Virus record (IMG/VR): IMGVR_UViG_3300032092_000001 | Direction: 5' to 3' (one strand) | Length of the DNA stretch: 64,000 nucleotides | Origin: a virus | Lineage: Duplodnaviria; Caudoviricetes | Shown here: positions 1 to 64,000 of the stretch, piece by piece | Layout: every line of letters starts with the position of its first letter | How positions within the stretch are numbered: the first letter of the stretch is position 1 | Notes under the pieces: generated by a model | Told to the model about the DNA's origin: nothing | Seen by the model: the letters and a program-made list of their open reading frames with translations, nothing else | The model's database searches: none | Position numbers and translations under genes: made by a program

Positions 1-396
1 GGTAATTTTTACCCAACAGGAAAATCAATGGCAAAATTCAGTATTATCTATGAATCAGTGAATGTTGGGGTCTCTTCAATACAAAGTAATTTCCACAATA
101 TACCTGTTAATCTTTTTAGTAAATCAATTAATCAGTTATTATTAAATGATGTAATTGAAATCCCTGATTTTAAGGATGATTCAATTTCAACATTCGGTTT
201 AAAATATGTTGCCGAGGAAAACGGATGTAAATCAGGTTATCTATTCGCAATTAAATCAATTGATGAGAGATTTATTGGTACTTTAGGTTTGGATTTTACA
301 AAACGTAAAACAAAATTAGACATGGAGTCAGTAAATCACCTACAAGTTCATGCGACTTCATTGGGTGGGGTGTTGATGAATCACTTATCTAAGTAA
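1..396 (+). CDS. GAF-like domain protein, 5' truncated at the window edge
   Basis: Frame is open from base 1 (GNFYPTGKS-MAK); GAF-like C-terminus SGYLFAIKSIDERFIGTLGLDF. Confidence 0.5.
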   Translation, partial: GNFYPTGKSMAKFSIIYESVNVGVSSIQSNFHNIPVNLFSKSINQLLLNDVIEIPDFKDDSISTFGLKYVAEENGCKSGYLFAIKSIDERFIGTLGLDFTKRKTKLDMESVNHLQVHATSLGGVLMNHLSK

Positions 397-582
397 TTAA
401 TTCATTAGTCCTGACATTTCGTTAACAATCACACCTTGTTTCATTTGTAATTGTCTAATACGACTATTTTGAGATTCATTCATCTCCAAACTTTCACCTT
501 TAATTGACGCTATTTGGTTAGATAATTTATCAAATTCTGATAAAAGATATTGGTATCTTTGAGCTTTTTGTTCGTAATTCAT
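397..582 (-). CDS. small coiled-coil hypothetical protein
   Basis: ORF abutting the GAF gene; ATAAATA (TATTTAT motif) at 609-615 upstream. Confidence 0.6.
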   Translation of the reverse strand: MNYEQKAQRYQYLLSEFDKLSNQIASIKGESLEMNESQNSRIRQLQMKQGVIVNEMSGLMN

Positions 583-617
583 TCTAAATTATAATCATTT
601 GTTTATATAAATAAACA

Positions 618-923
618 TTACTTTTCACATTCCGATGCGTGACTATATACCTCAAATGGAAATGGTATCATAGATTTTAAATATTCTTTAACATTATCTC
701 TAATATACCCTGAACGTAATGATGACCAATTATCATTCAATACCCATTCCTTGTTTAATAGGGTATACACATCAAAAATTGAATCTTCCTCGTCAATTCT
801 ATCTTCATTTAGAAACGCTCTAAAACCACAAATTCTATCATCAGATGAAAAATAACTATTAAGTTGTTCTTCCACCTTTCTGATGATTTTTTTACTTTGT
901 TCTTGTGTGATTTTATATTTCAT
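618..923 (-). CDS. hypothetical protein with MKYKITQEQ leader
   Basis: Paralog-like to 928..1230 (shared ICxF motif). Confidence 0.7.
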   Translation of the reverse strand: MKYKITQEQSKKIIRKVEEQLNSYFSSDDRICGFRAFLNEDRIDEEDSIFDVYTLLNKEWVLNDNWSSLRSGYIRDNVKEYLKSMIPFPFEVYSHASECEK

Positions 924-927
924 TAAA

Positions 928-1230
928 TTAACATTTGTCAGAATAAGGTAATATTGTCAAATAAATATCATACTTATCTTGTATAAAATTTATAGAATCT
1001 TTAATTAAAGATTTTAATTCTTCTTTACCCTCAAAACCTTTTTTACTCATTTTACTATTAACCCATTTCTTATCAATTCTAAGTTTAACAGTTGGGTTAA
1101 TGTCAAAATCTTCATCAGGAATTACCTCAAATTTACAAATCTCATATCTGTTATGAAATTCTTTATTTAAATCTGAGACAATACCGATAAGTATTTTATT
1201 TTTTTGAGATTCGGTGATTACAAGTTTCAT
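928..1230 (-). CDS. hypothetical protein with MKLVITESQ leader
   Basis: ITESQ leader; overlaps the stop of 1227..1343. Confidence 0.7.
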   Translation of the reverse strand: MKLVITESQKNKILIGIVSDLNKEFHNRYEICKFEVIPDEDFDINPTVKLRIDKKWVNSKMSKKGFEGKEELKSLIKDSINFIQDKYDIYLTILPYSDKC

Positions 1231-1343
1231 TTTAATTCCTTAATTTCTCTTAGTACTTTAACGTTATTTGAAATCCTTTTAAGATTTTTTGCGAAGTTAC
1301 GTCTATTACGTTTTGGTTTACCTGCTTTTTTTGCCTTTGCCAT
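1227..1343 (-). CDS. 38-aa basic microprotein (MAKAKKAGKPKRNRRNFAKNLKRI...)
   Basis: Hand-translated, absent from the ORF track; TATTTATA upstream, ATGA coupling downstream. Confidence 0.6.
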   Translation of the reverse strand: MAKAKKAGKPKRNRRNFAKNLKRISNNVKVLREIKELK

Positions 1344-1374
1344 GTGAATATTTTATTATAAATATCCATTAAAT

Positions 1375-1399
1375 AAAAAACCCCAATTAAGGGGTTTTT
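1375..1399 (-). terminator. intrinsic terminator
   Basis: A6-CCCC-AATTAA-GGGG-T5 hairpin. Confidence 0.75.
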
Positions 1400-1401
1400 A
1401 G

Positions 1402-1602
1402 TTAGTTAATACCTTCGTTGAATTTAGTTTCAATCTCTTCACGTTCTTCATCCGTTAAATCCTCGTCGGTTTCAATTTCTTCAATCCAAGTGTTATAACC
1501 ATCACTACGAGCAACGATTGAAAATTCTCTACCGTCTTCTGTTGTTCCATCATATTTTTTTAGACAGAACATCAACATTTCATTTTCAAAATCAATATTC
1601 AT
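1402..1602 (-). CDS. acidic hypothetical protein
   Basis: ORF in a tight minus-strand run. Confidence 0.65.
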   Translation of the reverse strand: MNIDFENEMLMFCLKKYDGTTEDGREFSIVARSDGYNTWIEEIETDEDLTDEEREEIETKFNEGIN

Positions 1603-1604
1603 AA

Positions 1605-1883
1605 TTAGTCAAATCTACATTCTTGTTCTTCACCTGTAATTTTTTCTCTAACTACATCAGACTCACTACATTCTTCTCTTAAACTTTCAAGATACTCGTC
1701 ATCGGTTGGCTTCATTTCATTCCAATTTTCTGAGATGTAATCTTGTATTTCTTCTTCGGTCATTCCATTAAGTTCGGGATAGTCCTCAACATTAATTTCA
1801 ACCGATTCTCTTACAACCATTGTGTTGTAATACTCTACCATTCTGACTGAAATGGTCTTTGGCGTTTCGTTTGTATTTTCCAT
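1605..1883 (-). CDS. acidic hypothetical protein
   Basis: ORF in a tight minus-strand run. Confidence 0.65.
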   Translation of the reverse strand: MENTNETPKTISVRMVEYYNTMVVRESVEINVEDYPELNGMTEEEIQDYISENWNEMKPTDDEYLESLREECSESDVVREKITGEEQECRFD

Positions 1884-1924
1884 AATAATATTTTTAATAA
1901 AAATACATTAGGGAAATTATATTG

Positions 1925-2404
1925 TCAAACGTCTTTTATTTTTTTGGGTGAATAATAATTCCAATCATATGATTCACTATCATGATTAATAGTATCAATT
2001 ACTTCTCCGTCATAAACTGAAGTAAATCCTTCATTTTCCTCAAATCTAAACTTTTCAGTTACGATACTCATATCGTATGAATAGACAATATTTTTATATA
2101 CTTCTGTTTGGATAACTCTCATCTCAATTCCAACGTTTTGAGAGTATTTCGCAAGAGTTGGTCTATTTAGAGGAGTTTTAAAATCGTCTCTAATATTTAA
2201 TTTAATCAACGAATACATGTAATCCACGTCAATTGTTTCAACATTAATCCCAAGAGCACTGATATTTGACACATAATTTTCGTAATATTCTGATGACTCA
2301 TCAAACGGATTTTCCCATTCATCACCATCAAAATCTTTTAATATGTTGTCAATGATTTTAATTAATATCTTATCATTAAATCTTTCTAACTTACTTTTTT
2401 CCAT
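1925..2404 (-). CDS. hypothetical protein
   Basis: 159-aa ORF. Confidence 0.7.
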   Translation of the reverse strand: MEKSKLERFNDKILIKIIDNILKDFDGDEWENPFDESSEYYENYVSNISALGINVETIDVDYMYSLIKLNIRDDFKTPLNRPTLAKYSQNVGIEMRVIQTEVYKNIVYSYDMSIVTEKFRFEENEGFTSVYDGEVIDTINHDSESYDWNYYSPKKIKDV

Positions 2405-2405
2405 A

Positions 2406-2912
2406 TTATATTTCGTATTTGTCAGGAATTATTCTTTCAACTTCTTCTCCTGTTGTATTAATCAATCGGTTCATATCTGACCAATTAATACCATTGATTG
2501 AAACAACGTGTGTCATCGTATCAGAATTAAATTTCCTATCATTAAAGTACGCCCAATCACCGGCATCATCAGGTTCTAAATAATGTAGATAATTGAATAG
2601 TATTGAAATATGAGACTCATCTTTAACTTCAGGTATTATGACATCAACATAAATGTCATACGTCCCTCCAAAGTAGTCGTCATCTTTTTCAATTTCAGTT
2701 ATTTGTATTGGGAGTTTGTATCTTTTTTCCGACTCGTCAATATAGAACTCAAGTTCTCCTCCTAACTTAGTATCGAGTAAATCTTTTAAATAAGGGTACT
2801 TTGAAACTCTTTTTAAAAACTCCCCAAGTCCCCCAAAATACTCCGCAATCTCTAATGGAGACATTCCCTTATCTAATTGAGAAATTATCTTCTGCGAAAA
2901 GTTATCTGACAT
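2406..2912 (-). CDS. hypothetical protein
   Basis: 168-aa ORF, divergent from 2925..3284. Confidence 0.7.
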   Translation of the reverse strand: MSDNFSQKIISQLDKGMSPLEIAEYFGGLGEFLKRVSKYPYLKDLLDTKLGGELEFYIDESEKRYKLPIQITEIEKDDDYFGGTYDIYVDVIIPEVKDESHISILFNYLHYLEPDDAGDWAYFNDRKFNSDTMTHVVSINGINWSDMNRLINTTGEEVERIIPDKYEI

Positions 2913-2924
2913 ATTTATAAATAT
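2911..2924. promoter_or_regulatory. palindromic bidirectional TATTTATA element
   Basis: Perfect palindrome ATATTTATAAATAT filling the gap between two divergent ATGs. Confidence 0.6.
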
Positions 2925-3284
2925 ATGGATAAAGATATATTAATCACTATTGAATTAATTAAAAAGTTTGTAAAATCTAACGGAGTATTTGAAGATTACT
3001 ACTATACCCCATATTCTGAAAACGAATTACCAATTGATGTTAGAATCCCATATAAAGTAACTAAGATTTCTTTACATAAAGAAAAAGAAGGTAAATTCAA
3101 ATACGAAGGTGTTGTCTATGTTAAACCATTGGAAGTTATTCAGGGTGTTGGAGGTCAATTTGAGACAGGATATTCTTTAGATGATATCCCTGAATACTTG
3201 TTAGACGATTTCACTGAAAATATTGTGAAAGATATTGATAACTTTCTAAGTCACGTATATTTAGAAGTTGATTTTACTTATTAA
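2925..3284 (+). CDS. hypothetical protein
   Basis: 119-aa ORF. Confidence 0.7.
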   Translation: MDKDILITIELIKKFVKSNGVFEDYYYTPYSENELPIDVRIPYKVTKISLHKEKEGKFKYEGVVYVKPLEVIQGVGGQFETGYSLDDIPEYLLDDFTENIVKDIDNFLSHVYLEVDFTY

Positions 3285-3598
3285 ATCTGAACAAATTTAA
3301 TAACCCTTATGTATGAATTAGGAAGCCAATCTTCGTCAACTCTTGCCGATATCTCCTCAATTAATTCACTATAGTATATTCCATCATCATTGACATAACA
3401 TATCACATCAATTTTAAATGGATTACCTTTTTTCTCAACGTTAATCACCTCCATTCTATCTAACCCCTCAACTTGAACAAGTTCAGACATCTCACCCATA
3501 CCCCAATCTTCTGATTCGGTTTTAATTGTGCGCAGAGTATTATCTACCGCAGTTTGGGCAAGTGTAATTAATTTAGATTGCGCAACTTTAAACTTCAT
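3281..3598 (-). CDS. hypothetical protein (start revised to MKFKVAQ)
   Basis: ATG at 3598 overlaps the end of 3588..3746. Confidence 0.6.
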   Translation of the reverse strand: MKFKVAQSKLITLAQTAVDNTLRTIKTESEDWGMGEMSELVQVEGLDRMEVINVEKKGNPFKIDVICYVNDDGIYYSELIEEISARVDEDWLPNSYIRVIKFVQI

Positions 3599-3746
3599 CG
3601 CTTTCACCAAGAAATGGTTTTGTATCACCCAACTTGGTATTAACCAATTTATTAAAGTTTTCAATTACGATTTTTTTTCCTCCTGTGTGTTGTTCACGGA
3701 TTCTGTTTTTTTCTTCTTCAGAAAGGTCGTTTAAAAGATGTTTCAT
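3588..3746 (-). CDS. 52-aa microprotein MKHLLNDLSEEEKNRIREQHTGG...
   Basis: Hand-translated; N-terminus resembles ISESEKQRILSQH of 49896..50555. Confidence 0.6.
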   Translation of the reverse strand: MKHLLNDLSEEEKNRIREQHTGGKKIVIENFNKLVNTKLGDTKPFLGESDEV

Positions 3747-3768
3747 TTTAGTATTTTATTTATGTTAT

Positions 3769-4524
3769 TTATCGTCCAAGTAATCTATTGATTATATTAT
3801 TTGTTTTTTTAGTTTCTGCAAATTTTATCCTTGGGATTTTTATATTATTCTCCTTTTCGTATTTGGCGATTAAATCCATAAGAATATTTTTTGGCGCGTA
3901 ATTGGTAAGTTTGTTCAGTAAGTGTTGATAATTATATGGTGTTTTATTTTCACGAGCGTCTGTTCTATAATCAGAGATAAATTTAAAAATTACTTTTTCC
4001 AGTTTAGGATTGTGTTCCTTATAATCAACTTCAATATTTTTATTTTGGACTAAATCAGGAACTTTTAAGGCCGCAATTCCCGTAATTGCCCCAACAATCA
4101 ATGGGATAATACTGGTATCATCGGGTTGATGACGTATATATGACGTGGTCATGTCAAGTAACCCGTATACACCTGAAGTTACCGAAATATTGATTAAATT
4201 TGATAAACTAAGTTTATCAAGTATGTTTTGAAGTCGTTCTCTTTCTTCTTCATTTGCAACTTTAAAATTACCTTTAGAATAAGATATGGTTTCATTAACC
4301 TCTTCACTAAACTGAGATTCAATTTCATCTTCAACAGTTTCTTCAAATCCCTCTTTACCTAACTTATTGTATAACTTACCAAGAAACAATAAGTCGTCAT
4401 TAGACAATGTTTGAATAATCTCCTGTTTAATTTCACTTGCAACTTTTTGTTCTTCGTTCTCACGAATAACACGTTTAACAATGTTTGTCAAATCCGACTC
4501 GGTTAATCTAATAACTTTACTCAT
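3769..4524 (-). CDS. LTESDL-leader protein with a hydrophobic helical hairpin
   Basis: Leader MSKVIRLTESDLTNIVKRVIRE; paralog of 5317..6033. Confidence 0.75.
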   Translation of the reverse strand: MSKVIRLTESDLTNIVKRVIRENEEQKVASEIKQEIIQTLSNDDLLFLGKLYNKLGKEGFEETVEDEIESQFSEEVNETISYSKGNFKVANEEERERLQNILDKLSLSNLINISVTSGVYGLLDMTTSYIRHQPDDTSIIPLIVGAITGIAALKVPDLVQNKNIEVDYKEHNPKLEKVIFKFISDYRTDARENKTPYNYQHLLNKLTNYAPKNILMDLIAKYEKENNIKIPRIKFAETKKTNNIINRLLGR

Positions 4525-4526
4525 AA

Positions 4527-5069
4527 TTATTTTTTACCTAAATCTCTCATCATTTTTGAGATGTTATATGGGTTGTCAAGAGATGATACTCTACCTCTAT
4601 TACTTTCATCACTATAACGAATTTTTGGAGCCCTCTCCGCAACCAAATTGGCAATTTTCTTGATAAATCCTTTAGAAAAAATCTTAATTGGATTTTTACC
4701 ATTTTTACCAGTGTGATTAATAATTATGAGTGGTCTTAACCCTGTATGCTTAAGAACAGATGCCGGATAATATATATCAATATCTAAAAACTCACCAAAA
4801 GGGCTAACTCTAATAACAAAATGTTTGTTGTCATCTGTATCAGGATTATTTGATATTGTTCTAAGTATTTCATAATCACCGCTCTTAACTTTCTCAAGTA
4901 TCCCATTGGCAAGGTATTCCATTGTTGATGATTCATTCTCAACACCAAACAATGAATGGAAAGAACCACTTAATTTATCTCCAAATGTGAACGCGCTATC
5001 TTCTTGGATTACTCGTTTAACGATATTAACTAAATCTGACTCGGTTAATCTGATTATTTTTTCACTCAT
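4527..5069 (-). CDS. LTESDL-leader protein
   Basis: Leader MSEKIIRLTESDLVNIVKRVIQE; TATTTATA at 5083-5090. Confidence 0.75.
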   Translation of the reverse strand: MSEKIIRLTESDLVNIVKRVIQEDSAFTFGDKLSGSFHSLFGVENESSTMEYLANGILEKVKSGDYEILRTISNNPDTDDNKHFVIRVSPFGEFLDIDIYYPASVLKHTGLRPLIIINHTGKNGKNPIKIFSKGFIKKIANLVAERAPKIRYSDESNRGRVSSLDNPYNISKMMRDLGKK

Positions 5070-5102
5070 AATAATGTTTTAATATAAATATATCAAAAAA
5101 CA

Positions 5103-5291
5103 CTATTTTTTGTATTCAATCCACTCAAGATAGAATCCAATACCGACAATTAAATTCATACCGATAGAAGATAATATTTCAACAACATCATCATAGACAT
5201 TAATACTAAGATGTATGTGTCCAACAACCCAAAATGGAATTGATAGATTGGACGAGACCCACAATAAAAAAAATTTGATAAATTTAACCAT
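5103..5291 (-). CDS. small two-helix membrane protein
   Basis: Hydrophobic 62-aa ORF. Confidence 0.55.
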   Translation of the reverse strand: MVKFIKFFLLWVSSNLSIPFWVVGHIHLSINVYDDVVEILSSIGMNLIVGIGFYLEWIEYKK

Positions 5292-5316
5292 TAGACCTTC
5301 TCATCGGAATAACATT

Positions 5317-6033
5317 TTATTTAGCTCTTACAAGTCTTTCTTTAGGAGGTCTTCTAAAATTGATATTATTTGTTTTTTCCCAATTCTCAACAAATTGTCT
5401 TACAACTTTTTCAGGGATTCCAATTTCCACCAAATGTTCAATAACATCACTTAATAGTGTGTTTGTTGGTTCAGGGAATTTCTTCAGTTCCTTATCCACC
5501 AATTTCGCCATTCTTGAGTCCTTTAATTTTTCTGGTAGTGGTTTAGATGCAATATTATGTGGGATTCTTGTTAACAAATTTGCCCCAACCATTGCGGCTG
5601 TTACTATTCCCATAACAATACCGGCATCAATGTTTTCTTGGGTTTGTTGTTGCGAATGTAAAAAACTATAGCTAGCTCCTCCAGTTATTAATGAGAATAA
5701 GGTAGACACAAGTCTCGTCATTATTTTTATAGACTCAATTTTATCTTCTTCAGATTCGGTATCAACTGTTATACCTCTTTTTGATAACCCTATTGATTCA
5801 TTAACATTTTCATCATCAATAACATTATCCACAATATCTTCAGTGAAGTTCTTAAACTCATCTTCACCAATAGAGTTGTATAATTTACCGAGTGTTAATA
5901 AATCTTCTTTTGAAATATTATTAAGAATTGTATTGGTAACCTCGTCAGCAATTTGTTGTTCCTCGTTCTCACGAATAACACGTCTGACAATTTTTTCTAA
6001 ATCTGATTCTGTTAATCTAATTACTTTACCCAT
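5317..6033 (-). CDS. LTESDL-leader protein with a hydrophobic helical hairpin
   Basis: Start revised to MGKVIRLTESDL; TATTTAT at 6039-6045. Confidence 0.75.
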   Translation of the reverse strand: MGKVIRLTESDLEKIVRRVIRENEEQQIADEVTNTILNNISKEDLLTLGKLYNSIGEDEFKNFTEDIVDNVIDDENVNESIGLSKRGITVDTESEEDKIESIKIMTRLVSTLFSLITGGASYSFLHSQQQTQENIDAGIVMGIVTAAMVGANLLTRIPHNIASKPLPEKLKDSRMAKLVDKELKKFPEPTNTLLSDVIEHLVEIGIPEKVVRQFVENWEKTNNINFRRPPKERLVRAK

Positions 6034-6062
6034 ATAAGATAAATACATTAGACAATTAAAAG

Positions 6063-6560
6063 TTACTCTTCCTCAAAATGTCTCTCAATGGTAACAGGTT
6101 CCACAAATGTTCCTTTAAGCTCAGACATCTCTTCTTTAAACTGTTCAATCATTTCAGTAGAATAGATTGGAGCAAATAATGGACGATGACTAAACGGAAC
6201 ATTATCTCGGTTTTCCCAATCCACCAATTCTTTTTCCCATCCAGGAATATGGGTTTCTATAAACCTATAATTTTTCCATTTCTCCAAATCTTCTTTGGTG
6301 GGGACAAATTTAACATCTCCATAGTTTTCAATATTCAAATCAGGATTGTTTGTATACACATCAACAATACCTTCGTCACCAAAATACTGGTAACATAGTT
6401 CCTGAACTGTATGGGGGTTTATATGATTTTCTTTCCAATTCCTACCATAAGAACGGACATCACAGATATAGAAATACCCATCCTCAAAAGAATTGATTCG
6501 GAAATTAACTTCATTCTTTAATTCAATAAGTTCGTCAAAAGTGTAGTTATCTAAATTCAT
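6063..6560 (-). CDS. hypothetical protein (start revised to MNLDNY)
   Basis: TATATTTG at 6565-6572, 4 nt before ATG. Confidence 0.75.
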   Translation of the reverse strand: MNLDNYTFDELIELKNEVNFRINSFEDGYFYICDVRSYGRNWKENHINPHTVQELCYQYFGDEGIVDVYTNNPDLNIENYGDVKFVPTKEDLEKWKNYRFIETHIPGWEKELVDWENRDNVPFSHRPLFAPIYSTEMIEQFKEEMSELKGTFVEPVTIERHFEEE

Positions 6561-6564
6561 AGAG

Positions 6565-6572
6565 CAAATATA
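6565..6572 (-). promoter_or_regulatory. Bacteroidota -7 promoter element TAnnTTTG (representative copy)
   Basis: Same element on the minus strand at 7647, 8540, 9217, 10206, 10388, 35437, 39263, 42717, 43614, 45920, 48775, 49837, 52885, 57132, 58070, 62377, 63453 and on the plus strand at 10282, 10578, 15362, 18114. Confidence 0.8.
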
Positions 6573-6576
6573 AAAC

Positions 6577-6609
6577 AAAAAACCCCATCAAACAAATGAA
6601 TGGGGTTTT
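6577..6609 (-). terminator. intrinsic terminator
   Basis: AACCCCAT...ATGGGGTT hairpin with A-tract. Confidence 0.7.
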
Positions 6610-6631
6610 AAATATTCTTGTAATTTTAAAT

Positions 6632-7279
6632 TTATGAATCAAGTTCGGTATATTTACGAAACTTATTTAAAAGTTCCTCATACGTCGATTCAATATCATA
6701 ACGATTTTCACAATCATTTTCTTCAGCCATATCAAGAAGTCCACCAAGTTCTGATTCTAAGTCATGGTACATATCTGAAGCACCTAAGATAGATTGTGTA
6801 TCAGGGGATGAACGTTTAAAATCTCTCATAAAATCTTTAAAAATATATTTCATTTGTGAAATAATTTCATCACAATCAGAACCCATGTCCATGTCAAATT
6901 CATCATCTTCAAATTCTTGTTCTTTTTGTATTTTTGTTTTTACTTTAAAAGGTCTTCCTGATTTCTCTCTGTAGGTATCAAATATTTTTCTACCTGTTTC
7001 ACCTTTACCGAACCATCTTGGTGTGTTTTCATCTTCATCAGGATATTTTTCTCTATAAGAGTCATAATCGTCAAATTCTTCTGTATCAAATTCTTCGGGG
7101 TCTGCAAGTCCATAAAGTTCTTCACTTTTTCTAACGTATCTGTCTTTATCATCAATCCATTCGTCACCTTTGAAATCTTTTTTTCTAGGATTTCCGAATG
7201 AACTATATTTTTGTTCTTCTATAACTTTTTTAACCAATCTTACCAAATCGGTTTCTGTTAATCTTACAACTTTTTTCAT
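6632..7279 (-). CDS. LTETDL-leader acidic protein
   Basis: Leader MKKVVRLTETDLVRLVKKVIEE; TATTTATA at 7296-7303. Confidence 0.75.
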   Translation of the reverse strand: MKKVVRLTETDLVRLVKKVIEEQKYSSFGNPRKKDFKGDEWIDDKDRYVRKSEELYGLADPEEFDTEEFDDYDSYREKYPDEDENTPRWFGKGETGRKIFDTYREKSGRPFKVKTKIQKEQEFEDDEFDMDMGSDCDEIISQMKYIFKDFMRDFKRSSPDTQSILGASDMYHDLESELGGLLDMAEENDCENRYDIESTYEELLNKFRKYTELDS

Positions 7280-7356
7280 AATTTTTTAATTTATATATAA
7301 ATATATCGTAAAATAAAAAAGGGGGTAGGGGGATTGGAACAACGGGAAAAAAATTT

Positions 7357-7638
7357 TTATAAAATATCAGAATACTTAACCTCAACTTTAATGATGTTTT
7401 CAATACCGAGAAATTTAATTGTATCGGTAACCAATTCTTTTATCTCATCCCACCTCTCCCAATATTCCATAAGGAATGTTTTAAAATCAATAATCAGGGT
7501 AATATAATAATTTATACCACTTTCCCCATATTTGTGATAACGAAACACATTCTTCTCTGACCTCACATGAATATCCCCAAACAATGGATATTTCTTTTCC
7601 ACAATATGACTAACGATTTTTTCAATGGGTTTTTGCAT
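7357..7638 (-). CDS. hypothetical protein (start revised to MQKPIEK)
   Basis: TATCTTTG at 7647-7654. Confidence 0.65.
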   Translation of the reverse strand: MQKPIEKIVSHIVEKKYPLFGDIHVRSEKNVFRYHKYGESGINYYITLIIDFKTFLMEYWERWDEIKELVTDTIKFLGIENIIKVEVKYSDIL

Positions 7639-7697
7639 ATGAAATACAAAGATACAAAAAAAAAGGGGTAGGGGATTGAGCAATAAAGAAAAAAATA

Positions 7698-8006
7698 TTA
7701 CCAAATATTACTAAACTCAAACCCATATGTTTTTTTAATGTAACGACCTATTGCATCAGTAAATTCTTTTGAGTCAATACTAAATAATTCCCACATATTA
7801 TTAAAATATCTTCCGTCAGTATAATAAGTGGAAGTATCAGATTCTGGATGACCGACCAACATCTCACCATTTTGATTAAATAAACCGAACCACGTTTCGC
7901 CGTATCCACCAATATATTTTTCACTCCACTTGGTATCTTTAAACACCTTATCAAAATAAGGTTTCATAATTTTGTCCAACTGTTCAGGTGTGATAACGTA
8001 TTTCAT
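7698..8006 (-). CDS. hypothetical protein with MKYVITPEQ leader
   Basis: Start revised; TATTTAT upstream. Confidence 0.65.
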   Translation of the reverse strand: MKYVITPEQLDKIMKPYFDKVFKDTKWSEKYIGGYGETWFGLFNQNGEMLVGHPESDTSTYYTDGRYFNNMWELFSIDSKEFTDAIGRYIKKTYGFEFSNIW

Positions 8007-8070
8007 ATAAGAATAAATATAATCAAAACAAAAAAGGGGGTAGGGGGATTGGCAACAACGGAAAAAAATT

Positions 8071-8535
8071 TTATAGATTCCCAACAAGTTCGTCCATTCC
8101 CTCAATAATGATTCCACATTCAGAATAAAACTCATAATTACATTTACCAGTATTTTTGGCTCTAATTGTAATTAATGAATGTTCTTCTTCAGACAAACAA
8201 ACGGTGGATGCATATTTTTTACATAACGAAACAAAATCAGTTAAACTCATTTCAGGATTATTACTTAACTCTTCCATGATAAATCCCATTGCAATCTTTC
8301 GTGGGACATAGTGGTCCTTAACAACTTTCACCCCATTAACCTTTGCTCCGTTTGAGGATAAACCTGTTTCCCAAAACTTGGTATTGGTTAAATCAAACAA
8401 TGGGTTTCGGTTTCTAGACAAGAACATATCATACAACTCATCATTGTCCTTAACTTCCAAATATCGTGGGATAAGACATACAAAATCTTTTAATGTCTCA
8501 TTACATTTAACCAATTGTTTATTTGTTAATTTCAT
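8071..8535 (-). CDS. hypothetical protein, possible His-Me finger nuclease-like fold
   Basis: DHYVP...LSEEEH pattern (weak); TATATTTG at 8540-8547. Confidence 0.45.
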   Translation of the reverse strand: MKLTNKQLVKCNETLKDFVCLIPRYLEVKDNDELYDMFLSRNRNPLFDLTNTKFWETGLSSNGAKVNGVKVVKDHYVPRKIAMGFIMEELSNNPEMSLTDFVSLCKKYASTVCLSEEEHSLITIRAKNTGKCNYEFYSECGIIIEGMDELVGNL

Positions 8536-8596
8536 ATTGCAAATATAATAAAAAAGGGGGTAGGGGGATTGGAAACAACGGAAAAAAATTTTAGAA

Positions 8597-8872
8597 TTAA
8601 TCTAATTTCAAAGTATGTTTAACAAATTCAACAAGAGGTTTTTCATATTTAAGGTATGAATCCCAATAATCTTGTTCAAACCCAAATTCATCTATATCAG
8701 AAAATTTTCCTTCCTTTATAAATTCTCTAACCGCATCATAAACCGAAGATTCAATATCCCCATTATATTCAATTAGCTCTGTAACATCTTCAATTAATTT
8801 ATTTAAGTCTTCAATAGAAAATCTTCTACGAATAAAGGACGCCAGTTGTGAGTGATTTATAACGTATTTCAT
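8597..8872 (-). CDS. hypothetical protein with MKYVINHSQ leader
   Basis: Start revised; FIRRRF..D.L motif resembles 12459..12737. Confidence 0.65.
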   Translation of the reverse strand: MKYVINHSQLASFIRRRFSIEDLNKLIEDVTELIEYNGDIESSVYDAVREFIKEGKFSDIDEFGFEQDYWDSYLKYEKPLVEFVKHTLKLD

Positions 8873-8949
8873 ATTACAATAAATATAAAAAATTCCCAAA
8901 AATTTTTTTCCACACATGACCCTTCATTTACAGATAGGGGGTCATGTTT

Positions 8950-9210
8950 TCAAAAACTAATATTACCATATATCCTTCTATATTCATCCAAATCCTTTTT
9001 CACATTGATAACATACTCCTTGAAGTTAATCTTCTCATCAAACCTAAACCTTTCATTCTCCTTATCTCTTTGAAGTAGATTAATAATGGAATCATCAATC
9101 TCAGATAATATCTCCCTATATATTCTTTCCCTATCAATACACTCCTTTAACTCTGATTTTAAACCAAAGATTTCACCCTCAAGTTCCTGTATTCTTTCCT
9201 TGTCTTCCAT
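8950..9210 (-). CDS. coiled-coil hypothetical protein (start revised to MEDKERI)
   Basis: TATCTTTG at 9217-9224. Confidence 0.65.
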   Translation of the reverse strand: MEDKERIQELEGEIFGLKSELKECIDRERIYREILSEIDDSIINLLQRDKENERFRFDEKINFKEYVINVKKDLDEYRRIYGNISF

Positions 9211-9365
9211 AATATACAAAGATAGTAAAATTCCCAAAATTTTCCAAAAATTTATTTTTACTTTTACCACGCTTTTATATATGAAGGGGTCGTGTTCCAT
9301 AAAAAAGAAACCCCCTGAATAAATCCAAGGGGTCAGTCCAACAATACTATCATTGGAGAGGAATA

Positions 9366-9656
9366 TTATATATAATTAACGTCGTGTGGACCCAAACCTT
9401 TACCCCATCCTTGTGGAGCAACAATGAAAATAATCTGTTTACCATCAGAGATTAATGAAACATTCCCCTTTGTATAATATTGGTAACCTGTATATTTTTC
9501 TATTAATTTATTCACCACATCTCTTTGTTTCCCTGTTAATTTATTAACATCACCCAAAACATATCCTTTCTTAATAAGAATATCATTTTGTTCCGAAATA
9601 ACCCTTTTAACTATTTTAACTAAATCCGATTCCGTTAATCTTACAACTTTTTTCAT
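9366..9656 (-). CDS. LTESDL-leader protein
   Basis: Leader present; TATTTATA at 9673-9680. Confidence 0.75.
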   Translation of the reverse strand: MKKVVRLTESDLVKIVKRVISEQNDILIKKGYVLGDVNKLTGKQRDVVNKLIEKYTGYQYYTKGNVSLISDGKQIIFIVAPQGWGKGLGPHDVNYI

Positions 9657-9772
9657 AATATATAATGTTTACTATAAATACAAAAAATTTCCAAAAATTT
9701 ATTTTTCATATATAGTAAACATTTTAAAACAAGGGGTCCCTTTTTTATAAATTTTTTTCCAGGATTTTTTAG

Positions 9773-9915
9773 AGGGGATTAACCCCCCTTTCTACCCCAA
9801 AAAACCCCTATAAAAGGGGGGATACGGGAGGGGGGACCCCCTATGTGGGGATATAAGGGGAGGGGTACCCATATATAGGGGGGAGTGTTAATAACTTTTC
9901 ATAACTCCTCCCCCC
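9773..9915. other. G/C-tract palindrome and G-quadruplex-like cluster, origin-like
   Basis: Seven G-runs in 9816-9883; nested inverted repeats. Confidence 0.5.
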
Positions 9916-9924
9916 ACGTGTTAA

Positions 9925-10200
9925 TTACTTTTTAGATAGTTCAAATAGTAGGAAGTCAATCTCATCCTTCTCCACATAACCTTTCACATCATCGTGGTCA
10001 GATAGTTTAATCCACTCACTTGAGTCGGTATACCATGCAGCCACTTCAAAGGTATCTATACCATCACCATATAATGTTGAACCACCGACAATAGATACAG
10101 TAATGTTGTTGGGGAGATTAAGTAATCCCTGAACACCACCCTTCACAACTCTGTGGGGTTTGAATTCTATATCCTTAAATGTTAGGGGTCTTACTTTCAT
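9925..10200 (-). CDS. hypothetical phage protein
   Basis: TATATTTG at 10206-10213; SIVGG..LYGDG..TFEVA motif. Confidence 0.7.
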   Translation of the reverse strand: MKVRPLTFKDIEFKPHRVVKGGVQGLLNLPNNITVSIVGGSTLYGDGIDTFEVAAWYTDSSEWIKLSDHDDVKGYVEKDEIDFLLFELSKK

Positions 10201-10611
10201 GGATACAAATATACAACAATATTATTCCCCCACCAAAAAAATACATACAAAAATAAATTTGTTTATATAGATTATTCTTCATATCTTTGTGATGGTGCTT
10301 TATATTTTCCCTTTGTCTTGGGGGACAACTTTATAGTATAAGGCAGGTTGGAGTATACTCGGTCCCGATGTTATCGTTACAATAGTACAAAGGTACGGTG
10401 AACTTTTTTAATATCCTATTTTTTTGTTTCATATTTTTGTTGTACCTTAGCTCTAACGTACTTCATAATGATGAGGGGATAAAGGGCTGCTGTCTGTAAG
10501 ATAGTTGGAGTGTGTACTCCACCCTGCTTAATTAAAAAATAAATAAGATTTTTCTTGTGTATAAGGAATCCCCGCCGTATATTTGTAAAACAATCAAACA
10601 CCACTACTACC

Positions 10612-11031
10612 ATGAAAATCACCCAAGATAAGAAGTCAACCAAGTTAGTTAAGAAGTTCTTACAGAAGACCAACTCCTTAATCATCAAAGATACATGGCA
10701 TGGTTTCGGTGATGTATCAATCCGTGTTGTATCAGTTGGGGAAACCGACAAATACAGTTGGAAGGACCAACAGTATGGTCGTGTGTTGAACATTGAGATA
10801 ACCATGAAGAAGACGGGTTACCACTTCAGTGAAAACAGAATCCCATCCAAGTATGCTTGGGGAGAAACTCAAATAGCTTTCTACAAAAAGAGAAAGTCCA
10901 ATGTTGAGTATAACTTCACCAAGACAATTCAGAAAACCAAAATCCCCGTGTTCTTCACAATGGCAGGAATTCCTACCCCAAGATATGGTGAGGACTTCAT
11001 GGGTAAAGTATCATTCAAATATATTGACTAA
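10612..11031 (+). CDS. basic hypothetical protein (start revised to MKITQDKK)
   Basis: TATATTTG at 10578-10585. Confidence 0.65.
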   Translation: MKITQDKKSTKLVKKFLQKTNSLIIKDTWHGFGDVSIRVVSVGETDKYSWKDQQYGRVLNIEITMKKTGYHFSENRIPSKYAWGETQIAFYKKRKSNVEYNFTKTIQKTKIPVFFTMAGIPTPRYGEDFMGKVSFKYID

Positions 11032-11032
11032 T

Positions 11033-11425
11033 ATGAAACTAAAAGATAAGTGCAACAAATACACAACCCCTGAGCTTAGAAAGATGGGGATTAAAGTTCT
11101 ATCTCTTGTTAGAAAGAAACTTGGTCATGGAAACAAACCTGTCCCCAAGTTTAAAATTAACAATGGGTTATCCCATTCATATGGTTGTTATGATTATGAC
11201 TATACCATTACAATCAACCCCTCAAATTGTGGTACCATGGAAATGTTCGTGAGAACAATCATTCATGAATATACTCACCACATACAGAAGGGGTTAAAAA
11301 GAAACTACACCTCATCCGTTAATCGTGATGGATATTATGATTCCCCCTTTGAAGTGGAAGCTAGAGGAAATGAAAAAAAGTATAAGAGTGTTATTTGGAA
11401 AGAATTTAAACAATCAGTGTCTTAA
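11033..11425 (+). CDS. zincin-like HExxH protein (start revised to MKLKDK)
   Basis: TIIHEYTHHIQ followed by PFEVEAR. Confidence 0.65.
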   Translation: MKLKDKCNKYTTPELRKMGIKVLSLVRKKLGHGNKPVPKFKINNGLSHSYGCYDYDYTITINPSNCGTMEMFVRTIIHEYTHHIQKGLKRNYTSSVNRDGYYDSPFEVEARGNEKKYKSVIWKEFKQSVS

Positions 11426-11663
11426 CATAAGTGGTGATTGTAACAAGTGGACTCTCTTCCCCCTTGAATAATTCTGAATAATCAGGGGATAATTTATAAC
11501 TCCTTAGTATATACTGACTACCTTGAAGAGGGGTTTTCATCTGTATAAACTCCATTGTCCCCACCTTCTTACCCTCATAGTATAGATGTACCACCTTAAA
11601 GTCCCTTAAAGTGTCAGTCATTATCCTTGTGTTTTTTAATACAATGTCCACTGTTGGTATCAT
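11406..11663 (-). CDS. hypothetical protein
   Basis: 85-aa ORF convergent with the HExxH gene. Confidence 0.5.
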   Translation of the reverse strand: MIPTVDIVLKNTRIMTDTLRDFKVVHLYYEGKKVGTMEFIQMKTPLQGSQYILRSYKLSPDYSELFKGEESPLVTITTYVKTLIV

Positions 11664-12458
11664 AAGGGGTAATTGTTAATAACTTTATTTGTTAAAAAAC
11701 TTGATTTTGTCAAAATGTCAGGGGAGCGTCAGATGGGGGATGGTCCCTTTCACCACTTTTAGACATATTAACTATAATAAATATCCCCCATATTGTCTAT
11801 AATATAGGTGTATTAAATTTACCACTTTTTCCCACTGACGTATATGTGAGAGGGGTTTTTGATTATATAAAAAGTGAAAAAAGTGGTCCTGTAGATAGCG
11901 TCAGAGGGGTTTTTTTTACTATATAGATATTCCAGATAAAAAAAGAGTATGTTAATAAATGAGCGTGGACAGACTTTAGTCGTTACAATCTTCAACGAAA
12001 AAAGGGATTTTATTGTGTCTTCAAGGGGGTTTTTCATATTACCCCTTTCAAATATAGACACATTATATGGACAATTATAGTGGTGGTAAAAAGTGGGACA
12101 TAATGAGTCATATAACGGATAAACCTGTAGGTTTATGTTCCCTATAAGTCACATTGTCCCTTACGTATTCCACCATTTATATATGGGGAATGAATAACAT
12201 CACCTATCATATACTCATTCATTTATACCTGTAGGTATAATACCTTTTAGTATATAGAATGATTATTCACATATGGAACTATAATGTCCCCTTATACTAT
12301 GTGTCTTTCATTAGGGGTTCTTATATATGGGGGAAATTAGGAAGTAAATAAACGAATGTACCCATTAGTGTAATGGACCGAAGGGGAATGGAACGACACG
12401 ATAGTGGAATGGGGGAGTGAGTTTATTTAGTTCGTAATTTCATTATATTTATTATCAT
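11664..12458. other. long non-coding region with paired 18-bp palindromes
   Basis: ATAAACCTGTAGGTTTAT at 12119-12136 and TTATACCTGTAGGTATAA at 12223-12240. Confidence 0.55.
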
Positions 12459-12737
12459 ATGAAATACATTATCACAGAATCACAGTTAGATACATTTTTA
12501 CTTAGGAGGTTTACAATGGATGAATTGGAATCACTTAGGGATGATTATAACTATATTATGGATGACGAAGATTTTGAAGACTCTGCCGATAGAGATGACT
12601 ACGCTTATGAACTACTTGAAAAGTTCATTGATAGACATAGAAGTGAGGAGTTTTTACAATATGATAATGACACTGAATTCTATGAAAACCGTGCCGATTA
12701 TATTAGGGCGTTACTTAAATTCTTACATTCTAATTAA
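12459..12737 (+). CDS. ITESQ-leader acidic protein
   Basis: MKYIITESQL; TATTTAT upstream. Confidence 0.7.
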   Translation: MKYIITESQLDTFLLRRFTMDELESLRDDYNYIMDDEDFEDSADRDDYAYELLEKFIDRHRSEEFLQYDNDTEFYENRADYIRALLKFLHSN

Positions 12738-12741
12738 TTAA

Positions 12742-12749
12742 TATTTATA
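12742..12749 (+). promoter_or_regulatory. phage TATTTATA promoter-like element (representative copy, probably late)
   Basis: Also at 13522, 16357, 16702 (+) and 5083, 7296, 9673, 19756, 50569, 51693, 59185, 61764 (-), 4-16 nt before ATG. Confidence 0.7.
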
Positions 12750-12753
12750 TATA

Positions 12754-13107
12754 ATGAAATACCTTATCACCGAATCACAAATTGATAGAGTAGTGTCCAT
12801 ATACTTGAATAATCAGGACTTTGTGATATATGACAACAAGAAGAAATTCAATAATTATATATATTTCTTAAACAGTGAGTCAGATAGGGAATCGCAGATT
12901 AGTGTTTATACTAACAACGCTTTTGGTGAAGTTAGGAATTGGGTGTTTGTAAATTCTGATTTGATTGAGGAATTATCTACCTTCTTCTCCATAGATAGAT
13001 TGGATTGTTTGAATATAATCAAAATGTGGGTTAATAATACTTTGGGTATTAGTGATAGTACGATTTGGGATGGTCCATATGATTACAGATTAATGGTTAA
13101 CGAATAA
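12754..13107 (+). CDS. ITESQ/DNQDF paralog family member
   Basis: MKYLITESQ..YLNNQDF...STFFS...WV. Confidence 0.8.
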   Translation: MKYLITESQIDRVVSIYLNNQDFVIYDNKKKFNNYIYFLNSESDRESQISVYTNNAFGEVRNWVFVNSDLIEELSTFFSIDRLDCLNIIKMWVNNTLGISDSTIWDGPYDYRLMVNE

Positions 13108-13517
13108 TGAAAGTAATAATCACTGAAAGTCAAGGTAAGAAAACTCTTAAACCATTATTGGCGAAATTTGGTATGCGTACTCTGTGTAAAATGACAGGTA
13201 AGTCAGTTAAAGATGTTATTAATGAAGCAGGTATTAAGGGAACTAAAGAAGATATTATCTTTCTAACAAAAACTATAATTGAGAATGACCTCTCATCCGT
13301 CTTAACATATTGTAATTATAATATCATACCCACTCAGTACTCTATGGATTTGGTTGTCTATATACCTAAGCCGGCTCCTGAAAATGTGGGAAGGTATATG
13401 TTTGACCAAGGTACAAGGAATGTGTATAGAGATGCTATCTCCGAGGCTTTATATAAATTAGGTGGCGGTTTAATTAAAGGTCATAATATTGAGGTTCATA
13501 ATACAGGTAACTGTTAA
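13107..13517 (+). CDS. ITESQ-leader protein
   Basis: MKVIITESQ; translationally coupled. Confidence 0.7.
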   Translation: MKVIITESQGKKTLKPLLAKFGMRTLCKMTGKSVKDVINEAGIKGTKEDIIFLTKTIIENDLSSVLTYCNYNIIPTQYSMDLVVYIPKPAPENVGRYMFDQGTRNVYRDAISEALYKLGGGLIKGHNIEVHNTGNC

Positions 13518-13533
13518 CTAATATTTATATATA

Positions 13534-13866
13534 GTGAAATATCTTATAACCGAATCACAGATAGACAAAGTAATCTTTAGGTACTTGGACAATCAGGACT
13601 TTATTCCAATAGAAAAGGGTGATAATATATACTTTGTAAATTCAGAAGGAGATGAATATGCTCAAATCAGATATGATAAAGATGATGGTTGGTGTTATAT
13701 ATCTTGGAAGTTAGTTAATGAAATTTATTCTTTCTTTTCTTTGGAAGAATATGATTCCGAACAAGTTATTGGTAGGTGGGTTGAGAATACCCTACAGATG
13801 AGGGTCACTGACACCGTGCCCATTTTTAATCCGGATAATCCTTCGTTGATAATACCCTCTAACTAA
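13534..13866 (+). CDS. ITESQ/DNQDF paralog family member
   Basis: GTG start; ends in a repeat-spacer-partial repeat unit. Confidence 0.8.
   Translation: MKYLITESQIDKVIFRYLDNQDFIPIEKGDNIYFVNSEGDEYAQIRYDKDDGWCYISWKLVNEIYSFFSLEEYDSEQVIGRWVENTLQMRVTDTVPIFNPDNPSLIIPSN
13780..13866 (+). repeat. CRISPR-geometry unit: 36-nt repeat, 29-nt spacer, partial repeat
   Basis: GTTGAGAATACCCTACAGATGAGGGTCACTGACACC at 13780-13815; GTTGATAATACCCTCTAACTAA from 13845. Confidence 0.7.
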
Positions 13867-14578
13867 TAGTAATAATCTTCCACTCCCCATTGTAATCTTC
13901 CACAAGACAAGTGGAGTTCTCACAAAAATCACCTGAATTCATATAGTCATTCTCTAACTTCGGATGATGAATATGTCCACACACCGCAACATCATATCCC
14001 TTCTGTTTCGTTAACCCTTTTGCGTTTTCCTCAAAATCAGATACAAAGTTAATTGCCCCTTTAACAGATTGCTTTATTGTGTTTGCCAGTGAATGATATG
14101 GTAAGTTAAACCACTTTCTTATTTTGTTGTATAGGGTATTAAACTTAATGACAATATCATATGACCATCCACCAATTACTGCTAACCATCTTGCTTCCAT
14201 TATAACGAAATCCAACACATCCCCGTGAAAACAAAAGTATGTTCTCCCATCTATTCCTTCGTGCACATATTTCCTCACAATCCTTATATTGTTTAACTTA
14301 AACGGAATGAAATCTTTTAGGAAGTCATCGTGGTTTCCCCTTATATAAATCACCTTTGTGTCCTTCTCTGACATCTTCATAAACTTCCTGAATATCTTGG
14401 TGCAATCCTTTGTCCATTTACCATTCCCCTTTAATGCCCAACCATCTATTATATCTCCGTTTAATATTAACTTATCCGCTTGGTTTTCCTCTATGAACTT
14501 TATTATCTTATCCGTTTGTGATTGTCTTGCACCCAAATGTAAATCACTCATTATGATTGTTCTGTATCTCATTTCCAA
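13859..14578 (-). CDS. UDP-2,3-diacylglucosamine hydrolase-like metallophosphoesterase
   Basis: SDLHLG, GDIID, RGNHD, FHGD, CGHIH motifs. Confidence 0.85.
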   Translation of the reverse strand: MEMRYRTIIMSDLHLGARQSQTDKIIKFIEENQADKLILNGDIIDGWALKGNGKWTKDCTKIFRKFMKMSEKDTKVIYIRGNHDDFLKDFIPFKLNNIRIVRKYVHEGIDGRTYFCFHGDVLDFVIMEARWLAVIGGWSYDIVIKFNTLYNKIRKWFNLPYHSLANTIKQSVKGAINFVSDFEENAKGLTKQKGYDVAVCGHIHHPKLENDYMNSGDFCENSTCLVEDYNGEWKIITIS

Positions 14579-15273
14579 TATGAATTATGGTTGGAAAAAT
14601 ATCCCTTGTTATTTCTGTTGAAGAATGACTGTATCATTAACTTTGTCATATACCATAATCCCTTATTCTCAAATCTTCTTGGTAATGTGAATATGGTTTT
14701 CCTATATACCTTGAACTTATTTGTCTTTATCTGCTTTGATAGTAAGTAATCCTCCGCAACCTTTGCTTCTTCATCAAATCCATTTAGTGAATTGAATGTA
14801 GATTTCCTTATTAACATAAATCCACCGAGACAGAATGGTGTAATATATCTTGTTATTCCCTGAATTAAATCAAATGTCCTAAATACATAATTGTATTTTC
14901 CATTTGTTGTTCTTACCTTTGTTGTCAGTAAATCCAACCTTTCTTTTGTCATCATATACATGCACTCTTGTAACAAGTTTGTGTCAAGTATCATCATGTC
15001 CGCATCCATAAACAATACAAACGGAGTTTCAGCTCGTTCTGCCCCGTTATTTCTTGCTTTGCTAGGTAATCCACCCTGAATGATGTCAAGATTGAAATAA
15101 TCCCTGTTTCTGTTCTCCAAATGGTATGTTGTTCCATCATCCGATGAGTCGGAAACAATAACCTTAACTCCGTCAATACCATTTTGGAAATTTAATAGTG
15201 TTATAGTTTGATTGATAGTTATCCCCTCGTTCTTACAAGGTATAACAATGGTTAATAACTTTGATAGTTCCAT
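14569..15273 (-). CDS. glycosyltransferase family 2
   Basis: IVIPCKNE, FMDAD, GGFMLIR..GFDE..AED motifs. Confidence 0.9.
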   Translation of the reverse strand: MELSKLLTIVIPCKNEGITINQTITLLNFQNGIDGVKVIVSDSSDDGTTYHLENRNRDYFNLDIIQGGLPSKARNNGAERAETPFVLFMDADMMILDTNLLQECMYMMTKERLDLLTTKVRTTNGKYNYVFRTFDLIQGITRYITPFCLGGFMLIRKSTFNSLNGFDEEAKVAEDYLLSKQIKTNKFKVYRKTIFTLPRRFENKGLWYMTKLMIQSFFNRNNKGYFSNHNSYWK

Positions 15274-15382
15274 TTATATAAGTATTGGAAGTAAAGACCA
15301 AACCATATTATCATATTCTTATGAAATTATTAACTCAATATGTATAGTTCAATTTTATACTTATCTTTGTATTTATTATCAT

Positions 15383-15700
15383 ATGAAGATTGAGAATAAA
15401 GTTAATGCAATTGTAAAACTAATTAATACATTATACTCACCTGACGAGATTAAAGTTAGAAAGAGTGAATATGATGATGAGATATTAATTGATGTTTACT
15501 TTTCTCATATTGATGATTCATATATAACCAACTCTGACTATTATGACCTTAAAAAATTAAAACAACAAAATTTTGAGGGTGAGATTAGAAGGACGATACA
15601 GGACTTCTTGAGTATTAAAACAAGCGGATTAAACCCACATACAGGTTTCTCCCCATACGAGGTTCACGGTATAACAATAGACGTAAGATTAACTAAATGA
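15383..15700 (+). CDS. hypothetical protein (start revised to MKIENKV)
   Basis: Tandem TATCTTTG (15362) and TATTTAT (15370) upstream. Confidence 0.65.
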   Translation: MKIENKVNAIVKLINTLYSPDEIKVRKSEYDDEILIDVYFSHIDDSYITNSDYYDLKKLKQQNFEGEIRRTIQDFLSIKTSGLNPHTGFSPYEVHGITIDVRLTK

Positions 15701-16026
15701 AATACCTTATAACAGAATCACAAATAGATAGAATAATCTTTAGGTATCTTGACAATCAGGACTTTATTCTTGTTGGTAATGGTCTCAGTTTATTTTTTAT
15801 TAATTCTGAGGGTGATGAATCAGCTCAAATTAGATATAATAAAGATGATGGTTGGTGTTATATAAACCACGATTTAATTAGGGAGATTACCTCCTTCTTT
15901 TCTATCAAATCATATGAAGCTGAAAAGATTATCAGTAAATGGGTTGAATATGTTTTGGAGATGGAAGTTACTAACATCGGTAAACCTGGATATGTGACCT
16001 CAAACACACTATACTATTCTATATGA
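15697..16026 (+). CDS. ITESQ/DNQDF paralog family member
   Basis: Aligns by eye with 13534..13866. Confidence 0.8.
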   Translation: MKYLITESQIDRIIFRYLDNQDFILVGNGLSLFFINSEGDESAQIRYNKDDGWCYINHDLIREITSFFSIKSYEAEKIISKWVEYVLEMEVTNIGKPGYVTSNTLYYSI

Positions 16027-16334
16027 AATACCTTATAACAGAATCACAATTTGACAAAGTAATATTTAGATACTTAGACAATCAAGATTTTATTCAGATA
16101 GAAAAAGGAAATAAAATATACTTTGTAAATTCAGAAGGGGATGAATATGCTCAAATCAGATATGATAAAGAATATGGTTGGTGTTATATACATTACAAGT
16201 TAGTTGATGAAATTTCTACCTTCTTTTCTTTGGTACGAGATGATTCTAAAGAAGTTATTGGTAGATGGGTTGAGAATACCATCCAGATGAGGGTCACTCA
16301 CACCATAATATGGGTATATATCCAGGTGGAATAG
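16023..16334 (+). CDS. ITESQ/DNQDF paralog family member
   Basis: Stop codon falls inside the spacer of the terminal unit. Confidence 0.8.
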   Translation: MKYLITESQFDKVIFRYLDNQDFIQIEKGNKIYFVNSEGDEYAQIRYDKEYGWCYIHYKLVDEISTFFSLVRDDSKEVIGRWVENTIQMRVTHTIIWVYIQVE

Positions 16335-16356
16335 GTTGAGAATACCCTCTAACTAA
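16269..16356 (+). repeat. CRISPR-geometry unit: 36-nt repeat, 30-nt spacer, partial repeat
   Basis: Repeat 16269-16304 is 33/36 identical to 13780-13815; GTTGAGAATACCCTCTAACTAA from 16335. Confidence 0.7.
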
Positions 16357-16368
16357 TATTTATATATA

Positions 16369-16701
16369 ATGAAATACCTTATAACAGAATCACAATTAGA
16401 TAAAGTAATCTTTAAATACTTAGATAATCAGGACTTCATTCAGATTGAGAAGGGTGATGGTGTATACTTTGTAAATTCAGAAGGTGATGAATATGCTCAG
16501 ATTAGATATTTTAAAAAGGATAACAAATGTGTCATATATACAGGATTAATTGATGAGGTATCTTCTTTCTTTTCTATGCAAGGTTATGATGCTAGAGAAA
16601 CTATAGGTAGATGGGTTGAGGAGACCTTAAAGGTAGATATTGATTATTGTTTGTGGGCATATAACATTAAATCTGAGTGGATGCAGATTCCGTCTAATTA
16701 A
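16369..16701 (+). CDS. ITESQ/DNQDF paralog family member
   Basis: Ends in IPSN like 13534..13866. Confidence 0.8.
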   Translation: MKYLITESQLDKVIFKYLDNQDFIQIEKGDGVYFVNSEGDEYAQIRYFKKDNKCVIYTGLIDEVSSFFSMQGYDARETIGRWVEETLKVDIDYCLWAYNIKSEWMQIPSN

Positions 16702-16714
16702 TATTTATAATAAC

Positions 16715-17071
16715 ATGAAAGTATTAGTCACCGAATCTAAATTAAAAACATTTATTAAGAACAAATTAAATATTGACTTCACAGGCCGTGTGGAGCTTGA
16801 CCCGAGCATATATAAAATACTGAATGATTTTGATTTCTATTTTACTTACGATGGTTTACGAAGAAGACAATTAGGTGATAACTATGGTCCGATGTATCTG
16901 ATAGAATTGGATGATAATCATAAGGTATTATATCAAATGAATTATAGTTCAAACCACCCATTGATTCTTGATAATAGAGGTGATGGATATGAAGAGTCCG
17001 ACTTTATGAATTTACTTGGTATCTCCGCTCTTGGGATAACATTAGAACAATTCCTTGACCTATACATATGA
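16715..17071 (+). CDS. leader protein (start revised to MKVLVTESKL)
   Basis: TATTTATA at 16702-16709. Confidence 0.7.
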   Translation: MKVLVTESKLKTFIKNKLNIDFTGRVELDPSIYKILNDFDFYFTYDGLRRRQLGDNYGPMYLIELDDNHKVLYQMNYSSNHPLILDNRGDGYEESDFMNLLGISALGITLEQFLDLYI

Positions 17072-17367
17072 AATACATTATAACAGAATCACGATTTGAT
17101 AAAGCAGTATTTAAGTATTTGGATAATCAGGACTTTATTAAGGTTAACAAAAAAGAAAACATATTCTTTCTTAATTCTTCAGATGATAAATTATCGGATG
17201 CTCAAATCGCATATGTTAAAACTGATGGTGAGTGTTACATAAAATATGAATTAATGGTAGAGATTTCTGATTTTTTTTCTATTGATGTATATGAGGTCAA
17301 TAAAATCATTGGTAGATGGTTTGAAGATACTCAACAAAGAAGAGTATCATCAATCCATTGGGTGTAA
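17068..17367 (+). CDS. ITESR/DNQDF paralog family member
   Basis: YLDNQDF...IGRWFEDT. Confidence 0.8.
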   Translation: MKYIITESRFDKAVFKYLDNQDFIKVNKKENIFFLNSSDDKLSDAQIAYVKTDGECYIKYELMVEISDFFSIDVYEVNKIIGRWFEDTQQRRVSSIHWV

Positions 17368-17379
17368 TATTTATTCTAT

Positions 17380-17751
17380 ATGAAATATATTATCACAGAA
17401 TCACAACATAAGTTAATCACCGAGCTTGAAAGAACTTGGAGAAATGTTGAGTATACTGAACAATATGAGAAACTTAAACATAAACTTGTTCCTTATTTTG
17501 AGAAGTTGGTTGACTCATATGATGAAAGTGAATTTAGAATTGGTTTATTTGATTCTGAAGGAAAACTAATGATGTTGTATATAAAACAAAGTGGTGAATT
17601 ATATTATAGTAGACACCTTGATAATATGTATGGTGACGCTTTTCCTCATCCCATTTGGCAAGTCCACGGCGATTTCATTCTATCAGATGTATTTAACATA
17701 TACTTCCCCGACTATGAAGTTAAATCAGTTAAAAGTGTAACATTCTCATGA
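17380..17751 (+). CDS. ITESQ-leader protein
   Basis: MKYIITESQH. Confidence 0.7.
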   Translation: MKYIITESQHKLITELERTWRNVEYTEQYEKLKHKLVPYFEKLVDSYDESEFRIGLFDSEGKLMMLYIKQSGELYYSRHLDNMYGDAFPHPIWQVHGDFILSDVFNIYFPDYEVKSVKSVTFS

Positions 17752-18089
17752 AATACCTAATCACCGAATCACAACGAGATAAAGCCGTATTCAAATACTT
17801 GGATAATCAAGATTTTGAAATATCTAAAATTGGTGCCAGTACATACTTTAAACACCCTGATGATGACGGGTTTGCTCAAATTAAATATGGTGGTAATCAC
17901 GCTAATAATGAATTGTGTTTTATCTATATAGATTTAATTAAAGAAATTTCTTCCTTCTTTTCTCTTAACGATTATCAATCTACCAGAGCTGTTGGACAAT
18001 GGGTTAAGAAAACCCTGAACTTGGAGGGTCAAATGTCCAACAAGATAATGCAACTCAAATCGTCATTAAAAATACCAACTGAATATTAA
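17748..18089 (+). CDS. ITESQ/DNQDF paralog family member
   Basis: YLDNQDF...VGQWVKKTL. Confidence 0.8.
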   Translation: MKYLITESQRDKAVFKYLDNQDFEISKIGASTYFKHPDDDGFAQIKYGGNHANNELCFIYIDLIKEISSFFSLNDYQSTRAVGQWVKKTLNLEGQMSNKIMQLKSSLKIPTEY

Positions 18090-18125
18090 TTTGTAGTTCC
18101 ACAATTTTTGTCGTATCTTTGGCTT

Positions 18126-18725
18126 ATGGTAACAGATAAGATAAAACAATACATATTCAAACGTCTATACAAAGAGTTAGGTAATGCGGAAATAATTCCA
18201 TACAATAATTCCATATGGTTTATTGATAGAAATGAAAGGTATTGGTATTTTGAACTTGAAAATAACGGAAATCTTTATTGGAGATATAATTATTTTACAA
18301 ATTTTTTCTCTTGGTTCTCTTTGGAACCTAATCAGTTTGAACCAATTATATCTGAATGGGTGGAAGAGGTATTAAATCATAAGGTATCCACAACAGGAAA
18401 CCAAGGCCATGATAGCGGATTCTGGGTGGAAGATGTATTAAATCATAAGGTATCTACAACCGTCCCCTACTTGACCATTGACAATGTCCAGGTGGAAAAG
18501 GTATTAAATCATAAGGTATCTACAACATGGTCAGGTCACTCAACCCAACCAAATATGGTGGAACAGGTCTTAAATCATAAGGTATCAACAACTATTCCTG
18601 TGAATTTGGGAATGGGTCAGCGGGTGAAATATGTCTTAAATCGTAAGGTAGAAACAACAAAAAGCTTTGGAGCTCCCAAGCACTTTCAGGTGGATAAGGT
18701 ATTAAATGAAAACCCCACTGAGTAG
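18126..18725 (+). CDS. protein with C-terminal 22-aa repeats (12 constant + 10 unique residues)
   Basis: Start revised: TATCTTTG at 18114-18121, ATG 4 nt later; VExVLNHKVSTT units. Confidence 0.75.
   Translation: MVTDKIKQYIFKRLYKELGNAEIIPYNNSIWFIDRNERYWYFELENNGNLYWRYNYFTNFFSWFSLEPNQFEPIISEWVEEVLNHKVSTTGNQGHDSGFWVEDVLNHKVSTTVPYLTIDNVQVEKVLNHKVSTTWSGHSTQPNMVEQVLNHKVSTTIPVNLGMGQRVKYVLNRKVETTKSFGAPKHFQVDKVLNENPTE
18359..18707 (+). repeat. in-frame CRISPR-like array: 36-nt repeat, five 30-nt unique spacers
   Basis: Repeats start at 18359, 18425, 18491, 18557, 18623, 18689 (exact 66-nt period); consensus GGTGGAAnAnGTATTAAATCATAAGGTATCnACAAC; no cas genes in the window, so not typed as CRISPR. Confidence 0.85.
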
Positions 18726-18742
18726 CGAATTCAATGGGGTTA
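18711..18742 (+). terminator. hairpin terminator
   Basis: AACCCCA...TGGGGTT at the end of the repeat gene. Confidence 0.55.
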
Positions 18743-18801
18743 ATGTAGCCTAAACTACAGCGGTCCTAAGCCCGTTTCTTTAATGTTTTTATAGGTCCAT
18801 A

Positions 18802-19215
18802 TTAATTACTCTTCCCTGTTCCTTTATGTATTAATCTTAAACAATCAGGTGATATGTTATCAAATGTAACTATATGGTGTTTGTAGTCACCACCCTCAAA
18901 ATGTCTATCTTTATACCAAGTAACACCCGCACATTCTGTATTAATTACCCATATATCATCGTCGTAAGTTGAATCAAACATTTGTTTCTTATCAAATGAA
19001 TCTGTCGCAAATATAGATGGTTTACATTCCACATCACCTCCCACATGTTGTTGGTAACAATCCCCCACATACGTTTGTAAACCTGTAAGTTCTATGTTCT
19101 CTCTCCATATAGGGTTTGATTTGTGAACTACAAATTTACCAGGTGTATATTCATCTCCTGATGGAGAATATATTTCTTCCCTTAATATTCTTCTTATTGT
19201 TTCTTGTAGGTTCAT
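18802..19215 (-). CDS. leader-bearing Tpt1/KptA-like (ADP-ribosyltransferase fold) protein
   Basis: VHKS..RENI..TGL, IFAT, DIWVINT, NISPDCL pattern; start revised to MNLQETIRRILREE. Confidence 0.5.
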   Translation of the reverse strand: MNLQETIRRILREEIYSPSGDEYTPGKFVVHKSNPIWRENIELTGLQTYVGDCYQQHVGGDVECKPSIFATDSFDKKQMFDSTYDDDIWVINTECAGVTWYKDRHFEGGDYKHHIVTFDNISPDCLRLIHKGTGKSN

Positions 19216-19216
19216 A

Positions 19217-19744
19217 TTACATACTTTTTTTAATCCTGTCTCCAACTTTTTGAAAGAACTCTAATAAATTTTCTTCAAGTTCTTCATTAAATTCTACATA
19301 GTCATCACCATCGTGTAAGTCAAATGAATGAACGTTATAGTCCTCATCAGTATACATTGTTACATAATATTCTTCACCATCAATAAAGAATTCACCAATA
19401 TGTTTATATTCAACTGGGTCTTCGTCCCACTCTTGGGTTTCGTTATAAATGAATTTTACATCATAATCATCAACAATATCATTAAATTCGTAACCTGAAT
19501 CAATACTCACAATATCTTCCAATTCGTTGTCAGTAATATCTTGTGATTTATTATGTAAATATTTTTTTTCGGCCTTGGTTAATGACTCCATTCCGAATTG
19601 ATTAATTTTATCTAAAATACGATTGGTTAATTCATCATTTTCATTGATGACCCCCATCATTGATTTTATTCTTGATATTTGTTCTTGTAGTTTCATATTA
19701 GTCTCCTCTTTAAGTATTCTTCTTATGTGTTCTTGTAGGTCCAT
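19217..19744 (-). CDS. acidic protein with two stacked leaders
   Basis: MDLQEHIRRILKEE followed by MKLQEQISRIKSMM; TATTTATA at 19756-19763. Confidence 0.7.
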   Translation of the reverse strand: MDLQEHIRRILKEETNMKLQEQISRIKSMMGVINENDELTNRILDKINQFGMESLTKAEKKYLHNKSQDITDNELEDIVSIDSGYEFNDIVDDYDVKFIYNETQEWDEDPVEYKHIGEFFIDGEEYYVTMYTDEDYNVHSFDLHDGDDYVEFNEELEENLLEFFQKVGDRIKKSM

Positions 19745-19745
19745 A

Positions 19746-20618
19746 TTATTCGGAATATAAATAAAAAAAGAATTTAAATGGGAAATAACTTGTGATAGTT
19801 GAACCAATTTCTTTAATAAAGTTTTGTTTTACCTTATTAAAATTTTTGGGGTTATCTATTGCGAATTGTCTATCATAAAATATATGAACGTTATAACCTC
19901 CAATCCTTTCATCATATTCAAACTCAACACGTTTAACTGCCGGTATTTCAAGTGTGTTAATTAAACGTGCAGCTTTCTTTTCAAAATATTCTCTTTTACT
20001 TTCAGTTTCTTCCCTTAATACTCTAACAATACTTTCTCTCATAGGACTGTAACCCATATTGTCATCTAACCTATCATCCATATCTTGTCGTAGTTTAGGT
20101 AAAAAATTATCCATTATAATTTCATATACACTTGGTAAATAAACTTTTTCATACCAACTAAGTAAATCATCCACATTACTAAAACCCTCAACTTCGTCAA
20201 GTTGTTCGTAGTAATCTCCACCTCCTTCAATCTCAGCAATAAGGGTATCATTAGAGGTATCAACCAACGAATACCAATCAGTTTCAACAGGAGTCCACGT
20301 CATACCATCCCAAAAAGGAGTCGCCATTACCCATACTGTTTCAACCATATTAGGTAAGAAGTGTTCCCCATAAAATTTACCTTCCCAATAAACAACACCA
20401 TCAGAACTTGTTGAAATCTTAAATTCTTTATATTCTGTCGGTAAATTTCCGTTATTAATATTTTCAATTATTATTTCATTAGCCAACCCAATATTAGATT
20501 CAATTCTCATCCCAACCATTTTCACAAGTTTGGTTAATGGAATACCCAAAGCTTCTTTGGTTTTCCAAAGACCTAACTCATCAATTAACTTTAATATTTT
20601 ATCTCTTCCTTTAGTCAT
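19746..20618 (-). CDS. two-module protein with an internal leader
   Basis: Internal MRESIVRVLREE. Confidence 0.75.
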   Translation of the reverse strand: MTKGRDKILKLIDELGLWKTKEALGIPLTKLVKMVGMRIESNIGLANEIIIENINNGNLPTEYKEFKISTSSDGVVYWEGKFYGEHFLPNMVETVWVMATPFWDGMTWTPVETDWYSLVDTSNDTLIAEIEGGGDYYEQLDEVEGFSNVDDLLSWYEKVYLPSVYEIIMDNFLPKLRQDMDDRLDDNMGYSPMRESIVRVLREETESKREYFEKKAARLINTLEIPAVKRVEFEYDERIGGYNVHIFYDRQFAIDNPKNFNKVKQNFIKEIGSTITSYFPFKFFFYLYSE

Positions 20619-21687
20619 TATTACTTAATCTTTTTATTTCAGCATTACGAAGTTTCTTTAAATACATATCTTCAATATACCCAGGTTCATTACCTTCATA
20701 TCTTAATAAATCATTTCTTTTAAACAAAGTTCCTTTCATAATAAACTCAATCATCTCATCTTGAGTAACTCCTTCAGGTATTTCAGTAACTGGTGGGACA
20801 CATACATCAACTCTGTCTGTAAATGATAATTCATCAATAGATATATCATCCCTACCCATTTCATTTATTACATTATCAAAAAAATTATCTTCAAACCATT
20901 CTTCAATTAAGTAAATAAGATAATTTTTTCTAATAGGTATATAGTTTAATATATCATTAACAAACTCTTTGGGTATAGATAAAAATGACTCCATGAATTT
21001 TCTTTCAGATGTTGGTCTTCGGTCATCAGTTTCTTCAAAAAACAATGCTAAATTCATCATTTTTTTACCATTTTTACAAAACTCAATATCGTGTCTTGTT
21101 TTATAACTTTCAGTGTGATACATATTCATATCTGAAAAAATCTTATTCAACCTATCTAATATAAGTTTTTCAGTTTTCTCATTTGGTTTCAAGAATTTCC
21201 TACTTACTTCTTCTTGTAATACTTGTCTAATATGTTCTTTCAAAAAATTATTCTCATTCATATCTTCTTTCTTTTTTGTTTCAACTGGTTTGACTTTGAA
21301 CCAACTAAATGATAAATATTTTGGGTATTTACCTCCGTGTATTGAATTGAATACCGATAATAGTATTTCTTTAAGTGTGTCAAGCCAACCGTCATTTATA
21401 CCAACCAAATCTCCAAAAGTGTATTCATCATAATCAGTTCCAAATTCAGGTACTGGTGAGTAATCATTGTATTTTCTCCATTGTTCACCTATCCAATCAG
21501 CATCAACATAAATGTCACCATCCATATACAAATAATTCATGTTGTCATTTAATCCAGCACGAAATATTTCAATACCTTCAAACCACCAAGGGAAATTTTG
21601 GGATAGTTTCTTATTCAATACTTTATTGAATATTTTTAATTGTGGTTCGGTTAAATTAAGTGACTCTTTCATTGTATAATTCTTCAA
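20611..21687 (-). CDS. two-module protein with an internal leader
   Basis: N-terminal LTEPQL and internal LKEHIRQVLQEE. Confidence 0.75.
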   Translation of the reverse strand: MKNYTMKESLNLTEPQLKIFNKVLNKKLSQNFPWWFEGIEIFRAGLNDNMNYLYMDGDIYVDADWIGEQWRKYNDYSPVPEFGTDYDEYTFGDLVGINDGWLDTLKEILLSVFNSIHGGKYPKYLSFSWFKVKPVETKKKEDMNENNFLKEHIRQVLQEEVSRKFLKPNEKTEKLILDRLNKIFSDMNMYHTESYKTRHDIEFCKNGKKMMNLALFFEETDDRRPTSERKFMESFLSIPKEFVNDILNYIPIRKNYLIYLIEEWFEDNFFDNVINEMGRDDISIDELSFTDRVDVCVPPVTEIPEGVTQDEMIEFIMKGTLFKRNDLLRYEGNEPGYIEDMYLKKLRNAEIKRLSNND

Positions 21688-22901
21688 TCTTCTTTATGTA
21701 TACCTTTATAATATACATCATATAATACTATTTCATATAAATTATTAAATATGTATTCAGGTAATTCCGAGTAGGCCAAGTTTATAAGTCCGAGATATTT
21801 TCTATCATTATCAAATCTTTCTCCTGTTATACCACCCTCACCAAAATACTGAATTTCGTAATTCCTATTCCCATTGTTAGTCTTAACGCTATACATTAAA
21901 GACAACATCTTATCACCACTAACATAATCACTTAACCATTGTGATACCACATGTTCGGCAGTATCATCTAAGAATTGGTATTTAACACCTTTAGGTAGTG
22001 CGTCTAAATCAAACTTCCTTCCTAATTGATATGGACTTAAATTAGACATATCTAAGAAATTAAATAGTCCTTGTTTTTCAATAAGTTTTAATGCCTTACT
22101 CTCACTTTCTTGAAGAGGTTTCTTTTTCTCTTCATACCACCATTTACTTTTGTTATACGACTCAAGTGTTTCAGTATTGAAACTAATTCCAGCTTTGAAT
22201 TCAGGAAAGAATTCACGAATAACAGACCTAACATTACTCAAAGTATTATGAAATCTATCTGACTCTTCACCTGAAAACGAACCTTTCATTAAAACGGTAA
22301 CATGACATTGTGTTCCATAATCAGTATTGTAGATATTAACCTCAACGTCGTGGAAATTATCAGTAAGAATACTTTTATCAAATCTTGCTTTAACAAATGA
22401 TGCGACTATTTTTTCTAATTTACTATTACTATCCATAGAGCGAATTGACTCATCATTACTTTCACTAATAGTCGTGTCTTTAGGAGTAATTGCAAAATAA
22501 ACGTTGAAGCCGGCTATTTTAGTATTCAATCCAAGTTTTGTCTCAAGTATATCTTCTAACCTGTGTTCAAATGTATAGATATCCGCAGTTTCAAATAATT
22601 CCTTTGGTAATTTGTGATAAACTTGTATACCATAATATATATAGAAATTATTAACCTCATCATAATCACTACGACTTTCCCTGAAATACTTATTTAGTTC
22701 AGGTTTTAACTTAATGATAACTCTACCTTCCAATGCATCACCAACTACCTCAATACCATTAACTCCGTAGACCGAATCTAAATAGGGATAATCTTTAATC
22801 AGTTTTTGAGCGTCTTTTACAATAACTTTTTCAAGTCCTGTAAAGTCACCAGTCTTCACCTCTCGTGATTCGGTCAAAACTTTCCTGATTAATTCTTTCA
22901 T
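21684..22901 (-). CDS. multi-module protein (start revised to MKELIRKVLTES)
   Basis: Modules separated by ISES and LQES. Confidence 0.75.
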   Translation of the reverse strand: MKELIRKVLTESREVKTGDFTGLEKVIVKDAQKLIKDYPYLDSVYGVNGIEVVGDALEGRVIIKLKPELNKYFRESRSDYDEVNNFYIYYGIQVYHKLPKELFETADIYTFEHRLEDILETKLGLNTKIAGFNVYFAITPKDTTISESNDESIRSMDSNSKLEKIVASFVKARFDKSILTDNFHDVEVNIYNTDYGTQCHVTVLMKGSFSGEESDRFHNTLSNVRSVIREFFPEFKAGISFNTETLESYNKSKWWYEEKKKPLQESESKALKLIEKQGLFNFLDMSNLSPYQLGRKFDLDALPKGVKYQFLDDTAEHVVSQWLSDYVSGDKMLSLMYSVKTNNGNRNYEIQYFGEGGITGERFDNDRKYLGLINLAYSELPEYIFNNLYEIVLYDVYYKGIHKED

Positions 22902-22987
22902 ACTTAATAAATATATCATTTTTCATTTGATTTGGAAGTTTAAATTGTATACATTTGTAATGTAAAATCTAAATAACAATATAAACT

Positions 22988-23236
22988 ATGGCAAAAAGTT
23001 CAGCAAAAGGTCGTTACGTCTGTAAGGTAGGTTTCTATGATGTCTATGCAAAAGACAATCTAAAACCAGCAAAAGAAAGTAAAAAGAAATGGATTATTGG
23101 TGAGGTTATCTCAACCGATTACATCATTTATCACTCCAAGAAATTGGTAGAAAAAGGACTCCACACAAAAGAACAAGCAGTTAATAAAGCTAAAGAGCTT
23201 TTGGGAGTTAAGTACCGAGACGTGTACGGCCTGTAA
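22988..23236 (+). CDS. basic hypothetical protein
   Basis: 82-aa ORF followed by a terminator. Confidence 0.7.
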   Translation: MAKSSAKGRYVCKVGFYDVYAKDNLKPAKESKKKWIIGEVISTDYIIYHSKKLVEKGLHTKEQAVNKAKELLGVKYRDVYGL

Positions 23237-23248
23237 GAATAACAAAAG

Positions 23249-23275
23249 AAAACCCTCATTTAAGAGGGTTTTTTT
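23249..23275. terminator. bidirectional terminator
   Basis: AAAACCCTC-ATTTAA-GAGGGTTTTTTT between convergent genes. Confidence 0.8.
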
Positions 23276-23642
23276 ATTTAAAGTAATAATTAAATATCTT
23301 ACAATCGGGACTTAAATTCATTAAGTCAGGAAACATAATATCCCCGATATCATTATTATCAATATGTGAGATATGTAATTCAGTGAAGTATTTCGCATAC
23401 TTCTCATATGTTTTCTTACCTCCAATACACCAATCCACATCTGTAATCTCTTTGTCTCTCTCATCAACAATTACCTCTCTATTATTTAGTTTTGGTAGGT
23501 TTGTTGACGTATTATAACCAACAAGTAATCTTTGGTTTAGTGTTTGTTTCACAAAATGTGACATATCTTGTTGGGATTTCCATAACAACTCATTGTTCAC
23601 TCCGATGTATCCCAAATTATTAACCGCAATAATTGATTTCAT
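23274..23642 (-). CDS. folA: dihydrofolate reductase (compact)
   Basis: IIAVN..GYIG..NELLW...D..HF, VG..T, IGG...Y motifs. Confidence 0.85.
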   Translation of the reverse strand: MKSIIAVNNLGYIGVNNELLWKSQQDMSHFVKQTLNQRLLVGYNTSTNLPKLNNREVIVDERDKEITDVDWCIGGKKTYEKYAKYFTELHISHIDNNDIGDIMFPDLMNLSPDCKIFNYYFK

Positions 23643-24664
23643 TATATTGTCTCCGCACTTTCTGAAAAGATTATTTCCCTAACCAAAGGACAATTCTGTT
23701 TAATATTGTTTTCAAAGAATATCTTGAAGAACTCTTTATCCACAAAACTTATCATCTGTTTTTTATACTGTAACTTAAAGTCTCCAACTTTTTCAAGAAC
23801 ATCAACTTTATTTACAACCAAATGAGTCACTCCATTAATGTTTGCAGCTTTAATTAAATCATCCAGGTTAGTCCAACCAATCTGTCTTGGTCTTCCTGTG
23901 GTTGACCCATATTCATTACCAACTTCTCTAATCATCTCAAATGTTCTACTTGGTTCCTCAAATTGCTTGGCTCCAACATACGTGTTATATGCTTTACATA
24001 CACCATAAACCTTTCTAATCTTTTGAGGTGGAACTCCATTAAGAACAGCACTTCCAATCGTACAATGTGATGATGTAACATATGGGTAATCCCCCCAATC
24101 AATATCAAGTTCAAACCCTTGAGCACCTTCAAACAAAATCTTTACATCATTTTTACCATGGAATTCCTCATAGATATCACAGACATATTGCTCAAGTAAT
24201 TCGGCGTTCTCAACTCTCACACCTTTACGATAATACTTATCACGATAAGCCGGTCCATTACCTGTTTTAGTCGTTCCAATCTCTTGGTCTTTGGAGTCCT
24301 CGGTTGTGTGTTCAGGTCGGATAATGTGAGCTCGTTTATCAATAAACAAATTACCCATAACTTCAATTCCATTTGCCTCAAGTTGTTGTATTTCATGGAA
24401 TAAACTAATCGGATTAACCACACAACCTGGTCCAATAATTGACTTAACACCGTTTACAATTCCCGATGGAATAAAATGTGTCACCATCTTTTTACCTTTC
24501 TTGTATATGGTGTGACCAGCATTACCACCACCATTATATCTCACAACATGTGTGTATTCATTTGGGATTTGACTTAAAGTATTACATACCTTACCTTTCC
24601 CTGTGTCCCCCGCTTGGAGGTCCACAATTACATCCGCATAATTAATCATACCCAATATTAACAA
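23642..24664 (-). CDS. purA: adenylosuccinate synthetase (short form)
   Basis: GDTGKGK, GGGNAGHT, EGAQG..LD, EYGSTTGRPR, NKVDVL. Confidence 0.95.
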   Translation of the reverse strand: MLILGMINYADVIVDLQAGDTGKGKVCNTLSQIPNEYTHVVRYNGGGNAGHTIYKKGKKMVTHFIPSGIVNGVKSIIGPGCVVNPISLFHEIQQLEANGIEVMGNLFIDKRAHIIRPEHTTEDSKDQEIGTTKTGNGPAYRDKYYRKGVRVENAELLEQYVCDIYEEFHGKNDVKILFEGAQGFELDIDWGDYPYVTSSHCTIGSAVLNGVPPQKIRKVYGVCKAYNTYVGAKQFEEPSRTFEMIREVGNEYGSTTGRPRQIGWTNLDDLIKAANINGVTHLVVNKVDVLEKVGDFKLQYKKQMISFVDKEFFKIFFENNIKQNCPLVREIIFSESAETI

Positions 24665-24699
24665 TAAATTAATTAACTTTAAAGTATATTTATCATATT

Positions 24700-25377
24700 A
24701 TGGCGGATAATAAATTAGTTCAAAAACTCTATAACACACTTATTAAAAACAACAAAGTTAATATTGGTGGGTTAACCTACAAATCAGAATATGATGAGTC
24801 AAAAAACTTAATTAATATATACATTTCAAATCCAAATAACTTATCATACAATCCACATGTAGTTATTGAATTTTTTAATGACGTAATATCTTTTTTTACT
24901 GAATTTATACCACCACAATCCACTTCAGGTCCTTCAAATTTTTACTACTTAAAACAATTTTTTAAATTCTACTTTGATGAGGTTAGCATAAATGAGGTGT
25001 ATTTAAATAGAGTTGATACAAGAATAATGATGAGTTTAGTTTCAGACATAACTAACATTAGGTATGGTGATTTTGATTCTGAGGTAATATCTGAATTTAT
25101 TGACTTAACATCTGAGGGTGATGGAAACAGAATACAAATTAAAATTCAGATAACTGACTCTCACTATGACGGTGAGCCGGCGGAAACTAACAAAAGATTA
25201 TTTGATATTTTGGATGTCTTATTCAATGAAAAATCATTCTCTGATTACCTTGATAACAAATACGACGCAGCAATGGACTATATTTGGGCTAATACTTTAC
25301 TAACTAATAAAGAATATATGTATCTTGATTTAGATGTAATGTTTTACGACCCTAGCGGAAAAAGAATAAGGTATTAA
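24700..25377 (+). CDS. hypothetical protein
   Basis: 225-aa ORF with TATTTAT upstream. Confidence 0.7.
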   Translation: MADNKLVQKLYNTLIKNNKVNIGGLTYKSEYDESKNLINIYISNPNNLSYNPHVVIEFFNDVISFFTEFIPPQSTSGPSNFYYLKQFFKFYFDEVSINEVYLNRVDTRIMMSLVSDITNIRYGDFDSEVISEFIDLTSEGDGNRIQIKIQITDSHYDGEPAETNKRLFDILDVLFNEKSFSDYLDNKYDAAMDYIWANTLLTNKEYMYLDLDVMFYDPSGKRIRY

Positions 25378-25679
25378 ATTAATAATAATAAGTTCTTATT
25401 CTTAGGACGGTAATCAACATAAACTTTCATAAAATGAAGTTTCTTAGTTGAGAACACTTCGGTTAATGATTTAATTTCTTCGTATAACTCATCAATTATC
25501 TCGTATCTATAAAGATATACCTGAATTGGGAACTCCTTCATTGGGAATATTAATTTGAAGTAATCGTCATTCATGAATTCTAACGATACACAACTAACAG
25601 GTAAATTATGTTTATCAACCACATAATCTTTAATGTATTTTAAAAAGGCAATATCCTGTTTCTTTAACTCATTAATCAT
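25374..25679 (-). CDS. hypothetical protein
   Basis: 101-aa ORF. Confidence 0.6.
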   Translation of the reverse strand: MINELKKQDIAFLKYIKDYVVDKHNLPVSCVSLEFMNDDYFKLIFPMKEFPIQVYLYRYEIIDELYEEIKSLTEVFSTKKLHFMKVYVDYRPKNKNLLLLI

Positions 25680-25682
25680 TTG

Positions 25683-26114
25683 TTATTTTTCTTCCAACGA
25701 AAGAAGTCCTTTACCAAATTTATTTAGTCTATCATAATATCTTTCTTTAACATGTTGGTGAATTGGTATCGCCTTACCATCCCCGTCTATTCTAACAAAT
25801 GTTATAAATGTTTGTGTTACCGCATCTTGTTTACCAGTGTGGACGTTGTGTTTACGAACTTCAATATATAATTTAATTGACGTTGTTCCGAACTTCTCAA
25901 CTCTACCGTAGATTTTAAGTAAACTTCCAACTTTAACAGGACTCTTAAATAACAACTCGTCAATCTTGATTGTAACCATTCTTGGAGTGTCACATATCTG
26001 AGCGGCATATGAAGCAGCTGAATCATCAATCAATGACATTAAAGTCCCTCCAAAGATGTTTCCATGAACACCCTCGTCAGATTTTTTCATGATTGTTGTT
26101 GTTATAAGTTCCAT
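25683..26114 (-). CDS. acyl-CoA thioesterase (HotDog fold)
   Basis: HGNIFGGTLMSLIDDSAA, VEKFGTTS. Confidence 0.85.
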   Translation of the reverse strand: MELITTTIMKKSDEGVHGNIFGGTLMSLIDDSAASYAAQICDTPRMVTIKIDELLFKSPVKVGSLLKIYGRVEKFGTTSIKLYIEVRKHNVHTGKQDAVTQTFITFVRIDGDGKAIPIHQHVKERYYDRLNKFGKGLLSLEEK

Positions 26115-27133
26115 TACACCGTAGTCATTTTAAAATTAGTTTCCACCATGTTTACAGTACTAGATATTACTGACATGATTAAGTATGGATTACCATTTGA
26201 TGCTGGTCTTCTATCTTCAATATAACCTTTCCACCCTGAGTTAGCCGTAGTTTGTGGGACTCTGATTGATGCCCCTCTATCTGACACACCAAAACTAAAC
26301 TTATCAATTGATTGTGTCTCGTGTTGACCTGTTAATCTCATTTTATTGTCAGAACCATAGTTCTCAATATGTTTTGAATGGTTTTGCTCCATAGCAAAGA
26401 ACAACATATCAAAGTATGGTTTTCCTCCAACCTCTCTCATATATTTTGTTGAGAAATTTGTGTGTAACCCTGAACCGTTCCAATCACCTTGAAGCGGTTT
26501 TGGATGGTATTCAATTCTAACCTCATATGTCTCAGCAATTCTTTCTAAAAGATATCTACATAAAATCAATTGGTCGCAAGCATCCAATGTTCCTTTACCC
26601 ATTACTTGGAACTCCCATTGCCCAAGAGCAACTTCAGCATTAATACCAGTAACATTAAGTCCCGCAGCCAAACAAACATCCAAATGGTGTTCAACGATGT
26701 TACGACCTGAAACATTCTCAAATCCAATTCCACAATAATACTCACCTTGTCCCTTCATCAAACCTTTTTTATGTCCGAGAGGTAATTCACCATTGTAAAT
26801 AAAATACTCTTGCTCAAATCCAACCCACATATCTGAATCATCTTTAATCAATGAACGATGGTTTGTTGGGTGAGGTGTTGAATCGGGATTTAGAACTTCA
26901 CATAGGACCAAATAACCATTCTTCCTTTGTGGGTCTTTAATCATCTTAACAGGTTTCAAAAGACAATCAGAAAACTTCCCTTCAGCTTGCTTTGTTGATG
27001 ACCCATCAAAATTCCAAATTGGTAATGAATCAATTGTTAGTTCAGTTTCCGTGTTTAATACTTTGGTCTTACTTCGTAAATTCGGCTCGCTACCATATCC
27101 GTCAAGCCAAATGTATTCTAATTTGTGTATCAT
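26114..27133 (-). CDS. glnII: glutamine synthetase type II
   Basis: EYIWLDG, WNFDGSST, GFEQEY, NAEV..GQWEF, WNGSGLH, RLTG.HET, YIEDRRPASN. Confidence 0.95.
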   Translation of the reverse strand: MIHKLEYIWLDGYGSEPNLRSKTKVLNTETELTIDSLPIWNFDGSSTKQAEGKFSDCLLKPVKMIKDPQRKNGYLVLCEVLNPDSTPHPTNHRSLIKDDSDMWVGFEQEYFIYNGELPLGHKKGLMKGQGEYYCGIGFENVSGRNIVEHHLDVCLAAGLNVTGINAEVALGQWEFQVMGKGTLDACDQLILCRYLLERIAETYEVRIEYHPKPLQGDWNGSGLHTNFSTKYMREVGGKPYFDMLFFAMEQNHSKHIENYGSDNKMRLTGQHETQSIDKFSFGVSDRGASIRVPQTTANSGWKGYIEDRRPASNGNPYLIMSVISSTVNMVETNFKMTTV

Positions 27134-27136
27134 AGT

Positions 27137-27310
27137 TTAATCAATTTCATAGTTATCAACATCCAACTCGTGGTATGCCTTTTGAATGCAATCAACCCAT
27201 TCTAATTTTAAATTAGTCTGAATTTCTTTAGCCTTATCAAGAACATCATGTCCGATACCTCGTTTATGAGCTTCCCATAATAATTCTTCAACCAGTTCTT
27301 CGTTGTTCAT
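27137..27310 (-). CDS. 57-aa hypothetical protein
   Basis: Hand-translated MNNEELVEELLWEAHKRG...; fills the gap between neighbours. Confidence 0.55.
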   Translation of the reverse strand: MNNEELVEELLWEAHKRGIGHDVLDKAKEIQTNLKLEWVDCIQKAYHELDVDNYEID

Positions 27311-27312
27311 AA

Positions 27313-27633
27313 TCAATCGTTATAAAAGTCAAAGTCAGATTTATAGTTTTTCTTTTTTTTATGTTTCGGTGTTTCAGTTTCATAACGATATTCGGTAGCA
27401 ATGTTAAACGCTATCCAGTAACGAACCCATAATAAATCAACACCAAAACTATATGTGGTGGATTTAAATTTCTTTCCGTCTTTTTCCTTACTTTTAAAAA
27501 TACTACTCAAATGACGTGAGGTGAAGAACCCCAAATTACGGTAGCTGTTCGCTTGCATGGACTCGTCCGTCCATACAGATTTAACATAAGAGTTTACCTC
27601 GTGATTACCAATATCAAAACCAAAAATTTTCAT
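27313..27633 (-). CDS. hypothetical protein (start revised to MKIFGF)
   Basis: ORF. Confidence 0.6.
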   Translation of the reverse strand: MKIFGFDIGNHEVNSYVKSVWTDESMQANSYRNLGFFTSRHLSSIFKSKEKDGKKFKSTTYSFGVDLLWVRYWIAFNIATEYRYETETPKHKKKKNYKSDFDFYND

Positions 27634-27660
27634 AGTTAAATGATAACACAAGTAGTGACT

Positions 27661-28545
27661 TTATTCAATGATTGTTGAAAGTTTTTTTAAATATTTCCCG
27701 TATGAATTCTTTGAGTATTTCTCGGCGTGTTTCTCTAACTGACTAACGTCAATCCACTCATTATTATACGCTATTTCTTCAATACAACCGACCATAAGAC
27801 CTTGTCTCTCTTGAATGGTCTCAACATATTGTCCTGCTTGGTTTAATGACTCAAATGTTCCCGTATCAAGCCAAGCTACACCTCTTGGTAACTTATATAC
27901 ACTCAACAACTCCCAATCTAAATAATGTTGAATAACATCTGTGATTTCAAGTTCACCTCTCTCGGATGGTTTAACATTATGTACAACTTTAACTACTGAA
28001 TTGTCAAAGAAATATAAACCTGGAACTGCATAGTTTGATTTTGGTTTCTTTGGTTTCTCCTGAATACCTGTGACATTCCCTTTCTTATCAAAAGACAACA
28101 CACCATATCTTTCAGGGTCATTAACCTGATAACCAAATATTAATGCACCAACAACTATTTCTTTACTCAATTTCTTAATCCGTTCTTTTACCTTATCGGT
28201 ATCAATACCATAGAATATATTGTCACCAAGAATTAAACAAACCGAATCATCACCAATGAATTTCTCACCGATTATAAATGCTTCAGCAAGTCCATTTGGT
28301 TTCTCCTGAATCTCATAACTTAAACTAATCCCCCACTGACTTCCATCACCCAATAGATTTTGGAACAATGGTTTATCTTGTGGCGTGGATATAATAAGAA
28401 TATCATTTATCTCCATTGACATCAATGTTGCTAATGGATAATAAATCATCGGTTTATCATACACAGGTAACAATTGTTTGGTTACCGATAATGTAAGTGG
28501 ATGTAATCTTGTCCCTGAACCTCCTGCAAGTATTATTCCTTTCAT
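27661..28545 (-). CDS. rmlA: glucose-1-phosphate thymidylyltransferase
   Basis: [51 protein letters not shown]. Confidence 0.97.
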
Positions 28546-28784
28546 TCTTCCGTGACTGTAATCTTTATTCTCTTACCGTTTAAATAGATAGGAGTGATTG
28601 TTGTTCTTTCATCCATTGAAATTGTTTTACCACCAATCTCAACTTTATACAATGACATACTCTCGTTCTCTTGTCTTGACCAGTAATCAAGTCCTCGGGC
28701 AATTTCGTTTGTTACCCATTTTACTTCCCAATTATTGTTTTCCATATTCAATTTTTTTCCATTTATTATCAGAGTCCAACTCAA
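28542..28784 (-). CDS. hypothetical protein
   Basis: ATGA-coupled to rmlA; start uncertain. Confidence 0.55.
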
Positions 28785-29211
28785 ATTCTCCGATGAACTC
28801 TTGTTTCCACTGCGTTGGTTTTATTAATGATAAGAAAGTTTCCCCATTATTTCTACGATACAAGTAATATTTTTCACCAATGATGGGTTGGAAATTATAA
28901 TTTGCAGAATAAACCATCTGATTCCATTCAAATTCCTCAACCAATTTGTTATACTGTTCTTTTATTTCCTCATACTTCTTGTTGAAGTAATGGTTTGTCT
29001 TCAGTATCTTCTCGTTCTTCCAAGTTGATATGTTATCAGGAATAATCACAGGAGCCCCGACATTGGTTGCGTATGGAAGAAGGTGAGCATAATACCCACG
29101 CTCTTCACTCCAAACAACATTGTCAGGATATCTCTTTTTTTTTGGTGTGTCGTATGCCATCACGCTTGGTAAATCAGAATACTGACACCATAAATCATCA
29201 TTTTGTTCCAT
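28732..29211 (-). CDS. DUF2452-like protein
   Basis: LPYATNVGAP...F..KYEEIKEQY...YSANYNFQPIIGEKYYLY. Confidence 0.75.
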   Translation of the reverse strand: MEQNDDLWCQYSDLPSVMAYDTPKKKRYPDNVVWSEERGYYAHLLPYATNVGAPVIIPDNISTWKNEKILKTNHYFNKKYEEIKEQYNKLVEEFEWNQMVYSANYNFQPIIGEKYYLYRRNNGETFLSLIKPTQWKQEFIGEFELDSDNKWKKIEYGKQ

Positions 29212-30101
29212 TATAGAATACTTAAATATCTTTCACCTCTATCACATAAAAATGTAACAACAATACCCTCAGGTTTAGTTTCTTCAACATATCTCTCAGC
29301 AGCTAATATATTTGCACCTGCGGATATACCAACAAAAATACCCATCTCTTTGGATAATTGTCTTGCTCTTTCTTTCGCGTCCTCAGTTTTTATTCTAATA
29401 ATGTTATCAACAAATTTTAAATCAACCAAGAATTTACTACCGTCACCAATTCCTTGAATTCCGTGAATCCCTGGTTGTCCTCCGCTCATCACAGGTGATT
29501 CATCAGGCTCAACCGCAATAACTTCCATAGTTGGAAAGTCCTTCTTTAAAGTTAATCCCGCACCCATCAATGTCCCTCCTGTTCCAGTTCCTGTAATAAA
29601 CCCTGAAACCGATTCATCCATCACTCTAACTTGATTAATGATTTCCTTTGCGGTTGTTTCAATATGTGATTGAATGTTTAACTGACTATCAAACTGATTG
29701 CAGTTAAACCATCCGTTATTTTCTGATAGTTCGTTTCGTAATCTGATTGCCCCGTCAAAATCACCAGCGTCAACCTCAATAAGTTCAGCCCCGAACAAAC
29801 GTAACATTTGTTTTCTTTCCTCACTCATATTGGATGGCATAACAATCTTGCAATTATAACCTCTTTCAGATGCCAACCAAGCAAATGATATTCCCATATT
29901 ACCTGATGTTGCCTCAATAATGGTATCACCTTTTTTAAGTAATCCATTCATTTCAGCATCATTGATAATGTAAGAAGCGGGTCTGTCTTTAATTGAACCT
30001 GTCGGATTTAGTAATTCGGCTTTCGCGTAAATCTTGTCAGTAATTTTAATAAGTGGTGTGTTTCCTATATAATCTGATAATTTCATATTAGTGTGTTCCA
30101 T
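29211..30101 (-). CDS. cysK: cysteine synthase (PLP-dependent)
   Basis: IGNTPL, KAELLNPTGSIKDR, EATSGNMG, GTGTGGT, HGIQGIG, CDRGERYLS. Confidence 0.95.
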   Translation of the reverse strand: MEHTNMKLSDYIGNTPLIKITDKIYAKAELLNPTGSIKDRPASYIINDAEMNGLLKKGDTIIEATSGNMGISFAWLASERGYNCKIVMPSNMSEERKQMLRLFGAELIEVDAGDFDGAIRLRNELSENNGWFNCNQFDSQLNIQSHIETTAKEIINQVRVMDESVSGFITGTGTGGTLMGAGLTLKKDFPTMEVIAVEPDESPVMSGGQPGIHGIQGIGDGSKFLVDLKFVDNIIRIKTEDAKERARQLSKEMGIFVGISAGANILAAERYVEETKPEGIVVTFLCDRGERYLSIL

Positions 30102-30324
30102 TTGTTAATGATATTCCGTGTTTTAAACCTGTAATAAAATCATTTAATTCTTCATCAGTTGATAGATATTGTCCAAGAGCAATTCCTATTTCATTACCAA
30201 CATCAGATATGTCTCCATTAGGGTAATTAATATTCTCCAATTGAGTTTTGATACGATTTAAAATGTGTTTAAAGTCATCCATATTATCCCATATAATAAT
30301 TGTAAGGTTTATAAACATAAACAT
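30088..30324 (-). CDS. hypothetical protein
   Basis: ORF; start uncertain. Confidence 0.55.
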   Translation of the reverse strand: MFMFINLTIIIWDNMDDFKHILNRIKTQLENINYPNGDISDVGNEIGIALGQYLSTDEELNDFITGLKHGISLTNGTH

Positions 30325-30571
30325 TTCCGTATACTCTACATTCTCCGTGACCTGTATAAGTTTTCAACAGGTATAATTCAGCATCTTCATAAGAGTTGTG
30401 GACTATACCTCTATATTTAGGACCTTCATTACATCCGATTTCTCTCCATCCAAACCATTTCTTTTGTTCCACAATCCAATAACCTTTTCTGTCTTCGTTT
30501 CCTGAATTCTCAATGATTTCTACTATTCTAAATTTTGTCATAATTAATCTTTTATTACTACTCTTAAACAA
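30284..30571 (-). CDS. hypothetical protein
   Basis: ORF; start probably MTKFRIV. Confidence 0.55.
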   Translation of the reverse strand: MFKSSNKRLIMTKFRIVEIIENSGNEDRKGYWIVEQKKWFGWREIGCNEGPKYRGIVHNSYEDAELYLLKTYTGHGECRVYGNVYVYKPYNYYMG

Positions 30572-30702
30572 TTCTTCTTAATATACTCAACATCATAACA
30601 AGGAGCACCTTCTGGATAAATGCATAAATGTTTCATTTTTGTATCATATAACACATCTGATGTGTCAATATGAGTTACAGGTTCTAAAGTTGCGGTCATA
30701 GG

Positions 30703-31770
30703 TTAATTACTTAATGGTGCTTTAATTGATGGGTGTGATTGGTAGTTCTCCAAAATAACATCATTAATAGATGAACAATGGATACCACCTCTAACACTAA
30801 CCTTTGGTAAGTCGTATGGTTCTCTACCAATCTGTTCTTTTGCTTGTTCAATATGATTTAGGTAAATGTGAGTATCACCCAAGTTACCAATCAACTCATC
30901 AGGAACCATATTTACTTCATCAGCAATCATAGTCAATAACAATCCATAACTTGCAATGTTGAATGGTAAACCTAAGAATGTATCTACTGAACGTTGATTC
31001 CACATTAAAGAGATTGCTCTGGTTGGAATATTTTTATCATCTAAATAATCTAGTGTGTTAATCATTCCAAGTCCATTACCATCGTATGGTTTATCTGAAT
31101 AAAGAGCCCATCTTTCGTCAAAACTTAAAACTCTCGTATACATTTGAAATCCATAGTGACAAGGTGGAAGTACCATTTGGTCTAATTCACCTGGATTCCA
31201 AGCATTAACCATCATTCGTCTTGAGTCTGGATTTGTTTTAAGGTCACGGATTAGGTTTGCAATTTGGTCTATACCGTTCCAACTTGTCTTTGCACCTACT
31301 ATGTCTCCTTTACCGTTATCTACATACTTAAATACGTTCTTATACGAACCCCAACCCCTCCATTGCTTACCATAAATCGGACCTAATTCGCCCCACTTAT
31401 AAGCAAACTCATCATCTGTTTTGATTTTGTTTATGAATTCTTCTTGTGTTAATGTCTCAACTTGGGTTGATACTCCAGCAATAACCGAATACCTCTTATA
31501 AGCATCACCATCCCAAATATGACAATTGTTATCAACAAGGTATTTGATATTGGTATCACCTTTTAAAAACCATAGTAATTCAGTTACCATAGTTTTCCAA
31601 GCCATCTTCTTGGTTGTAAGAAGTGGAAAACCATCTTTCATATTATGACGAATGGCATAACCAAAAATTGATTTGGTTCCTGTACCAGTTCGGTCTTTCT
31701 TCTCCACCCCAAAATCTAAAATGGTTTGGAGTAATGTTTGATATTGTTTATCTAACTTATTCATTTTCAT
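30703..31770 (-). CDS. thyA: thymidylate synthase
   Basis: DRTGTGT, ELLWFLKG, LGPIYGKQWR, LPPCH, QRSVDTFLGLPFN, HIYLNH. Confidence 0.97.
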   Translation of the reverse strand: MKMNKLDKQYQTLLQTILDFGVEKKDRTGTGTKSIFGYAIRHNMKDGFPLLTTKKMAWKTMVTELLWFLKGDTNIKYLVDNNCHIWDGDAYKRYSVIAGVSTQVETLTQEEFINKIKTDDEFAYKWGELGPIYGKQWRGWGSYKNVFKYVDNGKGDIVGAKTSWNGIDQIANLIRDLKTNPDSRRMMVNAWNPGELDQMVLPPCHYGFQMYTRVLSFDERWALYSDKPYDGNGLGMINTLDYLDDKNIPTRAISLMWNQRSVDTFLGLPFNIASYGLLLTMIADEVNMVPDELIGNLGDTHIYLNHIEQAKEQIGREPYDLPKVSVRGGIHCSSINDVILENYQSHPSIKAPLSN

Positions 31771-31865
31771 TATTTAATATTTCTTGTCCTCTTTTACTTA
31801 CAATACGATGAGCGTCGTTATCAAAGAAACTCCACACCATTTGAAATGGATGTAGTATCGCAATT

Positions 31866-32117
31866 TTAAATGATGTCTTCCAATCCATCAATTTCATCTC
31901 TCAATCCGTTAATCTTTGAATGAACATACTCTTCAATCTCGTGAGATATCTCCAAATACTTTCTCCTCAATTCGTGGAACTTCTCATCCTCAACTTCTTT
32001 GAATGATGAATAGTTTTTGAAACAATAATGGAAACCCTCATTCTCCATTCTATAACGAACCATTTCAAACTTTTCAAGTTCTTCGTGTAGTTTATCAATT
32101 TTTTCCATATACTTCAT
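31866..32117 (-). CDS. hypothetical protein
   Basis: 83-aa ORF. Confidence 0.6.
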   Translation of the reverse strand: MKYMEKIDKLHEELEKFEMVRYRMENEGFHYCFKNYSSFKEVEDEKFHELRRKYLEISHEIEEYVHSKINGLRDEIDGLEDII

Positions 32118-32950
32118 CTAAAATATTCATCGTAAAAAATATCTACCATTTCATCCATTTCTTTTATTTTATTATCAAAATGAGTAATAATTTTATCAGA
32201 AAACACATCTAATTTTGATTCTAAATTTTTAATTTCTTCAACTTTCTTATAATATTGATTAATTATTTTGTCAATTTTTTTGTCTTTAAATCCTGCAAAG
32301 TTGTTTTCTTCAGATAATATAATTTTGAAATTACCATTTTTGATTTTTTCTTTATAGTATCCATAAATTTCTTTTCTATCTCTATAATCAGAAAGTTCTC
32401 TTTCTAATTGTTTGGATTCAACTCTGAATATTATTTCTCTCCCTGAATTTAATAGGCTTTCAATAATATCTTCTAAAAGTTCTGTTGTATTTAATCTACG
32501 AGATGATGAAAAAACAAAATGAATATTAAAGTTTTCATCTTCTTTGTTTTTTTCTAACCAAAAAATAAATTTAAAATTACTTTTACCGTATGTTTTAATG
32601 AAAAAATTATTAATTTCATTTATAATATTTAAATTATCTTCTTTTGATATTTTAGTTTCTAAACTTCCTCTGAAATCATAATAAATAGCTTTAATATAAG
32701 ACCTATATTTTTTCTCATCTGTTATATCGTTTGGTTTTTTTCTCTCAAAGAAAAAATGTTTAAGAATTTTCCCATTAATAACCATTTCAGTTTGTTCTTG
32801 TTTGTCCTGATTTAGGGATTCTATTTTTTTTAATTTTGTGAGGGAAGAAAACTCTTCCATGCTTAAAATTCTCTTTAAATCTTTGTTAAAAGATTTTTCA
32901 CTAATACCTGTAATGTCAAGTATTTCTTTTTTTGTTAAGTATTTTTCCAT
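32114..32950 (-). CDS. very AT-rich protein with an N-terminal HTH-like segment
   Basis: YLTKKEILDITGISEKSF; composition unlike its neighbours. Confidence 0.6.
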   Translation of the reverse strand: MEKYLTKKEILDITGISEKSFNKDLKRILSMEEFSSLTKLKKIESLNQDKQEQTEMVINGKILKHFFFERKKPNDITDEKKYRSYIKAIYYDFRGSLETKISKEDNLNIINEINNFFIKTYGKSNFKFIFWLEKNKEDENFNIHFVFSSSRRLNTTELLEDIIESLLNSGREIIFRVESKQLERELSDYRDRKEIYGYYKEKIKNGNFKIILSEENNFAGFKDKKIDKIINQYYKKVEEIKNLESKLDVFSDKIITHFDNKIKEMDEMVDIFYDEYFR

Positions 32951-33462
32951 ATTTTATCTATTATTTGTTCGTAAGCTTCATCGTATTGTTTTCGTTGTTC
33001 TTCGGTCAATGACTCATATAAATTCAACATAAACCACTCGTCCATCTTATACGCAATCTTCAAATCTTTTAGGTAAGATTCACAATAACTCCCATCAGGA
33101 CTCATTTTACACATTGTCGCATTACAACAACCATCTTCACCACATCCCGAACATACAGGACAATATACAGAATCAACATCTCCATACTTCTCCCTGAACT
33201 CTTCATTGTGTTCCAGTTCGTGTTTAAACCATTCAAAACTTGGGATGTCTTCGTGACCTATGAAATTATCTGTGTATCTCTGATACAAGTTCCATTCAAT
33301 CGGGGGGTTGTTTAATTTTTCAAATATGGGTCCCATATCATCGGCCCATTTTTGTTTCCACTCCTCAAATGTAAGAGTAGATGATGGATTCTTTTCTAAA
33401 AAATTCCAATATTGTGTCTCTAATGTTGCCATATCATTCAAAAACTTGTATTTTAGTTTCAA
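32935..33462 (-). CDS. hypothetical protein with a Cys cluster
   Basis: YCPVCSGCGEDGCC..MC...YC. Confidence 0.65.
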   Translation of the reverse strand: MKLKYKFLNDMATLETQYWNFLEKNPSSTLTFEEWKQKWADDMGPIFEKLNNPPIEWNLYQRYTDNFIGHEDIPSFEWFKHELEHNEEFREKYGDVDSVYCPVCSGCGEDGCCNATMCKMSPDGSYCESYLKDLKIAYKMDEWFMLNLYESLTEEQRKQYDEAYEQIIDKIWKNT

Positions 33463-33796
33463 TTTCTTTTAGTTCCGTCCAATTACCCAAATAAGTAACC
33501 GCTCTTACCTTACGATTGTCAATCCAAATATATTCCTGACCATCTTTGATTCTTGGTTTATCCATAACCAACCCGTGATATTTAAATCCATTATCACCCA
33601 ACCAAGTTTCAGTAACATCCCTATCTTTACTCTCACGTGCGGTAAAAAATGTTATAACATTTCCTTCATCATACCACTTATTAATTATCCGTAATGCATC
33701 TGGATAACACTTTGCCGTTGGGTATAAATGTGACTCCTCATTTTTTATGTCATCACATATTGTCCCGTCAATATCAATTAAAAAAACTCTATTCAT
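33434..33796 (-). CDS. HAD-superfamily phosphatase-like protein
   Basis: FLIDIDGT, FFTAR, MDKPR, WIDN. Confidence 0.8.
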   Translation of the reverse strand: MNRVFLIDIDGTICDDIKNEESHLYPTAKCYPDALRIINKWYDEGNVITFFTARESKDRDVTETWLGDNGFKYHGLVMDKPRIKDGQEYIWIDNRKVRAVTYLGNWTELKEIETKIQVFE

Positions 33797-34020
33797 CTTA
33801 TAATATTAATCTCTGATTCAGTTTCAATTATCACACGTGCCCCACAGGACAACAATGTCTTTTCATTACCACCATACACAACACGACTAGGTCCCAAGAT
33901 TTCAACCTCGGAACAATAGGTGTTCTTTCTACCTTCTTTAATGGTAATGACAGGGTCTAACGTGTTGTTCTTTTTGTTAGCCCTTATTTTGTGTTGATTT
34001 ACGTGGATATACTTCTTCAC
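33793..34020 (-). CDS. small hypothetical phage protein
   Basis: IHVNQHKIRAN...LSCGARV. Confidence 0.7.
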   Translation of the reverse strand: MKKYIHVNQHKIRANKKNNTLDPVITIKEGRKNTYCSEVEILGPSRVVYGGNEKTLLSCGARVIIETESEINIIR

Positions 34021-34040
34021 TCCACAAAGATAATGCGGAA

Positions 34041-34481
34041 TTAGTGAAGAATCAAATATAATAGACCTAAATTAATAGCAACTGAACCAATTGCAATACC
34101 TCTCCATTTTTTCTTTTTGTCAGATTGTTTCTCTAACTTGTCTTTGGTTTTGGCATGTTCAATTACCTCGTTGTTATACTTTTCTCGTATTCTATTCGCC
34201 TCACTTTCCATATCAGTGAATAACTTATTCATATCAGCATTAGCCTTCTGTTCAGCCTTCAACTGATTATCACAATTATCTTTATAGATGTACAACTGCT
34301 CAATCTCTTTCTTCTGAGCCTTTTCAGTTTTGATAATTGTTAATAACAATAACTCTTGTGATTTACTGAAGAACACTCCTGTGTCACCTTCATATACTAT
34401 TCTATGGGGCTTCAAAACTTGACCAAACGCTGTCACGTTGAGCAAGATTAAGCTTACCAAGATTACTAATTTCTTTAGCAT
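34041..34481 (-). CDS. signal peptide + coiled coil + C-terminal TM protein (spanin-like)
   Basis: MLKKLVILVSLILLNVTAFGQ; C-terminal GIAIGSVAINLGLLYLILH. Confidence 0.5.
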   Translation of the reverse strand: MLKKLVILVSLILLNVTAFGQVLKPHRIVYEGDTGVFFSKSQELLLLTIIKTEKAQKKEIEQLYIYKDNCDNQLKAEQKANADMNKLFTDMESEANRIREKYNNEVIEHAKTKDKLEKQSDKKKKWRGIAIGSVAINLGLLYLILH

Positions 34482-34728
34482 TTTCTTCCTTGATGTATTT
34501 GATTTTAGTGATTACCTCACCTTGTTTATTATCGTATGCAATTCTTAAATCGGTCATTTGTTTGTTTAAACTATCAACCTGTGAACGAAGAGCATTTATT
34601 TTTGTCCCATCTTCCAATGTTACAGTAATTGGTTCACGATTTAATAAGATACCTACATAGATACCCATAGAAATAACAATAACACCTAATAGAATTTGAG
34701 ACCAGTATTTACTTAAAATATCTTTCAT
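34402..34728 (-). CDS. N-terminal TM + coiled-coil protein (i-spanin-like)
   Basis: Overlaps the next gene by 80 nt; TATTTAT upstream. Confidence 0.5.
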   Translation of the reverse strand: MKDILSKYWSQILLGVIVISMGIYVGILLNREPITVTLEDGTKINALRSQVDSLNKQMTDLRIAYDNKQGEVITKIKYIKEENAKEISNLGKLNLAQRDSVWSSFEAP

Positions 34729-34740
34729 ACTGATAAATAC

Positions 34741-34950
34741 TCACATCTTACTAATTGAGACGTAAGTATTTTTCCACCAACCAAAAATTTCATCTTTGAA
34801 TTCTTTCTCAGGTTTGAAGTCACCCATGTTAATTAAGACATCATCATGAAAAGATTCATTTGGGAATCTCATCTTCACTCTCGTCTTCTCTGACACATTG
34901 TTCAGCAAGTTTTTTTCCATATTCAACATTCCTTGTAAACGGATTATCAT
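34741..34950 (-). CDS. hypothetical protein
   Basis: ORF; real start likely downstream. Confidence 0.45.
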   Translation of the reverse strand: MIIRLQGMLNMEKNLLNNVSEKTRVKMRFPNESFHDDVLINMGDFKPEKEFKDEIFGWWKNTYVSISKM

Positions 34951-35083
34951 AACATAAGTCTTCGTTGTCCTTATAAACTGCCCACCACCATTTCTGTGGA
35001 CCCATCTGTTCTACACGAAGAATGTAATTCTTATATAAAGCAATGAAATCATTCTTATCTTGTTCTTTCCACTCCATTTCCAT
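34856..35083 (-). CDS. hypothetical protein
   Basis: ORF. Confidence 0.55.
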   Translation of the reverse strand: MEMEWKEQDKNDFIALYKNYILRVEQMGPQKWWWAVYKDNEDLCYDNPFTRNVEYGKKLAEQCVREDESEDEIPK

Positions 35084-35432
35084 ACTTGTCAGTTATCTCG
35101 TCGTTATTGTCTATGTAGAAGGCTATATCACCAATCTTTGGTTTCTTATTAGTATAATACATCACACCATTCTCAGCAACAACTTGCCATTTTGGTGTAT
35201 TCTTTTCATCTGATTTCTCAACACTTTGAACTCTAATCGGCCAAGGTTTACCTTGTATTTGTTCAACAACTAAACTATCAAACTCGGTTGGTTCCTCAAT
35301 GTTTTTTTGGATTTTAAGTTCCTGTTTTGGAGTTATTGGTTTAATCTTGGGTTCACTTGAAATTATTAGTACTGACGTTAATATTAATAAAGTCACTCCA
35401 ACAATAAAAAATGTCTTATCTGTTTTATCCAT
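35055..35432 (-). CDS. membrane-anchored hypothetical protein
   Basis: N-terminal TM; TATATTTG at 35437-35444. Confidence 0.7.
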   Translation of the reverse strand: MDKTDKTFFIVGVTLLILTSVLIISSEPKIKPITPKQELKIQKNIEEPTEFDSLVVEQIQGKPWPIRVQSVEKSDEKNTPKWQVVAENGVMYYTNKKPKIGDIAFYIDNNDEITDKYGNGVERTR

Positions 35433-35447
35433 AATACAAATATATAA

Positions 35448-35477
35448 TAAAAAACCCAGTTTTTCAACTGGGTTCTT
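35448..35477 (-). terminator. terminator closing the kinase operon
   Basis: AACCCAG...CTGGGTT hairpin. Confidence 0.7.
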
Positions 35478-35484
35478 AATTTAT

Positions 35485-35991
35485 TTAGAAGTTCTCATCT
35501 TCTTTATTTGTTTCATCATCTGTCAATGGTTCCTCGTATGGTAACAGCTCTTCATATGGTAGTGGTTCCTCAACAACAGGTTCAGGTGCCGGTTCTTGTC
35601 TTACGATAATAATTGGTTCTTGTGGAGGTCTTGGAGTTGTTGGGTATTCCGCAACATTAGATAAACTATTTCCATCTTCCTCGTCAACCTTTTGGATTAA
35701 CATCTTATCTCTATCTTCAGAGTTGAACCAATAGTCAACAACTTTATTAAGGTTACCAACGAAAGCTCCGAATAAAATTAATAACATTTCTTTCCAGTTC
35801 TCAGCAATTTCAATTTGGAACATAACCGCCATATTGATACCAAAAATTATAAAGAAAAACAAGAACAATACAATCCCTGTAATCTTCCATCTATTAGACT
35901 GCATTTGTTGCAACATATAATAGAAACGATTTTTATCTTCCACCTTCACATAAGGGGTTTCACCAAATAACATTCTTTTTAATCTACTCAT
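35485..35991 (-). CDS. two-TM holin-like protein with a Pro/Glu-rich tail
   Basis: LLILFGAFVGNLNKVVDYWFNS resembles 3TM-holin motifs. Confidence 0.5.
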   Translation of the reverse strand: MSRLKRMLFGETPYVKVEDKNRFYYMLQQMQSNRWKITGIVLFLFFFIIFGINMAVMFQIEIAENWKEMLLILFGAFVGNLNKVVDYWFNSEDRDKMLIQKVDEEDGNSLSNVAEYPTTPRPPQEPIIIVRQEPAPEPVVEEPLPYEELLPYEEPLTDDETNKEDENF

Positions 35992-36008
35992 TTTTTTATT
36001 TTTTATTT

Positions 36009-36695
36009 TTATTTATCATCTTTGTTAGGTGTTGCACCATATTTCACCCCAAGTATTGTTCCCACGATACTGAAACTATTTGTTAACAGAATACCGAACA
36101 TATTACTCCAAGTGGAGCCGATAATATCTGTATCCATTCCTATTGTCATAGAATAAACATATATTCCAGTAGTTATGGTTCCAACACCAATGATTACATA
36201 AAGAGCAACTCTAACAATATTATTAATTAACTCAAACTGAGTTTTCTTCTGTATCACATCTAAATTGTTTTCAGCTTCGTTTTTAGCATTTTCCGCAGTT
36301 ATTCTAGCTTGTTCTGATTTAACCATTTCCTGTTGGAGCTCATCTGTCAATCTTAAATTCTCCTGTTTCCATTCATTTAGTTCTCTGTTTTGAACTTCAA
36401 CTGTTAGTTTTGACTCCTCAACATTTTTTAATGTCTCTTGGAGTTCTTCCATCATTCTTTGGTTTTCATCGTTGAGTGTGGTTAAATCTTTGTTTTGAAC
36501 CTGAACTTGTTTGGTTATTTCTAAACGTTTCCGTCTTGATGATATATCTTTTTCAATACAAGTTTTAAGATACTCTTTAAACTCTTCGTCATTTTGAGCA
36601 TCTATTAATTTAGTAATGTTACCTTCAAGACCAATGTTCTTGGTCTTCAAAGTTTCAATTAATATCTTCTTTGTATCTTTATCTAAAACAATCAT
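36009..36695 (-). CDS. coiled-coil protein with two C-terminal TMs
   Basis: Long heptad region then two hydrophobic helices; coupled to the receiver gene. Confidence 0.7.
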   Translation of the reverse strand: MIVLDKDTKKILIETLKTKNIGLEGNITKLIDAQNDEEFKEYLKTCIEKDISSRRKRLEITKQVQVQNKDLTTLNDENQRMMEELQETLKNVEESKLTVEVQNRELNEWKQENLRLTDELQQEMVKSEQARITAENAKNEAENNLDVIQKKTQFELINNIVRVALYVIIGVGTITTGIYVYSMTIGMDTDIIGSTWSNMFGILLTNSFSIVGTILGVKYGATPNKDDK

Positions 36696-37123
36696 TTATA
36701 AACTTTGAATGGCGCGGTTCTGTTTTTATATCCTTCGTAATCTTTTCTAAACTCTTCTAATCTTGGTTCAATATCATCTGACTTAATAATCCAAAACTGA
36801 GCACCTGCTTGAATGGCTTTAGCTTGTTCTTCAGGTTCGTTGCTTGAAGATATAATACCAATAACCACATGGTTACCATATTCAAAATTAACCTTACGGA
36901 TAAGTTCAATACCATCAAATGATGAACCGATAATGTTTAAATCAACAAACACACACTCAGGTTTTCCGTCTGAATTTTTTTGCCAATCAGCAAATAATTT
37001 AGCCGCCTCGTCAGAACTATTTAAACTCTTTAATGACAATGTAATGTCTAACAAGGAGCAACTGTCCTCAAAAACCAAGTGGAACAAATCCTCATCATCC
37101 ACTAACAAAATTGAATCAATCAT
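36692..37123 (-). CDS. stand-alone response regulator receiver (CheY-like)
   Basis: ILLVDDED, VFVDLNI..DGIEL, IISSS, AGAQFWIIKS. Confidence 0.9.
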   Translation of the reverse strand: MIDSILLVDDEDLFHLVFEDSCSLLDITLSLKSLNSSDEAAKLFADWQKNSDGKPECVFVDLNIIGSSFDGIELIRKVNFEYGNHVVIGIISSSNEPEEQAKAIQAGAQFWIIKSDDIEPRLEEFRKDYEGYKNRTAPFKVYK

Positions 37124-37132
37124 GTTTTTTCT

Positions 37133-38722
37133 TTATTTTATTTTTATTTTCATTTTAGTACCAATCTCATTTTTCTCACAAGTAATTTGAAACCCGTGTT
37201 CTTCCAAAATTGCAACACAAATATTTAACCCTAACCCTGTACCAGATTCTTTCTGACCTTCCTTTCTTGTATAAGGTTTACATAGGTGATTAAAATCTTC
37301 TTGAGTAATACCTCTACCATTATCTTGTACGATAATTGAATTATCTTCAGAATATATTTTAACAAACTTTGTTTCAGAGTCGTTATACTTTAAACCATTT
37401 CTAATTAAGTTATCTACCGCAGTACAGAACAATGCCTCGTTAACTTCAATCGTCGGTAGGTTATCATCTAACATTACTTGACTGATATAAGCAGTAGCGG
37501 ACAAATAGTCCTTGAGTATGTCCTTGATGTTACATTCAGCTTTATTCAATACAACATCTTTCTTAACAAGATTGGTGAACTCATAAACACCTTTATAAAC
37601 TTTTTGTGAATGTTTAAGTCCCTCCTTAATCATTTTAAGTGGACCTTCAATTTTAAGATTTGTAATGTCTTCACTTGTTATTCTTCGTTCTAAAGAACTT
37701 AACCCTCTTGGTATATATGTGTTAATACCAGAGTGCATGTCGTGTCTTAATATTTTAGCAGCATGTTCTAAATATGTATTTTTCTTCTCAATCTCTTTCT
37801 TTTGTTCGTAAGATTGAGTGATGTCTGTCGCAATTTTCATAATACGATAAATCTTATCGTCAGTACCAATAATAGGATTGTAAGTTGCTTGTAAATAAAC
37901 TAAAGAACCATCTTTTTTAACTCTAGTGATTTCACCTGTAAATAATATACCTTCTCTTAATTTTTCCCAAAAAAGAATATACTCATCACTTTTTGAATGT
38001 TTTTCATCTATAAAAATTCTATGGTGTTTTCCGGCAAGTTCATCCTGTTCAGAATATCCCATAGTTTCTAAAAATAAATTATTAGCGAAAATGATGTTAC
38101 CATCTAAATCAAACTCAATAACTGCATTAGATTTGTTTATAGCGTTCATTCTGTTACGAATTTCAACTTCCTTTTTCTTAAGCTCAGTAATGTCTTGTCT
38201 GATAGACGAGAAACCATCTAATTTCCCATCAGTACCGAATCTTGCCCTGATGTATGTGTCAACATAATATAAACTACCGTCTTTAGCTTTATTAGTCACA
38301 ACATCATTCCATATCTCACCCTTCATAACCGTTTCATACATCTTCCCCCAATACCCATCAGGTTGTGTCCCCGAATTAACTATTGAGTGGTCTTTACCAA
38401 TTACTTCTTCAAGTTTCCACCCTGACACTTTTTCAAACTTATCATTAACATAAGTTATTTTACCTTTTCTATCAGTAACCGATATAATTGCCGCCCTATC
38501 AATGAACTTATCCGTATCATTAAGTTTTTTACTTTGAACATTATTAATTTCACGAACTATTAAAATAAAAAGTGGTATGAATAATATAAAACAAGCATAC
38601 TCAACACCTCTTGTAAATCTTGTCGACTCCTGTATCTCTAATAAAACTGATGTTTTAATGAAAAAGAAAACAGACATTATTATGATTGATAGAAGTAAAT
38701 AGATTTTTGTACTTTTTGTCAT
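37133..38722 (-). CDS. membrane PAS-PAS sensor histidine kinase
   Basis: Two N-terminal TMs; two PAS/PAC domains; H-box ILRHDMHS; N-box NLIRNGLKYN; DNGRGI; GTGLGL. Confidence 0.92.
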   Translation of the reverse strand: MTKSTKIYLLLSIIIMSVFFFIKTSVLLEIQESTRFTRGVEYACFILFIPLFILIVREINNVQSKKLNDTDKFIDRAAIISVTDRKGKITYVNDKFEKVSGWKLEEVIGKDHSIVNSGTQPDGYWGKMYETVMKGEIWNDVVTNKAKDGSLYYVDTYIRARFGTDGKLDGFSSIRQDITELKKKEVEIRNRMNAINKSNAVIEFDLDGNIIFANNLFLETMGYSEQDELAGKHHRIFIDEKHSKSDEYILFWEKLREGILFTGEITRVKKDGSLVYLQATYNPIIGTDDKIYRIMKIATDITQSYEQKKEIEKKNTYLEHAAKILRHDMHSGINTYIPRGLSSLERRITSEDITNLKIEGPLKMIKEGLKHSQKVYKGVYEFTNLVKKDVVLNKAECNIKDILKDYLSATAYISQVMLDDNLPTIEVNEALFCTAVDNLIRNGLKYNDSETKFVKIYSEDNSIIVQDNGRGITQEDFNHLCKPYTRKEGQKESGTGLGLNICVAILEEHGFQITCEKNEIGTKMKIKIK

Positions 38723-38746
38723 ATTTCATAAATACCTGAAACAAAC

Positions 38747-38773
38747 AAAAAACCCCTCTAATTTGAGGGGTTT
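38747..38773 (-). terminator. intrinsic terminator
   Basis: AAACCCTC...GAGGGGTTT. Confidence 0.7.
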
Positions 38774-38777
38774 AACA

Positions 38778-39104
38778 TTAATACAAATCTTCAGAAAAAA
38801 GTCCGATTCTCGGATTATATAGTTTGTCGTATTCTACTTGACCAGCGTCAATTGCCAACCTCATTGATTCAAACCTGTCGTAGAATTTACCTTTATTTGA
38901 AAGGAATCCCTGTTCGTAATCTCCAACGGAATCAGGTCCCTTAACAACACTTCGTAACTGACCAAGTGTTTTCATTATGTCAATACAATGTCCGTGTCTG
39001 TGTCCACAAACAACCACTCCCTTATCAAGGTTCTTTGGTAGGAATGTTTGTGTCGGCAACTCTTTATACCATATCGCCGCACAGATGATATACTCGTTAG
39101 TCAT
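38778..39104 (-). CDS. hypothetical phage protein
   Basis: ICAAIWY, VVCGHRHGHC, QGFL..KGKFYDR. Confidence 0.7.
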   Translation of the reverse strand: MTNEYIICAAIWYKELPTQTFLPKNLDKGVVVCGHRHGHCIDIMKTLGQLRSVVKGPDSVGDYEQGFLSNKGKFYDRFESMRLAIDAGQVEYDKLYNPRIGLFSEDLY

Positions 39105-39319
39105 TCTTATCCCAAGATTGGTTCTTATGTTTACGCTTACGAGTATAGTCCTTCTTACTCTTTTGAACCATTGGACGAGTTACCATCCATATCTCTTGCA
39201 TTGTCACTTCAATTGTTTTCATTGTTCTATGTTTTAAAGATTGTGTTGTCATTTTGGTTCTACAAATATAGGGTGAAATATTTACTCCACCAAACTAAAT
39301 CATAAATATTTATTTAACA

Positions 39320-39901
39320 ATGGAAGTGTTAATTAGACAAATATTGAGAGAATTCGTTGATAACAAAGTTGAGTTTAAAGTTGTCGGTAATGTTAGTGAT
39401 TTATTAAACGAACAAATCAACCCTGTTGAGTTTAACATAAGTAAGGAAATTATTTCCCGCAGATTAAGAAGAATTAATCCATTTGTCGGAAACTTCACAG
39501 ATAGAAGAACCGGTCAAGATAAGTCAGTTGAGTTTGTTATCACTCCAAAACCTCACTATGTCAATAGAACTTTTAGATTGTCGGACCCCGAATACAAAGA
39601 GACAGGTAAACACTACGACCCAAAATTATCAAACCCAGGACCATTAGAAGGAATTGATTTAATATATAATAACCGAGACAAAATTGCTGAACAGATTCTA
39701 ATAGGAAGAATTAAAGACAGTGACATCGTTGAGGTATCATCTGCCGATGGTTCAAACTACCATATGATTGTTAAGTTTGACAAACAATATGGTAAAAATC
39801 CAAGATACGAACTTACATTGGTCACCCAAATTAAGGGAGCTCAGTTCTACGGTAAAAAGTCACAATCCAAATTAAAGTTATATCCAAACCCTAAAAATTA
39901 A
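39320..39901 (+). CDS. IRQILRE-leader protein
   Basis: MEVLIRQILREF; TATTTAT at 39307-39313. Confidence 0.7.
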   Translation: MEVLIRQILREFVDNKVEFKVVGNVSDLLNEQINPVEFNISKEIISRRLRRINPFVGNFTDRRTGQDKSVEFVITPKPHYVNRTFRLSDPEYKETGKHYDPKLSNPGPLEGIDLIYNNRDKIAEQILIGRIKDSDIVEVSSADGSNYHMIVKFDKQYGKNPRYELTLVTQIKGAQFYGKKSQSKLKLYPNPKN

Positions 39902-39927
39902 AAACCCCCACATTTCTGTGAGGGCTT
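39899..39927. terminator. hairpin terminator
   Basis: Imperfect hairpin after the convergent stop. Confidence 0.5.
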
Positions 39928-40091
39928 CAGTTTTTCGTTCTGATACGGTTGGTAGGGTTGGACCAACTTACCCACTCGGGCACCACCTTTTGAGTGTATT
40001 AAGGACCTGACTCATTCGTTCAAGTGCTGTCATTTTCATCCGAGATTCACAATACAAATATACTGCGTTTTTTATAAATACCAAAACTTTT

Positions 40092-40478
40092 TTAAAGTTT
40101 TATTTCAAAACGGTTTTTCATTATTTCCAACTTGTCGGCAGGAACTCCATGAACATTCTCACCTTCGTGACGATTCTCAACAACGATTGAGAATACCTTG
40201 TACCCATATGTCTTTGCCATATCGTAATACGATTTCATTTCCCACTCCTGTGTGAATGTGTTTGACACTGCAATCTTCTCGTGTTGATTGAACATATGGT
40301 CCTCAACCATTTCCTGGCACCAAGCGTGAGCATCTTTGATTCTTGTGAAGTCAAAGTTGTACACACCTTGTGAGTTAACAAAGAACATATCAGCCTCAAA
40401 TACAGGACAGTTAAGTGTTTGTGCGAAAGTAGTTTTCCCACTTCCTGGTAATCCTCTTACGATATAAAGTGTTTTCAT
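40092..40478 (-). CDS. P-loop kinase (AAA_33 / polynucleotide kinase-like)
   Basis: IVRGLPGSGKTT, VSNTFTQEWE, NVHGVP. Confidence 0.85.
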   Translation of the reverse strand: MKTLYIVRGLPGSGKTTFAQTLNCPVFEADMFFVNSQGVYNFDFTRIKDAHAWCQEMVEDHMFNQHEKIAVSNTFTQEWEMKSYYDMAKTYGYKVFSIVVENRHEGENVHGVPADKLEIMKNRFEIKL

Positions 40479-40494
40479 AATGGAAATATACGAA

Positions 40495-40896
40495 TTAATA
40501 ATGTAAATCCAAATAAAGATTATCGTCGTCTTTATATTTCAAACAACAGAACGCAGGATGGTATTGGTCTTTTAAATCATCAGTTAATTCCTGAATATGT
40601 TTTGAAGGGTCTTCCATATCATACTTTGGATGTTCTCCGTTTTTTCTTCTACGGATTTCCTCTTCCATTCGGACGTTATAAGTTTTAACATTATGATAGT
40701 GTTCACCTTCCTTCAAAACAACTCCCCAACCATTCTTCTCATAATAAACATCTTCAACCCTTTGAGTTAGAACAAGTGCGTCATCAGGTAGTTCGGGATG
40801 TTCCTCCAAAAACTTTTTTAGTTTACCAATGGTAAGGTAGTATTCGTATTTACCCTTTAAATCTTTAATGACGTTTATTTTTTTATTAGTATCCAT
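40495..40896 (-). CDS. hypothetical protein
   Basis: 133-aa ORF. Confidence 0.65.
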   Translation of the reverse strand: MDTNKKINVIKDLKGKYEYYLTIGKLKKFLEEHPELPDDALVLTQRVEDVYYEKNGWGVVLKEGEHYHNVKTYNVRMEEEIRRRKNGEHPKYDMEDPSKHIQELTDDLKDQYHPAFCCLKYKDDDNLYLDLHY

Positions 40897-41032
40897 AGTC
40901 CAAAATCAAAACATAAAAAGTTAATTCCAAAGTTGTATCGTGTTCCGTAACTCTTGGTTAAGAATATCGTTGGAATGATTGCTATTTGTTTAAAATCTTC
41001 AGTCCAAGTTAAGTCAAAGAATGGTATTACTT

Positions 41033-41233
41033 TCATAGTATTTTTGCGTATTTAATTATCTCATATGTCTCAGTATAACCCATTCCATTATTGTCTTCTT
41101 CAACAATATCAAAGTCAACTTTATTACCACTATTCATTTCATCCAATTCACTTTTTGGGTGTACTGGTATGATTTCATTGTTTTTAGTTTCAACGAACCA
41201 ACCCTTTGTTGTTTTATATAGTTTACCTGTCAT
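41033..41233 (-). CDS. hypothetical protein
   Basis: 66-aa ORF. Confidence 0.55.
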   Translation of the reverse strand: MTGKLYKTTKGWFVETKNNEIIPVHPKSELDEMNSGNKVDFDIVEEDNNGMGYTETYEIIKYAKIL

Positions 41234-42027
41234 TATGATAGATATTTTGACATATTAATCGCCGCAGTTCTTGCGTCTGACCAATTTTTAATCATATGTT
41301 TTCCTCGTTTGTTGAATGGTATTACTGATTTGATTCCATCATTATAAATGTGTTTTCTATCAAAATCGTCACCTTTCTTATATGACTTGGTGTATTTTTT
41401 CCACCATTTTTTAAACTCCTTTTCATTGTAATCTTTAACGACAGGGTTATACTCCTCATCAAAAATTCTATCACCTATTTTGAATAGACCTCCACCACGA
41501 TGAGTGTAACCATAATAACCTTCAATATTATCATTCTCAATCTGTTCAATCACAAAGGGGTCAAAATCATCTTTAACAGTATTAGCGTTAGTTATAAAAA
41601 TATTTGGTTCATAAGTTTTTAACTTGATTGCAACTCCGTTAGGGTATTCCTTACAAACATAAAGATTGTTAGTATAATACCACCAAGCCCTATCAATACT
41701 ACCAATATATTTACCGTCTTTGGTTAAGAAAGATTCCTCCAAAACAAATTCATCATTGTCACCCCACTTGTGAATTCCAATAATACCACCAGTGTATTTC
41801 TTAATCAGTTCAATCTTCTTGGGGTCAATATTTGAGTGACCTGTCATAACCTGATTTGGTATGAACCTAGTCACCAATTTGGTGAACCCTAAATTAAGGT
41901 GAACTTTATTTAATTTACCGTCCATACTACTTGAATAGTGCGGATGTTTCTCAAACTTCAATATCATCTTACCGAGATATGGAGTTCTGTTTTTAATCAG
42001 TTTTTCAATCATATTATTTATCAGCAT
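41233..42027 (-). CDS. hypothetical protein
   Basis: YYGYTHRGG..FKIGD..FDE motif. Confidence 0.7.
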   Translation of the reverse strand: MLINNMIEKLIKNRTPYLGKMILKFEKHPHYSSSMDGKLNKVHLNLGFTKLVTRFIPNQVMTGHSNIDPKKIELIKKYTGGIIGIHKWGDNDEFVLEESFLTKDGKYIGSIDRAWWYYTNNLYVCKEYPNGVAIKLKTYEPNIFITNANTVKDDFDPFVIEQIENDNIEGYYGYTHRGGGLFKIGDRIFDEEYNPVVKDYNEKEFKKWWKKYTKSYKKGDDFDRKHIYNDGIKSVIPFNKRGKHMIKNWSDARTAAINMSKYLS

Positions 42028-42712
42028 TTAACAATCTTTCAAGATGGTGGTCGTTTGACATATCCGATAACATCTCTCTTTTATTCATTATTGGGACAAT
42101 CTCCCTTAACAAATTATAAGGACGAAACTCAGGGTGTCCATCAAATCCAACATCCATTTTCTTTCCTTTACCAAACTTTCTTTCGTTTGGTAAGTGAACG
42201 TGTCCGTGAAGGTGAATAATTCCTTTGTTCAATCCATCCCAACTTTGGATTGGGTAGTGCATACATACGAACTCGTGACGCATTGCTTCGTTTTTCTTCA
42301 CAGGTTCCATCACAACAATTCGTAGATATTCTGAAACCGAACTGAATATTGATTTAATATTCTCCCTGTTTCTTTCAATGTGATGGTCGTGGTTCCCAAG
42401 TACCAAGTGAACGTTCTTACATACAATTCTATCTCTGAATTGTTGGATGAACTCAAACCCACCAAATGACCAGTCACCAAGACAAATTAATACATCGTCT
42501 TGTCCGACATTCCAGTTAATCCCATTTAGGATTGACTCGTTCATTCTTTCAAGTGTTGGGAAGTCCCGAGTTTGGTCCTCAGGAACTTCCCCGTCCAATG
42601 TTCTCCAATTAGTTGTCCCCCTACAAATATTCTTATGATTGTAGTGTGGGTCAGAACATATCCAAATGTTTGGGAATACTCCCTTTATATCTTTTTCAAT
42701 TCTTAAAATCAT
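42014..42712 (-). CDS. calcineurin-like metallophosphoesterase
   Basis: SDPHYNH, LGDW, LGNHD, MHYP, HLHGHVH. Confidence 0.85.
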   Translation of the reverse strand: MILRIEKDIKGVFPNIWICSDPHYNHKNICRGTTNWRTLDGEVPEDQTRDFPTLERMNESILNGINWNVGQDDVLICLGDWSFGGFEFIQQFRDRIVCKNVHLVLGNHDHHIERNRENIKSIFSSVSEYLRIVVMEPVKKNEAMRHEFVCMHYPIQSWDGLNKGIIHLHGHVHLPNERKFGKGKKMDVGFDGHPEFRPYNLLREIVPIMNKREMLSDMSNDHHLERLLNADK

Positions 42713-42734
42713 ACCGCAAATATACTAATAATTT

Positions 42735-43373
42735 TTAATCCCACCAACCTCTAATATCGGTCCCATCAAGTTTTTCATAAAAATCTTCACCTGACTCTCT
42801 GATTGAGTCGTAGTCAGGTCCTTTAATAATATAACAAAGTTCTTCCCAATATTCTTTCTGAATTTCGTGAGCTCTCTTTATAATTTTACCGTTATGTTCT
42901 TTTTCCTCAGGAGTATCTTTATCTACGAGTTCATATAGAGTATGTTCTTTATCATCAGAAAGATTAATAGTTTCTTCATCAGTAACTTCCTTAAACTCCC
43001 ACTCGTGGTGAATCATTTCAATACCTAATTCTTTCTCAGCAACATCAATAAAAGAATCGTGAACACAAACATCAATCAGGTATGAAAGTCGTTTCATCTT
43101 TTCAACTTTCTTCATACGACTCTCACTAATTTCGTGTCCGTATCTCTCCATTTTGTAAACCATATCATCAACCGCAGTTTTCACCCAAGGTAAGATAGAA
43201 CCATCTCCATTATACCATGTGTGGTTCCACAAGTTTTTGCGGAACAACCAAAGATTACGGAAAAAGTTTGGTAGGTCATATCTGAATAAGTCATAGGTTT
43301 TCCAATACCATCTTTGTCGGTTTACCATTCTTTTGAAACTATCAAAAAACGTATCTGCGAATTTTGTCTTCAT
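42735..43373 (-). CDS. hypothetical phage protein
   Basis: 212-aa ORF ending in GWWD. Confidence 0.7.
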   Translation of the reverse strand: MKTKFADTFFDSFKRMVNRQRWYWKTYDLFRYDLPNFFRNLWLFRKNLWNHTWYNGDGSILPWVKTAVDDMVYKMERYGHEISESRMKKVEKMKRLSYLIDVCVHDSFIDVAEKELGIEMIHHEWEFKEVTDEETINLSDDKEHTLYELVDKDTPEEKEHNGKIIKRAHEIQKEYWEELCYIIKGPDYDSIRESGEDFYEKLDGTDIRGWWD

Positions 43374-43609
43374 CGTATTAATTCATCCATATCAAGATTA
43401 TTCTCTTCCATTAGTTCTCGTAACTTGTTGAAAACATCATCAACTCCTTTATAGTATTCATCACCATAATCAGAACCCATAGTTATTCTTTTACGGGCGT
43501 TACTTGTCATTTCAGACAGGACAATTGCCATATCAGTCGCCTTAACACAACGCAAGTGAGCCATTCTGTCATCAAAGTCATCTAAATCAAATTCTAATTT
43601 TGCTTTCAT
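43370..43609 (-). CDS. hypothetical protein (start revised to MKAKLEF)
   Basis: TATATTTG at 43614-43621. Confidence 0.7.
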   Translation of the reverse strand: MKAKLEFDLDDFDDRMAHLRCVKATDMAIVLSEMTSNARKRITMGSDYGDEYYKGVDDVFNKLRELMEENNLDMDELIR

Positions 43610-43629
43610 TGTGCAAATATACAAGAAAA

Positions 43630-43893
43630 TTATTCTTCCTCCAAATCTTCCTCAGGATTAAATTGCTCAAAGTGAGTATTCTCATCCATTGCTTTCCACC
43701 CACCTTCACCTTCAAGTGATGTAAAGGCAAGTGTGACAACACAACTTCTAATACCTTCAAGTTCTTTTTCAATATCGTAAATTTCCAAATCAACGATATT
43801 ATCTCCATCAATTCGGCGATTTAATTTAGAAACCAAAGAGTTATAACTTCTTAACAAATGGTTTCTTAGTCCGTCCATACTTACTTCCATCAC
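43630..43893 (-). CDS. hypothetical protein
   Basis: ORF in operon. Confidence 0.6.
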   Translation of the reverse strand: MMEVSMDGLRNHLLRSYNSLVSKLNRRIDGDNIVDLEIYDIEKELEGIRSCVVTLAFTSLEGEGGWKAMDENTHFEQFNPEEDLEEE

Positions 43894-44177
43894 TTATTTA
43901 TTTTATAGATTTCATAATATACTGTATCACCAACTGAATAGTTCTTCAGAGTTTTGAATGTTGTTGTATCATCAATGGTAACATCGTAATACAAATTCAT
44001 TTCCTCTTGAACACTTCTTGGTATGTGTCGTTTAACACTAGTTACCACGTGTTTTTCTCTACCAACATAGGTTGCACCTTTACCACTATCTTTTAGTATG
44101 ATTGCAATTATACACATCACAAACAATACTACTGAGGTTCCGATGACAAAATTTGCCCAAAAATTCTTTTCGTTCAT
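43890..44177 (-). CDS. membrane-anchored small protein
   Basis: N-terminal TM. Confidence 0.6.
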   Translation of the reverse strand: MNEKNFWANFVIGTSVVLFVMCIIAIILKDSGKGATYVGREKHVVTSVKRHIPRSVQEEMNLYYDVTIDDTTTFKTLKNYSVGDTVYYEIYKINK

Positions 44178-44857
44178 AGGTTTAAGAAATGTTTTAATTT
44201 ATTAATATTCATAGTCACATTTTTTGGAACATGTATTGGTGAATTAATAGGGTTAACTTCTTTTGTCTTCATCGCCAACTCATAAATTGTTTTAATTTCA
44301 GTTCCAACATTATAAATTCCCACCCCATTACCTTCAATTAGTCTAACAACCAAATCAGATATTACCGAAGTATAATCAGCATTTGTCAATACATCAACCC
44401 AAGCATCATCATATGGAAATGGATATGGTTTATGAGATAAACGACAGATAAGATAATTTTTACCAAATAAAACTATATGTTCGTCTGCAAATAGTTTTGA
44501 TAAACTATACCAGTTTCTATCAGGAACTGTAATACTATCTTCCGAAGCGTTTTCATATGAACCAGCGTATACATAATCAGTTGATATGTGGACTAACTTC
44601 TTACCCATCTCATTACAAAAATTGACAAGATGTGTTACAAACTTATAATTGTCCCTCATCATCACCTCTTTGTCATTTGAATAGGTATTGGTATTTGCAA
44701 TACAATTTACAATAACATCATAAGGGTGTAACATCCACATCCACTCATCAAAATTATCAGTAGTAATTCCGTCCTTTTTCCTTGATATGAAATCCCAACC
44801 TGTTTGGTTAATAATTTCCTTACCTAAACTACCATCACCAATTACTAAAACACTCAT
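44174..44857 (-). CDS. RmlD-like NAD(P)-dependent sugar reductase/epimerase
   Basis: VIGDGSLG, HISTDYVY, WYSLSK. Confidence 0.8.
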   Translation of the reverse strand: MSVLVIGDGSLGKEIINQTGWDFISRKKDGITTDNFDEWMWMLHPYDVIVNCIANTNTYSNDKEVMMRDNYKFVTHLVNFCNEMGKKLVHISTDYVYAGSYENASEDSITVPDRNWYSLSKLFADEHIVLFGKNYLICRLSHKPYPFPYDDAWVDVLTNADYTSVISDLVVRLIEGNGVGIYNVGTEIKTIYELAMKTKEVNPINSPIHVPKNVTMNINKLKHFLNL

Positions 44858-45915
44858 AACTTTTTATATTCGGGTTTTAAATAATTCCATATTACTTTAT
44901 CAGTGTTCTTTCCATCCCACATCAAAAAACATAATGCCTTTATCTTTGGGTGGGTCTTACATTCTTCCAAATGTAATGCAAACTCCTTCTTTGATGGTTC
45001 AGGGTTTCTATCCCCATACTTACCATAACGGAAGTATGAATATATCTTGTAAGCATAATCCCCATAACGATAGTGATTATATCTTAAATCGGCAACGTAC
45101 ATCTTTATCTTTTTGTAGAACTCGTCAGGAACATCTTTCAATAATTCCAATACATCTTTACCTTCACTCAACATTTCCCACACCGCAGTGGTAGATACAT
45201 TGGTCATTATCTTATGTAGACGAAGATACTCCTCACCCTTAACTTTCATTCTATCCCCATTAGAGAAACGAACAACAAAACCTTCTTCATCGTGATTTAT
45301 CATCCCCTTCAATTCGGAATAATCCCGAATTCCATCGTATTTTTTGACAACTTTGAACCCAAGATTATTGATTAAGTTCTTCAATCTAACATCGTTACCC
45401 TCACCATACAAATCAACCTCATATCCAGTTTCAGTATTTATCATTCCGAGTAATACCAAATCTTCGTATGGATATTTCACAACGATACGGTTATCGTCAT
45501 ATATTATTTCAAATAGGTAAGTGTAGCCCTTATGTAGTTTTTGATAGTCATACTTCTGTAACATCTCAAATCCTTTAACCGCTTGGTCAGAAGTGAAAGA
45601 ACCACGAGTCGCCATTACCCACTCACCTTCATAGTTGAATAGTATTCCCAAAGAACCATCCATCTTATCGTAAACGTCAAAGTCAGGAGTTGCGGTGTGT
45701 TTTTTCTCAGATTCGTTAAAAAATTTACGAAATGGTCTAGCGACAACTGACCCATTTACATCAGTAACTAATCCACGAGTTTGTAGGGTAACATCATCCC
45801 ACTTACCTTCGTATTGAACGGTTTCGGTATAGTTCCACATAGTCAAAGGAAGAGTTGGGTGTACTTGTTTGTACACCAACCCTTTCTCAAAATATCTATT
45901 TAGAACTTCATTCAT
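44854..45915 (-). CDS. T4 Rnl1-like RNA ligase
   Basis: RGLV...RPFRKFFN, KMDGSLG, TYLFEII, EGFVV, RMKVK; TATCTTTG at 45920-45927. Confidence 0.88.
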   Translation of the reverse strand: MNEVLNRYFEKGLVYKQVHPTLPLTMWNYTETVQYEGKWDDVTLQTRGLVTDVNGSVVARPFRKFFNESEKKHTATPDFDVYDKMDGSLGILFNYEGEWVMATRGSFTSDQAVKGFEMLQKYDYQKLHKGYTYLFEIIYDDNRIVVKYPYEDLVLLGMINTETGYEVDLYGEGNDVRLKNLINNLGFKVVKKYDGIRDYSELKGMINHDEEGFVVRFSNGDRMKVKGEEYLRLHKIMTNVSTTAVWEMLSEGKDVLELLKDVPDEFYKKIKMYVADLRYNHYRYGDYAYKIYSYFRYGKYGDRNPEPSKKEFALHLEECKTHPKIKALCFLMWDGKNTDKVIWNYLKPEYKKL

Positions 45916-45933
45916 TTGACAAAGATACAAAAA

Positions 45934-46536
45934 TTAATTTAAACTTTCAGGTAAAAATAACAAAGTTGGATTTTTCTTTTGTAGGTCCAATTCAGGAAAG
46001 TGTTTTTTAAATTCCATCACATCAAATCTTTCAGTGATAAGATGATAACCATTTTTGGTTGGGATTTCACTTATGATTTTATCCTTTCCAAAAGGAGCAC
46101 AACTATCAATTGCAAGTTTAACCTTTAATAACTCTTTGTTGTCCTTACTATCAACATCAACAATCCACCTCTTCTCATAAGTTTTTATCTGACCAACAAC
46201 TGAGTCAAATAAACCTTTCTGATTAGTCTGCCCGTTACGAATTCTTTCAGCCAAAGACATCATCATTTCCAAAGAGACATCCTTATGGTTTTGTTTCTGA
46301 ACATGGATATATGCACGAGCTTTAAACATTTCACACAATTGTTTAATCTCATCATATCGTTTTTCCAAATACTCAACACTATCAACACAATAAGTTTTGA
46401 TGGTACGAACTGACTGGTGATTGTCCCTCTCACCTTCAGGTTGGTCTTTCTTACGTTTGAAAACATAGAGCATATAGAAGTCACCCTCGTTCTCAAAGTT
46501 CAATAATGGTTTTATTAATTCAATGTTGTCAATCAT
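45934..46536 (-). CDS. hypothetical protein with AEP (primase-polymerase)-like motifs
   Basis: WIVDVD and PTKNGYHL; start revised to MIDNIEL. Confidence 0.5.
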   Translation of the reverse strand: MIDNIELIKPLLNFENEGDFYMLYVFKRKKDQPEGERDNHQSVRTIKTYCVDSVEYLEKRYDEIKQLCEMFKARAYIHVQKQNHKDVSLEMMMSLAERIRNGQTNQKGLFDSVVGQIKTYEKRWIVDVDSKDNKELLKVKLAIDSCAPFGKDKIISEIPTKNGYHLITERFDVMEFKKHFPELDLQKKNPTLLFLPESLN

Positions 46537-46666
46537 TTTGCAAATATTGCAAAATTTCTTCAAGAATTTCAACTTGTCCCTTAAAATAATCTTTTTGGGA
46601 AGTATTATCTCTTAACCTTTCAGCTTGTTGTTTTTTTTCTGTAATATATTTTTTTAAATCTTCCAT
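46529..46666 (-). CDS. 45-aa hypothetical protein
   Basis: Hand-translated MEDLKKYITEKK...; overlaps the next start. Confidence 0.5.
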   Translation of the reverse strand: MEDLKKYITEKKQQAERLRDNTSQKDYFKGQVEILEEILQYLQND

Positions 46667-46759
46667 ATTATTTTTCTTTATTATAAAAAGGTTTAGTTAT
46701 TAAAAAGGATATGAACATTCCTGTCCATATCCCCGATAGTAAACATCCGAGTGCCAACA

Positions 46760-47029
46760 TTATTCTTGTTCGATTATGATGTTACCACTCACTTCAATCA
46801 ACTTTCCATTCTCACGATTTGTAAAATAATATCCATCAGATTTTTCTTCACTAATCACTTTACCTGTTGAATGGTAGGTAATAATTGTGTCAGGTCCAAG
46901 AACCTTAACCGTAAAGGTATCTCCATATCCACCCATCTTACTCATCGTCGCATCGGTACAAGATACCATTGTCGCCATAATTGTTAGTAATGCAAATAAC
47001 ATCACCACATAAAAATTTGATTTTCTCAT
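46760..47029 (-). CDS. putative lipoprotein
   Basis: Lipobox-like MVSC after a hydrophobic stretch. Confidence 0.65.
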   Translation of the reverse strand: MRKSNFYVVMLFALLTIMATMVSCTDATMSKMGGYGDTFTVKVLGPDTIITYHSTGKVISEEKSDGYYFTNRENGKLIEVSGNIIIEQE

Positions 47030-47709
47030 ATTATATCTATTTGTTTATTTTCTAAATTAATTGTAATGTCAAAAGGTTTTTGGTTGTGAGAATAACGCTC
47101 ATCCAACACTGATGAGTTGAAAAAGTGTGTTCCGTTCTTCTCAACATAACCATAACCTGAATGAATATGTCCACAGTTGTGAATCAAAGGATGTAATGTT
47201 TCCAATCGTTTTGCAAGCATCTCACATCCAAGATTAAAATCACGACGATTAACCACAGTATCCAAGATACCCCAAGCCGGTCCGTGTGTCAATAAGATAT
47301 CCGTGTCATCAGGAATGTCTTTCCACTTTTGTTCAATCTCCCATCCGTTTCGTGGTAAGTTGAATGCCCAATTGTAGAACTCAGGTTGCCAAGGACTACC
47401 ATAGATTTTCAATCCCTCAAACTCAACGAAGTCATCAATCAAACAACGAACACCTTTGTCGTGGAACTCATTAATCATCTTCCAAGCGTCGAATGGTTTG
47501 TCCTCAATATATCTGTCGTGGTTACCAGGAGTAAACACCTTCATCTTGTATGGTAACTCACTAAACCAAGTTAAGAAGTCATACAAATCTTCCCAATCAT
47601 AACCTGAATTCATAATGTCACCACTATGTAAAATCAAGTCGCCACCATTCACAAGGACATTTCTTTCCCTTGTGTGAGTATCTGACATCAATGTTACTTT
47701 AATCTTCAT
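47026..47709 (-). CDS. metallophosphoesterase (MPPED-like)
   Basis: SDTH, HSGD, PGNHD, LLTHGP, GCEML, CGHIH; start revised to MKIKVT. Confidence 0.85.
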   Translation of the reverse strand: MKIKVTLMSDTHTRERNVLVNGGDLILHSGDIMNSGYDWEDLYDFLTWFSELPYKMKVFTPGNHDRYIEDKPFDAWKMINEFHDKGVRCLIDDFVEFEGLKIYGSPWQPEFYNWAFNLPRNGWEIEQKWKDIPDDTDILLTHGPAWGILDTVVNRRDFNLGCEMLAKRLETLHPLIHNCGHIHSGYGYVEKNGTHFFNSSVLDERYSHNQKPFDITINLENKQIDII

Positions 47710-47879
47710 AATCGTCTGGCATTTGCGTGATGACATTTTTTTTCCACCACTTTGCAAATTTACTACTTTCAAACTTACCGGCCAAATATTCTCCAAGAAT
47801 TATTACTCCAATACAGAATAACACTAGTAAAGTACAAGTACCGAAAAACGCTAAAATGAAAAATAACATAATTTTTTAT

Positions 47880-48095
47880 TTAAATTGTGTAATACACTTT
47901 TGTAGTTCTTGGAAGTCCTGGGTAGTAACTATCAATTCTACGATGGATATTCTCGTCCTGTTCGTCAATGTCTTCAGGTATAGGTCCAATCCCGAAATCT
48001 AAAATGTCAAAGTGTTGGTCAATCTTTTTAATAATATCAAGACGTTGGTCTATGGTAAGATTAACATTTAACTCAATTCTACTTGTAACCGTCAT
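47880..48095 (-). CDS. hypothetical protein
   Basis: ORF. Confidence 0.55.
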   Translation of the reverse strand: MTVTSRIELNVNLTIDQRLDIIKKIDQHFDILDFGIGPIPEDIDEQDENIHRRIDSYYPGLPRTTKVYYTI

Positions 48096-48541
48096 ACTGT
48101 ATGTGGTATTGTGTGTCTAACACAGGTTTGTGGTTTTGCTTCGTTCATCAAAAAGTTGTTGATGTAACCCATCATATTGGCAGACCCAATAGGGTTAGCG
48201 GAATGAACCAAAACAATTGGGAACATTATTGGCTCCTTCTTCTTATCAAAATAATTCATCTCCAATCTTTCAGGGTATTGTAAGTAGAACTCATCAACCA
48301 AGAACTTAGCCGCATCATACCCAGTCTTCTCTGAAATGTTATTATAGTCCAATTTGAAGTTAGGAGATACATTCGTGTGGTACTCATTCATAGCACTGTC
48401 TCCCAAGTCGTGGTCCAATGAAATAATTGAGACATTCTTAATCCCAATCTTTTGTACCAAATTCACAAACTCGTGGTAGTTTCTCACAACCATCCAGTCT
48501 TTGTCCTTCGGTGTACGAACATCATCTAGATAAATCTTCAT
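48092..48541 (-). CDS. cyclic-phosphate-processing receiver-like protein
   Basis: IYLDDVRTP, ISLDHDLG, TGYD, VHSANP. Confidence 0.75.
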   Translation of the reverse strand: MKIYLDDVRTPKDKDWMVVRNYHEFVNLVQKIGIKNVSIISLDHDLGDSAMNEYHTNVSPNFKLDYNNISEKTGYDAAKFLVDEFYLQYPERLEMNYFDKKKEPIMFPIVLVHSANPIGSANMMGYINNFLMNEAKPQTCVRHTIPHTV

Positions 48542-48542
48542 C

Positions 48543-48758
48543 TTATTCTCCTTTTATTTTTTCCCAACCATCTTCAATTCTTTTTGAACCAATAGTGTTA
48601 AACCAAATCTCAAATGCAAAAAAGAATAACCACCAATTGTAATCAACTAATTCAGTTATTTTATAGTATCCGAAAGCGGAGACCAATAACATTATAATAA
48701 AATAGATTGGTAGTAACGAATAAAACACCAACCAAAACCAATTAAAAAATTTCTTCAT
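48543..48758 (-). CDS. small membrane protein
   Basis: Two hydrophobic helices. Confidence 0.6.
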   Translation of the reverse strand: MKKFFNWFWLVFYSLLPIYFIIMLLVSAFGYYKITELVDYNWWLFFFAFEIWFNTIGSKRIEDGWEKIKGE

Positions 48759-48784
48759 ATATTATATTTTTTTACAAAGATACG

Positions 48785-49171
48785 TTAAACTTCCTCGCGT
48801 TCCAAATAATTTATCATCATACTCGCCATTGAGTAATTCGTAGCAATTGGTGTGTCAGTCACATTACATATTCTTAACACCATCTGAACATCCACCTCGT
48901 GTGGATGAGATGATAATGGGTCAATAAAGAAAATTACATAGTCAATCTCCTTATCAACAATCTTAGCAGCAATTTGTGCATCACCGCCCATAGGTCCTGA
49001 TTGTAATCTATTAACCTTAACACCGGCAAACTCAATGTGTTTACCTGTAGTTCCCGTCGCATAAATGTTAGCTCTACGTTTGAAGAACTCTAATCTCTTC
49101 ATGATAAAGGCAACCATATCCGCCTTCTTGTTGTCGTGAGCGATAACCGCAATATTAAATTTATTATTCAT
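48785..49171 (-). CDS. mgsA: methylglyoxal synthase
   Basis: IAVIAHDNKK, ATGTTG, SGPMGGDAQI, FFIDPL..HPHEVDV, PIATN. Confidence 0.95.
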   Translation of the reverse strand: MNNKFNIAVIAHDNKKADMVAFIMKRLEFFKRRANIYATGTTGKHIEFAGVKVNRLQSGPMGGDAQIAAKIVDKEIDYVIFFIDPLSSHPHEVDVQMVLRICNVTDTPIATNYSMASMMINYLEREEV

Positions 49172-49205
49172 AGTCTAAAAAAAGTCACAAGGGTTCATTA
49201 TTATT

Positions 49206-49592
49206 TTATCCCTTTAAAAGGTCTTTATTTTTTTTGATATCAAAATAGGTATCAATTAATTTATCAATTCGTTTGTCAGTATATGAATTGGACTCTCTAA
49301 CTGAATCCGTCATTTTAGTATCCATACCTCTCCAAATATCCGTAATTTGTCTTTCCAATCTGTCGTTATGTTCTCTAAACTCAGAATGAATATTTTGTCT
49401 TTCAGTATCAATTCTTCTTGATGTGTAATCCATCTCAGTTGAGATGGTTCTCAACAGTCCTTGGATATCTTCTTGTAAATTTTTAATTTGTGTTTGTTGT
49501 TTATTAATCGTAAGCAAACCCCAAGTAATCACCCCAATAAGAATTAGAGCAAAAACCGAGAGCATACCTAAAACAAAATAAGTTGTTTCCAT
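49206..49592 (-). CDS. N-terminal TM + coiled-coil protein
   Basis: Hydrophobic N-terminus; DSRIDK-like C-terminus. Confidence 0.7.
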   Translation of the reverse strand: METTYFVLGMLSVFALILIGVITWGLLTINKQQTQIKNLQEDIQGLLRTISTEMDYTSRRIDTERQNIHSEFREHNDRLERQITDIWRGMDTKMTDSVRESNSYTDKRIDKLIDTYFDIKKNKDLLKG

Positions 49593-49652
49593 AATATTTT
49601 CTCCTTTATTTCAAAGAACCCTTGTAACCTGATAAAGGATAATAAATAAAAA

Positions 49653-49832
49653 TTACACAATCAACCATAGGATTAAATCAATCATACCAACAGTAAAAAA
49701 TGCAAGGATAAAATCCGCGAATAATCCAATTAATTCTGTTCTTAAATCAACAAACACAACTTTGGATTTGAGATAACTCCAAAATCTAACAAAGAATGTT
49801 ACAAATAAACATTGTATTATAAAATTTACCAT
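49653..49832 (-). CDS. small membrane protein (start revised to MVNFIIQ)
   Basis: TATATTTG at 49837-49844. Confidence 0.6.
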   Translation of the reverse strand: MVNFIIQCLFVTFFVRFWSYLKSKVVFVDLRTELIGLFADFILAFFTVGMIDLILWLIV

Positions 49833-49847
49833 GATACAAATATAAAC

Positions 49848-49876
49848 AAAAAACCCCACCTAATAAGATGGGGTTT
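49848..49876 (-). terminator. intrinsic terminator
   Basis: AAACCCCA...TGGGGTTT. Confidence 0.75.
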
Positions 49877-49895
49877 AACTTTTAAATTATTTAAT

Positions 49896-50555
49896 TTAAA
49901 ATTTCACTCGTTGTCCACATTCATCGTTAGCACCACAAAAATCACAACATCCGGCACTTCCACGACAACATGTTTTACCCCTTCTAAAACATGCTATACA
50001 TCCAGTTGGTGAACTTTCACTAACTTCTTCATCCATTTCAATCTCATAGATGGTTTCATCAATTTCTTCCACGTCCATTTCAATTTCATAGATAATTTCA
50101 TCAGATTCAAATATTGGCGAACCGCCTGGAATCTTTTTACCAGTTCTTGGGTCCATACACCCTTGTGAGGTACAAGTGCCGACCGGACAACATTTATTAT
50201 TTGACGAACAGTAAGTCATTCCACCCAAACATCCGGGTACTTTAGATGGTGTTGAGGTAGGTTTTGTTAGAGCTTCGTCCATGTCTTCAGTTTCTTTCAA
50301 AGCAGTTGTAGTTTCACATTTACCATTATTACATTTTTGTGGAAATTTGCAATCTTTGCTAGTATTACAACCCGCAGCTTCTTTTATAGCACTATCGGAC
50401 TTGCTTTCATTTATCAAAACATTGTTTATCAATTTAGACATTTCTCTTTCAGATAAAGATTGTCTTTTTAGTTCAGACTCCTCTTTAATTACATTTTTGT
50501 GTTGTGAGAGTATCCTTTGTTTTTCAGATTCAGATATAACTATTCTTTTTTTCAT
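49896..50555 (-). CDS. leader protein with three Cys-rich modules
   Basis: 4-, 6- and 8-Cys modules separated by Glu-rich linkers. Confidence 0.75.
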   Translation of the reverse strand: MKKRIVISESEKQRILSQHKNVIKEESELKRQSLSEREMSKLINNVLINESKSDSAIKEAAGCNTSKDCKFPQKCNNGKCETTTALKETEDMDEALTKPTSTPSKVPGCLGGMTYCSSNNKCCPVGTCTSQGCMDPRTGKKIPGGSPIFESDEIIYEIEMDVEEIDETIYEIEMDEEVSESSPTGCIACFRRGKTCCRGSAGCCDFCGANDECGQRVKF

Positions 50556-50655
50556 CTTATTTTTTAAATATAAATACCTTGTAAATTAAAAAAATGTTTT
50601 TTTTAAAAAAATTTTGTTGGTAGATTATTATTCGTATATTTGAAAAAAAAAACAT

Positions 50656-51066
50656 ATGAAAAAAACAATAACTTTAATTTTAGTATTATTATCAACTATT
50701 AGTTTTTCACAGAACTTAGAATTAGTACTAGTTAAACGGTATGTGGGTGATTCATTAAACAATCCAGATAATATTTCATTATCTGAAATTAAAAAGTTGA
50801 ATTTTTACGATTGTCCGTGTCATAACGAATTTAAAATTAATTCGGATAAGATTATGTGTTCCTCAATTTGTAATAATAATAAATTTAATTATACTTTAAA
50901 TTTTATTAATGACGGAAATCAGTATACTTGTTTTAATAATCAAAATGATTATATGGTGACTTATAAGTTAATTGAGGATAATAATCAAATTTATTTGATA
51001 GATTATCATCCATTTGATTCTTATAATTCCTATACTATTTGGTTATGTAAAAAAAAGGGTGAATAA
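50656..51066 (+). CDS. AT-rich secreted-type protein
   Basis: Signal peptide MKKTITLILVLLSTISFSQ; opposite strand within the Cys-rich array. Confidence 0.65.
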   Translation: MKKTITLILVLLSTISFSQNLELVLVKRYVGDSLNNPDNISLSEIKKLNFYDCPCHNEFKINSDKIMCSSICNNNKFNYTLNFINDGNQYTCFNNQNDYMVTYKLIEDNNQIYLIDYHPFDSYNSYTIWLCKKKGE

Positions 51067-51076
51067 TCACCCTTTT

Positions 51077-51679
51077 CTATTTTTCCCATTTTTGAGCATT
51101 TCTACAATCACAATAACAAGGTTGTTTTGGTGGACAAGTAACCACACCTGCAATACGGTCTGAACCACAATTACATGAATCACCAGGTCTTCCATATGCC
51201 TCGTCTAACTCATCTAATTCATCATTCATTTCTGAAATAATTTTAGTATATAATTTTTTTAATGAGTTTTCTTTCACCGTGGTACTAGTAGTTGATGTAC
51301 TAATAGGTTTTGGAGTGGTTGACGTAGTAGTCGTTGTTGTTGGAGCGGGTTTTGGTAATTTTTGTTCTCTTCCAGGTACTTGCATTCCAAAACTCCATGA
51401 CGTACACCCACAACCTGAAGCTTGATTAACATCCGCTAAACTCCACCCTGTGTATACACCAGCATTTGTGGGACATCCAGGAATACTACCTCCGTTACAT
51501 GCCCAACATAATTTTTGAGTTCCGTTAAAAGATTGTCCACAGTTATTTAACTGATTACCAGATGCGGGACCTGATAGAGCTTCTTTAACTAATTTATTTT
51601 TGGAACTATTTTGTTCTTTAATGACTCTCTTAATGATATTCATCAAATCAGATTCTTTCAGTTTAACTATTTTTTTCAT
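51077..51679 (-). CDS. LKESDL-leader protein with two Cys-rich modules
   Basis: Thr-rich linker between modules. Confidence 0.75.
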   Translation of the reverse strand: MKKIVKLKESDLMNIIKRVIKEQNSSKNKLVKEALSGPASGNQLNNCGQSFNGTQKLCWACNGGSIPGCPTNAGVYTGWSLADVNQASGCGCTSWSFGMQVPGREQKLPKPAPTTTTTTSTTPKPISTSTTSTTVKENSLKKLYTKIISEMNDELDELDEAYGRPGDSCNCGSDRIAGVVTCPPKQPCYCDCRNAQKWEK

Positions 51680-51724
51680 ATTATTTTTTACATATAAATA
51701 TCTTAATTATTAAAAAATTATTAT

Positions 51725-51997
51725 TTAATAAGGATTTACAGGATTATGTGGGTATATTACCTCACAAGTCGTGTTGTGTTGACAATAAGTCCCCTGTACA
51801 CACTGGTACCCTTGAGGACAACATTGAGGCCCACAAGGTACCTCCTTTGTTGCACATCCGTTATGTTTAACCGGTTCAGTCTTAGTTCCTTTAACAATTA
51901 AATTTTTAGTAGGACATGATTGTCGGGTAGATTCATTAATAACTCGTTTAATGATACCAACTAAATCAGATTCTCTTAATGTTATAATTTTTTTCAT
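51725..51997 (-). CDS. LRESDL-leader Cys-rich peptide
   Basis: Start revised to MKKIITLRES; CGPQCCPQGYQC. Confidence 0.75.
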   Translation of the reverse strand: MKKIITLRESDLVGIIKRVINESTRQSCPTKNLIVKGTKTEPVKHNGCATKEVPCGPQCCPQGYQCVQGTYCQHNTTCEVIYPHNPVNPY

Positions 51998-52005
51998 ATA
52001 TTTAA

Positions 52006-52242
52006 TTATCTCCCATAACAAACACAAGTCCTTGCATGTTGAGCACTAGCATACCATCCATTTGCATTATTACAGACAGTCTCGCCAGTCTCAGGTAAAG
52101 TAGTTGTCGCAGGTTGTTTACATCTTTTTCTAGTTGCAGTATTTGTATTTCCAACCGAGACATTACTTTTAGTTTGTTCTTTAACAACTTTATTTATTAA
52201 TTTAACCAAATCAGACTCAGTTAATTTTACAATTTTTTTCAT
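52006..52242 (-). CDS. LTESDL-leader Cys-rich peptide
   Basis: CNNANGW...CVCYGR. Confidence 0.75.
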   Translation of the reverse strand: MKKIVKLTESDLVKLINKVVKEQTKSNVSVGNTNTATRKRCKQPATTTLPETGETVCNNANGWYASAQHARTCVCYGR

Positions 52243-52254
52243 ACAATATATTTT

Positions 52255-52530
52255 TTATTTACCTCCTCTTCCACCTTTAAAACACTTACATGTTAGAACT
52301 CCATTAGCCGCAGTCGCCGCAGAGTCAGTACCCCACCCATTCGCAGAATTACAATTATAAGTTGGTTCTCCACTTGAGCTATTATAACTCACAGTATAAT
52401 AAGGGTCCTTACATAATCCTCCAGCTAATTTTTGTGGAGTTGCAGATGGTTTAACTGATTCTATCTCATTTATAACTCTTTTAATCATATTAGTTAGTTG
52501 TGATTCAGTTAATTTTACAATTTTTTTCAT
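52255..52530 (-). CDS. LTESQL-leader Cys-rich peptide
   Basis: KLAGG-LCKDP...CNSANGW...CKCFKGG. Confidence 0.75.
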   Translation of the reverse strand: MKKIVKLTESQLTNMIKRVINEIESVKPSATPQKLAGGLCKDPYYTVSYNSSSGEPTYNCNSANGWGTDSAATAANGVLTCKCFKGGRGGK

Positions 52531-52562
52531 ATTAATATTTTTATAATAAATATTATAAGAAT

Positions 52563-52585
52563 AAAAAAACCCACTTTCGTGGGTT
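52563..52585 (-). terminator. intrinsic terminator
   Basis: AACCCAC-TTTC-GTGGGTT. Confidence 0.8.
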
Positions 52586-52593
52586 ATATTTTA

Positions 52594-52860
52594 TTATTTA
52601 ATAAACTTCATGACAGGTGAATCATAATAGATTGTGTCACCAACATACAAAGTATCAAAGGCCGCTCTGTCAACAGTATATTCTTTAACAACATTTTCAT
52701 GCTCAATTGAAACAAAACACGTACATGGTTCAGTTGGAGGTGTAACCGGTACGGTACAGAATATAACTTCATGTGTAACTACACCATAAATTTTAGGTTT
52801 ATCCTTAATAACAAATGACATCAAGGACAATGTAAGTAACGTTAAAATAATCTGTTTCAT
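52594..52860 (-). CDS. signal-peptide-bearing small protein
   Basis: MKQIILTLLTLSLMSF; TATCTTTG at 52885-52892. Confidence 0.65.
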   Translation of the reverse strand: MKQIILTLLTLSLMSFVIKDKPKIYGVVTHEVIFCTVPVTPPTEPCTCFVSIEHENVVKEYTVDRAAFDTLYVGDTIYYDSPVMKFIK

Positions 52861-52934
52861 AGTTTTGTGTTTTTAATATTTACACAAAGATAAATGAAAA
52901 ATTCACTTAACCAAAATAAAATTAAATATTTTAA

Positions 52935-53213
52935 TTATCTAGTTTTTCCACCTTTAGAACAAGCACAAACCAGTGGTACGGGAGGATTGCTACAAGCATT
53001 ACCAACAACTGCGCTACCTTGAGCAGCTGTCCATCCATTTGACCCATTGCACTGAAAAGTACATCCATTTCCAGTGTACACTATCATAGGGTCTTTACAT
53101 GTTCCGCCAGCTAATTTAGTAACTAATGACGATACAGATGGTTTTGACTCTTTAATTACTTTCTTGATGATATTCATCAAATCTGATTCTGTTAATTTTA
53201 CAACTTTTTTCAT
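52935..53213 (-). CDS. LTESDL-leader Cys-rich peptide
   Basis: KLAGG-TCKDP...CNGSNGW...CACSKGG. Confidence 0.75.
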   Translation of the reverse strand: MKKVVKLTESDLMNIIKKVIKESKPSVSSLVTKLAGGTCKDPMIVYTGNGCTFQCNGSNGWTAAQGSAVVGNACSNPPVPLVCACSKGGKTR

Positions 53214-53248
53214 ATAATAATCTTTAATTAATAAATACCATCTAAAAT

Positions 53249-53275
53249 AAAAAACCCCACATTACTGTGAGGTTT
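53249..53275 (-). terminator. terminator after dnaK
   Basis: AAACCCCAC...GTGAGGTTT. Confidence 0.65.
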
Positions 53276-53293
53276 GTATAACAAATTTATATT

Positions 53294-55156
53294 TTATCCT
53301 TTTACTTCTTCAAAATCAACATCAGACACATTTACTTCTTCAGTTTGATTTTCAGGAGATTGTTGTGAATATAATTTTTCAGATATCTTTTGAAACACAA
53401 CATTAACGTTATCCATCTTGGTTTTAATGTCATCCACATTTTTTGTAGAATGGGCCGACTTTAATTCGTCAATTGCAGTGGTAACTTCAGTTTTTTCTTC
53501 CTCAGACAATTTATCTTCCATATCTTTCACTGTCTTTTCAACTTGGAAGATTAGACCGTCCGCCTGATTGATAACCTCAGCATCTTCTTTCGCCTTCTTA
53601 TCAACATCAGCATTTGCTTCAGCTTCTTGTTTCATTCTTTCAATTTCTTCTTTTGAAAGTCCTGATGATGCCTCAATACGAATGTTCTGTTGTTTGTTGG
53701 TCCCTTTGTCCAATGCTGATACATTAATAATACCATTGGCATCAATATCAAATGTCACCTCAACTTGTGGAACACCTCTCATCGCCGGTGGAATACCATC
53801 CAAGTGGAAACGACCAATTGTTCTATTGTCTTTTGACATTGCTCTTTCACCTTGTAATACGTGGATTTCAACTGATGGTTGGTTATCAACTGCGGTTGAG
53901 AATACCTGTGACTTCTTGGTTGGAATTGTTGTGTTAGCTTCAATCAACTTTGTGAACACACCACCCATTGTTTCAATACCAAGTGATAGTGGAGTAACAT
54001 CCAACAACAATACATCTTTCACATCACCTGCTAATACTCCCGCTTGGATTGCCGCGCCTAATGCAACTACCTCATCAGGGTTAACACCTTTTGATGGGTC
54101 CTTACCGAAGAACTTCTTAACCGCTTCCTGAATTGCAGGAATACGTGTTGTACCTCCAACCAAGATTATTTCATCAATGTCAGATGTTTTAAGTCCCGCA
54201 CTTTTAAGAGCCGACTCACAAGGTTTAATAGTTCTTTGAACCAAACTATCAACAAGTTGTTCAAACTTCGCCTTAGTCAAATTACGAACCAAGTGTTTTG
54301 GGACACCATCAACTGGCATAATGTATGGAAGGTTAATCTCTGTTGAAGGTGAAGATGATAATTCAATCTTCGCTTTCTCAGCCCCTTCACGTAGACGTTG
54401 TAATGCCATTGGGTCTTTGGTCAAGTCCAATCCATTCTCGTCCTTAAATTCTTTAACCAACCAATCAACGATAACATTGTCAAAGTCATCACCTCCAAGG
54501 TGTGTGTCACCATCAGTAGATAATACTTCAAATACACCATCACCCAATTCCAAAATAGATACGTCGTGAGTTCCACCACCACAGTCAAACACAACAATCT
54601 TCATATCTTTAGATTGTTTATCCAAACCATATGCAAGAGCTGCCGCAGTTGGTTCATTAACAATTCTCATTACCTTCAATCCCGCAATCTCACCGGCCTC
54701 TTTTGTTGCCTGACGTTGAGCGTCGTTGAAGTATGCCGGTACCGTAATAACTGCTTCGGTAACTTCAGAACCCAGATAGTCTTCAGCAGTTTGTTTCATC
54801 TTTTGTAAAACCATTGCCGAAACTTCTTGTGGAGAATACTCCTTACCGTCAATCTCAACACGTGGAGTTCCTTTACTATTTACCACTTTGTAGGGAACTC
54901 TATTTACTTCACTTTTACTTTCATCAAATCCAGTTCCCATAAAACGTTTAATAGATGAAATTGTTTTTTCAGGGTTGGTCACCGCCTGACGTTTTGCCGG
55001 GTCACCAATCTTTCTCTCACCACCATTGATAAATGCAACAATTGAAGGGGTGGTTCTCTTTCCTTCACTGTTTGTAATCACAACTGGTTCGTTACCTTCC
55101 ATTACGGCAACACACGAATTAGTTGTTCCAAGGTCAATTCCTATAATTTTTCCCAT
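53294..55156 (-). CDS. dnaK: Hsp70 chaperone DnaK
   Basis: [50 protein letters not shown]. Confidence 0.98.
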
Positions 55157-55230
55157 AGTTTAATTTAATTTTGTTTAATAATATTGATTATTTTTTATGG
55201 AGTCAAGTCCGACCCCCATTATTAAACAAT

Positions 55231-55265
55231 GTGCCAAAACAAAAAACCTGACATTTTGTCAGGTT
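55231..55265 (-). promoter_or_regulatory. AACCTGACA-N3-TGTCAGGTT palindrome plus TGGCAC upstream of dnaK
   Basis: 9-bp arms at 55245-55253 and 55257-55265; TGGCAC at 55236-55231; may also act as a terminator. Confidence 0.5.
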
Positions 55266-55269
55266 CATA

Positions 55270-55668
55270 TTAACTAATTGTCTTAATTTTTACACCATAA
55301 GGTAATTCATGTCCGTAATTGTGTTCAAACCATTTCAGAAAAGGTTCACGCCAGTGGTTACCAAACATTCCATCCAACTGATTTTTAATATCAGGTTCGT
55401 CAATACTCAATATTGGTGATTCTTTTTTTCTAATCATACCAAATTGATTATCCATCCAATAATTCTCCAAATAAATTGTGAATTGTCTATCATAATCATC
55501 ATTGTAAAATCCAATAGAGTCAATGTGACTTATTTTTTCAGGGAAGTTAACTTCTTCCATATCATCAAAATAACCCACCGACATGTTTGATGGTAATAAA
55601 TTGTCAATATACTTGTAGATTTTATCAGATATGGTTTGTTTCTGACTTTCAGTTATTACGTATTTCAT
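55270..55668 (-). CDS. ITESQ-leader protein
   Basis: MKYVITESQKQ. Confidence 0.7.
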   Translation of the reverse strand: MKYVITESQKQTISDKIYKYIDNLLPSNMSVGYFDDMEEVNFPEKISHIDSIGFYNDDYDRQFTIYLENYWMDNQFGMIRKKESPILSIDEPDIKNQLDGMFGNHWREPFLKWFEHNYGHELPYGVKIKTIS

Positions 55669-56771
55669 AATAATGCGTATAATCTAGTTAAACTTCTAAA
55701 CAACTCGTCACCCCTTCTATCAAATACTTTCTCCCAATGTTTAAAGAATAACTTAGGGTTATCTAATAGTTTCTGACTCATGCCACGGAAAGGGTTACTG
55801 GTCATTCCATTATCTCTAGCATGCTCAACAATTCGTTTCAAAATTTCATTCCAACTCTCAAGAGCAAATTGGGTATGTTGTTGAGCCATTGGTTTTCTAA
55901 AGATGTCCTCCAAACTTTGCATACGACTCAAATCATTAATTAACTTATCAGCCGAGAATGATTTTAACATTTTAACATCTCTGTAAGTATCAGTATCTTT
56001 AATAGAATCAATGAAGTCATTATAGTTCTCAATTTTTTTACTTTTAAGAACTTTTAATGATTGAGGAATTCTAGCCTGATGCTCAAACCTTAAAGACAAA
56101 TAAAGAATATGTAAAAAATAATTGAACTCCTTATTGAAGTCCTTTTTAAGAGCCCCCGCCAAAGTGTTTAAAGTATGTTCCTTACCAAAACCAACTTGAC
56201 CTGACTTTGTATATCTCTTAAATAACTGATAAGAATGGAATACCTCGTGAGCAATTACTGAATCTAAATTTGGGCTTAGTGTATCAAGGTCATCCCAATT
56301 TGAATCCCCCATAGTAATGTCAAATTCAAAGTCACCACTACTATAAGTTTTACCTAAACCTTTCTTATCTTCAAGTCCCATCTTTTCAGAGTTAAAGACA
56401 TGAGTAGCATTAATGGTAGGTTTTTTTATATTGTTAATATCTAACGCTTCGTCAGGGTAAATGTTAAAACTTATTGTAACTTTATTCTTATACATAGGAA
56501 ACTTATCCCACAACTCCTTATTGAAGAGTGGAGAGTTCTTAACATACTTCCAAGATTTTTCTTTACCTACGTTTATATTACCTGACCTATACTCGGTATC
56601 ACCGTATCCCTTAACGTCAGCTTCACCAACTTTAAGTTTTTTACCACTATCTTTAAATGCCTGAATCTCATCTTTAACCAAGTTGGTTAAGATGTCAACC
56701 ATCATTTCAATATCATCAGGAACACCGGCAGCTTCCTTAATAATCTGTTTTATTCTTGTTTGAGTTATCAC
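55665..56771 (-). CDS. leader-bearing HExxH zincin-like protein
   Basis: RIKQIIKEA leader; VIAHEVFHSYQ...FEHQARI. Confidence 0.65.
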   Translation of the reverse strand: MITQTRIKQIIKEAAGVPDDIEMMVDILTNLVKDEIQAFKDSGKKLKVGEADVKGYGDTEYRSGNINVGKEKSWKYVKNSPLFNKELWDKFPMYKNKVTISFNIYPDEALDINNIKKPTINATHVFNSEKMGLEDKKGLGKTYSSGDFEFDITMGDSNWDDLDTLSPNLDSVIAHEVFHSYQLFKRYTKSGQVGFGKEHTLNTLAGALKKDFNKEFNYFLHILYLSLRFEHQARIPQSLKVLKSKKIENYNDFIDSIKDTDTYRDVKMLKSFSADKLINDLSRMQSLEDIFRKPMAQQHTQFALESWNEILKRIVEHARDNGMTSNPFRGMSQKLLDNPKLFFKHWEKVFDRRGDELFRSLTRLYALL

Positions 56772-56913
56772 CAGTTTTAACTTTTAAGATTTTATCCAAC
56801 TCCCATTTCATTGGAACATCTGTCTTAGTCATTAACTCATTAAGTTCTTTGTCTGTAAGGTTTTCTAATGGATTTTTCATAATACAAATGTATAAATAAA
56901 TATTAACAAAAAC

Positions 56914-56945
56914 AAAAAACCCCTTAATAAAATACTAAGGGGTCT
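56914..56945 (-). terminator. terminator after tRNA pair
   Basis: ACCCCTTA...TAAGGGGT. Confidence 0.7.
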
Positions 56946-56950
56946 TGTTG

Positions 56951-57034
56951 TAGTCGGAGCGGGAATCGAACCCGCACGGACGTTAGTCCACAGCATTTTA
57001 AGTGCTGCGTGTCTACCTATTCCACCATCCAACC
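56951..57034 (-). tRNA. tRNA-Leu(TAA)
   Basis: Cloverleaf; anticodon stem CAGCA/TGCTG with loop CT-TAA-AA; long variable arm; GGTTCGATTCC. Confidence 0.92.
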
Positions 57035-57040
57035 ATTCTG

Positions 57041-57114
57041 TGCGCCCTACAGGAATCGAACCTGTCACCCACTGATTATGAGTCAGTTGCTCTAACCGAA
57101 TGAGCTAAGGGCGC
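57041..57114 (-). tRNA. tRNA with CAT anticodon (Ile2-like or elongator Met)
   Basis: GCGCCCT/AGGGCGC acceptor; ACTGA-CTCATAA-TCAGT. Confidence 0.9.
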
Positions 57115-57168
57115 TCATCTCAAATCCTTTACAAATATACAATGGTTTTTTTAGATAATCAAGCTTTA

Positions 57169-57729
57169 TTATCGTGGTTGTGTAAAAGCTTGAGAATAAG
57201 CACCCAAATCAATATCGGGTGATAAGAGTTCTTTGAGTTCTTTTATAAAATCTTGGGTGTAACTCCACTGCTCAGTTTTAAAGTTTCTGAAAATAATTTT
57301 AATCTCGGGATTTCTATCTTTTTCAAATTCAGCAGTGACATTTGGGTAGTTGGTTTCTTTGATTTTTTCTTCAATCTTATCACCAATACTATCAAAATAA
57401 TCGTAATTAACAAAAGTATTAAATGCTCTGAGCTTTTTATATTTGGACTCCAATCCAGAAATATCCATGAAATCTTGTATTTGGAACTCCATATTTTTAT
57501 CCCAATCGTATGTGAAAAGTTGTAGACCTGTCATACCTTTTGGTTTTGTAAAATATTTTGCATAACCGGCGTCATAGTTTGGTGAGTTAATATCAACCTT
57601 TGATAAATCAATATTAAATTTAATATAATCACCATAGGAATCTTCAACATATTCAAGTTTGAAGTCCTTTGGTAACTTTCCACTTGCAAAAAGATAAGAT
57701 GACAATATTTTAAGTAGTTTCTCCGTCAT
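57169..57729 (-). CDS. hypothetical protein
   Basis: 186-aa ORF. Confidence 0.7.
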   Translation of the reverse strand: MTEKLLKILSSYLFASGKLPKDFKLEYVEDSYGDYIKFNIDLSKVDINSPNYDAGYAKYFTKPKGMTGLQLFTYDWDKNMEFQIQDFMDISGLESKYKKLRAFNTFVNYDYFDSIGDKIEEKIKETNYPNVTAEFEKDRNPEIKIIFRNFKTEQWSYTQDFIKELKELLSPDIDLGAYSQAFTQPR

Positions 57730-57731
57730 TA

Positions 57732-58058
57732 TTAACCGTATATAGTTTCATCATCTTTATTTATAACTTTTATAAAAACTTGTTGGATGGTCGCAGTATC
57801 CCTATTGATATTCAAAAATTTAAGTAGATAATTTAAATGAACATCGTATAAATAATGTGGGTCAAATCCCTTGTCATACATGTTATTACTAGTTATTGTT
57901 GGGTCATTTAACTTAACAGTTATAAAAAATTGGTAGAAAGGAAATTCCTCATCTCCATCCCATCTAACATCAGCATCAATATTGTCAATCATCGGATATA
58001 TGTTTTTAATATAATCCGAGTTAAATAACTTGTTTGCGAGTTTTGATGTTAATATCAT
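57732..58058 (-). CDS. hypothetical protein (start revised to MILTSKL)
   Basis: Promoter elements at 58063-58077. Confidence 0.65.
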   Translation of the reverse strand: MILTSKLANKLFNSDYIKNIYPMIDNIDADVRWDGDEEFPFYQFFITVKLNDPTITSNNMYDKGFDPHYLYDVHLNYLLKFLNINRDTATIQQVFIKVINKDDETIYG

Positions 58059-58080
58059 AATAATAAATACAAAGATAAAT

Positions 58081-58108
58081 AAAAAACCCCATCCAAGGAC
58101 AGGGTTTA
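58081..58108 (-). terminator. intrinsic terminator
   Basis: AAACCC...GGGTTT. Confidence 0.6.
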
Positions 58109-58126
58109 TTAATTTTTGTTTTAAGA

Positions 58127-58480
58127 TTACTTGGTATAAGTTCTCAAACAATGTGCTGTCCAAGCCGCGACTCCAAGGAAGATTGGCATTAATATTCCAT
58201 CCCCTCCGAACATTGCAATGTGAACCGCAACTGCTCCTGACATAACAGAAGACAAAACCAACGCGCCATAGACTGATGTTCTTGGGATACAAAGAGCAAT
58301 GACTCCTGCAACTTCCATAACCCCAACAAGTGCCATATATGGTAACATGTTCATTGCGGTAAAGTTTGCGGTCATAGCTTCAGAGCCGGTGATTTTTGAC
58401 AATCCACCCATTCCGAGCATAAAGGTAACGATTGCGGTTAACAACCATCCCAAGTTTTTAAGTGTTAAATAATTTTTCAT
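58127..58480 (-). CDS. DoxX-like membrane protein
   Basis: Four hydrophobic helices; GVMEVAGVIAL.IPRT..YGALVL...GAVAVH. Confidence 0.8.
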   Translation of the reverse strand: MKNYLTLKNLGWLLTAIVTFMLGMGGLSKITGSEAMTANFTAMNMLPYMALVGVMEVAGVIALCIPRTSVYGALVLSSVMSGAVAVHIAMFGGDGILMPIFLGVAAWTAHCLRTYTK

Positions 58481-58525
58481 AATCCAAGTATAAGATATTA
58501 ACTTTGGATTGTCAATAAATATGGT

Positions 58526-58876
58526 TTAGAAAGACTTGGTCCATCTCAACATATACTTACCATTAACTTTGTCAAATGGCTCAAAACTAACTCTGAAATT
58601 ACCTATATTACCATAGACCGGATAGATTGGGAATTCCCATCCATCAGATTTAATATGAAATGCATTAACACCAACAGGAGATTTCTTCAAAATTGATATA
58701 AAATCATCTGTCTTAACTTCAGTTCCAGCTTTAAATGGGAATCCCTTTGGGTTATTGTCAGGTATTTTAATGGTTTTAGGGACAATTTGTCCTTTGTCAG
58801 TTATCTGTTCTTCAATAACTCTTTTAACAATTTTAACTAAATCCGACTCTGTAAGTTTAATTACTTTTTTTATCAT
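58526..58876 (-). CDS. LTESDL-leader protein
   Basis: MIKKVIKLTESDLVKIVKRVIEE. Confidence 0.75.
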   Translation of the reverse strand: MIKKVIKLTESDLVKIVKRVIEEQITDKGQIVPKTIKIPDNNPKGFPFKAGTEVKTDDFISILKKSPVGVNAFHIKSDGWEFPIYPVYGNIGNFRVSFEPFDKVNGKYMLRWTKSF

Positions 58877-59181
58877 TTTTTAAGTGTTAAATATGTACCA
58901 TTAATTGACCAAGTTCCTTTATCTGGAACTCCCATCATATTTTTAAGTTGTATCTTTATTGATTTTTTGTTTTTATCGTAGTCAGGGTGGAAAAATACGA
59001 TACCACTCCCACCTCCAATTTTTAATACAAAATTACCTTTTGTTAAATCCTTAACACCTAATAGATTTTTAATTTTACTTGTTATTGCACCATCATTTAT
59101 TTTTTTTTCCAATGATTCATTAATAACCCCTTTAATAATATTAACCAAATCAGATTCTGTAAGTTTAATAATTTTTCCCAT
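58873..59181 (-). CDS. LTESDL-leader protein
   Basis: Start revised to MGKIIKLTES; TATTTATA at 59185-59192. Confidence 0.75.
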   Translation of the reverse strand: MGKIIKLTESDLVNIIKGVINESLEKKINDGAITSKIKNLLGVKDLTKGNFVLKIGGGSGIVFFHPDYDKNKKSIKIQLKNMMGVPDKGTWSINGTYLTLKK

Positions 59182-59203
59182 ACATATAAATATGTTTATA
59201 AAT

Positions 59204-59229
59204 AAAAAACCCCTCACATTGGAGGGGTT
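59204..59229 (-). terminator. intrinsic terminator
   Basis: AACCCCTC-ACATTG-GAGGGGTT. Confidence 0.8.
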
Positions 59230-60220
59230 AATGAAACCTTGTTGATATTTTATTTAGAATTTTGTTCCGCAGGTTGGACAAAATTTATGTGTATCTTTTT
59301 TTCGTCTGATTCCACAATTTGTACAATACAATACATTCACTTCCTTTGCAGTAAATGGTTTTTCTGACAATGGTAAGATTCTCCATGTTGAATAGTTTGA
59401 TGGGAATGAATTAAAATCCATGTTAACTGTTTCAAACTCTTGTTTTGAATCTGAACCTTTCTCAATTCTACCTGTTTCTTTGAACCTGTCAGTTTGTAAT
59501 GACTTTTTTAGGTTTGGAGATGTGTTATTATTAACACTACTGATAGGTGCAGAATAGTTTGTATAAAAAGCATTTGAGTCGCCAGCAAAAGTATTACTAT
59601 TGTTTGATACCATATTAACGTTTGTGTTATAGTACTTAGCATTCTCACCCCAAGTTATTTTATTATTACCACCTGTAGTTGTAGTGTTTATATCACCATA
59701 CCAATTATCATTGGTCCAAGTACTATTAGTACCGGCCAACGTTATAGTTGGGTTATTTAAATAAACATTCTCGTCATAGAATTCAACGACAACCTCACCA
59801 TTGTTTTTGATTGCCTCTTGAACTTCCTTTGATGATGAGTTAACCTCATACACCTCAAATTTGAACTTCCTTGCTTCGTTCAAATATCTTTCCAAGAATA
59901 CTCTCTGACCAGGTCGGACAATAATTCCACCACCTGATAGGTAATTCCCATTGATTTTTATTTTTGCTAAAACTGAATTTGATTTTGGGTTGAAGATTTC
60001 TACCTCAAATTCTTCCCCATCTTTAAGATAAACGCTTGAGCCGTTTTGTTTTAATCTTTGTTTCCTTGTCGTAATATGAGCCGACGGAAACTTCTTGAGT
60101 TCTGTGTAATACATTTTTTCCTTATTTTATTTTTTATGTTATTGAACCCCACTTCGTTGGTATTTCTCCAACTCAACTGTCTCATCGGACAGGTGGACCT
60201 CATCAACAAGGTTTCATTAA
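59228..60220. repeat. perfect 19-bp inverted repeat bracketing one gene
   Basis: TTAATGAAACCTTGTTGAT at 59228-59246; its reverse complement at 60202-60220. Confidence 0.8.
59254..60114 (-). CDS. hypothetical protein with a C-terminal zinc ribbon
   Basis: CTNCG...KFCPTCGTK; Asn/Thr-rich linker. Confidence 0.8.
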   Translation of the reverse strand: MYYTELKKFPSAHITTRKQRLKQNGSSVYLKDGEEFEVEIFNPKSNSVLAKIKINGNYLSGGGIIVRPGQRVFLERYLNEARKFKFEVYEVNSSSKEVQEAIKNNGEVVVEFYDENVYLNNPTITLAGTNSTWTNDNWYGDINTTTTGGNNKITWGENAKYYNTNVNMVSNNSNTFAGDSNAFYTNYSAPISSVNNNTSPNLKKSLQTDRFKETGRIEKGSDSKQEFETVNMDFNSFPSNYSTWRILPLSEKPFTAKEVNVLYCTNCGIRRKKDTHKFCPTCGTKF

Positions 60221-60252
60221 TAACTATAAGGTAATTTGTTTTTTTGTGAAGG

Positions 60253-60573
60253 TTATTTATAATAATATACAACTATGTCCGATTGAACATCAACCATAGT
60301 ATACTCAGCCCCAAGTTTATTCTCAACCCAGTGAGCGATTGCCGAAATAGAATCATTATTATCCAACGAGAAAAAACTAGAAATTTCTTTCATCAAATCT
60401 CTACTAATGGTAATCCAACCTCTAATTGGGTTATATTTAATCTGAGCATATAAATCTTCCTTTGAATTAACGAAAAACGTATACTCACCATAGTTCTTCT
60501 GAATGAAGTCCTGATTGTCAAGGTATTTAAATATTACCTTTTCTAGTTGTGATTCTGTTATAAGATATTTCAT
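60253..60573 (-). CDS. ITESQ/DNQDF paralog family member (dispersed copy)
   Basis: MKYLITESQLEKVIFKYLDNQDF...SSFFSL...WVEN. Confidence 0.8.
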   Translation of the reverse strand: MKYLITESQLEKVIFKYLDNQDFIQKNYGEYTFFVNSKEDLYAQIKYNPIRGWITISRDLMKEISSFFSLDNNDSISAIAHWVENKLGAEYTMVDVQSDIVVYYYK

Positions 60574-61088
60574 TACAACTCAATTCCAGTGTTATAAATT
60601 GTATCCCACTCATTCTCATTACAATAATCCAAGAAGTCCTTTGGTGACATTCTATATGAATCATCAAGTCCATAAACCCAAGAAACAAACTCAGAACAAT
60701 ACATCTTATCTTGTTCGTGATTCGATGGTTTCTTATGCCACTTTCCAGTCAACAATTCAATAGGTTGTTTAATAATTAAACCCTCAAAGTCATAAGCAGT
60801 TAAACCAACCTTACTCATTGCTTTAGTTGCAATCTTCTTCTCAGCAATAACTCTTGGTCTTCTCATAACCACAAAATTGTAGTTATATTCCTTAGCCCAT
60901 TCACCGAATGGTTTCACATTAACACCATTGTCCTGAGCATCAATGATATATGGTTCACCCCATATCCAAATGAATAATGCTGTGTGGTTAATCTGAGATT
61001 TTGTAGCCCATCTAATAATTCTACTCAATAAACTCTTCCCACGACAATGTAGGACATCACCTGTTTTAAATTCTTCAATATTCATCAT
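60573..61088 (-). CDS. permuted papain-like amidase (YiiX/YaeF-like NlpC/P60)
   Basis: GDVL...IRWAT.S.INHTAL and MYCSEFV. Confidence 0.8.
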   Translation of the reverse strand: MMNIEEFKTGDVLHCRGKSLLSRIIRWATKSQINHTALFIWIWGEPYIIDAQDNGVNVKPFGEWAKEYNYNFVVMRRPRVIAEKKIATKAMSKVGLTAYDFEGLIIKQPIELLTGKWHKKPSNHEQDKMYCSEFVSWVYGLDDSYRMSPKDFLDYCNENEWDTIYNTGIEL

Positions 61089-61110
61089 GTATATAAATAT
61101 GTTAAATAAT

Positions 61111-61138
61111 AAAAAACCCCACCTTATGAGTGGGGCTT
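61111..61138 (-). terminator. intrinsic terminator
   Basis: CCCCAC-CTTATGA-GTGGGG. Confidence 0.75.
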
Positions 61139-61154
61139 AATGAAGTCTTGTTAT

Positions 61155-61751
61155 TTATTTTATATCAGTTGTTTCAATTAATGTATATGTAAAACGATTT
61201 CCGTGAATATCTCTTGCCTTACGACAAATCTTCATAAACTCTTCAAAGTCCGCAGCCTTCTTAAACACCTGACATCCTTCAGACCAATTCTCAACATATG
61301 TTGAATCAGCTCCCGCCTTGTGAATATTAATACCATAAACACCTTCAGTGATTTTCTTCTCATCATAAATCATATCCTTGTTAGCGTCACGATAAACTTT
61401 AACAGGTTTGTCCTGTCCTAAAGCTTCGTACTTACCCTGATGTAATCTGATGATATGTGAACCACGATATTGTCCCTCAACCAAACGAGCAACACCATCT
61501 TTGTTGTGGTATTCCATCACACCCTTCTTACCTGGGTCAGTCGTTGCCGGCCAAACGTGACACTTCCATTCCCCATTCTCTTTGTAAGAAATTGTTATAT
61601 AATCATCAAAAGCGTTTGTAACCTTTTGTCCAGTTTCTGCGTTTCTGATTCCAACGATATTAACATCGTAACCTTTATTCTTATCATCGTTGAACCAAAC
61701 ATAACCTTTAGATTCTACAGATTTTTTAATTTGTTCTAATGTGTAACTCAT
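61155..61751 (-). CDS. putative cell-wall enzyme with an L,D-transpeptidase-like His/Cys motif (endolysin candidate)
   Basis: YGINIHKAG...WSEGCQV; TATTTATA at 61764-61771; start revised to MSYTLEQ. Confidence 0.6.
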   Translation of the reverse strand: MSYTLEQIKKSVESKGYVWFNDDKNKGYDVNIVGIRNAETGQKVTNAFDDYITISYKENGEWKCHVWPATTDPGKKGVMEYHNKDGVARLVEGQYRGSHIIRLHQGKYEALGQDKPVKVYRDANKDMIYDEKKITEGVYGINIHKAGADSTYVENWSEGCQVFKKAADFEEFMKICRKARDIHGNRFTYTLIETTDIK

Positions 61752-61781
61752 AATTTTTTTTATTATAAATATCATTTAAAT

Positions 61782-61812
61782 AAAAAACCCCACTCTTTTG
61801 GAATGAGGTTTA
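61782..61812 (-). terminator. terminator of the tRNA transcript
   Basis: AAACCCCA...TGAGGTTT. Confidence 0.6.
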
Positions 61813-61814
61813 AC

Positions 61815-62090
61815 AAACTCGGGCCCAGCGAGCCAATATTTCAGGAAGGGCCCTTTTTAAAGTTGGTTATTTAGTTTCAAAACACTGCGTGGAAGCATCA
61901 TCCACATCCGACCCAAACATTTTATTACCCCACCGGAGTTTGGTGGTCTTTATTATTGTTATGAGGTTTTCGTAATTGGGTTAGCTAAACCCTACTTATT
62001 CCCTCCTCACCGCAACAGTCGTTAAGCGCGCACTCGTACTGTGTTTTGGTGTCGTAATAACAGGAGCTTTAAATCCTATATCCGTCGTGT
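61815..62090 (-). ncRNA. candidate structured RNA downstream of tRNA-Tyr
   Basis: GC-richer non-coding stretch; GGGCCC...GGGCCC and CCACC/GGTGG stems; no family recognised. Confidence 0.3.
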
Positions 62091-62095
62091 TTTTG

Positions 62096-62177
62096 TGGGA
62101 GTAGGAGGACTCGAACCTCCGAAACCAATAGGTGAAAGATTTACAGTCTTTTGCAATTGCCACTATGCGATACTCCC
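62096..62177 (-). tRNA. tRNA-Tyr(GTA)
   Basis: AAAGA-CTGTAAA-TCTTT; long variable arm. Confidence 0.92.
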
Positions 62178-62178
62178 C

Positions 62179-62253
62179 TGGTAGTCGGTAGGGGATTCGA
62201 ACCCCTATGACAAGAATGAAAATCTTGTATCCTAACCCTTAGATGAACCGACC
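62179..62253 (-). tRNA. tRNA-Glu(TTC), CCA encoded
   Basis: CAAGA-TTTTCAT-TCTTG; ends ACCA. Confidence 0.92.
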
Positions 62254-62257
62254 ATAG

Positions 62258-62331
62258 TTGCGGGGACAGGATTCGAACCTGCGACCTTTAGGTTATGAGC
62301 CTAACGAGCTGACCATCTGCTCTACCCCACG
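62258..62331 (-). tRNA. tRNA-Met(CAT), initiator-like
   Basis: C1:A72 mismatch; TTAGG-CTCATAA-CCTAA. Confidence 0.88.
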
Positions 62332-62419
62332 ATTTAATATTTCAATTTAACATTCAGTCGTTCCTGAATTGTTTTACAAAGGTAAGTAATAAATACTTTC
62401 GTGTCAAGAAAAATCTTAT

Positions 62420-62767
62420 TTATTTGACTAAAATCTGAACCATCAAAATTGAGAACGCCAAGATTAAACAAATAATGGTTTTTAGTGTTAGTGGTTCTTT
62501 AAAAATCACATAACTAAAATAGGTAAAAACAATTGCCCCAATTGAAAACCCTATCAATCTTGACGGCCACATCTGACCGTTAAAGGCTATCACCATATTC
62601 TTAACTGAATACATAAATAACATTGATATCGGAATCCCCATCAATACAATCAACCAATAGTTATTTTTAAACCATTCGTATTTTAATTGTCCTTGAAGTT
62701 GAAAGAATGTTAGGGTTTGTGCTAACATACCAAATATGATACCTATTAGTAGTTTTTCCCTATCCAT
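62420..62767 (-). CDS. four-TM small membrane protein (SMR/DMT-like)
   Basis: Four hydrophobic helices. Confidence 0.65.
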   Translation of the reverse strand: MDREKLLIGIIFGMLAQTLTFFQLQGQLKYEWFKNNYWLIVLMGIPISMLFMYSVKNMVIAFNGQMWPSRLIGFSIGAIVFTYFSYVIFKEPLTLKTIICLILAFSILMVQILVK

Positions 62768-62775
62768 TATATCTG

Positions 62776-62949
62776 TTATTTTTTTACAATTCTAGGACAT
62801 CTACTATAGTCCCCCATACCGTCATAGTCGGCACATTCTTGGTAAGCACTTGGTGATGGTAAATCACTGTAATGACACCAATCGTTATCATCGGCAAGAT
62901 TGATGTTTTCTTTCTTACCAATACGAGTAAACAAGTTTTTCCAATTCAT
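62776..62949 (-). CDS. 57-aa microprotein with a WCHYSDLPS motif
   Basis: Hand-translated, absent from the ORF track. Confidence 0.6.
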   Translation of the reverse strand: MNWKNLFTRIGKKENINLADDNDWCHYSDLPSPSAYQECADYDGMGDYSRCPRIVKK

Positions 62950-62965
62950 AATTTTAATATTTTAT

Positions 62966-63448
62966 TTATTTAACTTCCCAAGAATACAAAATAACTCGTT
63001 TTTTCATTTTAGAATCTTCTGTGTTTCCAACAACAACTCCATCAATGATTGAGAAGGCGTGTCCACGAACAACAACAAGATATCTACCCTTTGGAAATTT
63101 CTTAATGAAAGTTCCTGTGGTCATGCTTCGTTTAACAATCTCACCTTTAACCTTAACATCATATTTCATATGTCCGTGTTGGTCACCCAAATTGGTGAAT
63201 GACTTACCATTAATCAAACTTCCTTTTCTAACCATACCACGCATACCTCCAACAAAGTTTCTTGTTCCCTCACGATTTCCACGAAACCATTTTTTTGCAA
63301 CGAACTTGTGAGCCTCGTCGTAATGCATTTCAAATGAAGATGCAATAGCTCTAACGACACAATCATTACTTTCACTTTGTGCGATTTTAGAATCACTGTA
63401 TCCAATAATCGCATCTTTTGTAGGTATGTATTTTATTTCGTTATTCAT
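62966..63448 (-). CDS. hypothetical phage protein (start revised to MNNEIK)
   Basis: NDCVVRAIA...YDEAH...VRGHAFSIIDG; TATCTTTG at 63453-63460. Confidence 0.75.
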   Translation of the reverse strand: MNNEIKYIPTKDAIIGYSDSKIAQSESNDCVVRAIASSFEMHYDEAHKFVAKKWFRGNREGTRNFVGGMRGMVRKGSLINGKSFTNLGDQHGHMKYDVKVKGEIVKRSMTTGTFIKKFPKGRYLVVVRGHAFSIIDGVVVGNTEDSKMKKRVILYSWEVK

Positions 63449-63492
63449 ACCACAAAGATAAGACAAAATACTTTACCCCACAAATTTTTTTG

Positions 63493-63610
63493 CAGTCAGG
63501 ACAGGATTCGAACCTGTAAGTAATGGAAGTTCCTCAACCTCTCCCTAAGTTCAGTGTCTTTGTGCCCTGCCCTTTGTTTTATACTTTGGCTACCATTCCG
63601 CCACCTGACT
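63493..63610 (-). ncRNA. tRNA-like element 1 (72-nt non-tRNA middle)
   Basis: Acceptor AGTCAGG/CCTGACT, D-like GGCGGAATGGT, T-arm ACAGG-TTCGAAT-CCTGT; no anticodon arm. Confidence 0.7.
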
Positions 63611-63615
63611 ATGTT

Positions 63616-63792
63616 TTATTCTGGTAGTTTATCCCAATCACCTGATGCAAGGTACCAAGTAAAATATCCAACGGATTCTTTCCAAGTTGTATCATCATTT
63701 GCAAATAACCAAATGTATGTTGCTAAAACCATTGGGATTGGAAATAACGGAAACCCTATCATAATTCTAAGAATTCTTTTCATAATTTTCAT
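63616..63792 (-). CDS. small membrane protein between the tRNA-like elements
   Basis: Start revised to MKIMKRIL. Confidence 0.6.
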   Translation of the reverse strand: MKIMKRILRIMIGFPLFPIPMVLATYIWLFANDDTTWKESVGYFTWYLASGDWDKLPE

Positions 63793-63797
63793 TTTAG

Positions 63798-63884
63798 CAG
63801 TCAGGACAGGATTCGAACCTGTAACACAGAGGGTAGTCCGAAAAGAACATACCATGCATTTAACGACCATTCCGCCACCTGACT
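63798..63884 (-). ncRNA. tRNA-like element 2 (41-nt non-tRNA middle)
   Basis: 28-bp and 24-bp end blocks identical to element 1. Confidence 0.7.
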
Positions 63885-64000
63885 ATGTTACCAGTCTTTC
63901 CTGGTCGTCACCTTGCTCCGCAGGTATGAACCCGCATTGCCCTTGGTTGGGTCTATTTGGAAAAGTCACGGTCGGCTCTGTTTCCAAATCATTTTTGTGG

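What the first reader, a model, noticed from the sequence alone, without database searches (positions are those of the whole stretch)
618..60573. About 35 unrelated proteins share short (L/I)-x-E N-terminal leaders: a candidate capsid-targeting and protease-processing tag
Seen: several leader dialects on unrelated cargoes. MKKxx(R/K)L(T/K/R)E(S/T)(D/Q)Lxx(I/L/M)(V/I)xxV(I/V)xE occurs in 12 ORFs (3769, 4527, 5317, 6632, 9366, 51077, 51725, 52006, 52255, 52935, 58526, 58873). MKYxITESQ-like leaders occur in about 17 ORFs. LQExIRRILxEE-like leaders occur at 18802, 19217, 21684, 39320, 55665 and internally at 19746 and 20611. Nearly all follow TATTTAT(A) or are coupled to a gene that does. Established: T4 internal proteins carry a short N-terminal capsid-targeting sequence removed by prohead protease gp21, which cuts after Glu in (L/I)-x-E. 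Inference: this is a portable tag that loads a large arsenal into the head for injection.
Basis: partly seen in the sequence, partly recalled or inferred. Interest (0 to 1): 0.8.

Follow-up and report, generated by a model that had tools for sequence, protein, structure and literature searches.

The report
Portable head-loading leader tags on phage proteins
About a third of the proteins in this stretch of an uncultivated 285-kb T4-like lake phage start with one of a few short interchangeable leader peptides that look like phage T4's "load into the head, then cut off" tag, so the phage may deliver dozens of different proteins with its DNA, though no experiment shows this yet.

Summary
Twelve proteins carry the 22-residue leader MKKVVRLTESDLVKIVKRVIxE, always 6-7 residues after a Met and nowhere else in six frames. 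Seventeen carry MKY(L/I)ITESQ. Four to six carry MxLQExIRRILxE-type leaders. Unbiased clustering puts 29 of 108 proteins into one N-terminal cluster. The claim "unrelated" holds for leader A. It is overstated for MKY, where 8 of 17 are one paralogue family.

Selection acts on the peptide (pS 0.62, pN 0.20). The tag is portable. A leader-A profile hits 7,419 protein clusters worldwide, including thioredoxin and GNAT fusions. One cargo family carries a different leader, swapped exactly at E22-Q23. About one in ten hits has internal copies, like a polyprotein.

The same genome has a T4 head module with a gp21-type protease (Peptidase_S77). Its capsid protein has LINE|A aligned with T4 gp23's LTE|A cut site. 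TATTTAT also precedes the terminase, protease and scaffold genes.

Best reading, at about 50%: these are capsid-targeting propeptides removed by the prohead protease. Packaging and cleavage are untested.

This scan noted similar tags before on other DNA, including this same LTESDL leader in another genome. I file it as a new, very large variant of the T4 capsid-targeting system.

The parts
9366..9656 (-). Leader-A protein (96 aa), the reference example. Leader is residues 1-22, MKKVVRLTESDLVKIVKRVISE. It has its own TATTTAT 17 nt before the ATG.
   Evidence: AlphaFold model: residues 1-8 coil, helix 9-23 at pLDDT about 60-70, compact body at pLDDT 87-91. One homologue of the body carries a different leader (P0027).
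3769..4524 (-). Leader-A protein (251 aa), coupled to 4527. The body is related only to 5317.
4527..5069 (-). Leader-A protein (180 aa), own TATTTAT
5317..6033 (-). Leader-A protein (238 aa). Start corrected to the ATG 5 nt behind TATTTAT (MGKVIRLTESDL).
6632..7279 (-). Leader-A protein (215 aa), own TATTTAT, acidic body with no known family
51077..51679 (-). Leader-A protein (200 aa), Cys-rich body (12 Cys), own TATTTAT
51725..51997 (-). Leader-A protein (90 aa, start corrected), Cys-rich body, coupled to 52006/52255
52006..52242 (-). Leader-A protein (78 aa), coupled to 52255
52255..52530 (-). Leader-A protein (91 aa; LTESQL variant), own TATTTAT. The body is related to 52935.
52935..53213 (-). 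Leader-A protein (92 aa), own TATTTAT, directly downstream of the phage Hsp70 gene
58526..58876 (-). Leader-A protein (116 aa), coupled to 58873
58873..59181 (-). Leader-A protein (102 aa). Start corrected to the ATG 4 nt behind TATTTAT (MGKIIKLTESDL).
49896..50555 (-). Leader-D protein (219 aa): MKKRIVISESEKQRILSQH...VIKEE, with a Cys-rich body (18 Cys). This is the same dialect as MxKxFIITEEEKxxI..LY in the relative G001.
618..1230 (-). Two leader-B genes (618-923 MKYKITQEQ; 928-1230 MKLVITESQ), with unrelated bodies, at the end of an operon headed by TATTTAT at 2923
7698..8006 (-). Leader-B-like protein (MKYVITPEQL), ATG 6 nt behind TATTTAT
8597..8872 (-). Leader-B-like protein (MKYVINHSQL), ATG 6 nt behind TATTTAT
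12459..13866 (+). Four leader-B genes (12459, 12754, 13107, and 13534 with a GTG start). 12754 and 13534 belong to the paralogue family; 12459 and 13107 have unrelated bodies.
15697..18089 (+). Seven leader-B genes in tandem (15697, 16023, 16369, 16715, 17068, 17380, 17748). Five are paralogues (MKYLITESQxDKVIFKYLDNQDF...); 16715 and 17380 have unrelated bodies.
55270..55668 (-). Leader-B protein (132 aa), unrelated body
60253..60573 (-). Leader-B protein (106 aa), a distant copy of the paralogue family
18802..19215 (-). Leader-C protein: MNLQETIRRILRE|E
19217..19744 (-). Protein with two leaders in tandem (MDLQEHIRRILKEETN + MKLQEQISRIKSMMGVINE), then a DUF6576 domain. Own TATTTAT.
19746..21672 (-). 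Two longer proteins (19746-20618, 20611-21672) with internal leader-C copies (ESIVRVLREE at about residue 205; LKEHIRQVLQEE at about residue 150)
21684..22901 (-). 405-aa protein with a hybrid leader MKELIRKVLTESRE, ATG 5 nt behind TATTTAT
39320..39901 (+). 193-aa protein with a leader-C-like start MEVLIRQILRE, ATG 6 nt behind TATTTAT. Membership is moderate.
55665..56771 (-). Doubtful member. A leader-like IKQIIKE exists only if a GTG start is used; there is no motif match.

Best explanation
These are modular N-terminal propeptides, in several interchangeable 'dialects', on late-expressed accessory proteins of a T4-superfamily jumbo phage. By its relatives, the phage infects Bacteroidota.

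Proposed mechanism, all steps inferred:
1. The genes are transcribed from the same TATTTAT late promoters as the head genes.
2. The leader forms a short helix. In leader A this is residues 8-23, started by the LTESDL cap. The helix docks the protein onto the scaffolding core while the prohead assembles.
3. The gp21-type serine protease then cuts after Glu in (L/I/V)-x-E. In leader A the candidate sites are LTE|S and VIxE|Q; in leader B, ITE|S; in leader C, ILxE|E. This frees the body inside the head.
4. The bodies are mostly small proteins of no known family and include enzymes such as thioredoxin and GNAT. They are ejected with the DNA as a fast-evolving host-takeover or counter-defence set.
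5. Internal leader copies mark polyproteins that are cut into units.

Shown: the tags, their portability, peptide-level selection, the protease and T4 head module in the same genome, conserved T4-type cut sites in the capsid protein and protease, and the shared promoter.

Inferred: docking, cleavage, packaging and ejection.
For: (1) Twelve exact leader-A copies, always N-terminal, none elsewhere. Conservation ends at E22.

(2) In 118 diverse representatives only E9 and E22 are invariant. Each has L/I two residues before it.

(3) Bodies are unrelated: 11 BLASTP clusters among 13. In metagenomes the bodies include thioredoxin, GNAT and PG_binding.

(4) Leader swap: P0027 has the 9366 body but leader D, joined exactly at EQ|N.

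(5) Synonymous sites are near saturation while the peptide is kept (pS 0.62, pN 0.20).

(6) The same contig carries the head module. L001 matches window 1-19656 at 100% identity. The contig also carries TerL, a T4 portal, Peptidase_S77, an acidic 487-aa scaffold candidate and a Gp23-type capsid protein. The protease keeps the LNHP and SSRG motifs and the N-terminal LIE of T4 gp21.

(7) T4 gp23 FLTE|AEIGG aligns with HLINE|AATT of this capsid protein. LINE|(A/S) is kept in five relatives, while the residues after it vary.

(8) T4's own cut sites are LTE (gp23) and ITE (IPI). The IPII/III tag is MKTYQEFIAE (review PMC9026906).

(9) TATTTAT precedes the terminase, the gene after portal, the protease, the scaffold, large tail-sized proteins and a lysozyme-like gene. 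Leader genes are enriched for it (odds ratio about 6, p about 1e-5), and all are headed by it or coupled to it.

(10) Conserved genes inside the head module themselves carry leaders A and C (MKKIRLTESQLVGIIKQCINE, MEKLIKKILKEE).

(11) Nine of ten large leader-bearing IMG/VR contigs have Peptidase_S77. The tenth also lacks a portal, so it is a fragment.

(12) Most leader-A bodies are small and basic (pI 8.3-9.9 for 9 of 13). By my own recollection this resembles the T4 internal proteins.
Against: - There is no virion proteomics, no cleavage data and no cultured relative. The nearest isolate's capsid protein is only 42% identical.
- (L/I/V)-x-E is common by chance in a Glu/Ile/Leu-rich proteome.
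- The conserved L-T-E-S-D/Q-L fits a textbook helix N-cap with hydrophobic staple (my own knowledge). It therefore need not be a protease site.
- Leader A is twice the length of T4's tag and has no detectable sequence homology to it.
- The number of tagged genes far exceeds any documented internal-protein set: about 35 in 64 kb, and about 29 by strict patterns in the complete relative G001, plus further dialect clusters.
- Leader-B bodies are mostly acidic.
- Several bodies are Cys-rich or contain membrane-like segments, which suggests an exposed or extracellular location.
Confidence: 0.5

Rival explanations
1. The leader is a shared docking helix for some other hub and is not a cleaved capsid-loading signal. 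It might anchor variable small domains on the outside of the virion, as head decoration or fibre adaptors. Or it might recruit the proteins to a phage or host factor, such as the phage's own Hsp70.
For: - LTESDL plus the following residues model as a capped helix separate from the body.
- Internal copies work without a free N-terminus.
- Several bodies are Cys-rich, one has a peptidoglycan-binding domain and some have membrane-like stretches.
- An Hsp70 gene sits inside the leader-A island.
- Late expression fits any virion component.
Against: - The only invariant residues are two Glu, each with L/I at P3. This is the T4 protease rule.
- The break in homology and the leader swap fall exactly after E22-Q23.
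- Thirty or more different surface adaptors would be unprecedented.
- Enzymes such as thioredoxin and GNAT are more plausible as delivered cargo than as surface proteins.
Confidence: 0.25
2. Common descent rather than a portable tag. The proteins would be old paralogues whose N-terminal helix is part of the fold and stayed conserved while the rest diverged beyond recognition.
For: - Eight of 17 MKY proteins are demonstrable paralogues whose similarity runs through the whole protein.
- 3769/5317 and 52255/52935 are also paralogous pairs.
- Most bodies have no known family, so remote homology cannot be excluded.
Against: - The same leader sits on thioredoxin, GNAT and PG_binding folds.
- One body family occurs with two different leaders.
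- DUF6576 occurs behind both leader A and leader C.
- Second bodies differ behind the same first body and internal leader (P0167, P0171, P0181).
Confidence: 0.1
3. The leader is an expression or shuffling cassette. The conserved 5' coding stretch would serve translation of the leaderless late mRNAs, or act as a DNA homology patch for recombination, with no role for the peptide itself.
For: - TATTTAT lies only 4-6 nt before the ATG in 54 of 130 cases, so many mRNAs are probably leaderless.
- Leaders mark the junctions where bodies are exchanged.
- Earlier first-reader notes on two other genomes saw near-identical 5' nucleotides.
Against: - In this window synonymous sites are near saturation while the amino acids are kept. 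Up to six codons are used per conserved position.
- Internal copies lie far from any start codon.
- Conservation extends over 22 codons and has helix periodicity.
Confidence: 0.07

Closest known systems
Phage T4 capsid targeting sequence (CTS) of internal proteins IPI, IPII, IPIII and Alt, removed by prohead protease gp21 (review PMC9026906)
   Same: - A short N-terminal tag on otherwise unrelated proteins.
- It ends in (L/I)-x-E. T4 IPI is cut at ITE|A and gp23 at LTE|A; here the sites would be ITE|S and LTE|S.
- A gp21-family protease and a T4-type head module are in the same genome.
- Tagged genes cluster in plastic regions of the genome.
- Small basic bodies are common among leader-A proteins.
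   Different: - No sequence homology to MKTYQEFIAE.
- Leader A is 22 residues with a capped helix and two candidate cut sites.
- There are at least four dialects.
- About 35 tagged genes lie in 64 kb, against four in T4.
- 7,419 clusters worldwide carry one dialect.
- Internal copies occur.
- Packaging and cleavage are untested.
[quoted passage not shown]
   Same: The leader is kept while bodies are exchanged between related phages. This was read as an arms race with host defences.
   Different: The scale and the phage lineage. Here it is a Bacteroidota-infecting jumbo phage group whose capsid protein is only about 29% identical to T4 gp23.
Propeptides of head and ejection proteins in giant phages phiKZ and SPN3US, cut by gp21-like proteases (PMC5694885, PMC7411985, PMC10052503; abstracts seen)
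   Same: Jumbo phages whose heads hold about 50 proteins and a large mass of ejection proteins, processed after Glu by a T4-like prohead protease.
   Different: By my own knowledge those sites are (S/A/G)-x-E. No single portable leader shared by dozens of unrelated proteins has been described for them.
Encapsulin cargo-loading peptides
   Same: A short portable peptide that directs diverse enzymes into an HK97-fold shell.
   Different: They are usually C-terminal, are not cleaved, and have no protease or DNA delivery. This is an analogy only.

Membership tests
T4-type CTS / internal-protein system | gp21-family prohead protease (Peptidase_S77) encoded by the same genome | tested here: met
   P0077 lies on JGI contig Ga0114354_1000001. 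That contig also holds window 1-19656 at 100% identity. The LNHP and SSRG motifs align with T4 gp21.
T4-type CTS / internal-protein system | T4-type head module (portal, core/scaffold, gp23-family capsid protein) with positionally conserved (L/I)xE cut sites | tested here: met
   PF07230, PF03420 and PF07068 occur in T4 order. LINE|A aligns with T4 LTE|A and is conserved in five relatives. The protease N-terminal LIE is kept.
T4-type CTS / internal-protein system | Short N-terminal leader ending in (L/I)-x-Glu on the cargo | tested here: met
   E9 and E22 are invariant in 118 representatives.
T4-type CTS / internal-protein system | Portability: the same leader on unrelated proteins | tested here: met
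   Leader swap on one body.
T4-type CTS / internal-protein system | Expression together with head morphogenesis genes | tested here: inconclusive
   The TATTTAT motif is shared with the TerL, protease and scaffold genes. No transcript data exist; no RNA run was listed.
T4-type CTS / internal-protein system | Sequence homology of the leader to the T4 CTS | tested here: not met
   T4 IPII/III have MKTYQEFIAE and IPI has MKTFKEF...ITE. The resemblance is only at motif level (MK-Y, ITE). tblastn of a leader protein finds no isolate phage.
T4-type CTS / internal-protein system | Leader removed by the protease after Glu | not testable with these tools
   Needs mass spectrometry or an in vitro assay. 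The complex prediction gave no verdict.
T4-type CTS / internal-protein system | Protein present inside the mature head and ejected into the host | not testable with these tools
   No cultured relative. The nearest isolate's capsid protein is 42% identical.
Sec / lipoprotein signal peptides | Hydrophobic core of 10-20 residues after a basic N-terminus | tested here: not met
   The leaders are charged and moderately amphipathic. The phage has true signal peptides on other proteins, which form a separate cluster.

The most novel reading that the evidence does not exclude
A multi-dialect 'address code' lets this phage lineage load 50 or more different proteins, roughly a tenth or more of its genes, into the capsid for delivery with the DNA. 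The load would include enzymes and polyproteins cut into units. The leader would then define, from sequence alone, thousands of injected effector families in uncultivated Bacteroidota phages. That would be the largest delivered-protein repertoire known for any phage.
Probability: 0.3. Interest if true: 0.8.

Novelty: new variant of a known kind. Interest (0 to 1): 0.6.

Why it matters
If the tags work as in T4, a simple sequence profile would list the delivered proteome of an abundant group of uncultivated lake phages. These would be thousands of small proteins of unknown function that reach the host before any phage gene is expressed, and so are prime candidates for counter-defence and takeover factors. 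It would also show that capsid loading can scale from T4's handful of internal proteins to dozens per genome. And it would give a natural set of interchangeable loading tags for packaging foreign proteins in phage heads. If the tags do something else, a 22-residue helix kept on 7,419 unrelated protein clusters is still an unexplained, widespread module worth an experiment.

Tried and rejected
- Megablast of 10 kb against 50,697 isolate phages: no match.
- Exact 30-mer in IMG/VR: none.
- No whole genome is held for the window. Locus L001 could not be used as a handle.
- tblastn of a leader protein against isolate phages: only chance hits at E>=0.1.
- Pfam and PHROGs on ten leader proteins: nothing significant. 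PHROGs on the large proteins at 19746-22919 and 55665: nothing.
- Full-text search for LTESDL: 0 papers. Search for ITESQ: only irrelevant hits.
- Complex prediction of the protease with the 96-aa leader protein: no verdict (score 0.00, controls not run).
- RNA runs holding the stretch: none was listed, so no read mapping was done.
- ESM Atlas look-alikes of 6632-7279: only unnamed viral clusters below 0.8.
- Foldseek of the 9366 model against AlphaFold clusters: best TM 0.42, no telling match.
- Amphipathicity of the leaders is only moderate: 2.5-22% of shuffles reach the observed hydrophobic moment. It was not used as an argument.
- Chance and composition were rejected as explanations.
- A nucleotide-level cassette was rejected for this window.

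Full report
WHAT THE WINDOW IS

The window has about 32% G+C, mostly minus-strand genes and six tRNAs. It has no near match among 50,697 isolate phages.

The 96-aa protein at 9366-9656 occurs letter for letter on contigs of up to 285,295 bp. One of these is JGI Ga0114354_1000001 (284,559 bp). It matches window 1-19656 at 100% identity.

The window carries islands of small unknown genes. These flank a block of metabolic genes that lack the TATTTAT motif: adenylosuccinate synthetase, glutamine synthetase, a nucleotidyl transferase, a PLP enzyme and thymidylate synthase. There is also an Hsp70 gene and a T4-type RNA ligase 1.

Five complete or near-complete IMG/VR relatives of 290-321 kb share 67-91% nucleotide identity in conserved genes. 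All five carry ribosomal protein bS21 on the reverse strand beside the protease. That is the signature of the freshwater, Bacteroidota-infecting bS21 myophages of Chen et al. 2022, which are 293-331 kb with 31-33.7% G+C (PMC9723584). The window's phage is a sister that lacks bS21 at that spot.

THE OBSERVATION

A strict leader-A pattern has 12 matches in the six-frame translation. A profile HMM finds the same 12 at E 1e-15 to 3e-17. The alignment is MKKVVKLTESDLVNIVKRVIxE, with K3, L7, E9, L12, V19 and E22 invariant. Similarity ends abruptly after E22.

MKY(L/I/V)ITESQ starts 17 ORFs. MxLQExIRRILxE starts 18802 and 19217. Weaker forms start 21684 and 39320. Internal copies occur in 19746 and 20611. 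55665 is doubtful. 49896 carries a fourth dialect, IS/TE(E/S)EKxxI.

An unbiased comparison of the first 30 residues of all proteins of >=75 aa gives 158 pairs scoring >=35. Residues 41-70 of the same proteins give 21. Twenty-nine of 108 proteins fall into a single N-terminal cluster that joins A and B through the shared (L/I)TES(D/Q)(L/I) core.

UNRELATED BODIES OR PARALOGUES?

BLASTP of the bodies gives 11 clusters among the 13 A/D proteins. Eight of the MKY proteins are one paralogue family, and the other MKY bodies are singletons. So 'unrelated' is right for A and half right for B.

PEPTIDE OR NUCLEOTIDE CONSERVATION?

Across the 12 leader-A copies pS is 0.62 and pN is 0.20. Conserved positions use up to six codons. 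Selection is therefore on the peptide. It is not on an RNA element, and the pattern is not recent DNA duplication.

PORTABILITY BEYOND THIS GENOME

A word-based search returned the same leader on unrelated bodies, including a complete thioredoxin (P0039).

A profile of the leader was run against 1.84 billion cluster representatives. It gives 7,419 hits at E<=0.001 and 242 at E<=1e-10, almost all starting at residue 1.

In 118 diverse representatives only E9 and E22 are invariant. This is partly circular, because the hits were chosen by the profile.

Pfam recognises few bodies: thioredoxin, GNAT, PG_binding_1 and a weak annexin hit.

IMG/VR holds more than 450 confirmed copies, many on 200-320 kb contigs.

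Three observations show true modularity.
- P0027 is a homologue of the 9366 body (67% identity) but carries leader D (MGKFIITEEDKKHIMGLYEQ) instead of A. The join is exactly at EQ|N.
- The 47-residue DUF6576 domain follows leader A in a head-module gene and leader C in 19217.
- At least 13 of the top 148 hits, by a strict pattern, carry two or three leaders. The internal copies lack a Met, and different second bodies follow the same first body (P0167, P0171, P0181).

All five relatives first tested have Peptidase_S77 at 80-88 bits. Four of five further leader-bearing contigs have it too. The fifth also lacks a portal, so it is a fragment.

The orthologue P0077 was recognised by its longest contig of 285,295 bp. 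It lies on the same JGI contig as the window. The gene order there is T4-like: terminase, T4 portal, two small proteins, protease, DUF4494, an acidic 487-aa scaffold candidate, then a gp23-family capsid protein.

The protease keeps the LNHP and SSRG motifs. It also keeps the N-terminal LIE that the T4 review notes as a likely gp21 self-cleavage site.

T4 gp23 is cut at FLTE|AEIGG. An alignment places HLINE|AATT of this capsid protein in register with that site. LINE|(A/S) is conserved in five relatives, while the residues after it vary. The protease rule therefore appears to be conserved in this lineage.

From the T4T record, the T4 tags are MKTYQEFIAE|A (IPII, IPIII) and MKTFKEF...ITE|A (IPI). 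Leader B (MKYLITE|S) resembles them in length and in the ITE site. Leader A has LTE|S and VIxE|Q.

CO-REGULATION

TATTTAT is by far the commonest T5A2 heptamer in the 35 nt before starts (127). Heptamers that do not overlap the extended motif give 14-36, and those that do give 48-74. The motif lies 4-6 nt (54 of 130 cases) or 13-17 nt (46 of 130) before the ATG.

It precedes the terminase, the gene after portal, the protease and the scaffold in the window's genome. In the complete relative G001 it also precedes the portal, proteins of 664-1,875 aa and a lysozyme-like gene. It is rare in the metabolic block of the window. I read it as the late promoter; this is an inference.

Leader genes are enriched for it (odds ratio about 6, p about 1e-5). 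All 31 tested have it or are tightly coupled to a gene that has it.

Two conserved genes inside the head module themselves start with leaders A and C.

STRUCTURE

The 9366 protein models as coil 1-8, helix 9-23 at modest confidence, and a compact well-predicted body. From my own knowledge, L-T-E-S-D/Q-L is a canonical helix start: a hydrophobic staple (L7, L12) plus a capping box (T8, D/Q11). That explains part of the conservation without invoking a protease, and it suits a docking helix.

MOST LIKELY MECHANISM

The established T4 model has two steps (PMC9026906). The propeptide gives affinity for the prohead core, and gp21 then removes it. This window shows the same logic on a much larger scale and with several dialects. 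I put about 50% on targeting plus cleavage.

The main rival, at about 25%, is a docking helix for another hub, such as the virion surface or a chaperone. It is favoured by the Cys-rich bodies and membrane-like segments and by the adjacent Hsp70 gene. Pure paralogy gets about 10% and an expression or shuffling cassette about 7%. Both are weakened.

COMPARISON AND NOVELTY

The concept is known. The T4 review itself suggests that the CTS may be an evolutionary device of T4-like phages. Giant phages such as SPN3US pack about 50 head proteins (abstracts).

What is not in the literature I could search:
- this leader;
- its dialects;
- its number per genome;
- its spread over 7,419 clusters.

This scan has noted similar tags in other uncultivated T4-like phages, and the same LTESDL leader in another genome. 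Those are unchecked AI notes and are not independent evidence.

I file this as a new variant of a known kind. Function rests on analogy.

Noticed in passing
window-wide, e.g. 12742-12756, 16357-16371, 59181-59192; also G001 (L091-L105): The TATTTAT-to-ATG distance is bimodal, at 4-6 nt and 13-17 nt. Many late mRNAs of this Bacteroidota phage are therefore probably leaderless or have leaders of under 10 nt. No Shine-Dalgarno sequence is visible.
   Followed up: partly
L090:9403-9513 versus G001:66251-66406 (L108): Five relatives carry ribosomal protein bS21 on the reverse strand between the portal-adjacent gene and the protease. The window's genome has only a 111-nt spacer with a terminator-like hairpin there, and no bS21 match in L090 or the window.
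   Followed up: partly
window 53294-55156 (-): A full-length phage Hsp70/DnaK (863 bits) is embedded between leader-A and leader-B genes. An FKBP-type gene lies just upstream of the window (L001 gene list).
   Followed up: no
window 36692-38722 (-): A 529-aa membrane protein matches phage 'kinase' families at its C-terminus. It is followed by a 143-aa protein that looks like a response-regulator receiver (MIDSILLVDDED...). This may be a phage-encoded two-component pair.
   Followed up: no
window 51077-53213 (-) and 49896-50555 (-): A run of small leader-tagged proteins has Cys-rich bodies (4-18 Cys). Metagenomic relatives P0190 and P0202 string three or four leader-like segments, each followed by a Cys-rich unit, into one chain.
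   Followed up: partly
window 50656-51066 (+), 34041-34481 (-), 46760-47029 (-), 52594-52860 (-): Other proteins have classical hydrophobic signal or lipoprotein-type N-termini. In G001 these form a cluster separate from the leaders, so the phage uses two distinct kinds of N-terminal signal.
   Followed up: partly
L090:16849-17355 (-), window 19217-19744 (-), L001:1-440: The 47-residue Pfam family DUF6576 sits directly behind the leader in at least two proteins, one with leader A and one with leader C (L090:16849-17355 and window 19217-19744). Its function is unknown.
   Followed up: partly
window 56950-57114, 62095-62331, 63797-63884 (-): Six tRNA genes in three groups: Leu-taa and Met-cat; Tyr, Glu and a second Met-cat; Thr-ggt.
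   Followed up: no
window 60573-61088 (-): A Peptidase_C92 (permuted papain-like amidase) gene with its own TATTTAT heads the operon that contains the leader-B gene 60253.
   Followed up: no

Follow-up and report, generated by a model that had tools for sequence, protein, structure and literature searches.

The window analysed here, a stretch of 64,000 nucleotides, derives from a freshwater phage whose huge genome (about 290 kb) carries a tandem multigene family with CRISPR-like arrays fused to the 3' ends of its genes. The host of this phage is probably a member of the Bacteroidota. Paralogs with arrays are numerous in each genome and occur across many related phages. The paralogs, repeats (class A and class B) and spacers in the relevant part of the window are listed below, with the basis for each in brackets.

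12754-13107, + strand: paralog gene with a decayed unit, comprising a repeat-like segment (13030-13065), a tail (13066-13095) and a partial copy (13096-13107) (ORF, alignment)
13534-13866, + strand: paralog gene, 110 aa, with a one-unit array as its 3' end (sequence, ORF)
13780-13815, + strand: class B repeat, 36 nt, GTTGAGAATACCCTACAGATGAGGGTCACTGACACC, encoding VENTLQMRVTDT, the predicted end of the last helix and a strand (sequence, model)
13816-13844, + strand: spacer, 29 nt, read as VPIFNPDNPS (sequence)
13845-13866, + strand: terminal partial repeat, GTTGATAATACCCTCTAACTAA, in which each of the three frames has a stop (sequence, repeat search)
15697-16026, + strand: paralog gene with a diverged repeat-like segment, WVEYVLEMEVTNI, at about 15943-15978 and no recognisable second copy (ORF, alignment)
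16023-16334, + strand: paralog gene, 103 aa, whose terminal TAG is the last three bases of its own spacer (sequence, ORF)
16269-16304, + strand: class B repeat, identical to the 13780 copy at 33/36 positions (sequence)
16305-16334, + strand: spacer, 30 nt (sequence)
16335-16356, + strand: terminal partial repeat after the stop codon, untranslated (sequence, repeat search)
16369-16701, + strand: paralog gene with a decayed unit, comprising a repeat-like segment (16615-16650), a spacer (16651-16679) and a partial copy (16680-16701, ending …IPSN*) (repeat search, alignment)
17068-17367, + strand: paralog gene in which the repeat-like segment, WFEDTQQRRVSS (17320-17355), is diverged and the tail is short (ORF, alignment)
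17748-18089, + strand: paralog gene with a decayed unit, comprising a repeat-like segment (18003-18038), a spacer (18039-18064) and a partial copy (18065-18089) (sequence, alignment)
18126-18725, + strand: divergent paralog gene with a class A array (repeat search, alignment)
18359-18394, 18425-18460, 18491-18526, 18557-18592 and 18623-18658, + strand: class A repeats, with a partial copy at 18689-18712
18395-18424, + strand: class A spacer S1, identical to bacterial DNA at 30/30 positions

The conserved C-terminal segment of the family, (W)VENTLQMRVTDT, is encoded by the 36-nt class B repeat, and alignment of the paralogs shows that the first repeat is coding in every one of them, a property that an earlier reading of the sequence (the original prediction) had missed. 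The original claim that conservation is not explained by protein was only half right: coding constraint acts on the first repeat, and the array in the neighbouring gene is kept open in frame. The paralog at 13534-13866 has 1781 metagenomic homologs; its AlphaFold2 model has a pLDDT of 89.6, and the predicted fold has no match in the PDB. As modelled, the domain of roughly 95 amino acids is a new fold, and the first repeat encodes the end of its last helix and a strand.

The class B repeats at 13780-13815 and 16269-16304 are both present with the agreement originally reported. As was also claimed, each is followed by an unrelated segment of 29 or 30 nt and then by a second copy, GTTGA(T/G)AATACCCTCTAACTAA (13845-13866 and 16335-16356). 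Reading frames confirm that these second copies are out of frame or beyond a stop: the copy at 13845 is one frame off and is read LIIPSN*, and that at 16335 sits behind the TAG at 16332-16334. The stops in the partial copy fall, frame by frame, in GT TGA, CTC TAA and AAC TAA, and the terminal repeat in homologs is read as LRIPSN* or VENTL*, or stops at the TGA. The two spacers are unrelated, although the paralogs that carry them are 86% identical in DNA. The spacer at 13816-13844 is retained in some homologs and swapped out in most, and a variant contig in run X4 has an additional repeat and a new 29-nt spacer at this position. A 24-nt core of the spacer at 16305-16334 has no exact match in IMG/VR. 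The degenerate pairs noted earlier at 13030/13096, 16615/16680 and 18003/18065 exist as decayed versions of the unit; the partial copy at 16680 is 70% identical to the copy at 13845. The tail at 13066-13095 is 100% identical in five related phage contigs (including L001, L006, L016 and L019), and thus this unit is fixed and no longer variable.

Class B arrays in IMG/VR relatives contain one to four full copies and a partial terminal copy, with spacers of 29, 30 or 31 nt. In G006, a relative with a complete genome, the first spacer has 31 nt, which makes the TGA of repeat 2 the end of the frame. Although they lie past the stop, repeats 2 and 3 are still 35/36 and 33/36 identical to repeat 1; a fourth copy is more decayed. 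Homologs that are 70-90% identical in the N-domain have unrelated spacers, and spacers of orthologs are not alignable by point mutation. Some two-unit homologs have the same distal spacer and different proximal ones (P0002 vs P0004, P0018 vs P0014, P0047 vs P0106). Additional units are found in relatives and in the same lakes, and unit-level mosaics occur across 19 IMG/VR stretches and within the same lakes. The arrays gain, lose and exchange whole repeat-spacer units.

The class A array in the gene at 18126-18725, which the original prediction missed, has six copies with a period of exactly 66 nt (36 + 30). Class A spacers are 30 nt in 94/94 cases and stop-free in 94/94, compared with an expected 68% (P = 3e-16), and class A arrays are always in frame and kept open. 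Differences among variants of one spacer are mostly synonymous. In related phages, whole class A units are common to several and are shuffled: the window array and those of L088, L090 and L091 have the first spacer in common, the latter three also have the last, and all four differ inside. The polarity of unit gain is therefore not strict. In the predicted model of this gene product the N-domain has a pLDDT of about 80 and the array part 23-30, and the array-encoded part is predicted to be disordered.

Some of these features would be expected of ordinary protein tandem repeats, in which a 22-residue motif combines a conserved half with a fast half, the copies are kept alike by gene conversion and diversifying selection, and the likeness to CRISPR is coincidental. 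The in-frame, stop-free class A arrays, the synonymous differences among spacer variants, the third codon positions that vary most within the repeats, and the position of repeat 1 within a confidently predicted domain are all consistent with this explanation. Nevertheless, we consider it very unlikely. Class B spacer lengths are not all multiples of three, full repeats survive past a stop codon in G006, and the terminal repeat is conserved as DNA yet is read in two frames or not at all. The predicted disorder of the array-encoded part and the unalignable spacers of paralogs that are nearly alike also argue against it, as does the origin of the spacers.

Spacers do not have the composition of phage DNA. 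Their GC content is 42.4% in class A and 40.7% in class B, compared with 30-33% for the phages, and their third-codon-position GC is 39%, compared with 18-29% in most of the phage genes sampled and 35% in one. Random 30-mers that are free of stops have a GC content of 31.7% when drawn from phage and 44.9% when drawn from the host lineage. The base composition of the spacers fits a bacterium of roughly 42% GC and not the phage. Furthermore, S1 matches 30/30 within an envC/M23-like gene on contigs L087 and L089 (GC 42%), in the same sense as the bacterial mRNA. The boundaries of the match are exact, the flanks are without homology, and there are no repeats nearby on these contigs. The protospacer lies in a TPR / DUF4292 / M23-peptidase gene cluster of a Bacteroidota chromosome, and its bacterial flanks are present in run X5 as well; S1 matches a 99%-identical allele at 28/30 positions and a 93% allele at 26/30. 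S1 is the one spacer with a protospacer found, and 169 spacers had no match in a further roughly 40 kb of host-lineage scaffold, in 706 kb of related phage DNA or in the INPHARED phage collection. Together with the spacer lengths, the protospacer already contradicts the tandem-repeat explanation.

The proposed likeness to type VI-B arrays is upheld by the 36-nt repeats, the 29-31 nt spacers, the identity to real CRISPR repeats and the hits of a covariance model. Both repeat classes align without gaps to natural Flavobacteriaceae Cas13b-type repeats at 25-27/36 positions, and shuffled sequences reach at most 22; identity to the natural repeats found does not exceed 75%, a moderate similarity. 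The likeness in sequence is on the coding strand for class A and on the opposite strand for class B. The 13780 repeat matches the reverse complement of natural Flavobacteriaceae repeats at 24/36 positions, and the 16269 repeat matches the reverse complement of the G728 mini-array repeat at 27/36, with the first 17 nt identical. A covariance model made solely from natural repeats picks out the phage repeats (E-values of 0.04-2.5), with hits on the + strand at 18491-18526 and 18557-18592. Natural arrays of Flavobacterium columnare, F. covae and F. sp. J27 have 29-31 nt spacers and a terminal repeat that is degenerate in its 3' half. These comparisons indicate that the phage repeats are related, as judged by sequence, to natural Flavobacteriaceae Cas13b-type repeats.

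The repeats fold poorly. The ACCCT/AGGGT stem reported at 13780 is present but is not conserved, all five pairs being kept in 14/38 distinct repeat variants, and the folding of phage repeats (-1.4 to -6.6 kcal/mol, z of +0.5 to -1.5) is no different from that of shuffles. In contrast, natural repeats fold at about -11 kcal/mol (z of -2.7 to -2.9). This bears on whether the units act as RNA, with a host effector (Cas13b or other) processing the transcripts into guides or decoys, such that the effector is soaked up (an RNA anti-CRISPR) or aimed at targets in the host or in rival phages. The 36 + 30 geometry, the GTTG/ACAAC-like ends and the likeness to Cas13b-associated repeats favor such a role, and the coding-strand orientation of class A is that of natural crRNA. 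Arrays of huge phages may use host Cas proteins (PMC7162821), and the published survey of RNA anti-CRISPRs (Racrs), which contains no type VI case, masked ORFs and so would have missed elements embedded in them (PMC10651486). We nonetheless think a role as RNA unlikely. Besides the missing hairpin, identity among the repeats of an array falls to 76%, most class B variants have a broken stem, and there is selection for translation through the arrays. S1 has the sense of the bacterial mRNA, and thus a transcript-sense guide would not pair with that mRNA. Cas13b is also rare, being present in 2/401 Bacteroidia genomes sampled; neither this count nor the folding supports the decoy or RNA anti-CRISPR suggested originally.

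The most likely reading is that these are orphan phage-borne CRISPR-type arrays that are extended by host Cas1-Cas2 and translated through. We assign a probability of about 0.65 to the units being genuine CRISPR-type arrays on phage gene ends, with host Cas1-Cas2 as the proposed inserter. Among the options raised originally, a substrate for spacer insertion fits best, because of the cassette replacement, the extra units, the bacterial composition and the exact 30/30 spacer match. During infection, host Cas1-Cas2 would take the phage gene end for a leader-repeat junction, and the integrase would insert a prespacer, mostly host DNA, and duplicate the repeat. Captured 29-31-nt spacers, more repeat copies and a shortened terminal repeat would then follow the first coding repeat. 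The terminal repeat would halt translation in all three frames, near the start of the next gene, so that a spacer of any length could be tolerated in a single unit. In long arrays only stop-free 30-nt spacers would survive, thereby allowing ribosomes to read on to the overlapping next gene. In F. columnare, Cas13b arrays are filled in trans by a type II-C module, and the 30-bp spacers that the VI-B array acquires via the II-C Cas1 come in about equal parts from the phage and the host genome (Hoikkala et al. 2021, PMC8092290).

Searches of the relative genome G006, which is 100% complete, and of other relatives, three to four for each family, found no Cas1, Cas2, Cas13b or reverse transcriptase (RVT). 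The phage could instead own a diversity generator unrelated to Cas1, in which an integrase or template-switching enzyme of an unrecognised kind would copy stretches of host DNA, each about 30 nt long, into place between duplicated 36-nt sites. Arrays at many paralogs in many related phages, without cas genes, are consistent with this, as are class A arrays held open, which fits use of the product, and a large share of the phage proteome is without known function. We regard such a generator as quite unlikely, since there is no candidate enzyme, RVT, Cas1 and Cas2 being absent from the relatives searched, and since the geometry and repeats match a Flavobacteriaceae CRISPR family, a match for which a system of the phage's own would have no need. 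Spacer lengths also vary over a range like that of natural arrays.

Several known systems resemble the host-extended arrays proposed here. Huge phages carry compact arrays without Cas1, Cas2 or Cas4, some with host-matching spacers (Al-Shayeb et al. 2020, PMC7162821). The present phage is likewise large (about 290 kb), its arrays have 1-9 repeats and lack Cas1, Cas2, Cas4 and an effector, the likely host group has related repeats, and a bacterial chromosome from the same habitat contains a match to at least one spacer. However, the present arrays are within protein genes and not in non-coding DNA, the first repeat contributes to the coding of a (predicted) folded domain, each genome has many arrays, with one to each tandem paralog, and the long arrays are translatable, with degenerate repeats that form no stable hairpin. 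Flavobacteriaceae type VI-B arrays (PMC8092290) have in common with them the 36-nt repeats (25-27/36 identity), spacers of 29-31 nt that are mostly 30, GTTG…ACAAC-type ends, a degenerate 3' half of the terminal repeat and frequent capture of host-chromosome spacers. In contrast, the phage has no cas13b nearby or anywhere in the complete relative genome, its arrays have neither an AT-rich non-coding leader nor a stable repeat hairpin, and each repeat class has one end that is GGTG/CACC and not GTTG/CAAC.

RNA anti-CRISPRs are also repeat-like sequences in viruses without cas genes, and several paralogs here have a single full repeat. Known Racrs are intergenic, downstream of a promoter, at least 90% identical to the host repeat and without spacers, and no type VI Racr is known (Camara-Wilpert et al. 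2023, PMC10651486). The present units, in contrast, are inside ORFs, have spacers, are at most 75% identical to the natural repeats found and fold poorly. Ectopic Cas1-Cas2 integration, in which a leader-repeat-like site outside a canonical array gives rise to a new unit, would be the same as the origin proposed here. Known cases of such integration are rare and lie in a bacterium's own genome or plasmids, whereas here a phage lineage has multiplied such sites and keeps them conserved.

We can only speculate about function. Perhaps the arrays act as a sink, drawing spacer acquisition by the host away from the array of the host itself, a possibility to which we give somewhat more weight than to a tolerated by-product. 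It is more doubtful that they are a source of variable protein tails, and equally doubtful that they supply guide or decoy RNAs for a host effector. Among IMG/VR class B copies, 29-nt terminal spacers are the commonest (about 11/19), and the LRIP-type tail, the product of 29-nt spacing, is present in about two thirds of the 120 closest homologs. This excess may reflect selection on the tail or some process that is not free acquisition.

The repeats of the window lie in a row of small genes arranged in tandem (12459-18725, + strand), nearly all of which start with MKY(L/I)ITESQ. Seven of these genes (12754, 13534, 15697, 16023, 16369, 17068 and 17748) form one family with an eighth, more divergent member at 18126-18725, which is the exception to the common start and begins with MVTDK. 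In an alignment, the family layout is an N-terminal part of about 85 amino acids followed by the motif W-V-E-x-x-L-x-x-x-V-x-x-T. There are two classes of repeat.

13780-13815, + strand: class B repeat, 36 nt, with a partial copy at 13845
16269-16304, + strand: class B repeat, 36 nt, with a partial copy at 16335
18126-18725, + strand: gene with the class A array, in which GGTGGAAGAGGTATTAAATCATAAGGTATCCACAAC occurs five times in full and once truncated, at a spacing of exactly 66 nt (36 + 30)
18395-18424, + strand: first spacer of the class A array (S1)

The family is large: freshwater metagenomes contain at least 1781 homologs of the 13534 protein, none of them named. The paralogs matched no PHROGs or Pfam family, and the region had no blastn match among the INPHARED phages. 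The AlphaFold2 model of the 13534 protein has a pLDDT of 89.6, and in it the class B repeat corresponds to the end of a helix (residues 72-87) and a strand (93-97). A fold search with the N-terminal domain found no match in the PDB and, in BFVD, only uncharacterised proteins of uncultured phages. A search for related loci with the array protein also found none; the DNA pattern of the class A repeat succeeded instead. The phage of the window is large, has 33% GC, and encodes an RNA ligase, a thymidylate synthase and a PurZ-like enzyme; the complete genome of a relative (G006) is 293,850 bp. Small unrelated proteins encoded at 12459, 13107, 16715 and 17380 have an N-terminal tag, MK(Y/V)(I/L)(I/V)TES, in common with the family, and the upstream DNA TAATATTTATATATAATG is likewise common to several of the tagged small genes and the family (12459-17751). 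Thus, the starts of these genes, besides their ends, are kept alike at the DNA level.

The original prediction described the class B repeats as parts of solitary repeat-spacer-repeat units at the 3' ends of paralogs, and both units are present as described. The two repeats are identical at 33 of 36 bases, and each is followed by a segment of 29 or 30 nt, the two being mutually unrelated, and then by GTTGA(T/G)AATACCCTCTAACTAA. The partial copy at 13845 is read one frame off, as LIIPSN*, and that at 16335 lies after the stop codon. The full repeats are coding, since at both sites they specify exactly the family motif (W)VENT(L/I)QMRVT(D/H)T. Similar units are found in 28 IMG/VR stretches that match the class B pattern, where arrays consist of one to four full repeats and a truncated terminal copy. 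Spacers, including internal ones, are 29, 30 or 31 nt long, and after a 29- or 31-nt spacer the reading frame ends in the next repeat. Homologous proteins have WVENTLQMRVT(D/N)T, about 10 unrelated residues, and one of three endings: an LRIPSN*-like ending, where a 29-nt spacer puts the terminal repeat in frame +1; VENTL*, where a 30-nt spacer leaves it in frame 0; or an earlier stop. Homologs that are about 22 amino acids longer have a second full unit. The commonest form combines a 29-nt spacer with the frame +1 (LRIP-type) tail, and this prevalence suggests some selection on the tail.

The class B repeats are also conserved where they are not read as protein. The terminal partial repeat retains the first 14 nt of the repeat and has a stop in all three frames, and its DNA sequence is kept in either frame (0 or +1) and also where it is untranslated. 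In G006, the first spacer is 31 nt and the TGA within repeat 2 ends the frame, so that three more repeats and the terminal copy are untranslated; untranslated repeats 2 and 3 are identical to repeat 1 at 35 and 33 of 36 bases, respectively.

Class A arrays follow a stricter rule. The class A pattern was found in 19 IMG/VR stretches, always as arrays of 3-9 units behind the same kind of N-terminal domain, with up to four array genes in a row, and such tandem genes have overlapping reading frames. All 94 class A spacers with a repeat on either side have a length of 30 nt and are stop-free in the frame of the gene, compared to an expectation of 68% stop-free for random bacterial 30-mers (P = 3e-16). 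In the other five frames, 19-54 of 85 spacers contain a stop. Different versions of the same spacer are set apart mostly by synonymous changes, and the repeats vary most at third codon positions. Judging from their reading frames, class A arrays are translated throughout. In the protein model, the array part has a pLDDT of 23-30 (disordered) and the N-terminal domain, including the first repeat, about 80. A structural tandem repeat would be one reading of such a protein, and the class A units are in frame, but class B units shift the frame and the array part is disordered. The alternation of conserved and variable sequence with a period of 22 amino acids also suggested a RiPP-like precursor with multiple cores; this reading was dropped because of the 29-31-nt spacers, the untranslated repeats and a protospacer described below.

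In several respects the units behave as CRISPR arrays. A constant 36-nt repeat alternates with unique spacers of near-constant length (30 nt in class A, 29-31 nt in class B), the terminal repeat is degenerate, and decay runs one way: identity of the class A repeats drops from 100% to 76% in the 3' direction, and repeats R1-R4 of G006 decay in the same direction. Related contigs have some class A spacers in common and differ by whole units (for example, with spacers numbered, 0-1-2-3-4-5, 71-2-3-4-5 and 1-47-38-39-40-4-5). Two-unit homologs share the distal unit and differ at the gene-proximal one, and units at the trailer end are conserved. Any polarity of unit gain at the leader end is not strict; the first spacer is common to the window and three related contigs (L088, L090 and L091), and the arrays differ inside. 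Contigs from the same lakes have extra or different units at the same sites, for example a repeat and a new 29-nt spacer between 13815 and 13780, or several new 30-nt spacers between class A repeats. Whereas a generic CRISPR array occupies a non-coding site next to an AT-rich leader, these arrays start inside an open reading frame.

Spacers are exchanged as blocks. The identity between paralogs 13534 and 16023 is 86% over 281 nt, yet their spacers cannot be aligned, and homologs that are 70-90% identical in protein have unrelated spacers. Thus, spacers are replaced as cassettes and not mutated. The original prediction would have been undermined had orthologs carried spacers alignable by ordinary point mutation, and those of close homologs are unrelated. 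We also considered a diversity-generating retroelement and rejected it. No RVT_1 domain was found in four relative genomes, and the spacers are mutually unrelated, not adenine-mutated copies.

Both the composition of the spacers and one protospacer indicate that spacers were captured from bacteria. Spacer GC is 42.4% in class A and 40.7% in class B, with 39% at third positions. Phage loci have 30-36% GC, stop-free random phage 30-mers average 31.7%, and third-position GC of the phage genes sampled is 18-29% in six of seven and 35% in the seventh. Contigs of the host lineage, at 41.5-44.5% GC, match the spacers. A single spacer was scanned against metagenomes, with the 24-nt core of S1 as the query, and a protospacer was found (1/1). 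The scan recovered three phage arrays and two repeat-free bacterial contigs, L087 and L089 (both 42% GC), on which the full 30 nt of S1 lie inside a gene (30/30). This envC/M23-peptidase homolog stands in a cluster with the gene order TPR protein, DUF4292, M23 peptidase. Its closest named relatives are in Bacteroidota MAGs, and other chromosomal genes, among them SprA, PBP, UvrC and IleRS, are present on longer contigs of this lineage. S1 matches at 28/30 in an allele that is 99% identical in protein and at 26/30 in a 93% allele; it was thus taken from a native gene in the version of one particular strain. The flanks of the protospacer have nothing in common with the repeat, and the bacterial flanks recur as loose ends in sequencing run X5. 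SprA (type IX secretion, gliding) is carried by the S1 donor lineage (L096, L098, L099; ENA ERZ19570703 scaffold_37, 69.5-109.4 kb), which fits a Bacteroidota host.

Other searches for the origin of spacers gave no further source. Comparison of 169 spacers with about 40 kb of a host-lineage scaffold yielded only a 15-nt chance match (18/29 overall), metagenome reads searched with the array alone returned the S1 protospacer again and no other, and no close envC homolog was found in 401 Flavobacteriales genomes. As for an origin in the phage itself, no match was found outside arrays in 706 kb of related phage DNA, including G006. Matches to known phages were at chance level, and the cores of three window spacers had no match in IMG/VR. 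The single protospacer belongs to class A, just outside the region 13780-18089 that had been singled out. The case for class B rests on spacer lengths, cassette replacement, composition and the gain of units.

The phage repeats bear a moderate resemblance to those of natural Cas13b (type VI-B) arrays. The Flavobacterium columnare CRISPR-2 repeat is GTTGGGAAAGCCCTTATTTTGAAGGGTATCTACAAC, with 30-bp spacers (PMC5395568). The natural arrays used for comparison are those of F. columnare, F. covae, F. sp. J27 and three further Flavobacteriaceae genomes; their spacers are 29-31 nt long, the terminal repeat retains its 5' part, and intact Cas13b (NF038190) is present in the array locus of F. columnare, F. 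sp. J27 and genomes G442, G662 and G161. The phage arrays have the type VI-B geometry of a 36-nt repeat and a 30-nt spacer. In the comparison with known repeats that the original prediction proposed, ungapped identity is 27/36 for class B and 25/36 for class A, with a maximum of 22 in 200 shuffles. The class B value is against the reverse complement of the Cas13b-adjacent repeat of G662 and of a mini-array repeat of G728, another Flavobacteriaceae genome. A covariance model built from five natural repeats only, and run over 286 kb of phage and control loci, gave 50 matches at E <= 10, almost all of them array repeats. Class A matched on the coding strand (best 22.3 bits, E = 0.043) and class B on the opposite strand (15-19 bits). 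Copies of the window score about 16.7 bits (E about 1). The two classes thus resemble natural repeats in opposite orientations, for which the near-palindromic ends of the repeats may be the explanation.

In F. covae AL-02-36 (G008, C1:3184982-3188564), an array that looks intact is accompanied by a cas13b gene that fits the family model only as six pieces; stop codons interrupt four of them, and the gene looks like a pseudogene. In F. sp. J27 (L021, reverse strand, about 1921-2103 and 2697-2881), an insertion of about 80 nt, near-identical at several array sites, splits some repeats of the Cas13b array between the first ~20 and last ~19 bases.

In their predicted folding, the phage repeats differ from natural ones. 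There is no stable hairpin closed by paired GTTG/CAAC ends; predicted folding energies are -1.4 to -6.6 kcal/mol (z of +0.5 to -1.5) for phage repeats and about -11 kcal/mol (z of -2.7 to -2.9) for natural repeats. The ACCCT/AGGGT stem that had been noted at 13780 has its five pairs intact in only 14 of 38 class B variants. A conserved, covarying hairpin was rejected. Pair 13-23 is C·A in 17 of the 38 variants, T-A in 8 and C-G in 7, indicating some compensation and no maintained stem. A permissive Rfam scan of 12000-19500, including 18711-18774 after the array, found no CRISPR-DR, twister, other ribozyme or credible family. These folding data speak against the earlier suggestion of RNA decoys. 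RNA anti-CRISPRs (Racrs) are solitary intergenic repeats that are at least 90% identical to a host repeat and are expressed as small RNAs; here, in contrast, the units are inside open reading frames and have spacers, and their identity to the natural repeats found does not exceed 75%.

The phages also appear to lack Cas proteins. No Cas13b is adjacent to the arrays or present in G006 (100% complete) or four other relatives, and no open reading frame of the window exceeds 620 amino acids. Searches for Cas1, Cas2, Cas13b and reverse transcriptase found none in G006 and the three or four other relatives searched per family. Cas13b is rare, being present in 2 of 401 Bacteroidia genomes sampled.

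What has to be explained is that pieces of foreign DNA of about 30 nt are inserted precisely, that a 36-nt site is duplicated in the process, and that lengths vary by ±1 nt. CRISPR spacer integration is the only process known to us that could be named for it. We suspect that Cas1-Cas2 of the host integrates spacers into the ends of these phage genes. Because the phage has no integrase of that kind, the host would be its most economical source. There are precedents for parts of this scheme. The Cas13b array of F. columnare receives its spacers in trans through the type II-C Cas1, and these, mostly 30 bp, come about evenly from phage and host genomes (PMC8092290). Huge phages carry compact arrays without acquisition genes, and some of their spacers match hosts (PMC7162821).

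The two classes could tolerate such insertions in different ways. The three-frame stop of the terminal repeat is within about 20 nt of the start of the next gene, and single units might thereby accept a spacer of any length. For class A arrays, general knowledge of coupled translation suggests an explanation. There, the 30-nt stop-free rule could reflect read-through to the next start, or the avoidance of a loss of downstream expression, and this explanation needs no role for the peptide.

Candidate benefits to the phage are a sink for host adaptation, variable protein tails or guide RNAs, or the arrays could be a tolerated by-product. The boldest reading is that the ends of this gene family are baits for the host CRISPR integrase, acting as an acquisition sink (anti-adaptation) or providing host-derived random C-terminal peptides that diversify phage proteins. 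We hold it tentatively, at a probability of roughly 30%.

Orphan arrays of huge phages are a known kind of element, but the location is unusual here: the end of a protein gene serves as the first repeat, and each paralog has one array. In the literature searched, we found no description of arrays that share the reading frame of a multigene family and through which ribosomes read. A survey of solitary repeats masked predicted open reading frames, treated intragenic hits as probable false positives and reported no type VI case (PMC10651486), so arrays of the present kind would have been missed by it.

If host Cas1-Cas2 fills these sites, the spacers record bacteria that a phage was inside, and hosts among the uncultured freshwater Bacteroidota could then be predicted starting from the phage. 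The arrays also allow one to study whether the adaptation stage of CRISPR immunity is subject to interference by phages or is exploited by them; to our knowledge, there is little evidence of such interference. They are also an example of foreign DNA that is captured and turned into protein sequence.

The closest natural relative of the class B repeat of the window is the mini-array repeat of G728, the first 17 nt of which (as reverse complement) are the first 17 of the 16269 repeat. Contig 8 of this genome (L086, 26000-45000) has four mini-arrays, at 9605, 9982, 11392 and 12236, each of which has two or three Cas13b-like repeats (GTTGGGAACGACCACWTTTTGGATGGTATTCTCAAC), spacers of 30 nt, and a leader of 60 nt that is identical among them. 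No Cas13b was found in the G728 genome. The neighbourhood contains Fic, DUF2786 and DUF7168 genes and has the look of a mobile element. The mini-arrays surround a 390-amino-acid open reading frame (10145-11317) with a weak match to TnpB (OrfB_IS605), and together they may be a small type V-like system.

Follow-up and report, generated by a model that had tools for sequence, protein, structure and literature searches.

Phage-borne CRISPR arrays, mini-arrays and mimics of CRISPR repeats are already known (PMC11656645, PMC10651486). The phage mini-arrays carry one or two spacers between repeats identical to those of the host, their spacers are directed against related viruses, and they are non-coding (PMC11656645). 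The repeat mimics, or Racrs, are solitary, intergenic repeat-unit small RNAs; the survey describing them masked open reading frames (ORFs) and reported none for type VI (PMC10651486). Among bacterial arrays, the type VI-B array of Flavobacterium columnare has 36-nt repeats and 30-nt spacers (PMC5395568). It is filled in trans by the Cas1/2 of the II-C locus despite differing leaders and repeats, about half of its new spacers come from the host genome, and the PAM end of the protospacer faces the leader (PMC8092290). The II-C and VI-B repeats have a leader-distal motif in common, and in other species the II-C repeats are ∼11 bp longer than the VI-B repeats (PMC8092290). In the papers that we searched, we came across no account of an array maintained in frame within a gene, nor of a phage array whose spacers, of this class, derive from the host chromosome.

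Here, we describe what we take, with a probability of about 0.75, to be a CRISPR-type array of a large lake phage that occupies, in frame, the 3′ portion of a gene and is extended by the capture of host DNA. In our reading it is an orphan CRISPR array borne by a phage, with a repeat of the Bacteroidota II-C/VI-B class.

Anatomy of the array and its reading frame

The array spans positions 18359–18708 of the window, by which we mean the whole stretch of 64,000 nt that was analysed, and comprises five repeats of 36 nt and five spacers of 30 nt, with a half repeat at its end. The repeats start at 18359, 18425, 18491, 18557 and 18623 and the half repeat at 18689, so that the period is exactly 66 nt; the number of such patterns expected from shuffling was 0.00. 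The entire array is inside one ORF (18126–18725). The features of the locus are as follows.

18126–18725, + strand: array-bearing gene P0001 (199 aa), predicted folded N-domain followed by an array-encoded tail; TAG stop at 18723–18725
18126–18358, + strand: coding region of the N-terminal domain, in the position of a CRISPR leader; homologous to the tandem paralogues
18359–18394, + strand: repeat 1 (36 nt), 35/36 to the consensus
18395–18424, + strand: spacer 1, peptide GNQGHDSGFW, from a host M23-peptidase (EnvC-like) gene
18425–18460, + strand: repeat 2, 35/36 to the consensus
18461–18490, + strand: spacer 2, peptide VPYLTIDNVQ, from a host SprB-repeat adhesin gene, antisense
18491–18526, + strand: repeat 3, 35/36 to the consensus
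18527–18556, + strand: spacer 3, peptide WSGHSTQPNM, no source match
18557–18592, + strand: repeat 4, 33/36 to the consensus
18593–18622, + strand: spacer 4, peptide IPVNLGMGQR, an old unit common to many relatives
18623–18658, + strand: repeat 5, degenerate, 28/36 to the consensus
18659–18688, + strand: spacer 5, peptide KSFGAPKHFQ, the trailer-end unit, common to many relatives
18689–18708, + strand: terminal half repeat (5′ part only), then a conserved end ...NENPTE and the stop
18711–18741, + strand: stable hairpin spanning the stop codon (z −2.8)
18759–18786: weak terminator-like site 3′ of the stop-codon hairpin
12754–18089, + strand: tandem paralogues of the N-domain (MKYLITESQ...WVExxL..V.T plus a variable tail), one repeat-like unit each

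An earlier reading of this DNA, made from the sequence only, had counted six repeats at a 66-nt period. The period is exact, and the sixth repeat is a half repeat. The same reading had divided each unit into 36 and 30 nt, which agrees with the repeat edges at the DNA level; a split into 12 and 10 codons does not fit those edges. Several of its further observations held when the five window spacers and their repeats were compared: the spacers are mutually unrelated and G+C-rich against their background (13–15 of 30 by hand count, with ∼32% G+C for the window), the repeats decay distally, as seen in repeat 5 and in the terminal, sixth one, and some of the differences between repeats are synonymous (TCC/TCT/TCA, GTA/GTC).

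A block of exactly 36 nt is conserved, and its sharp edges are out of register with the codons. Its first base, a G in 98%, occupies the third position of the last spacer codon, and its last base occupies the second position of a Thr codon with a free third base. Among 13 lineages with N-domain DNA differing by up to 25%, synonymous sites are fixed only inside the 36-nt repeat; at the conserved residues of the N-domain, synonymous codons vary freely. In repeat 1, the codons GTG, GAA, GAG and AAT are fixed in 13/13 lineages, and almost all lineages use CAT, AAG, GTA and ACA. Serine is encoded by TCC or TCT in 95% of the repeats, by which an outer stem of 5 bp retains a G-Y pair. No conserved leader-anchoring DNA was seen 5′ of repeat 1 in the same lineages. 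The phage repeat folds with −3 to −5 kcal/mol, which is no better than shuffles, compared to −10 to −11 kcal/mol for VI-B repeats, and its fold lacks the inner hairpin that VI-B repeats have.

A protein search of lake metagenomes yielded 714 homologues of the array protein. They consist of an N-domain of 77–80 aa and then 3–9 units, each a constant 12-mer, VEEVLNHKVSTT, plus a unit-specific 10-mer. Scanning for the DNA pattern, which is independent of gene calling, added 37 arrays from 18 viral contigs; each genome has between one and four array genes. All 38 arrays defined by DNA pattern (that of the window and the 37 others) lie wholly within ORFs. Not one in-frame stop is found in the 890 codons of 89 distinct spacers, as against 29 and 73 stops per 801 codons in the two other forward frames and 28–38 in the reverse frames. 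Random host 30-mers read by the same rule are stop-free in just 65% of cases, so the arithmetic probability that 74 independent spacer families are all open is ∼1e-14. For the window spacers, the absence of in-frame stops had already been pointed out from the sequence.

The seven tandem paralogues upstream of the array gene (12754–18089) align to its N-domain, and each of them terminates in a single repeat-like unit with a variable tail. The array motif WVEEVLNHKVSTT aligns with WVENTLQMRVTDT of these paralogues, in line with the peptide motif that the sequence-only reading had found to be shared with solitary units. An AlphaFold (AF2) model gave an alpha/beta domain for residues 1–85 (pLDDT 72–87), the last helix of which is prolonged by the first repeat-encoded 12-mer. 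The remaining array-encoded tail was modelled with a pLDDT of ∼30 and is probably disordered. Searches of Pfam, PHROG and NCBIfam returned no family for the protein, a fold search with the N-domain returned no PDB relative and only uncharacterised phage homologues, and Rfam gave no family near the array, including no twister ribozyme. The composition of the spacer-encoded peptides is close to that of a null of stop-free host 30-mers, with a mild enrichment of D, Y, G, H, N and E and a mild depletion of C, L, W and I. Together, the avoidance of stops and this mild amino-acid filter suggest that the array is translated. A protein-level function is not evident, as the tail has no predicted structure and shared spacers evolve near-neutrally.

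Origin of the spacers in host chromosomes

Searching spacers against genomes, we found 14 distinct protospacers with 26–30 of 30 bases matching, all in host chromosomal genes and all with match ends that coincide with the spacer/repeat edges. The genes encode an M23 peptidase, an SprB adhesin, SecA, AroA, a MiaB-like protein, RadC, an ABC ATPase, a transporter and others. The suspicion that the spacers are foreign was thereby confirmed, and these matches identify the 30-nt segments as captured DNA of the host chromosome.

The host was traced through spacer 1. When lake-metagenome contigs were aligned at the array, one of them carried this spacer between flanks that are not repeats. A metagenome scan with the spacer core retrieved, besides three phage arrays, two contigs with a G+C content of 42%, and in these two contigs the match comprised all 30 spacer bases and nothing beyond. 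The protospacer is within a gene for a 441-aa M23 peptidase, and its location on a bacterial chromosome follows from the neighbouring genes, which encode a TPR protein, a lipoprotein and a PLP enzyme. In a sample of Bacteroidota genomes the best match to the M23 peptidase was 49% identical; a search within the family of that best-matching genome gave identities of 99, 98, 95, 94, 93 and 90% in a single genus (genus A; Bacteroidota, genomes of 1.5–2.8 Mb). Spacer 1 matches at 30/30 in metagenome contigs L042 and L044 and at 28/30 in host genomes G838 and G839. It has the same sense as the M23-peptidase gene but is read in a different frame. Spacer 2 matches at 29/30 in G838 and G844; the window copy has one point change, and the version carried by relatives matches at 30/30. 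A distal spacer of close relatives (HLSLHNLHDL) matches at 27/30 in genus A.

Other phages of the group were informative as well. In contig L010, which has two arrays, 7/16 spacers match genus A, including one at 30/30 and one at 29/29. Contig L012, from a phage of the type of the 240-kb relative G001, had no spacer match in genus A or in 401 Flavobacteriaceae genomes; among 236 host-family genomes, 7 of its ∼16 spacers match a sister genus (genus B), one of them at 30/30. The three arrays of contig L009 gave no match in genus A, and neither did 5.7 kb of phage DNA beside the window array (the paralogue region, 12400–18130). The cross-specificity of the arrays for genus A and genus B serves as a control for the origin of the spacers.

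The mean G+C content of the spacers is 42.2%, compared to 42.8% expected for stop-free host 30-mers and 32% for the phage. Eight protospacers are antisense and six sense to the host gene. On the leader-facing flank a pyrimidine is found at −3 and at −2 in 12/14 protospacers each, a weak motif drawn from 14 sites.

Three of the five window spacers are without a source. Spacer 3 had no match in related phage loci, G001, GenBank phages, IMG/VR or genus A, and spacers 4 and 5 had no source match in genus A genomes. Spacer sources were also absent from G001 and from the window taken together with 233 kb of related phage loci. The spacer search of GenBank phages gave noise only (E at least 0.4), a search of IMG/VR with three window spacers gave no source, and in the 401 Flavobacteriaceae genomes only low-complexity or N-domain parts were matched.

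Turnover of units and the probable integrase

Near-identical genes differ in unit content, and genes with identical N-domains may have as few as 3/8 units in common. Contigs of public runs aligned at the array likewise showed many alternative units. Pairs of spacers share either 24–29 of 30 bases or a random-like 0–18, with no intermediates. We compared 346 gene pairs with N-domains at least 90% identical and found 1394 unshared units proximal to the N-domain, 552 distal and 161 internal. Proximal exceeded distal unshared units in 260 pairs and distal exceeded proximal in 49, and unit order was preserved in 94% of the shared pairs. This polarity is the one that the sequence-only reading had anticipated for orthologs, with new units gained at the 5′ end. 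Unlike in the N-domain, changes within shared spacers are about equal at codon positions 1–2 and at position 3. No G+C gradient, which was examined as a sign of ageing, was seen along the arrays.

These observations can be set against the view that the array is an ordinary tandem repeat of a protein, in which a 22-residue unit was duplicated, the 10-residue linkers drifted and cassettes were shuffled, with nothing captured. The repeat motif is indeed the last helix of a real protein family, and cassettes are clearly lost and exchanged between arrays. However, exact-edged matches of 26–30/30 to host genes for 14 spacers, a spacer G+C content like that of the host and not of the phage, and repeat edges that are off codon register and enclose fixed synonymous sites all argue against it, as does the length of the spacers, which is nearly always 30 nt though other multiples of three would keep the frame. 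Gradual divergence of duplicated linkers is rejected by the bimodal distribution of spacer similarity. The sequence-only reading had itself named the signs by which such a protein repeat would be known: orthologs carrying the same spacers drifting by point mutation, no polarity of gain and no external spacer matches. The data are otherwise on all three counts, and the ordinary protein-repeat reading, which fails this test, is hardly credible.

We propose instead that new units enter beside the N-domain coding region, which would stand in place of a leader. Each event would duplicate the 36-nt repeat and insert a 30-nt piece of host chromosome, taken from either strand and from ordinary genes. 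Because 36 and 30 nt add up to 66 nt, every insertion adds 22 codons, and only insertions without stops would persist. Recombination between repeats could later remove or exchange units. The product would be a folded domain of 85 aa and a variable, probably disordered tail, in which constant 12-aa segments alternate with 10-aa readings of host DNA that are out of frame or antisense. The formation of the array by a CRISPR-type integrase sampling host DNA is well supported. We infer that this integrase is of the Cas1-Cas2 type and probably the host's, the most likely candidate being that of a host II-C system (Cas9-Cas1-Cas2, 30-nt spacers) acting in trans during infection.

The window is part of a large AT-rich virus (32% G+C) with many small ORFs, and also encodes HSP70, a PAS histidine kinase, thymidylate synthase, an RNA ligase and six tRNAs. 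Its DNA is found in lake-water and freshwater metagenomes as well, the runs listed as carrying it being recorded solely as DNA runs, and related IMG/VR contigs are up to 241 kb long, with an estimated completeness of 82%.

A Pfam search gave no cas or reverse-transcriptase gene in the window, where the largest ORF is at most 620 aa, in agreement with the sequence-only reading, and Cas1, Cas2, Cas13b and reverse transcriptase were found in none of five related phage contigs (133–241 kb, 45–82% complete). On the host side, Cas9-Cas1-Cas2 loci with 30-nt spacers are present in 2/14 genomes of genus A and 1/27 genomes of genus B, the latter being the same genome that holds the 30/30 protospacer. 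The host II-C repeat is 47 nt long, ends in CACAAC and is similar to the phage repeat at the ends only. No anti-repeat (tracrRNA) was found in the window or in G001, and 43 host II-C spacers had no match to the phage DNA searched. In all, cas1 is present in only 3/41 host-genus genomes, and no integrase is tied to the capture process.

That rarity of cas1, set against fast turnover, is one reason to consider that the phage supplies an integrase of an unrecognised family, whose likeness to host adaptation would be convergent or ancestral. The host II-C repeat of 47 rather than 36 nt points the same way, and there is room for such an enzyme, as many phage ORFs have no known family and the phage contigs are 45–82% complete. 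We regard this as unlikely, given that Cas1, Cas2 and reverse transcriptase were lacking in the five contigs, that the 30-nt spacer length is that of the host II-C arrays, and that the use of II-C Cas1/2 in trans on 36-nt repeats has experimental precedent (PMC8092290).

Possible roles of the array and its relation to known systems

The last 12 nt of the phage repeat are those of the F. columnare type VI-B repeat (PMC5395568), and the last 14 nt are those of an array in Flavobacterium sp. J27 that adjoins Cas13b. One could therefore picture a guide or decoy array for a host Cas13b (VI-B), with crRNA-like RNAs that silence host transcripts or dilute guides and an ORF that prevents termination. 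The 36/30 geometry fits, the 12–14 matching nucleotides lie in the transcribed orientation, the outer 5-bp stem is kept with its G-Y pair by the Ser codon TCY, and repeat mimics are known as RNA anti-CRISPRs, of which the ORF-masking survey found none for type VI (PMC10651486). Cas13b, however, was found in 0/14 host-genus and 0/236 host-family genomes, in a search that recovered the positive control in Flavobacterium, and in none of the phage contigs. Without the inner VI-B hairpin the repeat folds no better than shuffles, and the spacers have no strand bias (8 antisense, 6 sense). The same findings (no Cas13b in 236 host-family genomes, no inner hairpin, no strand bias) weaken the idea of a dual mRNA and guide array that had been raised from the sequence, and we consider a role as Cas13b guides or decoys distinctly improbable.

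Alternatively, the array may be a non-adaptive by-product: a good integrase target would be struck repeatedly, each strike would create a new target, and the result would persist in frame without a function. The near-neutral evolution of shared spacers and the predicted disorder of the tail are compatible with this, as is the indiscriminate sampling of host genes on both strands. Paralogues with single decayed units resemble extinct arrays, and duplication of a competent first repeat could in itself maintain the consensus. Yet the arrays are widespread: homologues number 714, and a genome may have as many as four array genes. Moreover, every one of the 36 positions of the repeat is conserved among lineages that differ by up to 25% in N-domain DNA. 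In-frame stops would be expected to be tolerable if only the N-domain mattered, yet there are none, and the amino-acid composition is mildly filtered towards polar residues. On balance, a functionless by-product appears somewhat unlikely.

Our best guess is that the phage maintains a site at which the spacer-integration machinery of the host can act, either as a sink or as a generator of variable tails. In its full form, this proposal states that the genes of lake jumbo phages contain a CRISPR integration site that is maintained on purpose, and into which host Cas1-Cas2 writes host DNA, as a diversification engine or a sink; we offer this tentatively, as a possibility about which we have more doubt than confidence. 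If the array is a diversification engine, each capture would add a random 10-residue cassette to a phage protein that is possibly packaged in the capsid and injected. If it is a sink, spacer acquisition would be drawn off the host array and immunisation blocked. Either version would be a new viral use of CRISPR adaptation and the first array with translated spacers. A protein-diversifying system had also been suggested in the sequence-only reading. The captured DNA, the 5′ polarity and the open 22-residue modules speak for it, while selection on the peptide, a further part of that suggestion, is not evident: shared spacers change about equally at positions 1–2 and 3, and the tail is predicted to be disordered.

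Whatever its role, CRISPR-type capture apparently takes place in nature within a coding gene of a phage, and the captured products appear to be kept as coding sequence across hundreds of phage variants. Since the spacers name the host genus, they provide a direct sequence link for uncultured lake jumbo phages. Repeat surveys that mask ORFs would overlook such arrays. The locus raises the questions of whether II-C Cas1-Cas2 acts on non-cognate 36-nt repeats, whether phages divert adaptation, and whether peptides derived from host DNA are put to use.

In comparison with known systems, multi-core RiPP precursors and the variable proteins of diversity-generating retroelements (DGRs) are alike in having DNA-constant flanks around hypervariable short peptide cassettes in one ORF. 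They differ from the present array in that its variable parts are literal copies of host DNA with a fixed length of 30 nt, and in that it has no template repeat, reverse transcriptase or nearby maturation enzymes. A multi-core RiPP precursor was rejected for lack of maturation enzymes and because the cores would be host DNA, and a DGR for lack of a reverse transcriptase and a template; the spacers are moreover mutually unrelated. Nivala and co-workers reportedly described, in 2018, off-target ('neo-CRISPR') spacer integration by Cas1-Cas2 at repeat-like sites of the E. coli chromosome in the laboratory. Such integration resembles ours in using a non-canonical site, duplicating the target and seeding an array, whereas the phage array is a conserved, widespread and putatively translated feature of a phage lineage.

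With the Racrs (PMC10651486) the locus shares the presence, in a phage, of copies of a repeat class used in the host phylum, and adjoining paralogues with single repeat-like units. Racrs are single intergenic repeats, whereas here a full, growing array of several units lies within an ORF, and no matching host effector is known. Phage orphan arrays and mini-arrays are also viral repeat-spacer arrays without cas genes that are presumed to rely on host Cas proteins; in contrast to the mini-arrays as described in PMC11656645, the present arrays have 3–9 spacers, a repeat unlike that of the host II-C system, spacers from the host chromosome and a putatively translated sequence. Nor do they share the repeat of the host II-C system, and no anti-repeat was found in the window or in G001.

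The fullest comparison is with the Flavobacterium VI-B array (Hoikkala et al., 2021; PMC8092290). The phage array differs from it in lying inside a protein-coding gene and being open in one frame, in its repeat without an inner hairpin, in having for a 'leader' a coding sequence without a conserved DNA motif, and in the absence of Cas13b from the five phage contigs and from the genomes of the host genus and the 236 of the host family. As for CRISPR arrays in general, cas genes are lacking nearby and in the same phage genome as far as covered by the contigs, while repeat and spacer lengths are constant, protospacers exist, and gain is polarised with a degenerate far end. The likeness to the Flavobacterium VI-B array extends to the 36-nt repeat and 30-nt spacers, the identical last 12–14 nt and similar 5′ end of the repeat, growth from the leader side, decay of the distal repeats and no adjoining cas1/cas2, and the many spacers from the host chromosome acquired without choice of strand; on the leader-facing flank, where the VI-B protospacers have their PAM end, the phage protospacers have a weak pyrimidine bias.

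Around the 3′ end of the array gene

Where the array gene stops, a stable hairpin (z -2.8) extends across the stop codon and is followed on its 3′ side by a weak terminator-like site, both within window positions 18711–18786. A twister-like ribozyme reading of this segment is not supported, since an Rfam search of it returned no ribozyme and no other family. Elsewhere the window carries six tRNAs and the following cell-like genes:

Cell-like genes and tRNAs of the window
23642–24664, adenylosuccinate synthetase
26114–27133, glutamine-synthetase-like
30703–31770, thymidylate synthase
37133–38722, PAS histidine kinase
44854–45930, T4-type RNA ligase
53294–55156, HSP70/DnaK
56950–63884, tRNAs (n = 6)

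Repeat variants in related phages

In two relatives of the array gene (L045 and L046), T replaces the otherwise near-invariant first G of the repeat after the spacer encoding ECGGFTHGTN. Other relatives have a 6-nt in-frame insertion inside one repeat, which gives a spacing of 138 nt; the spacers on both sides of this repeat are still 30 nt. The related 241-kb phage contig G001 contains a long region with internal repetition (∼169000–182000, L027–L028) in which a 13-nt word recurs dozens of times. This region came up solely as background of a spacer search.

CRISPR loci in bacterial genomes

In the type II-C loci of the host genus (L066/L093 in G840 and L091 in G814), the repeats are 47 nt long; the spacers number at least 43, measure 29–30 nt and have 39% G+C. 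No spacer of this set matched the phage DNA that was compared with it. In the Flavobacterium covae chromosome G007 (∼3184982–3188564), a Cas13b gene adjoins a VI-B array. This gene looks decayed, as it matches the family model only piecemeal and many stop codons lie within the matched parts.

Tandem paralogues upstream of the array gene

Tandem paralogues and repeat-like blocks of the window
12754–18089, at least seven paralogues of 99–117 aa each
13780–13866, 36-nt repeat-like block, 29–30 nt and a partial second copy
16269–16356, the same arrangement

The paralogues share the start MKYLITESQ, and their C-terminal part reads WVExxL..V.T followed by a variable tail. No match to these tails was found in the host genomes. 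The block at 13780 retains an inner hairpin (ACCCT/AGGGT) that resembles the one in VI-B repeats.
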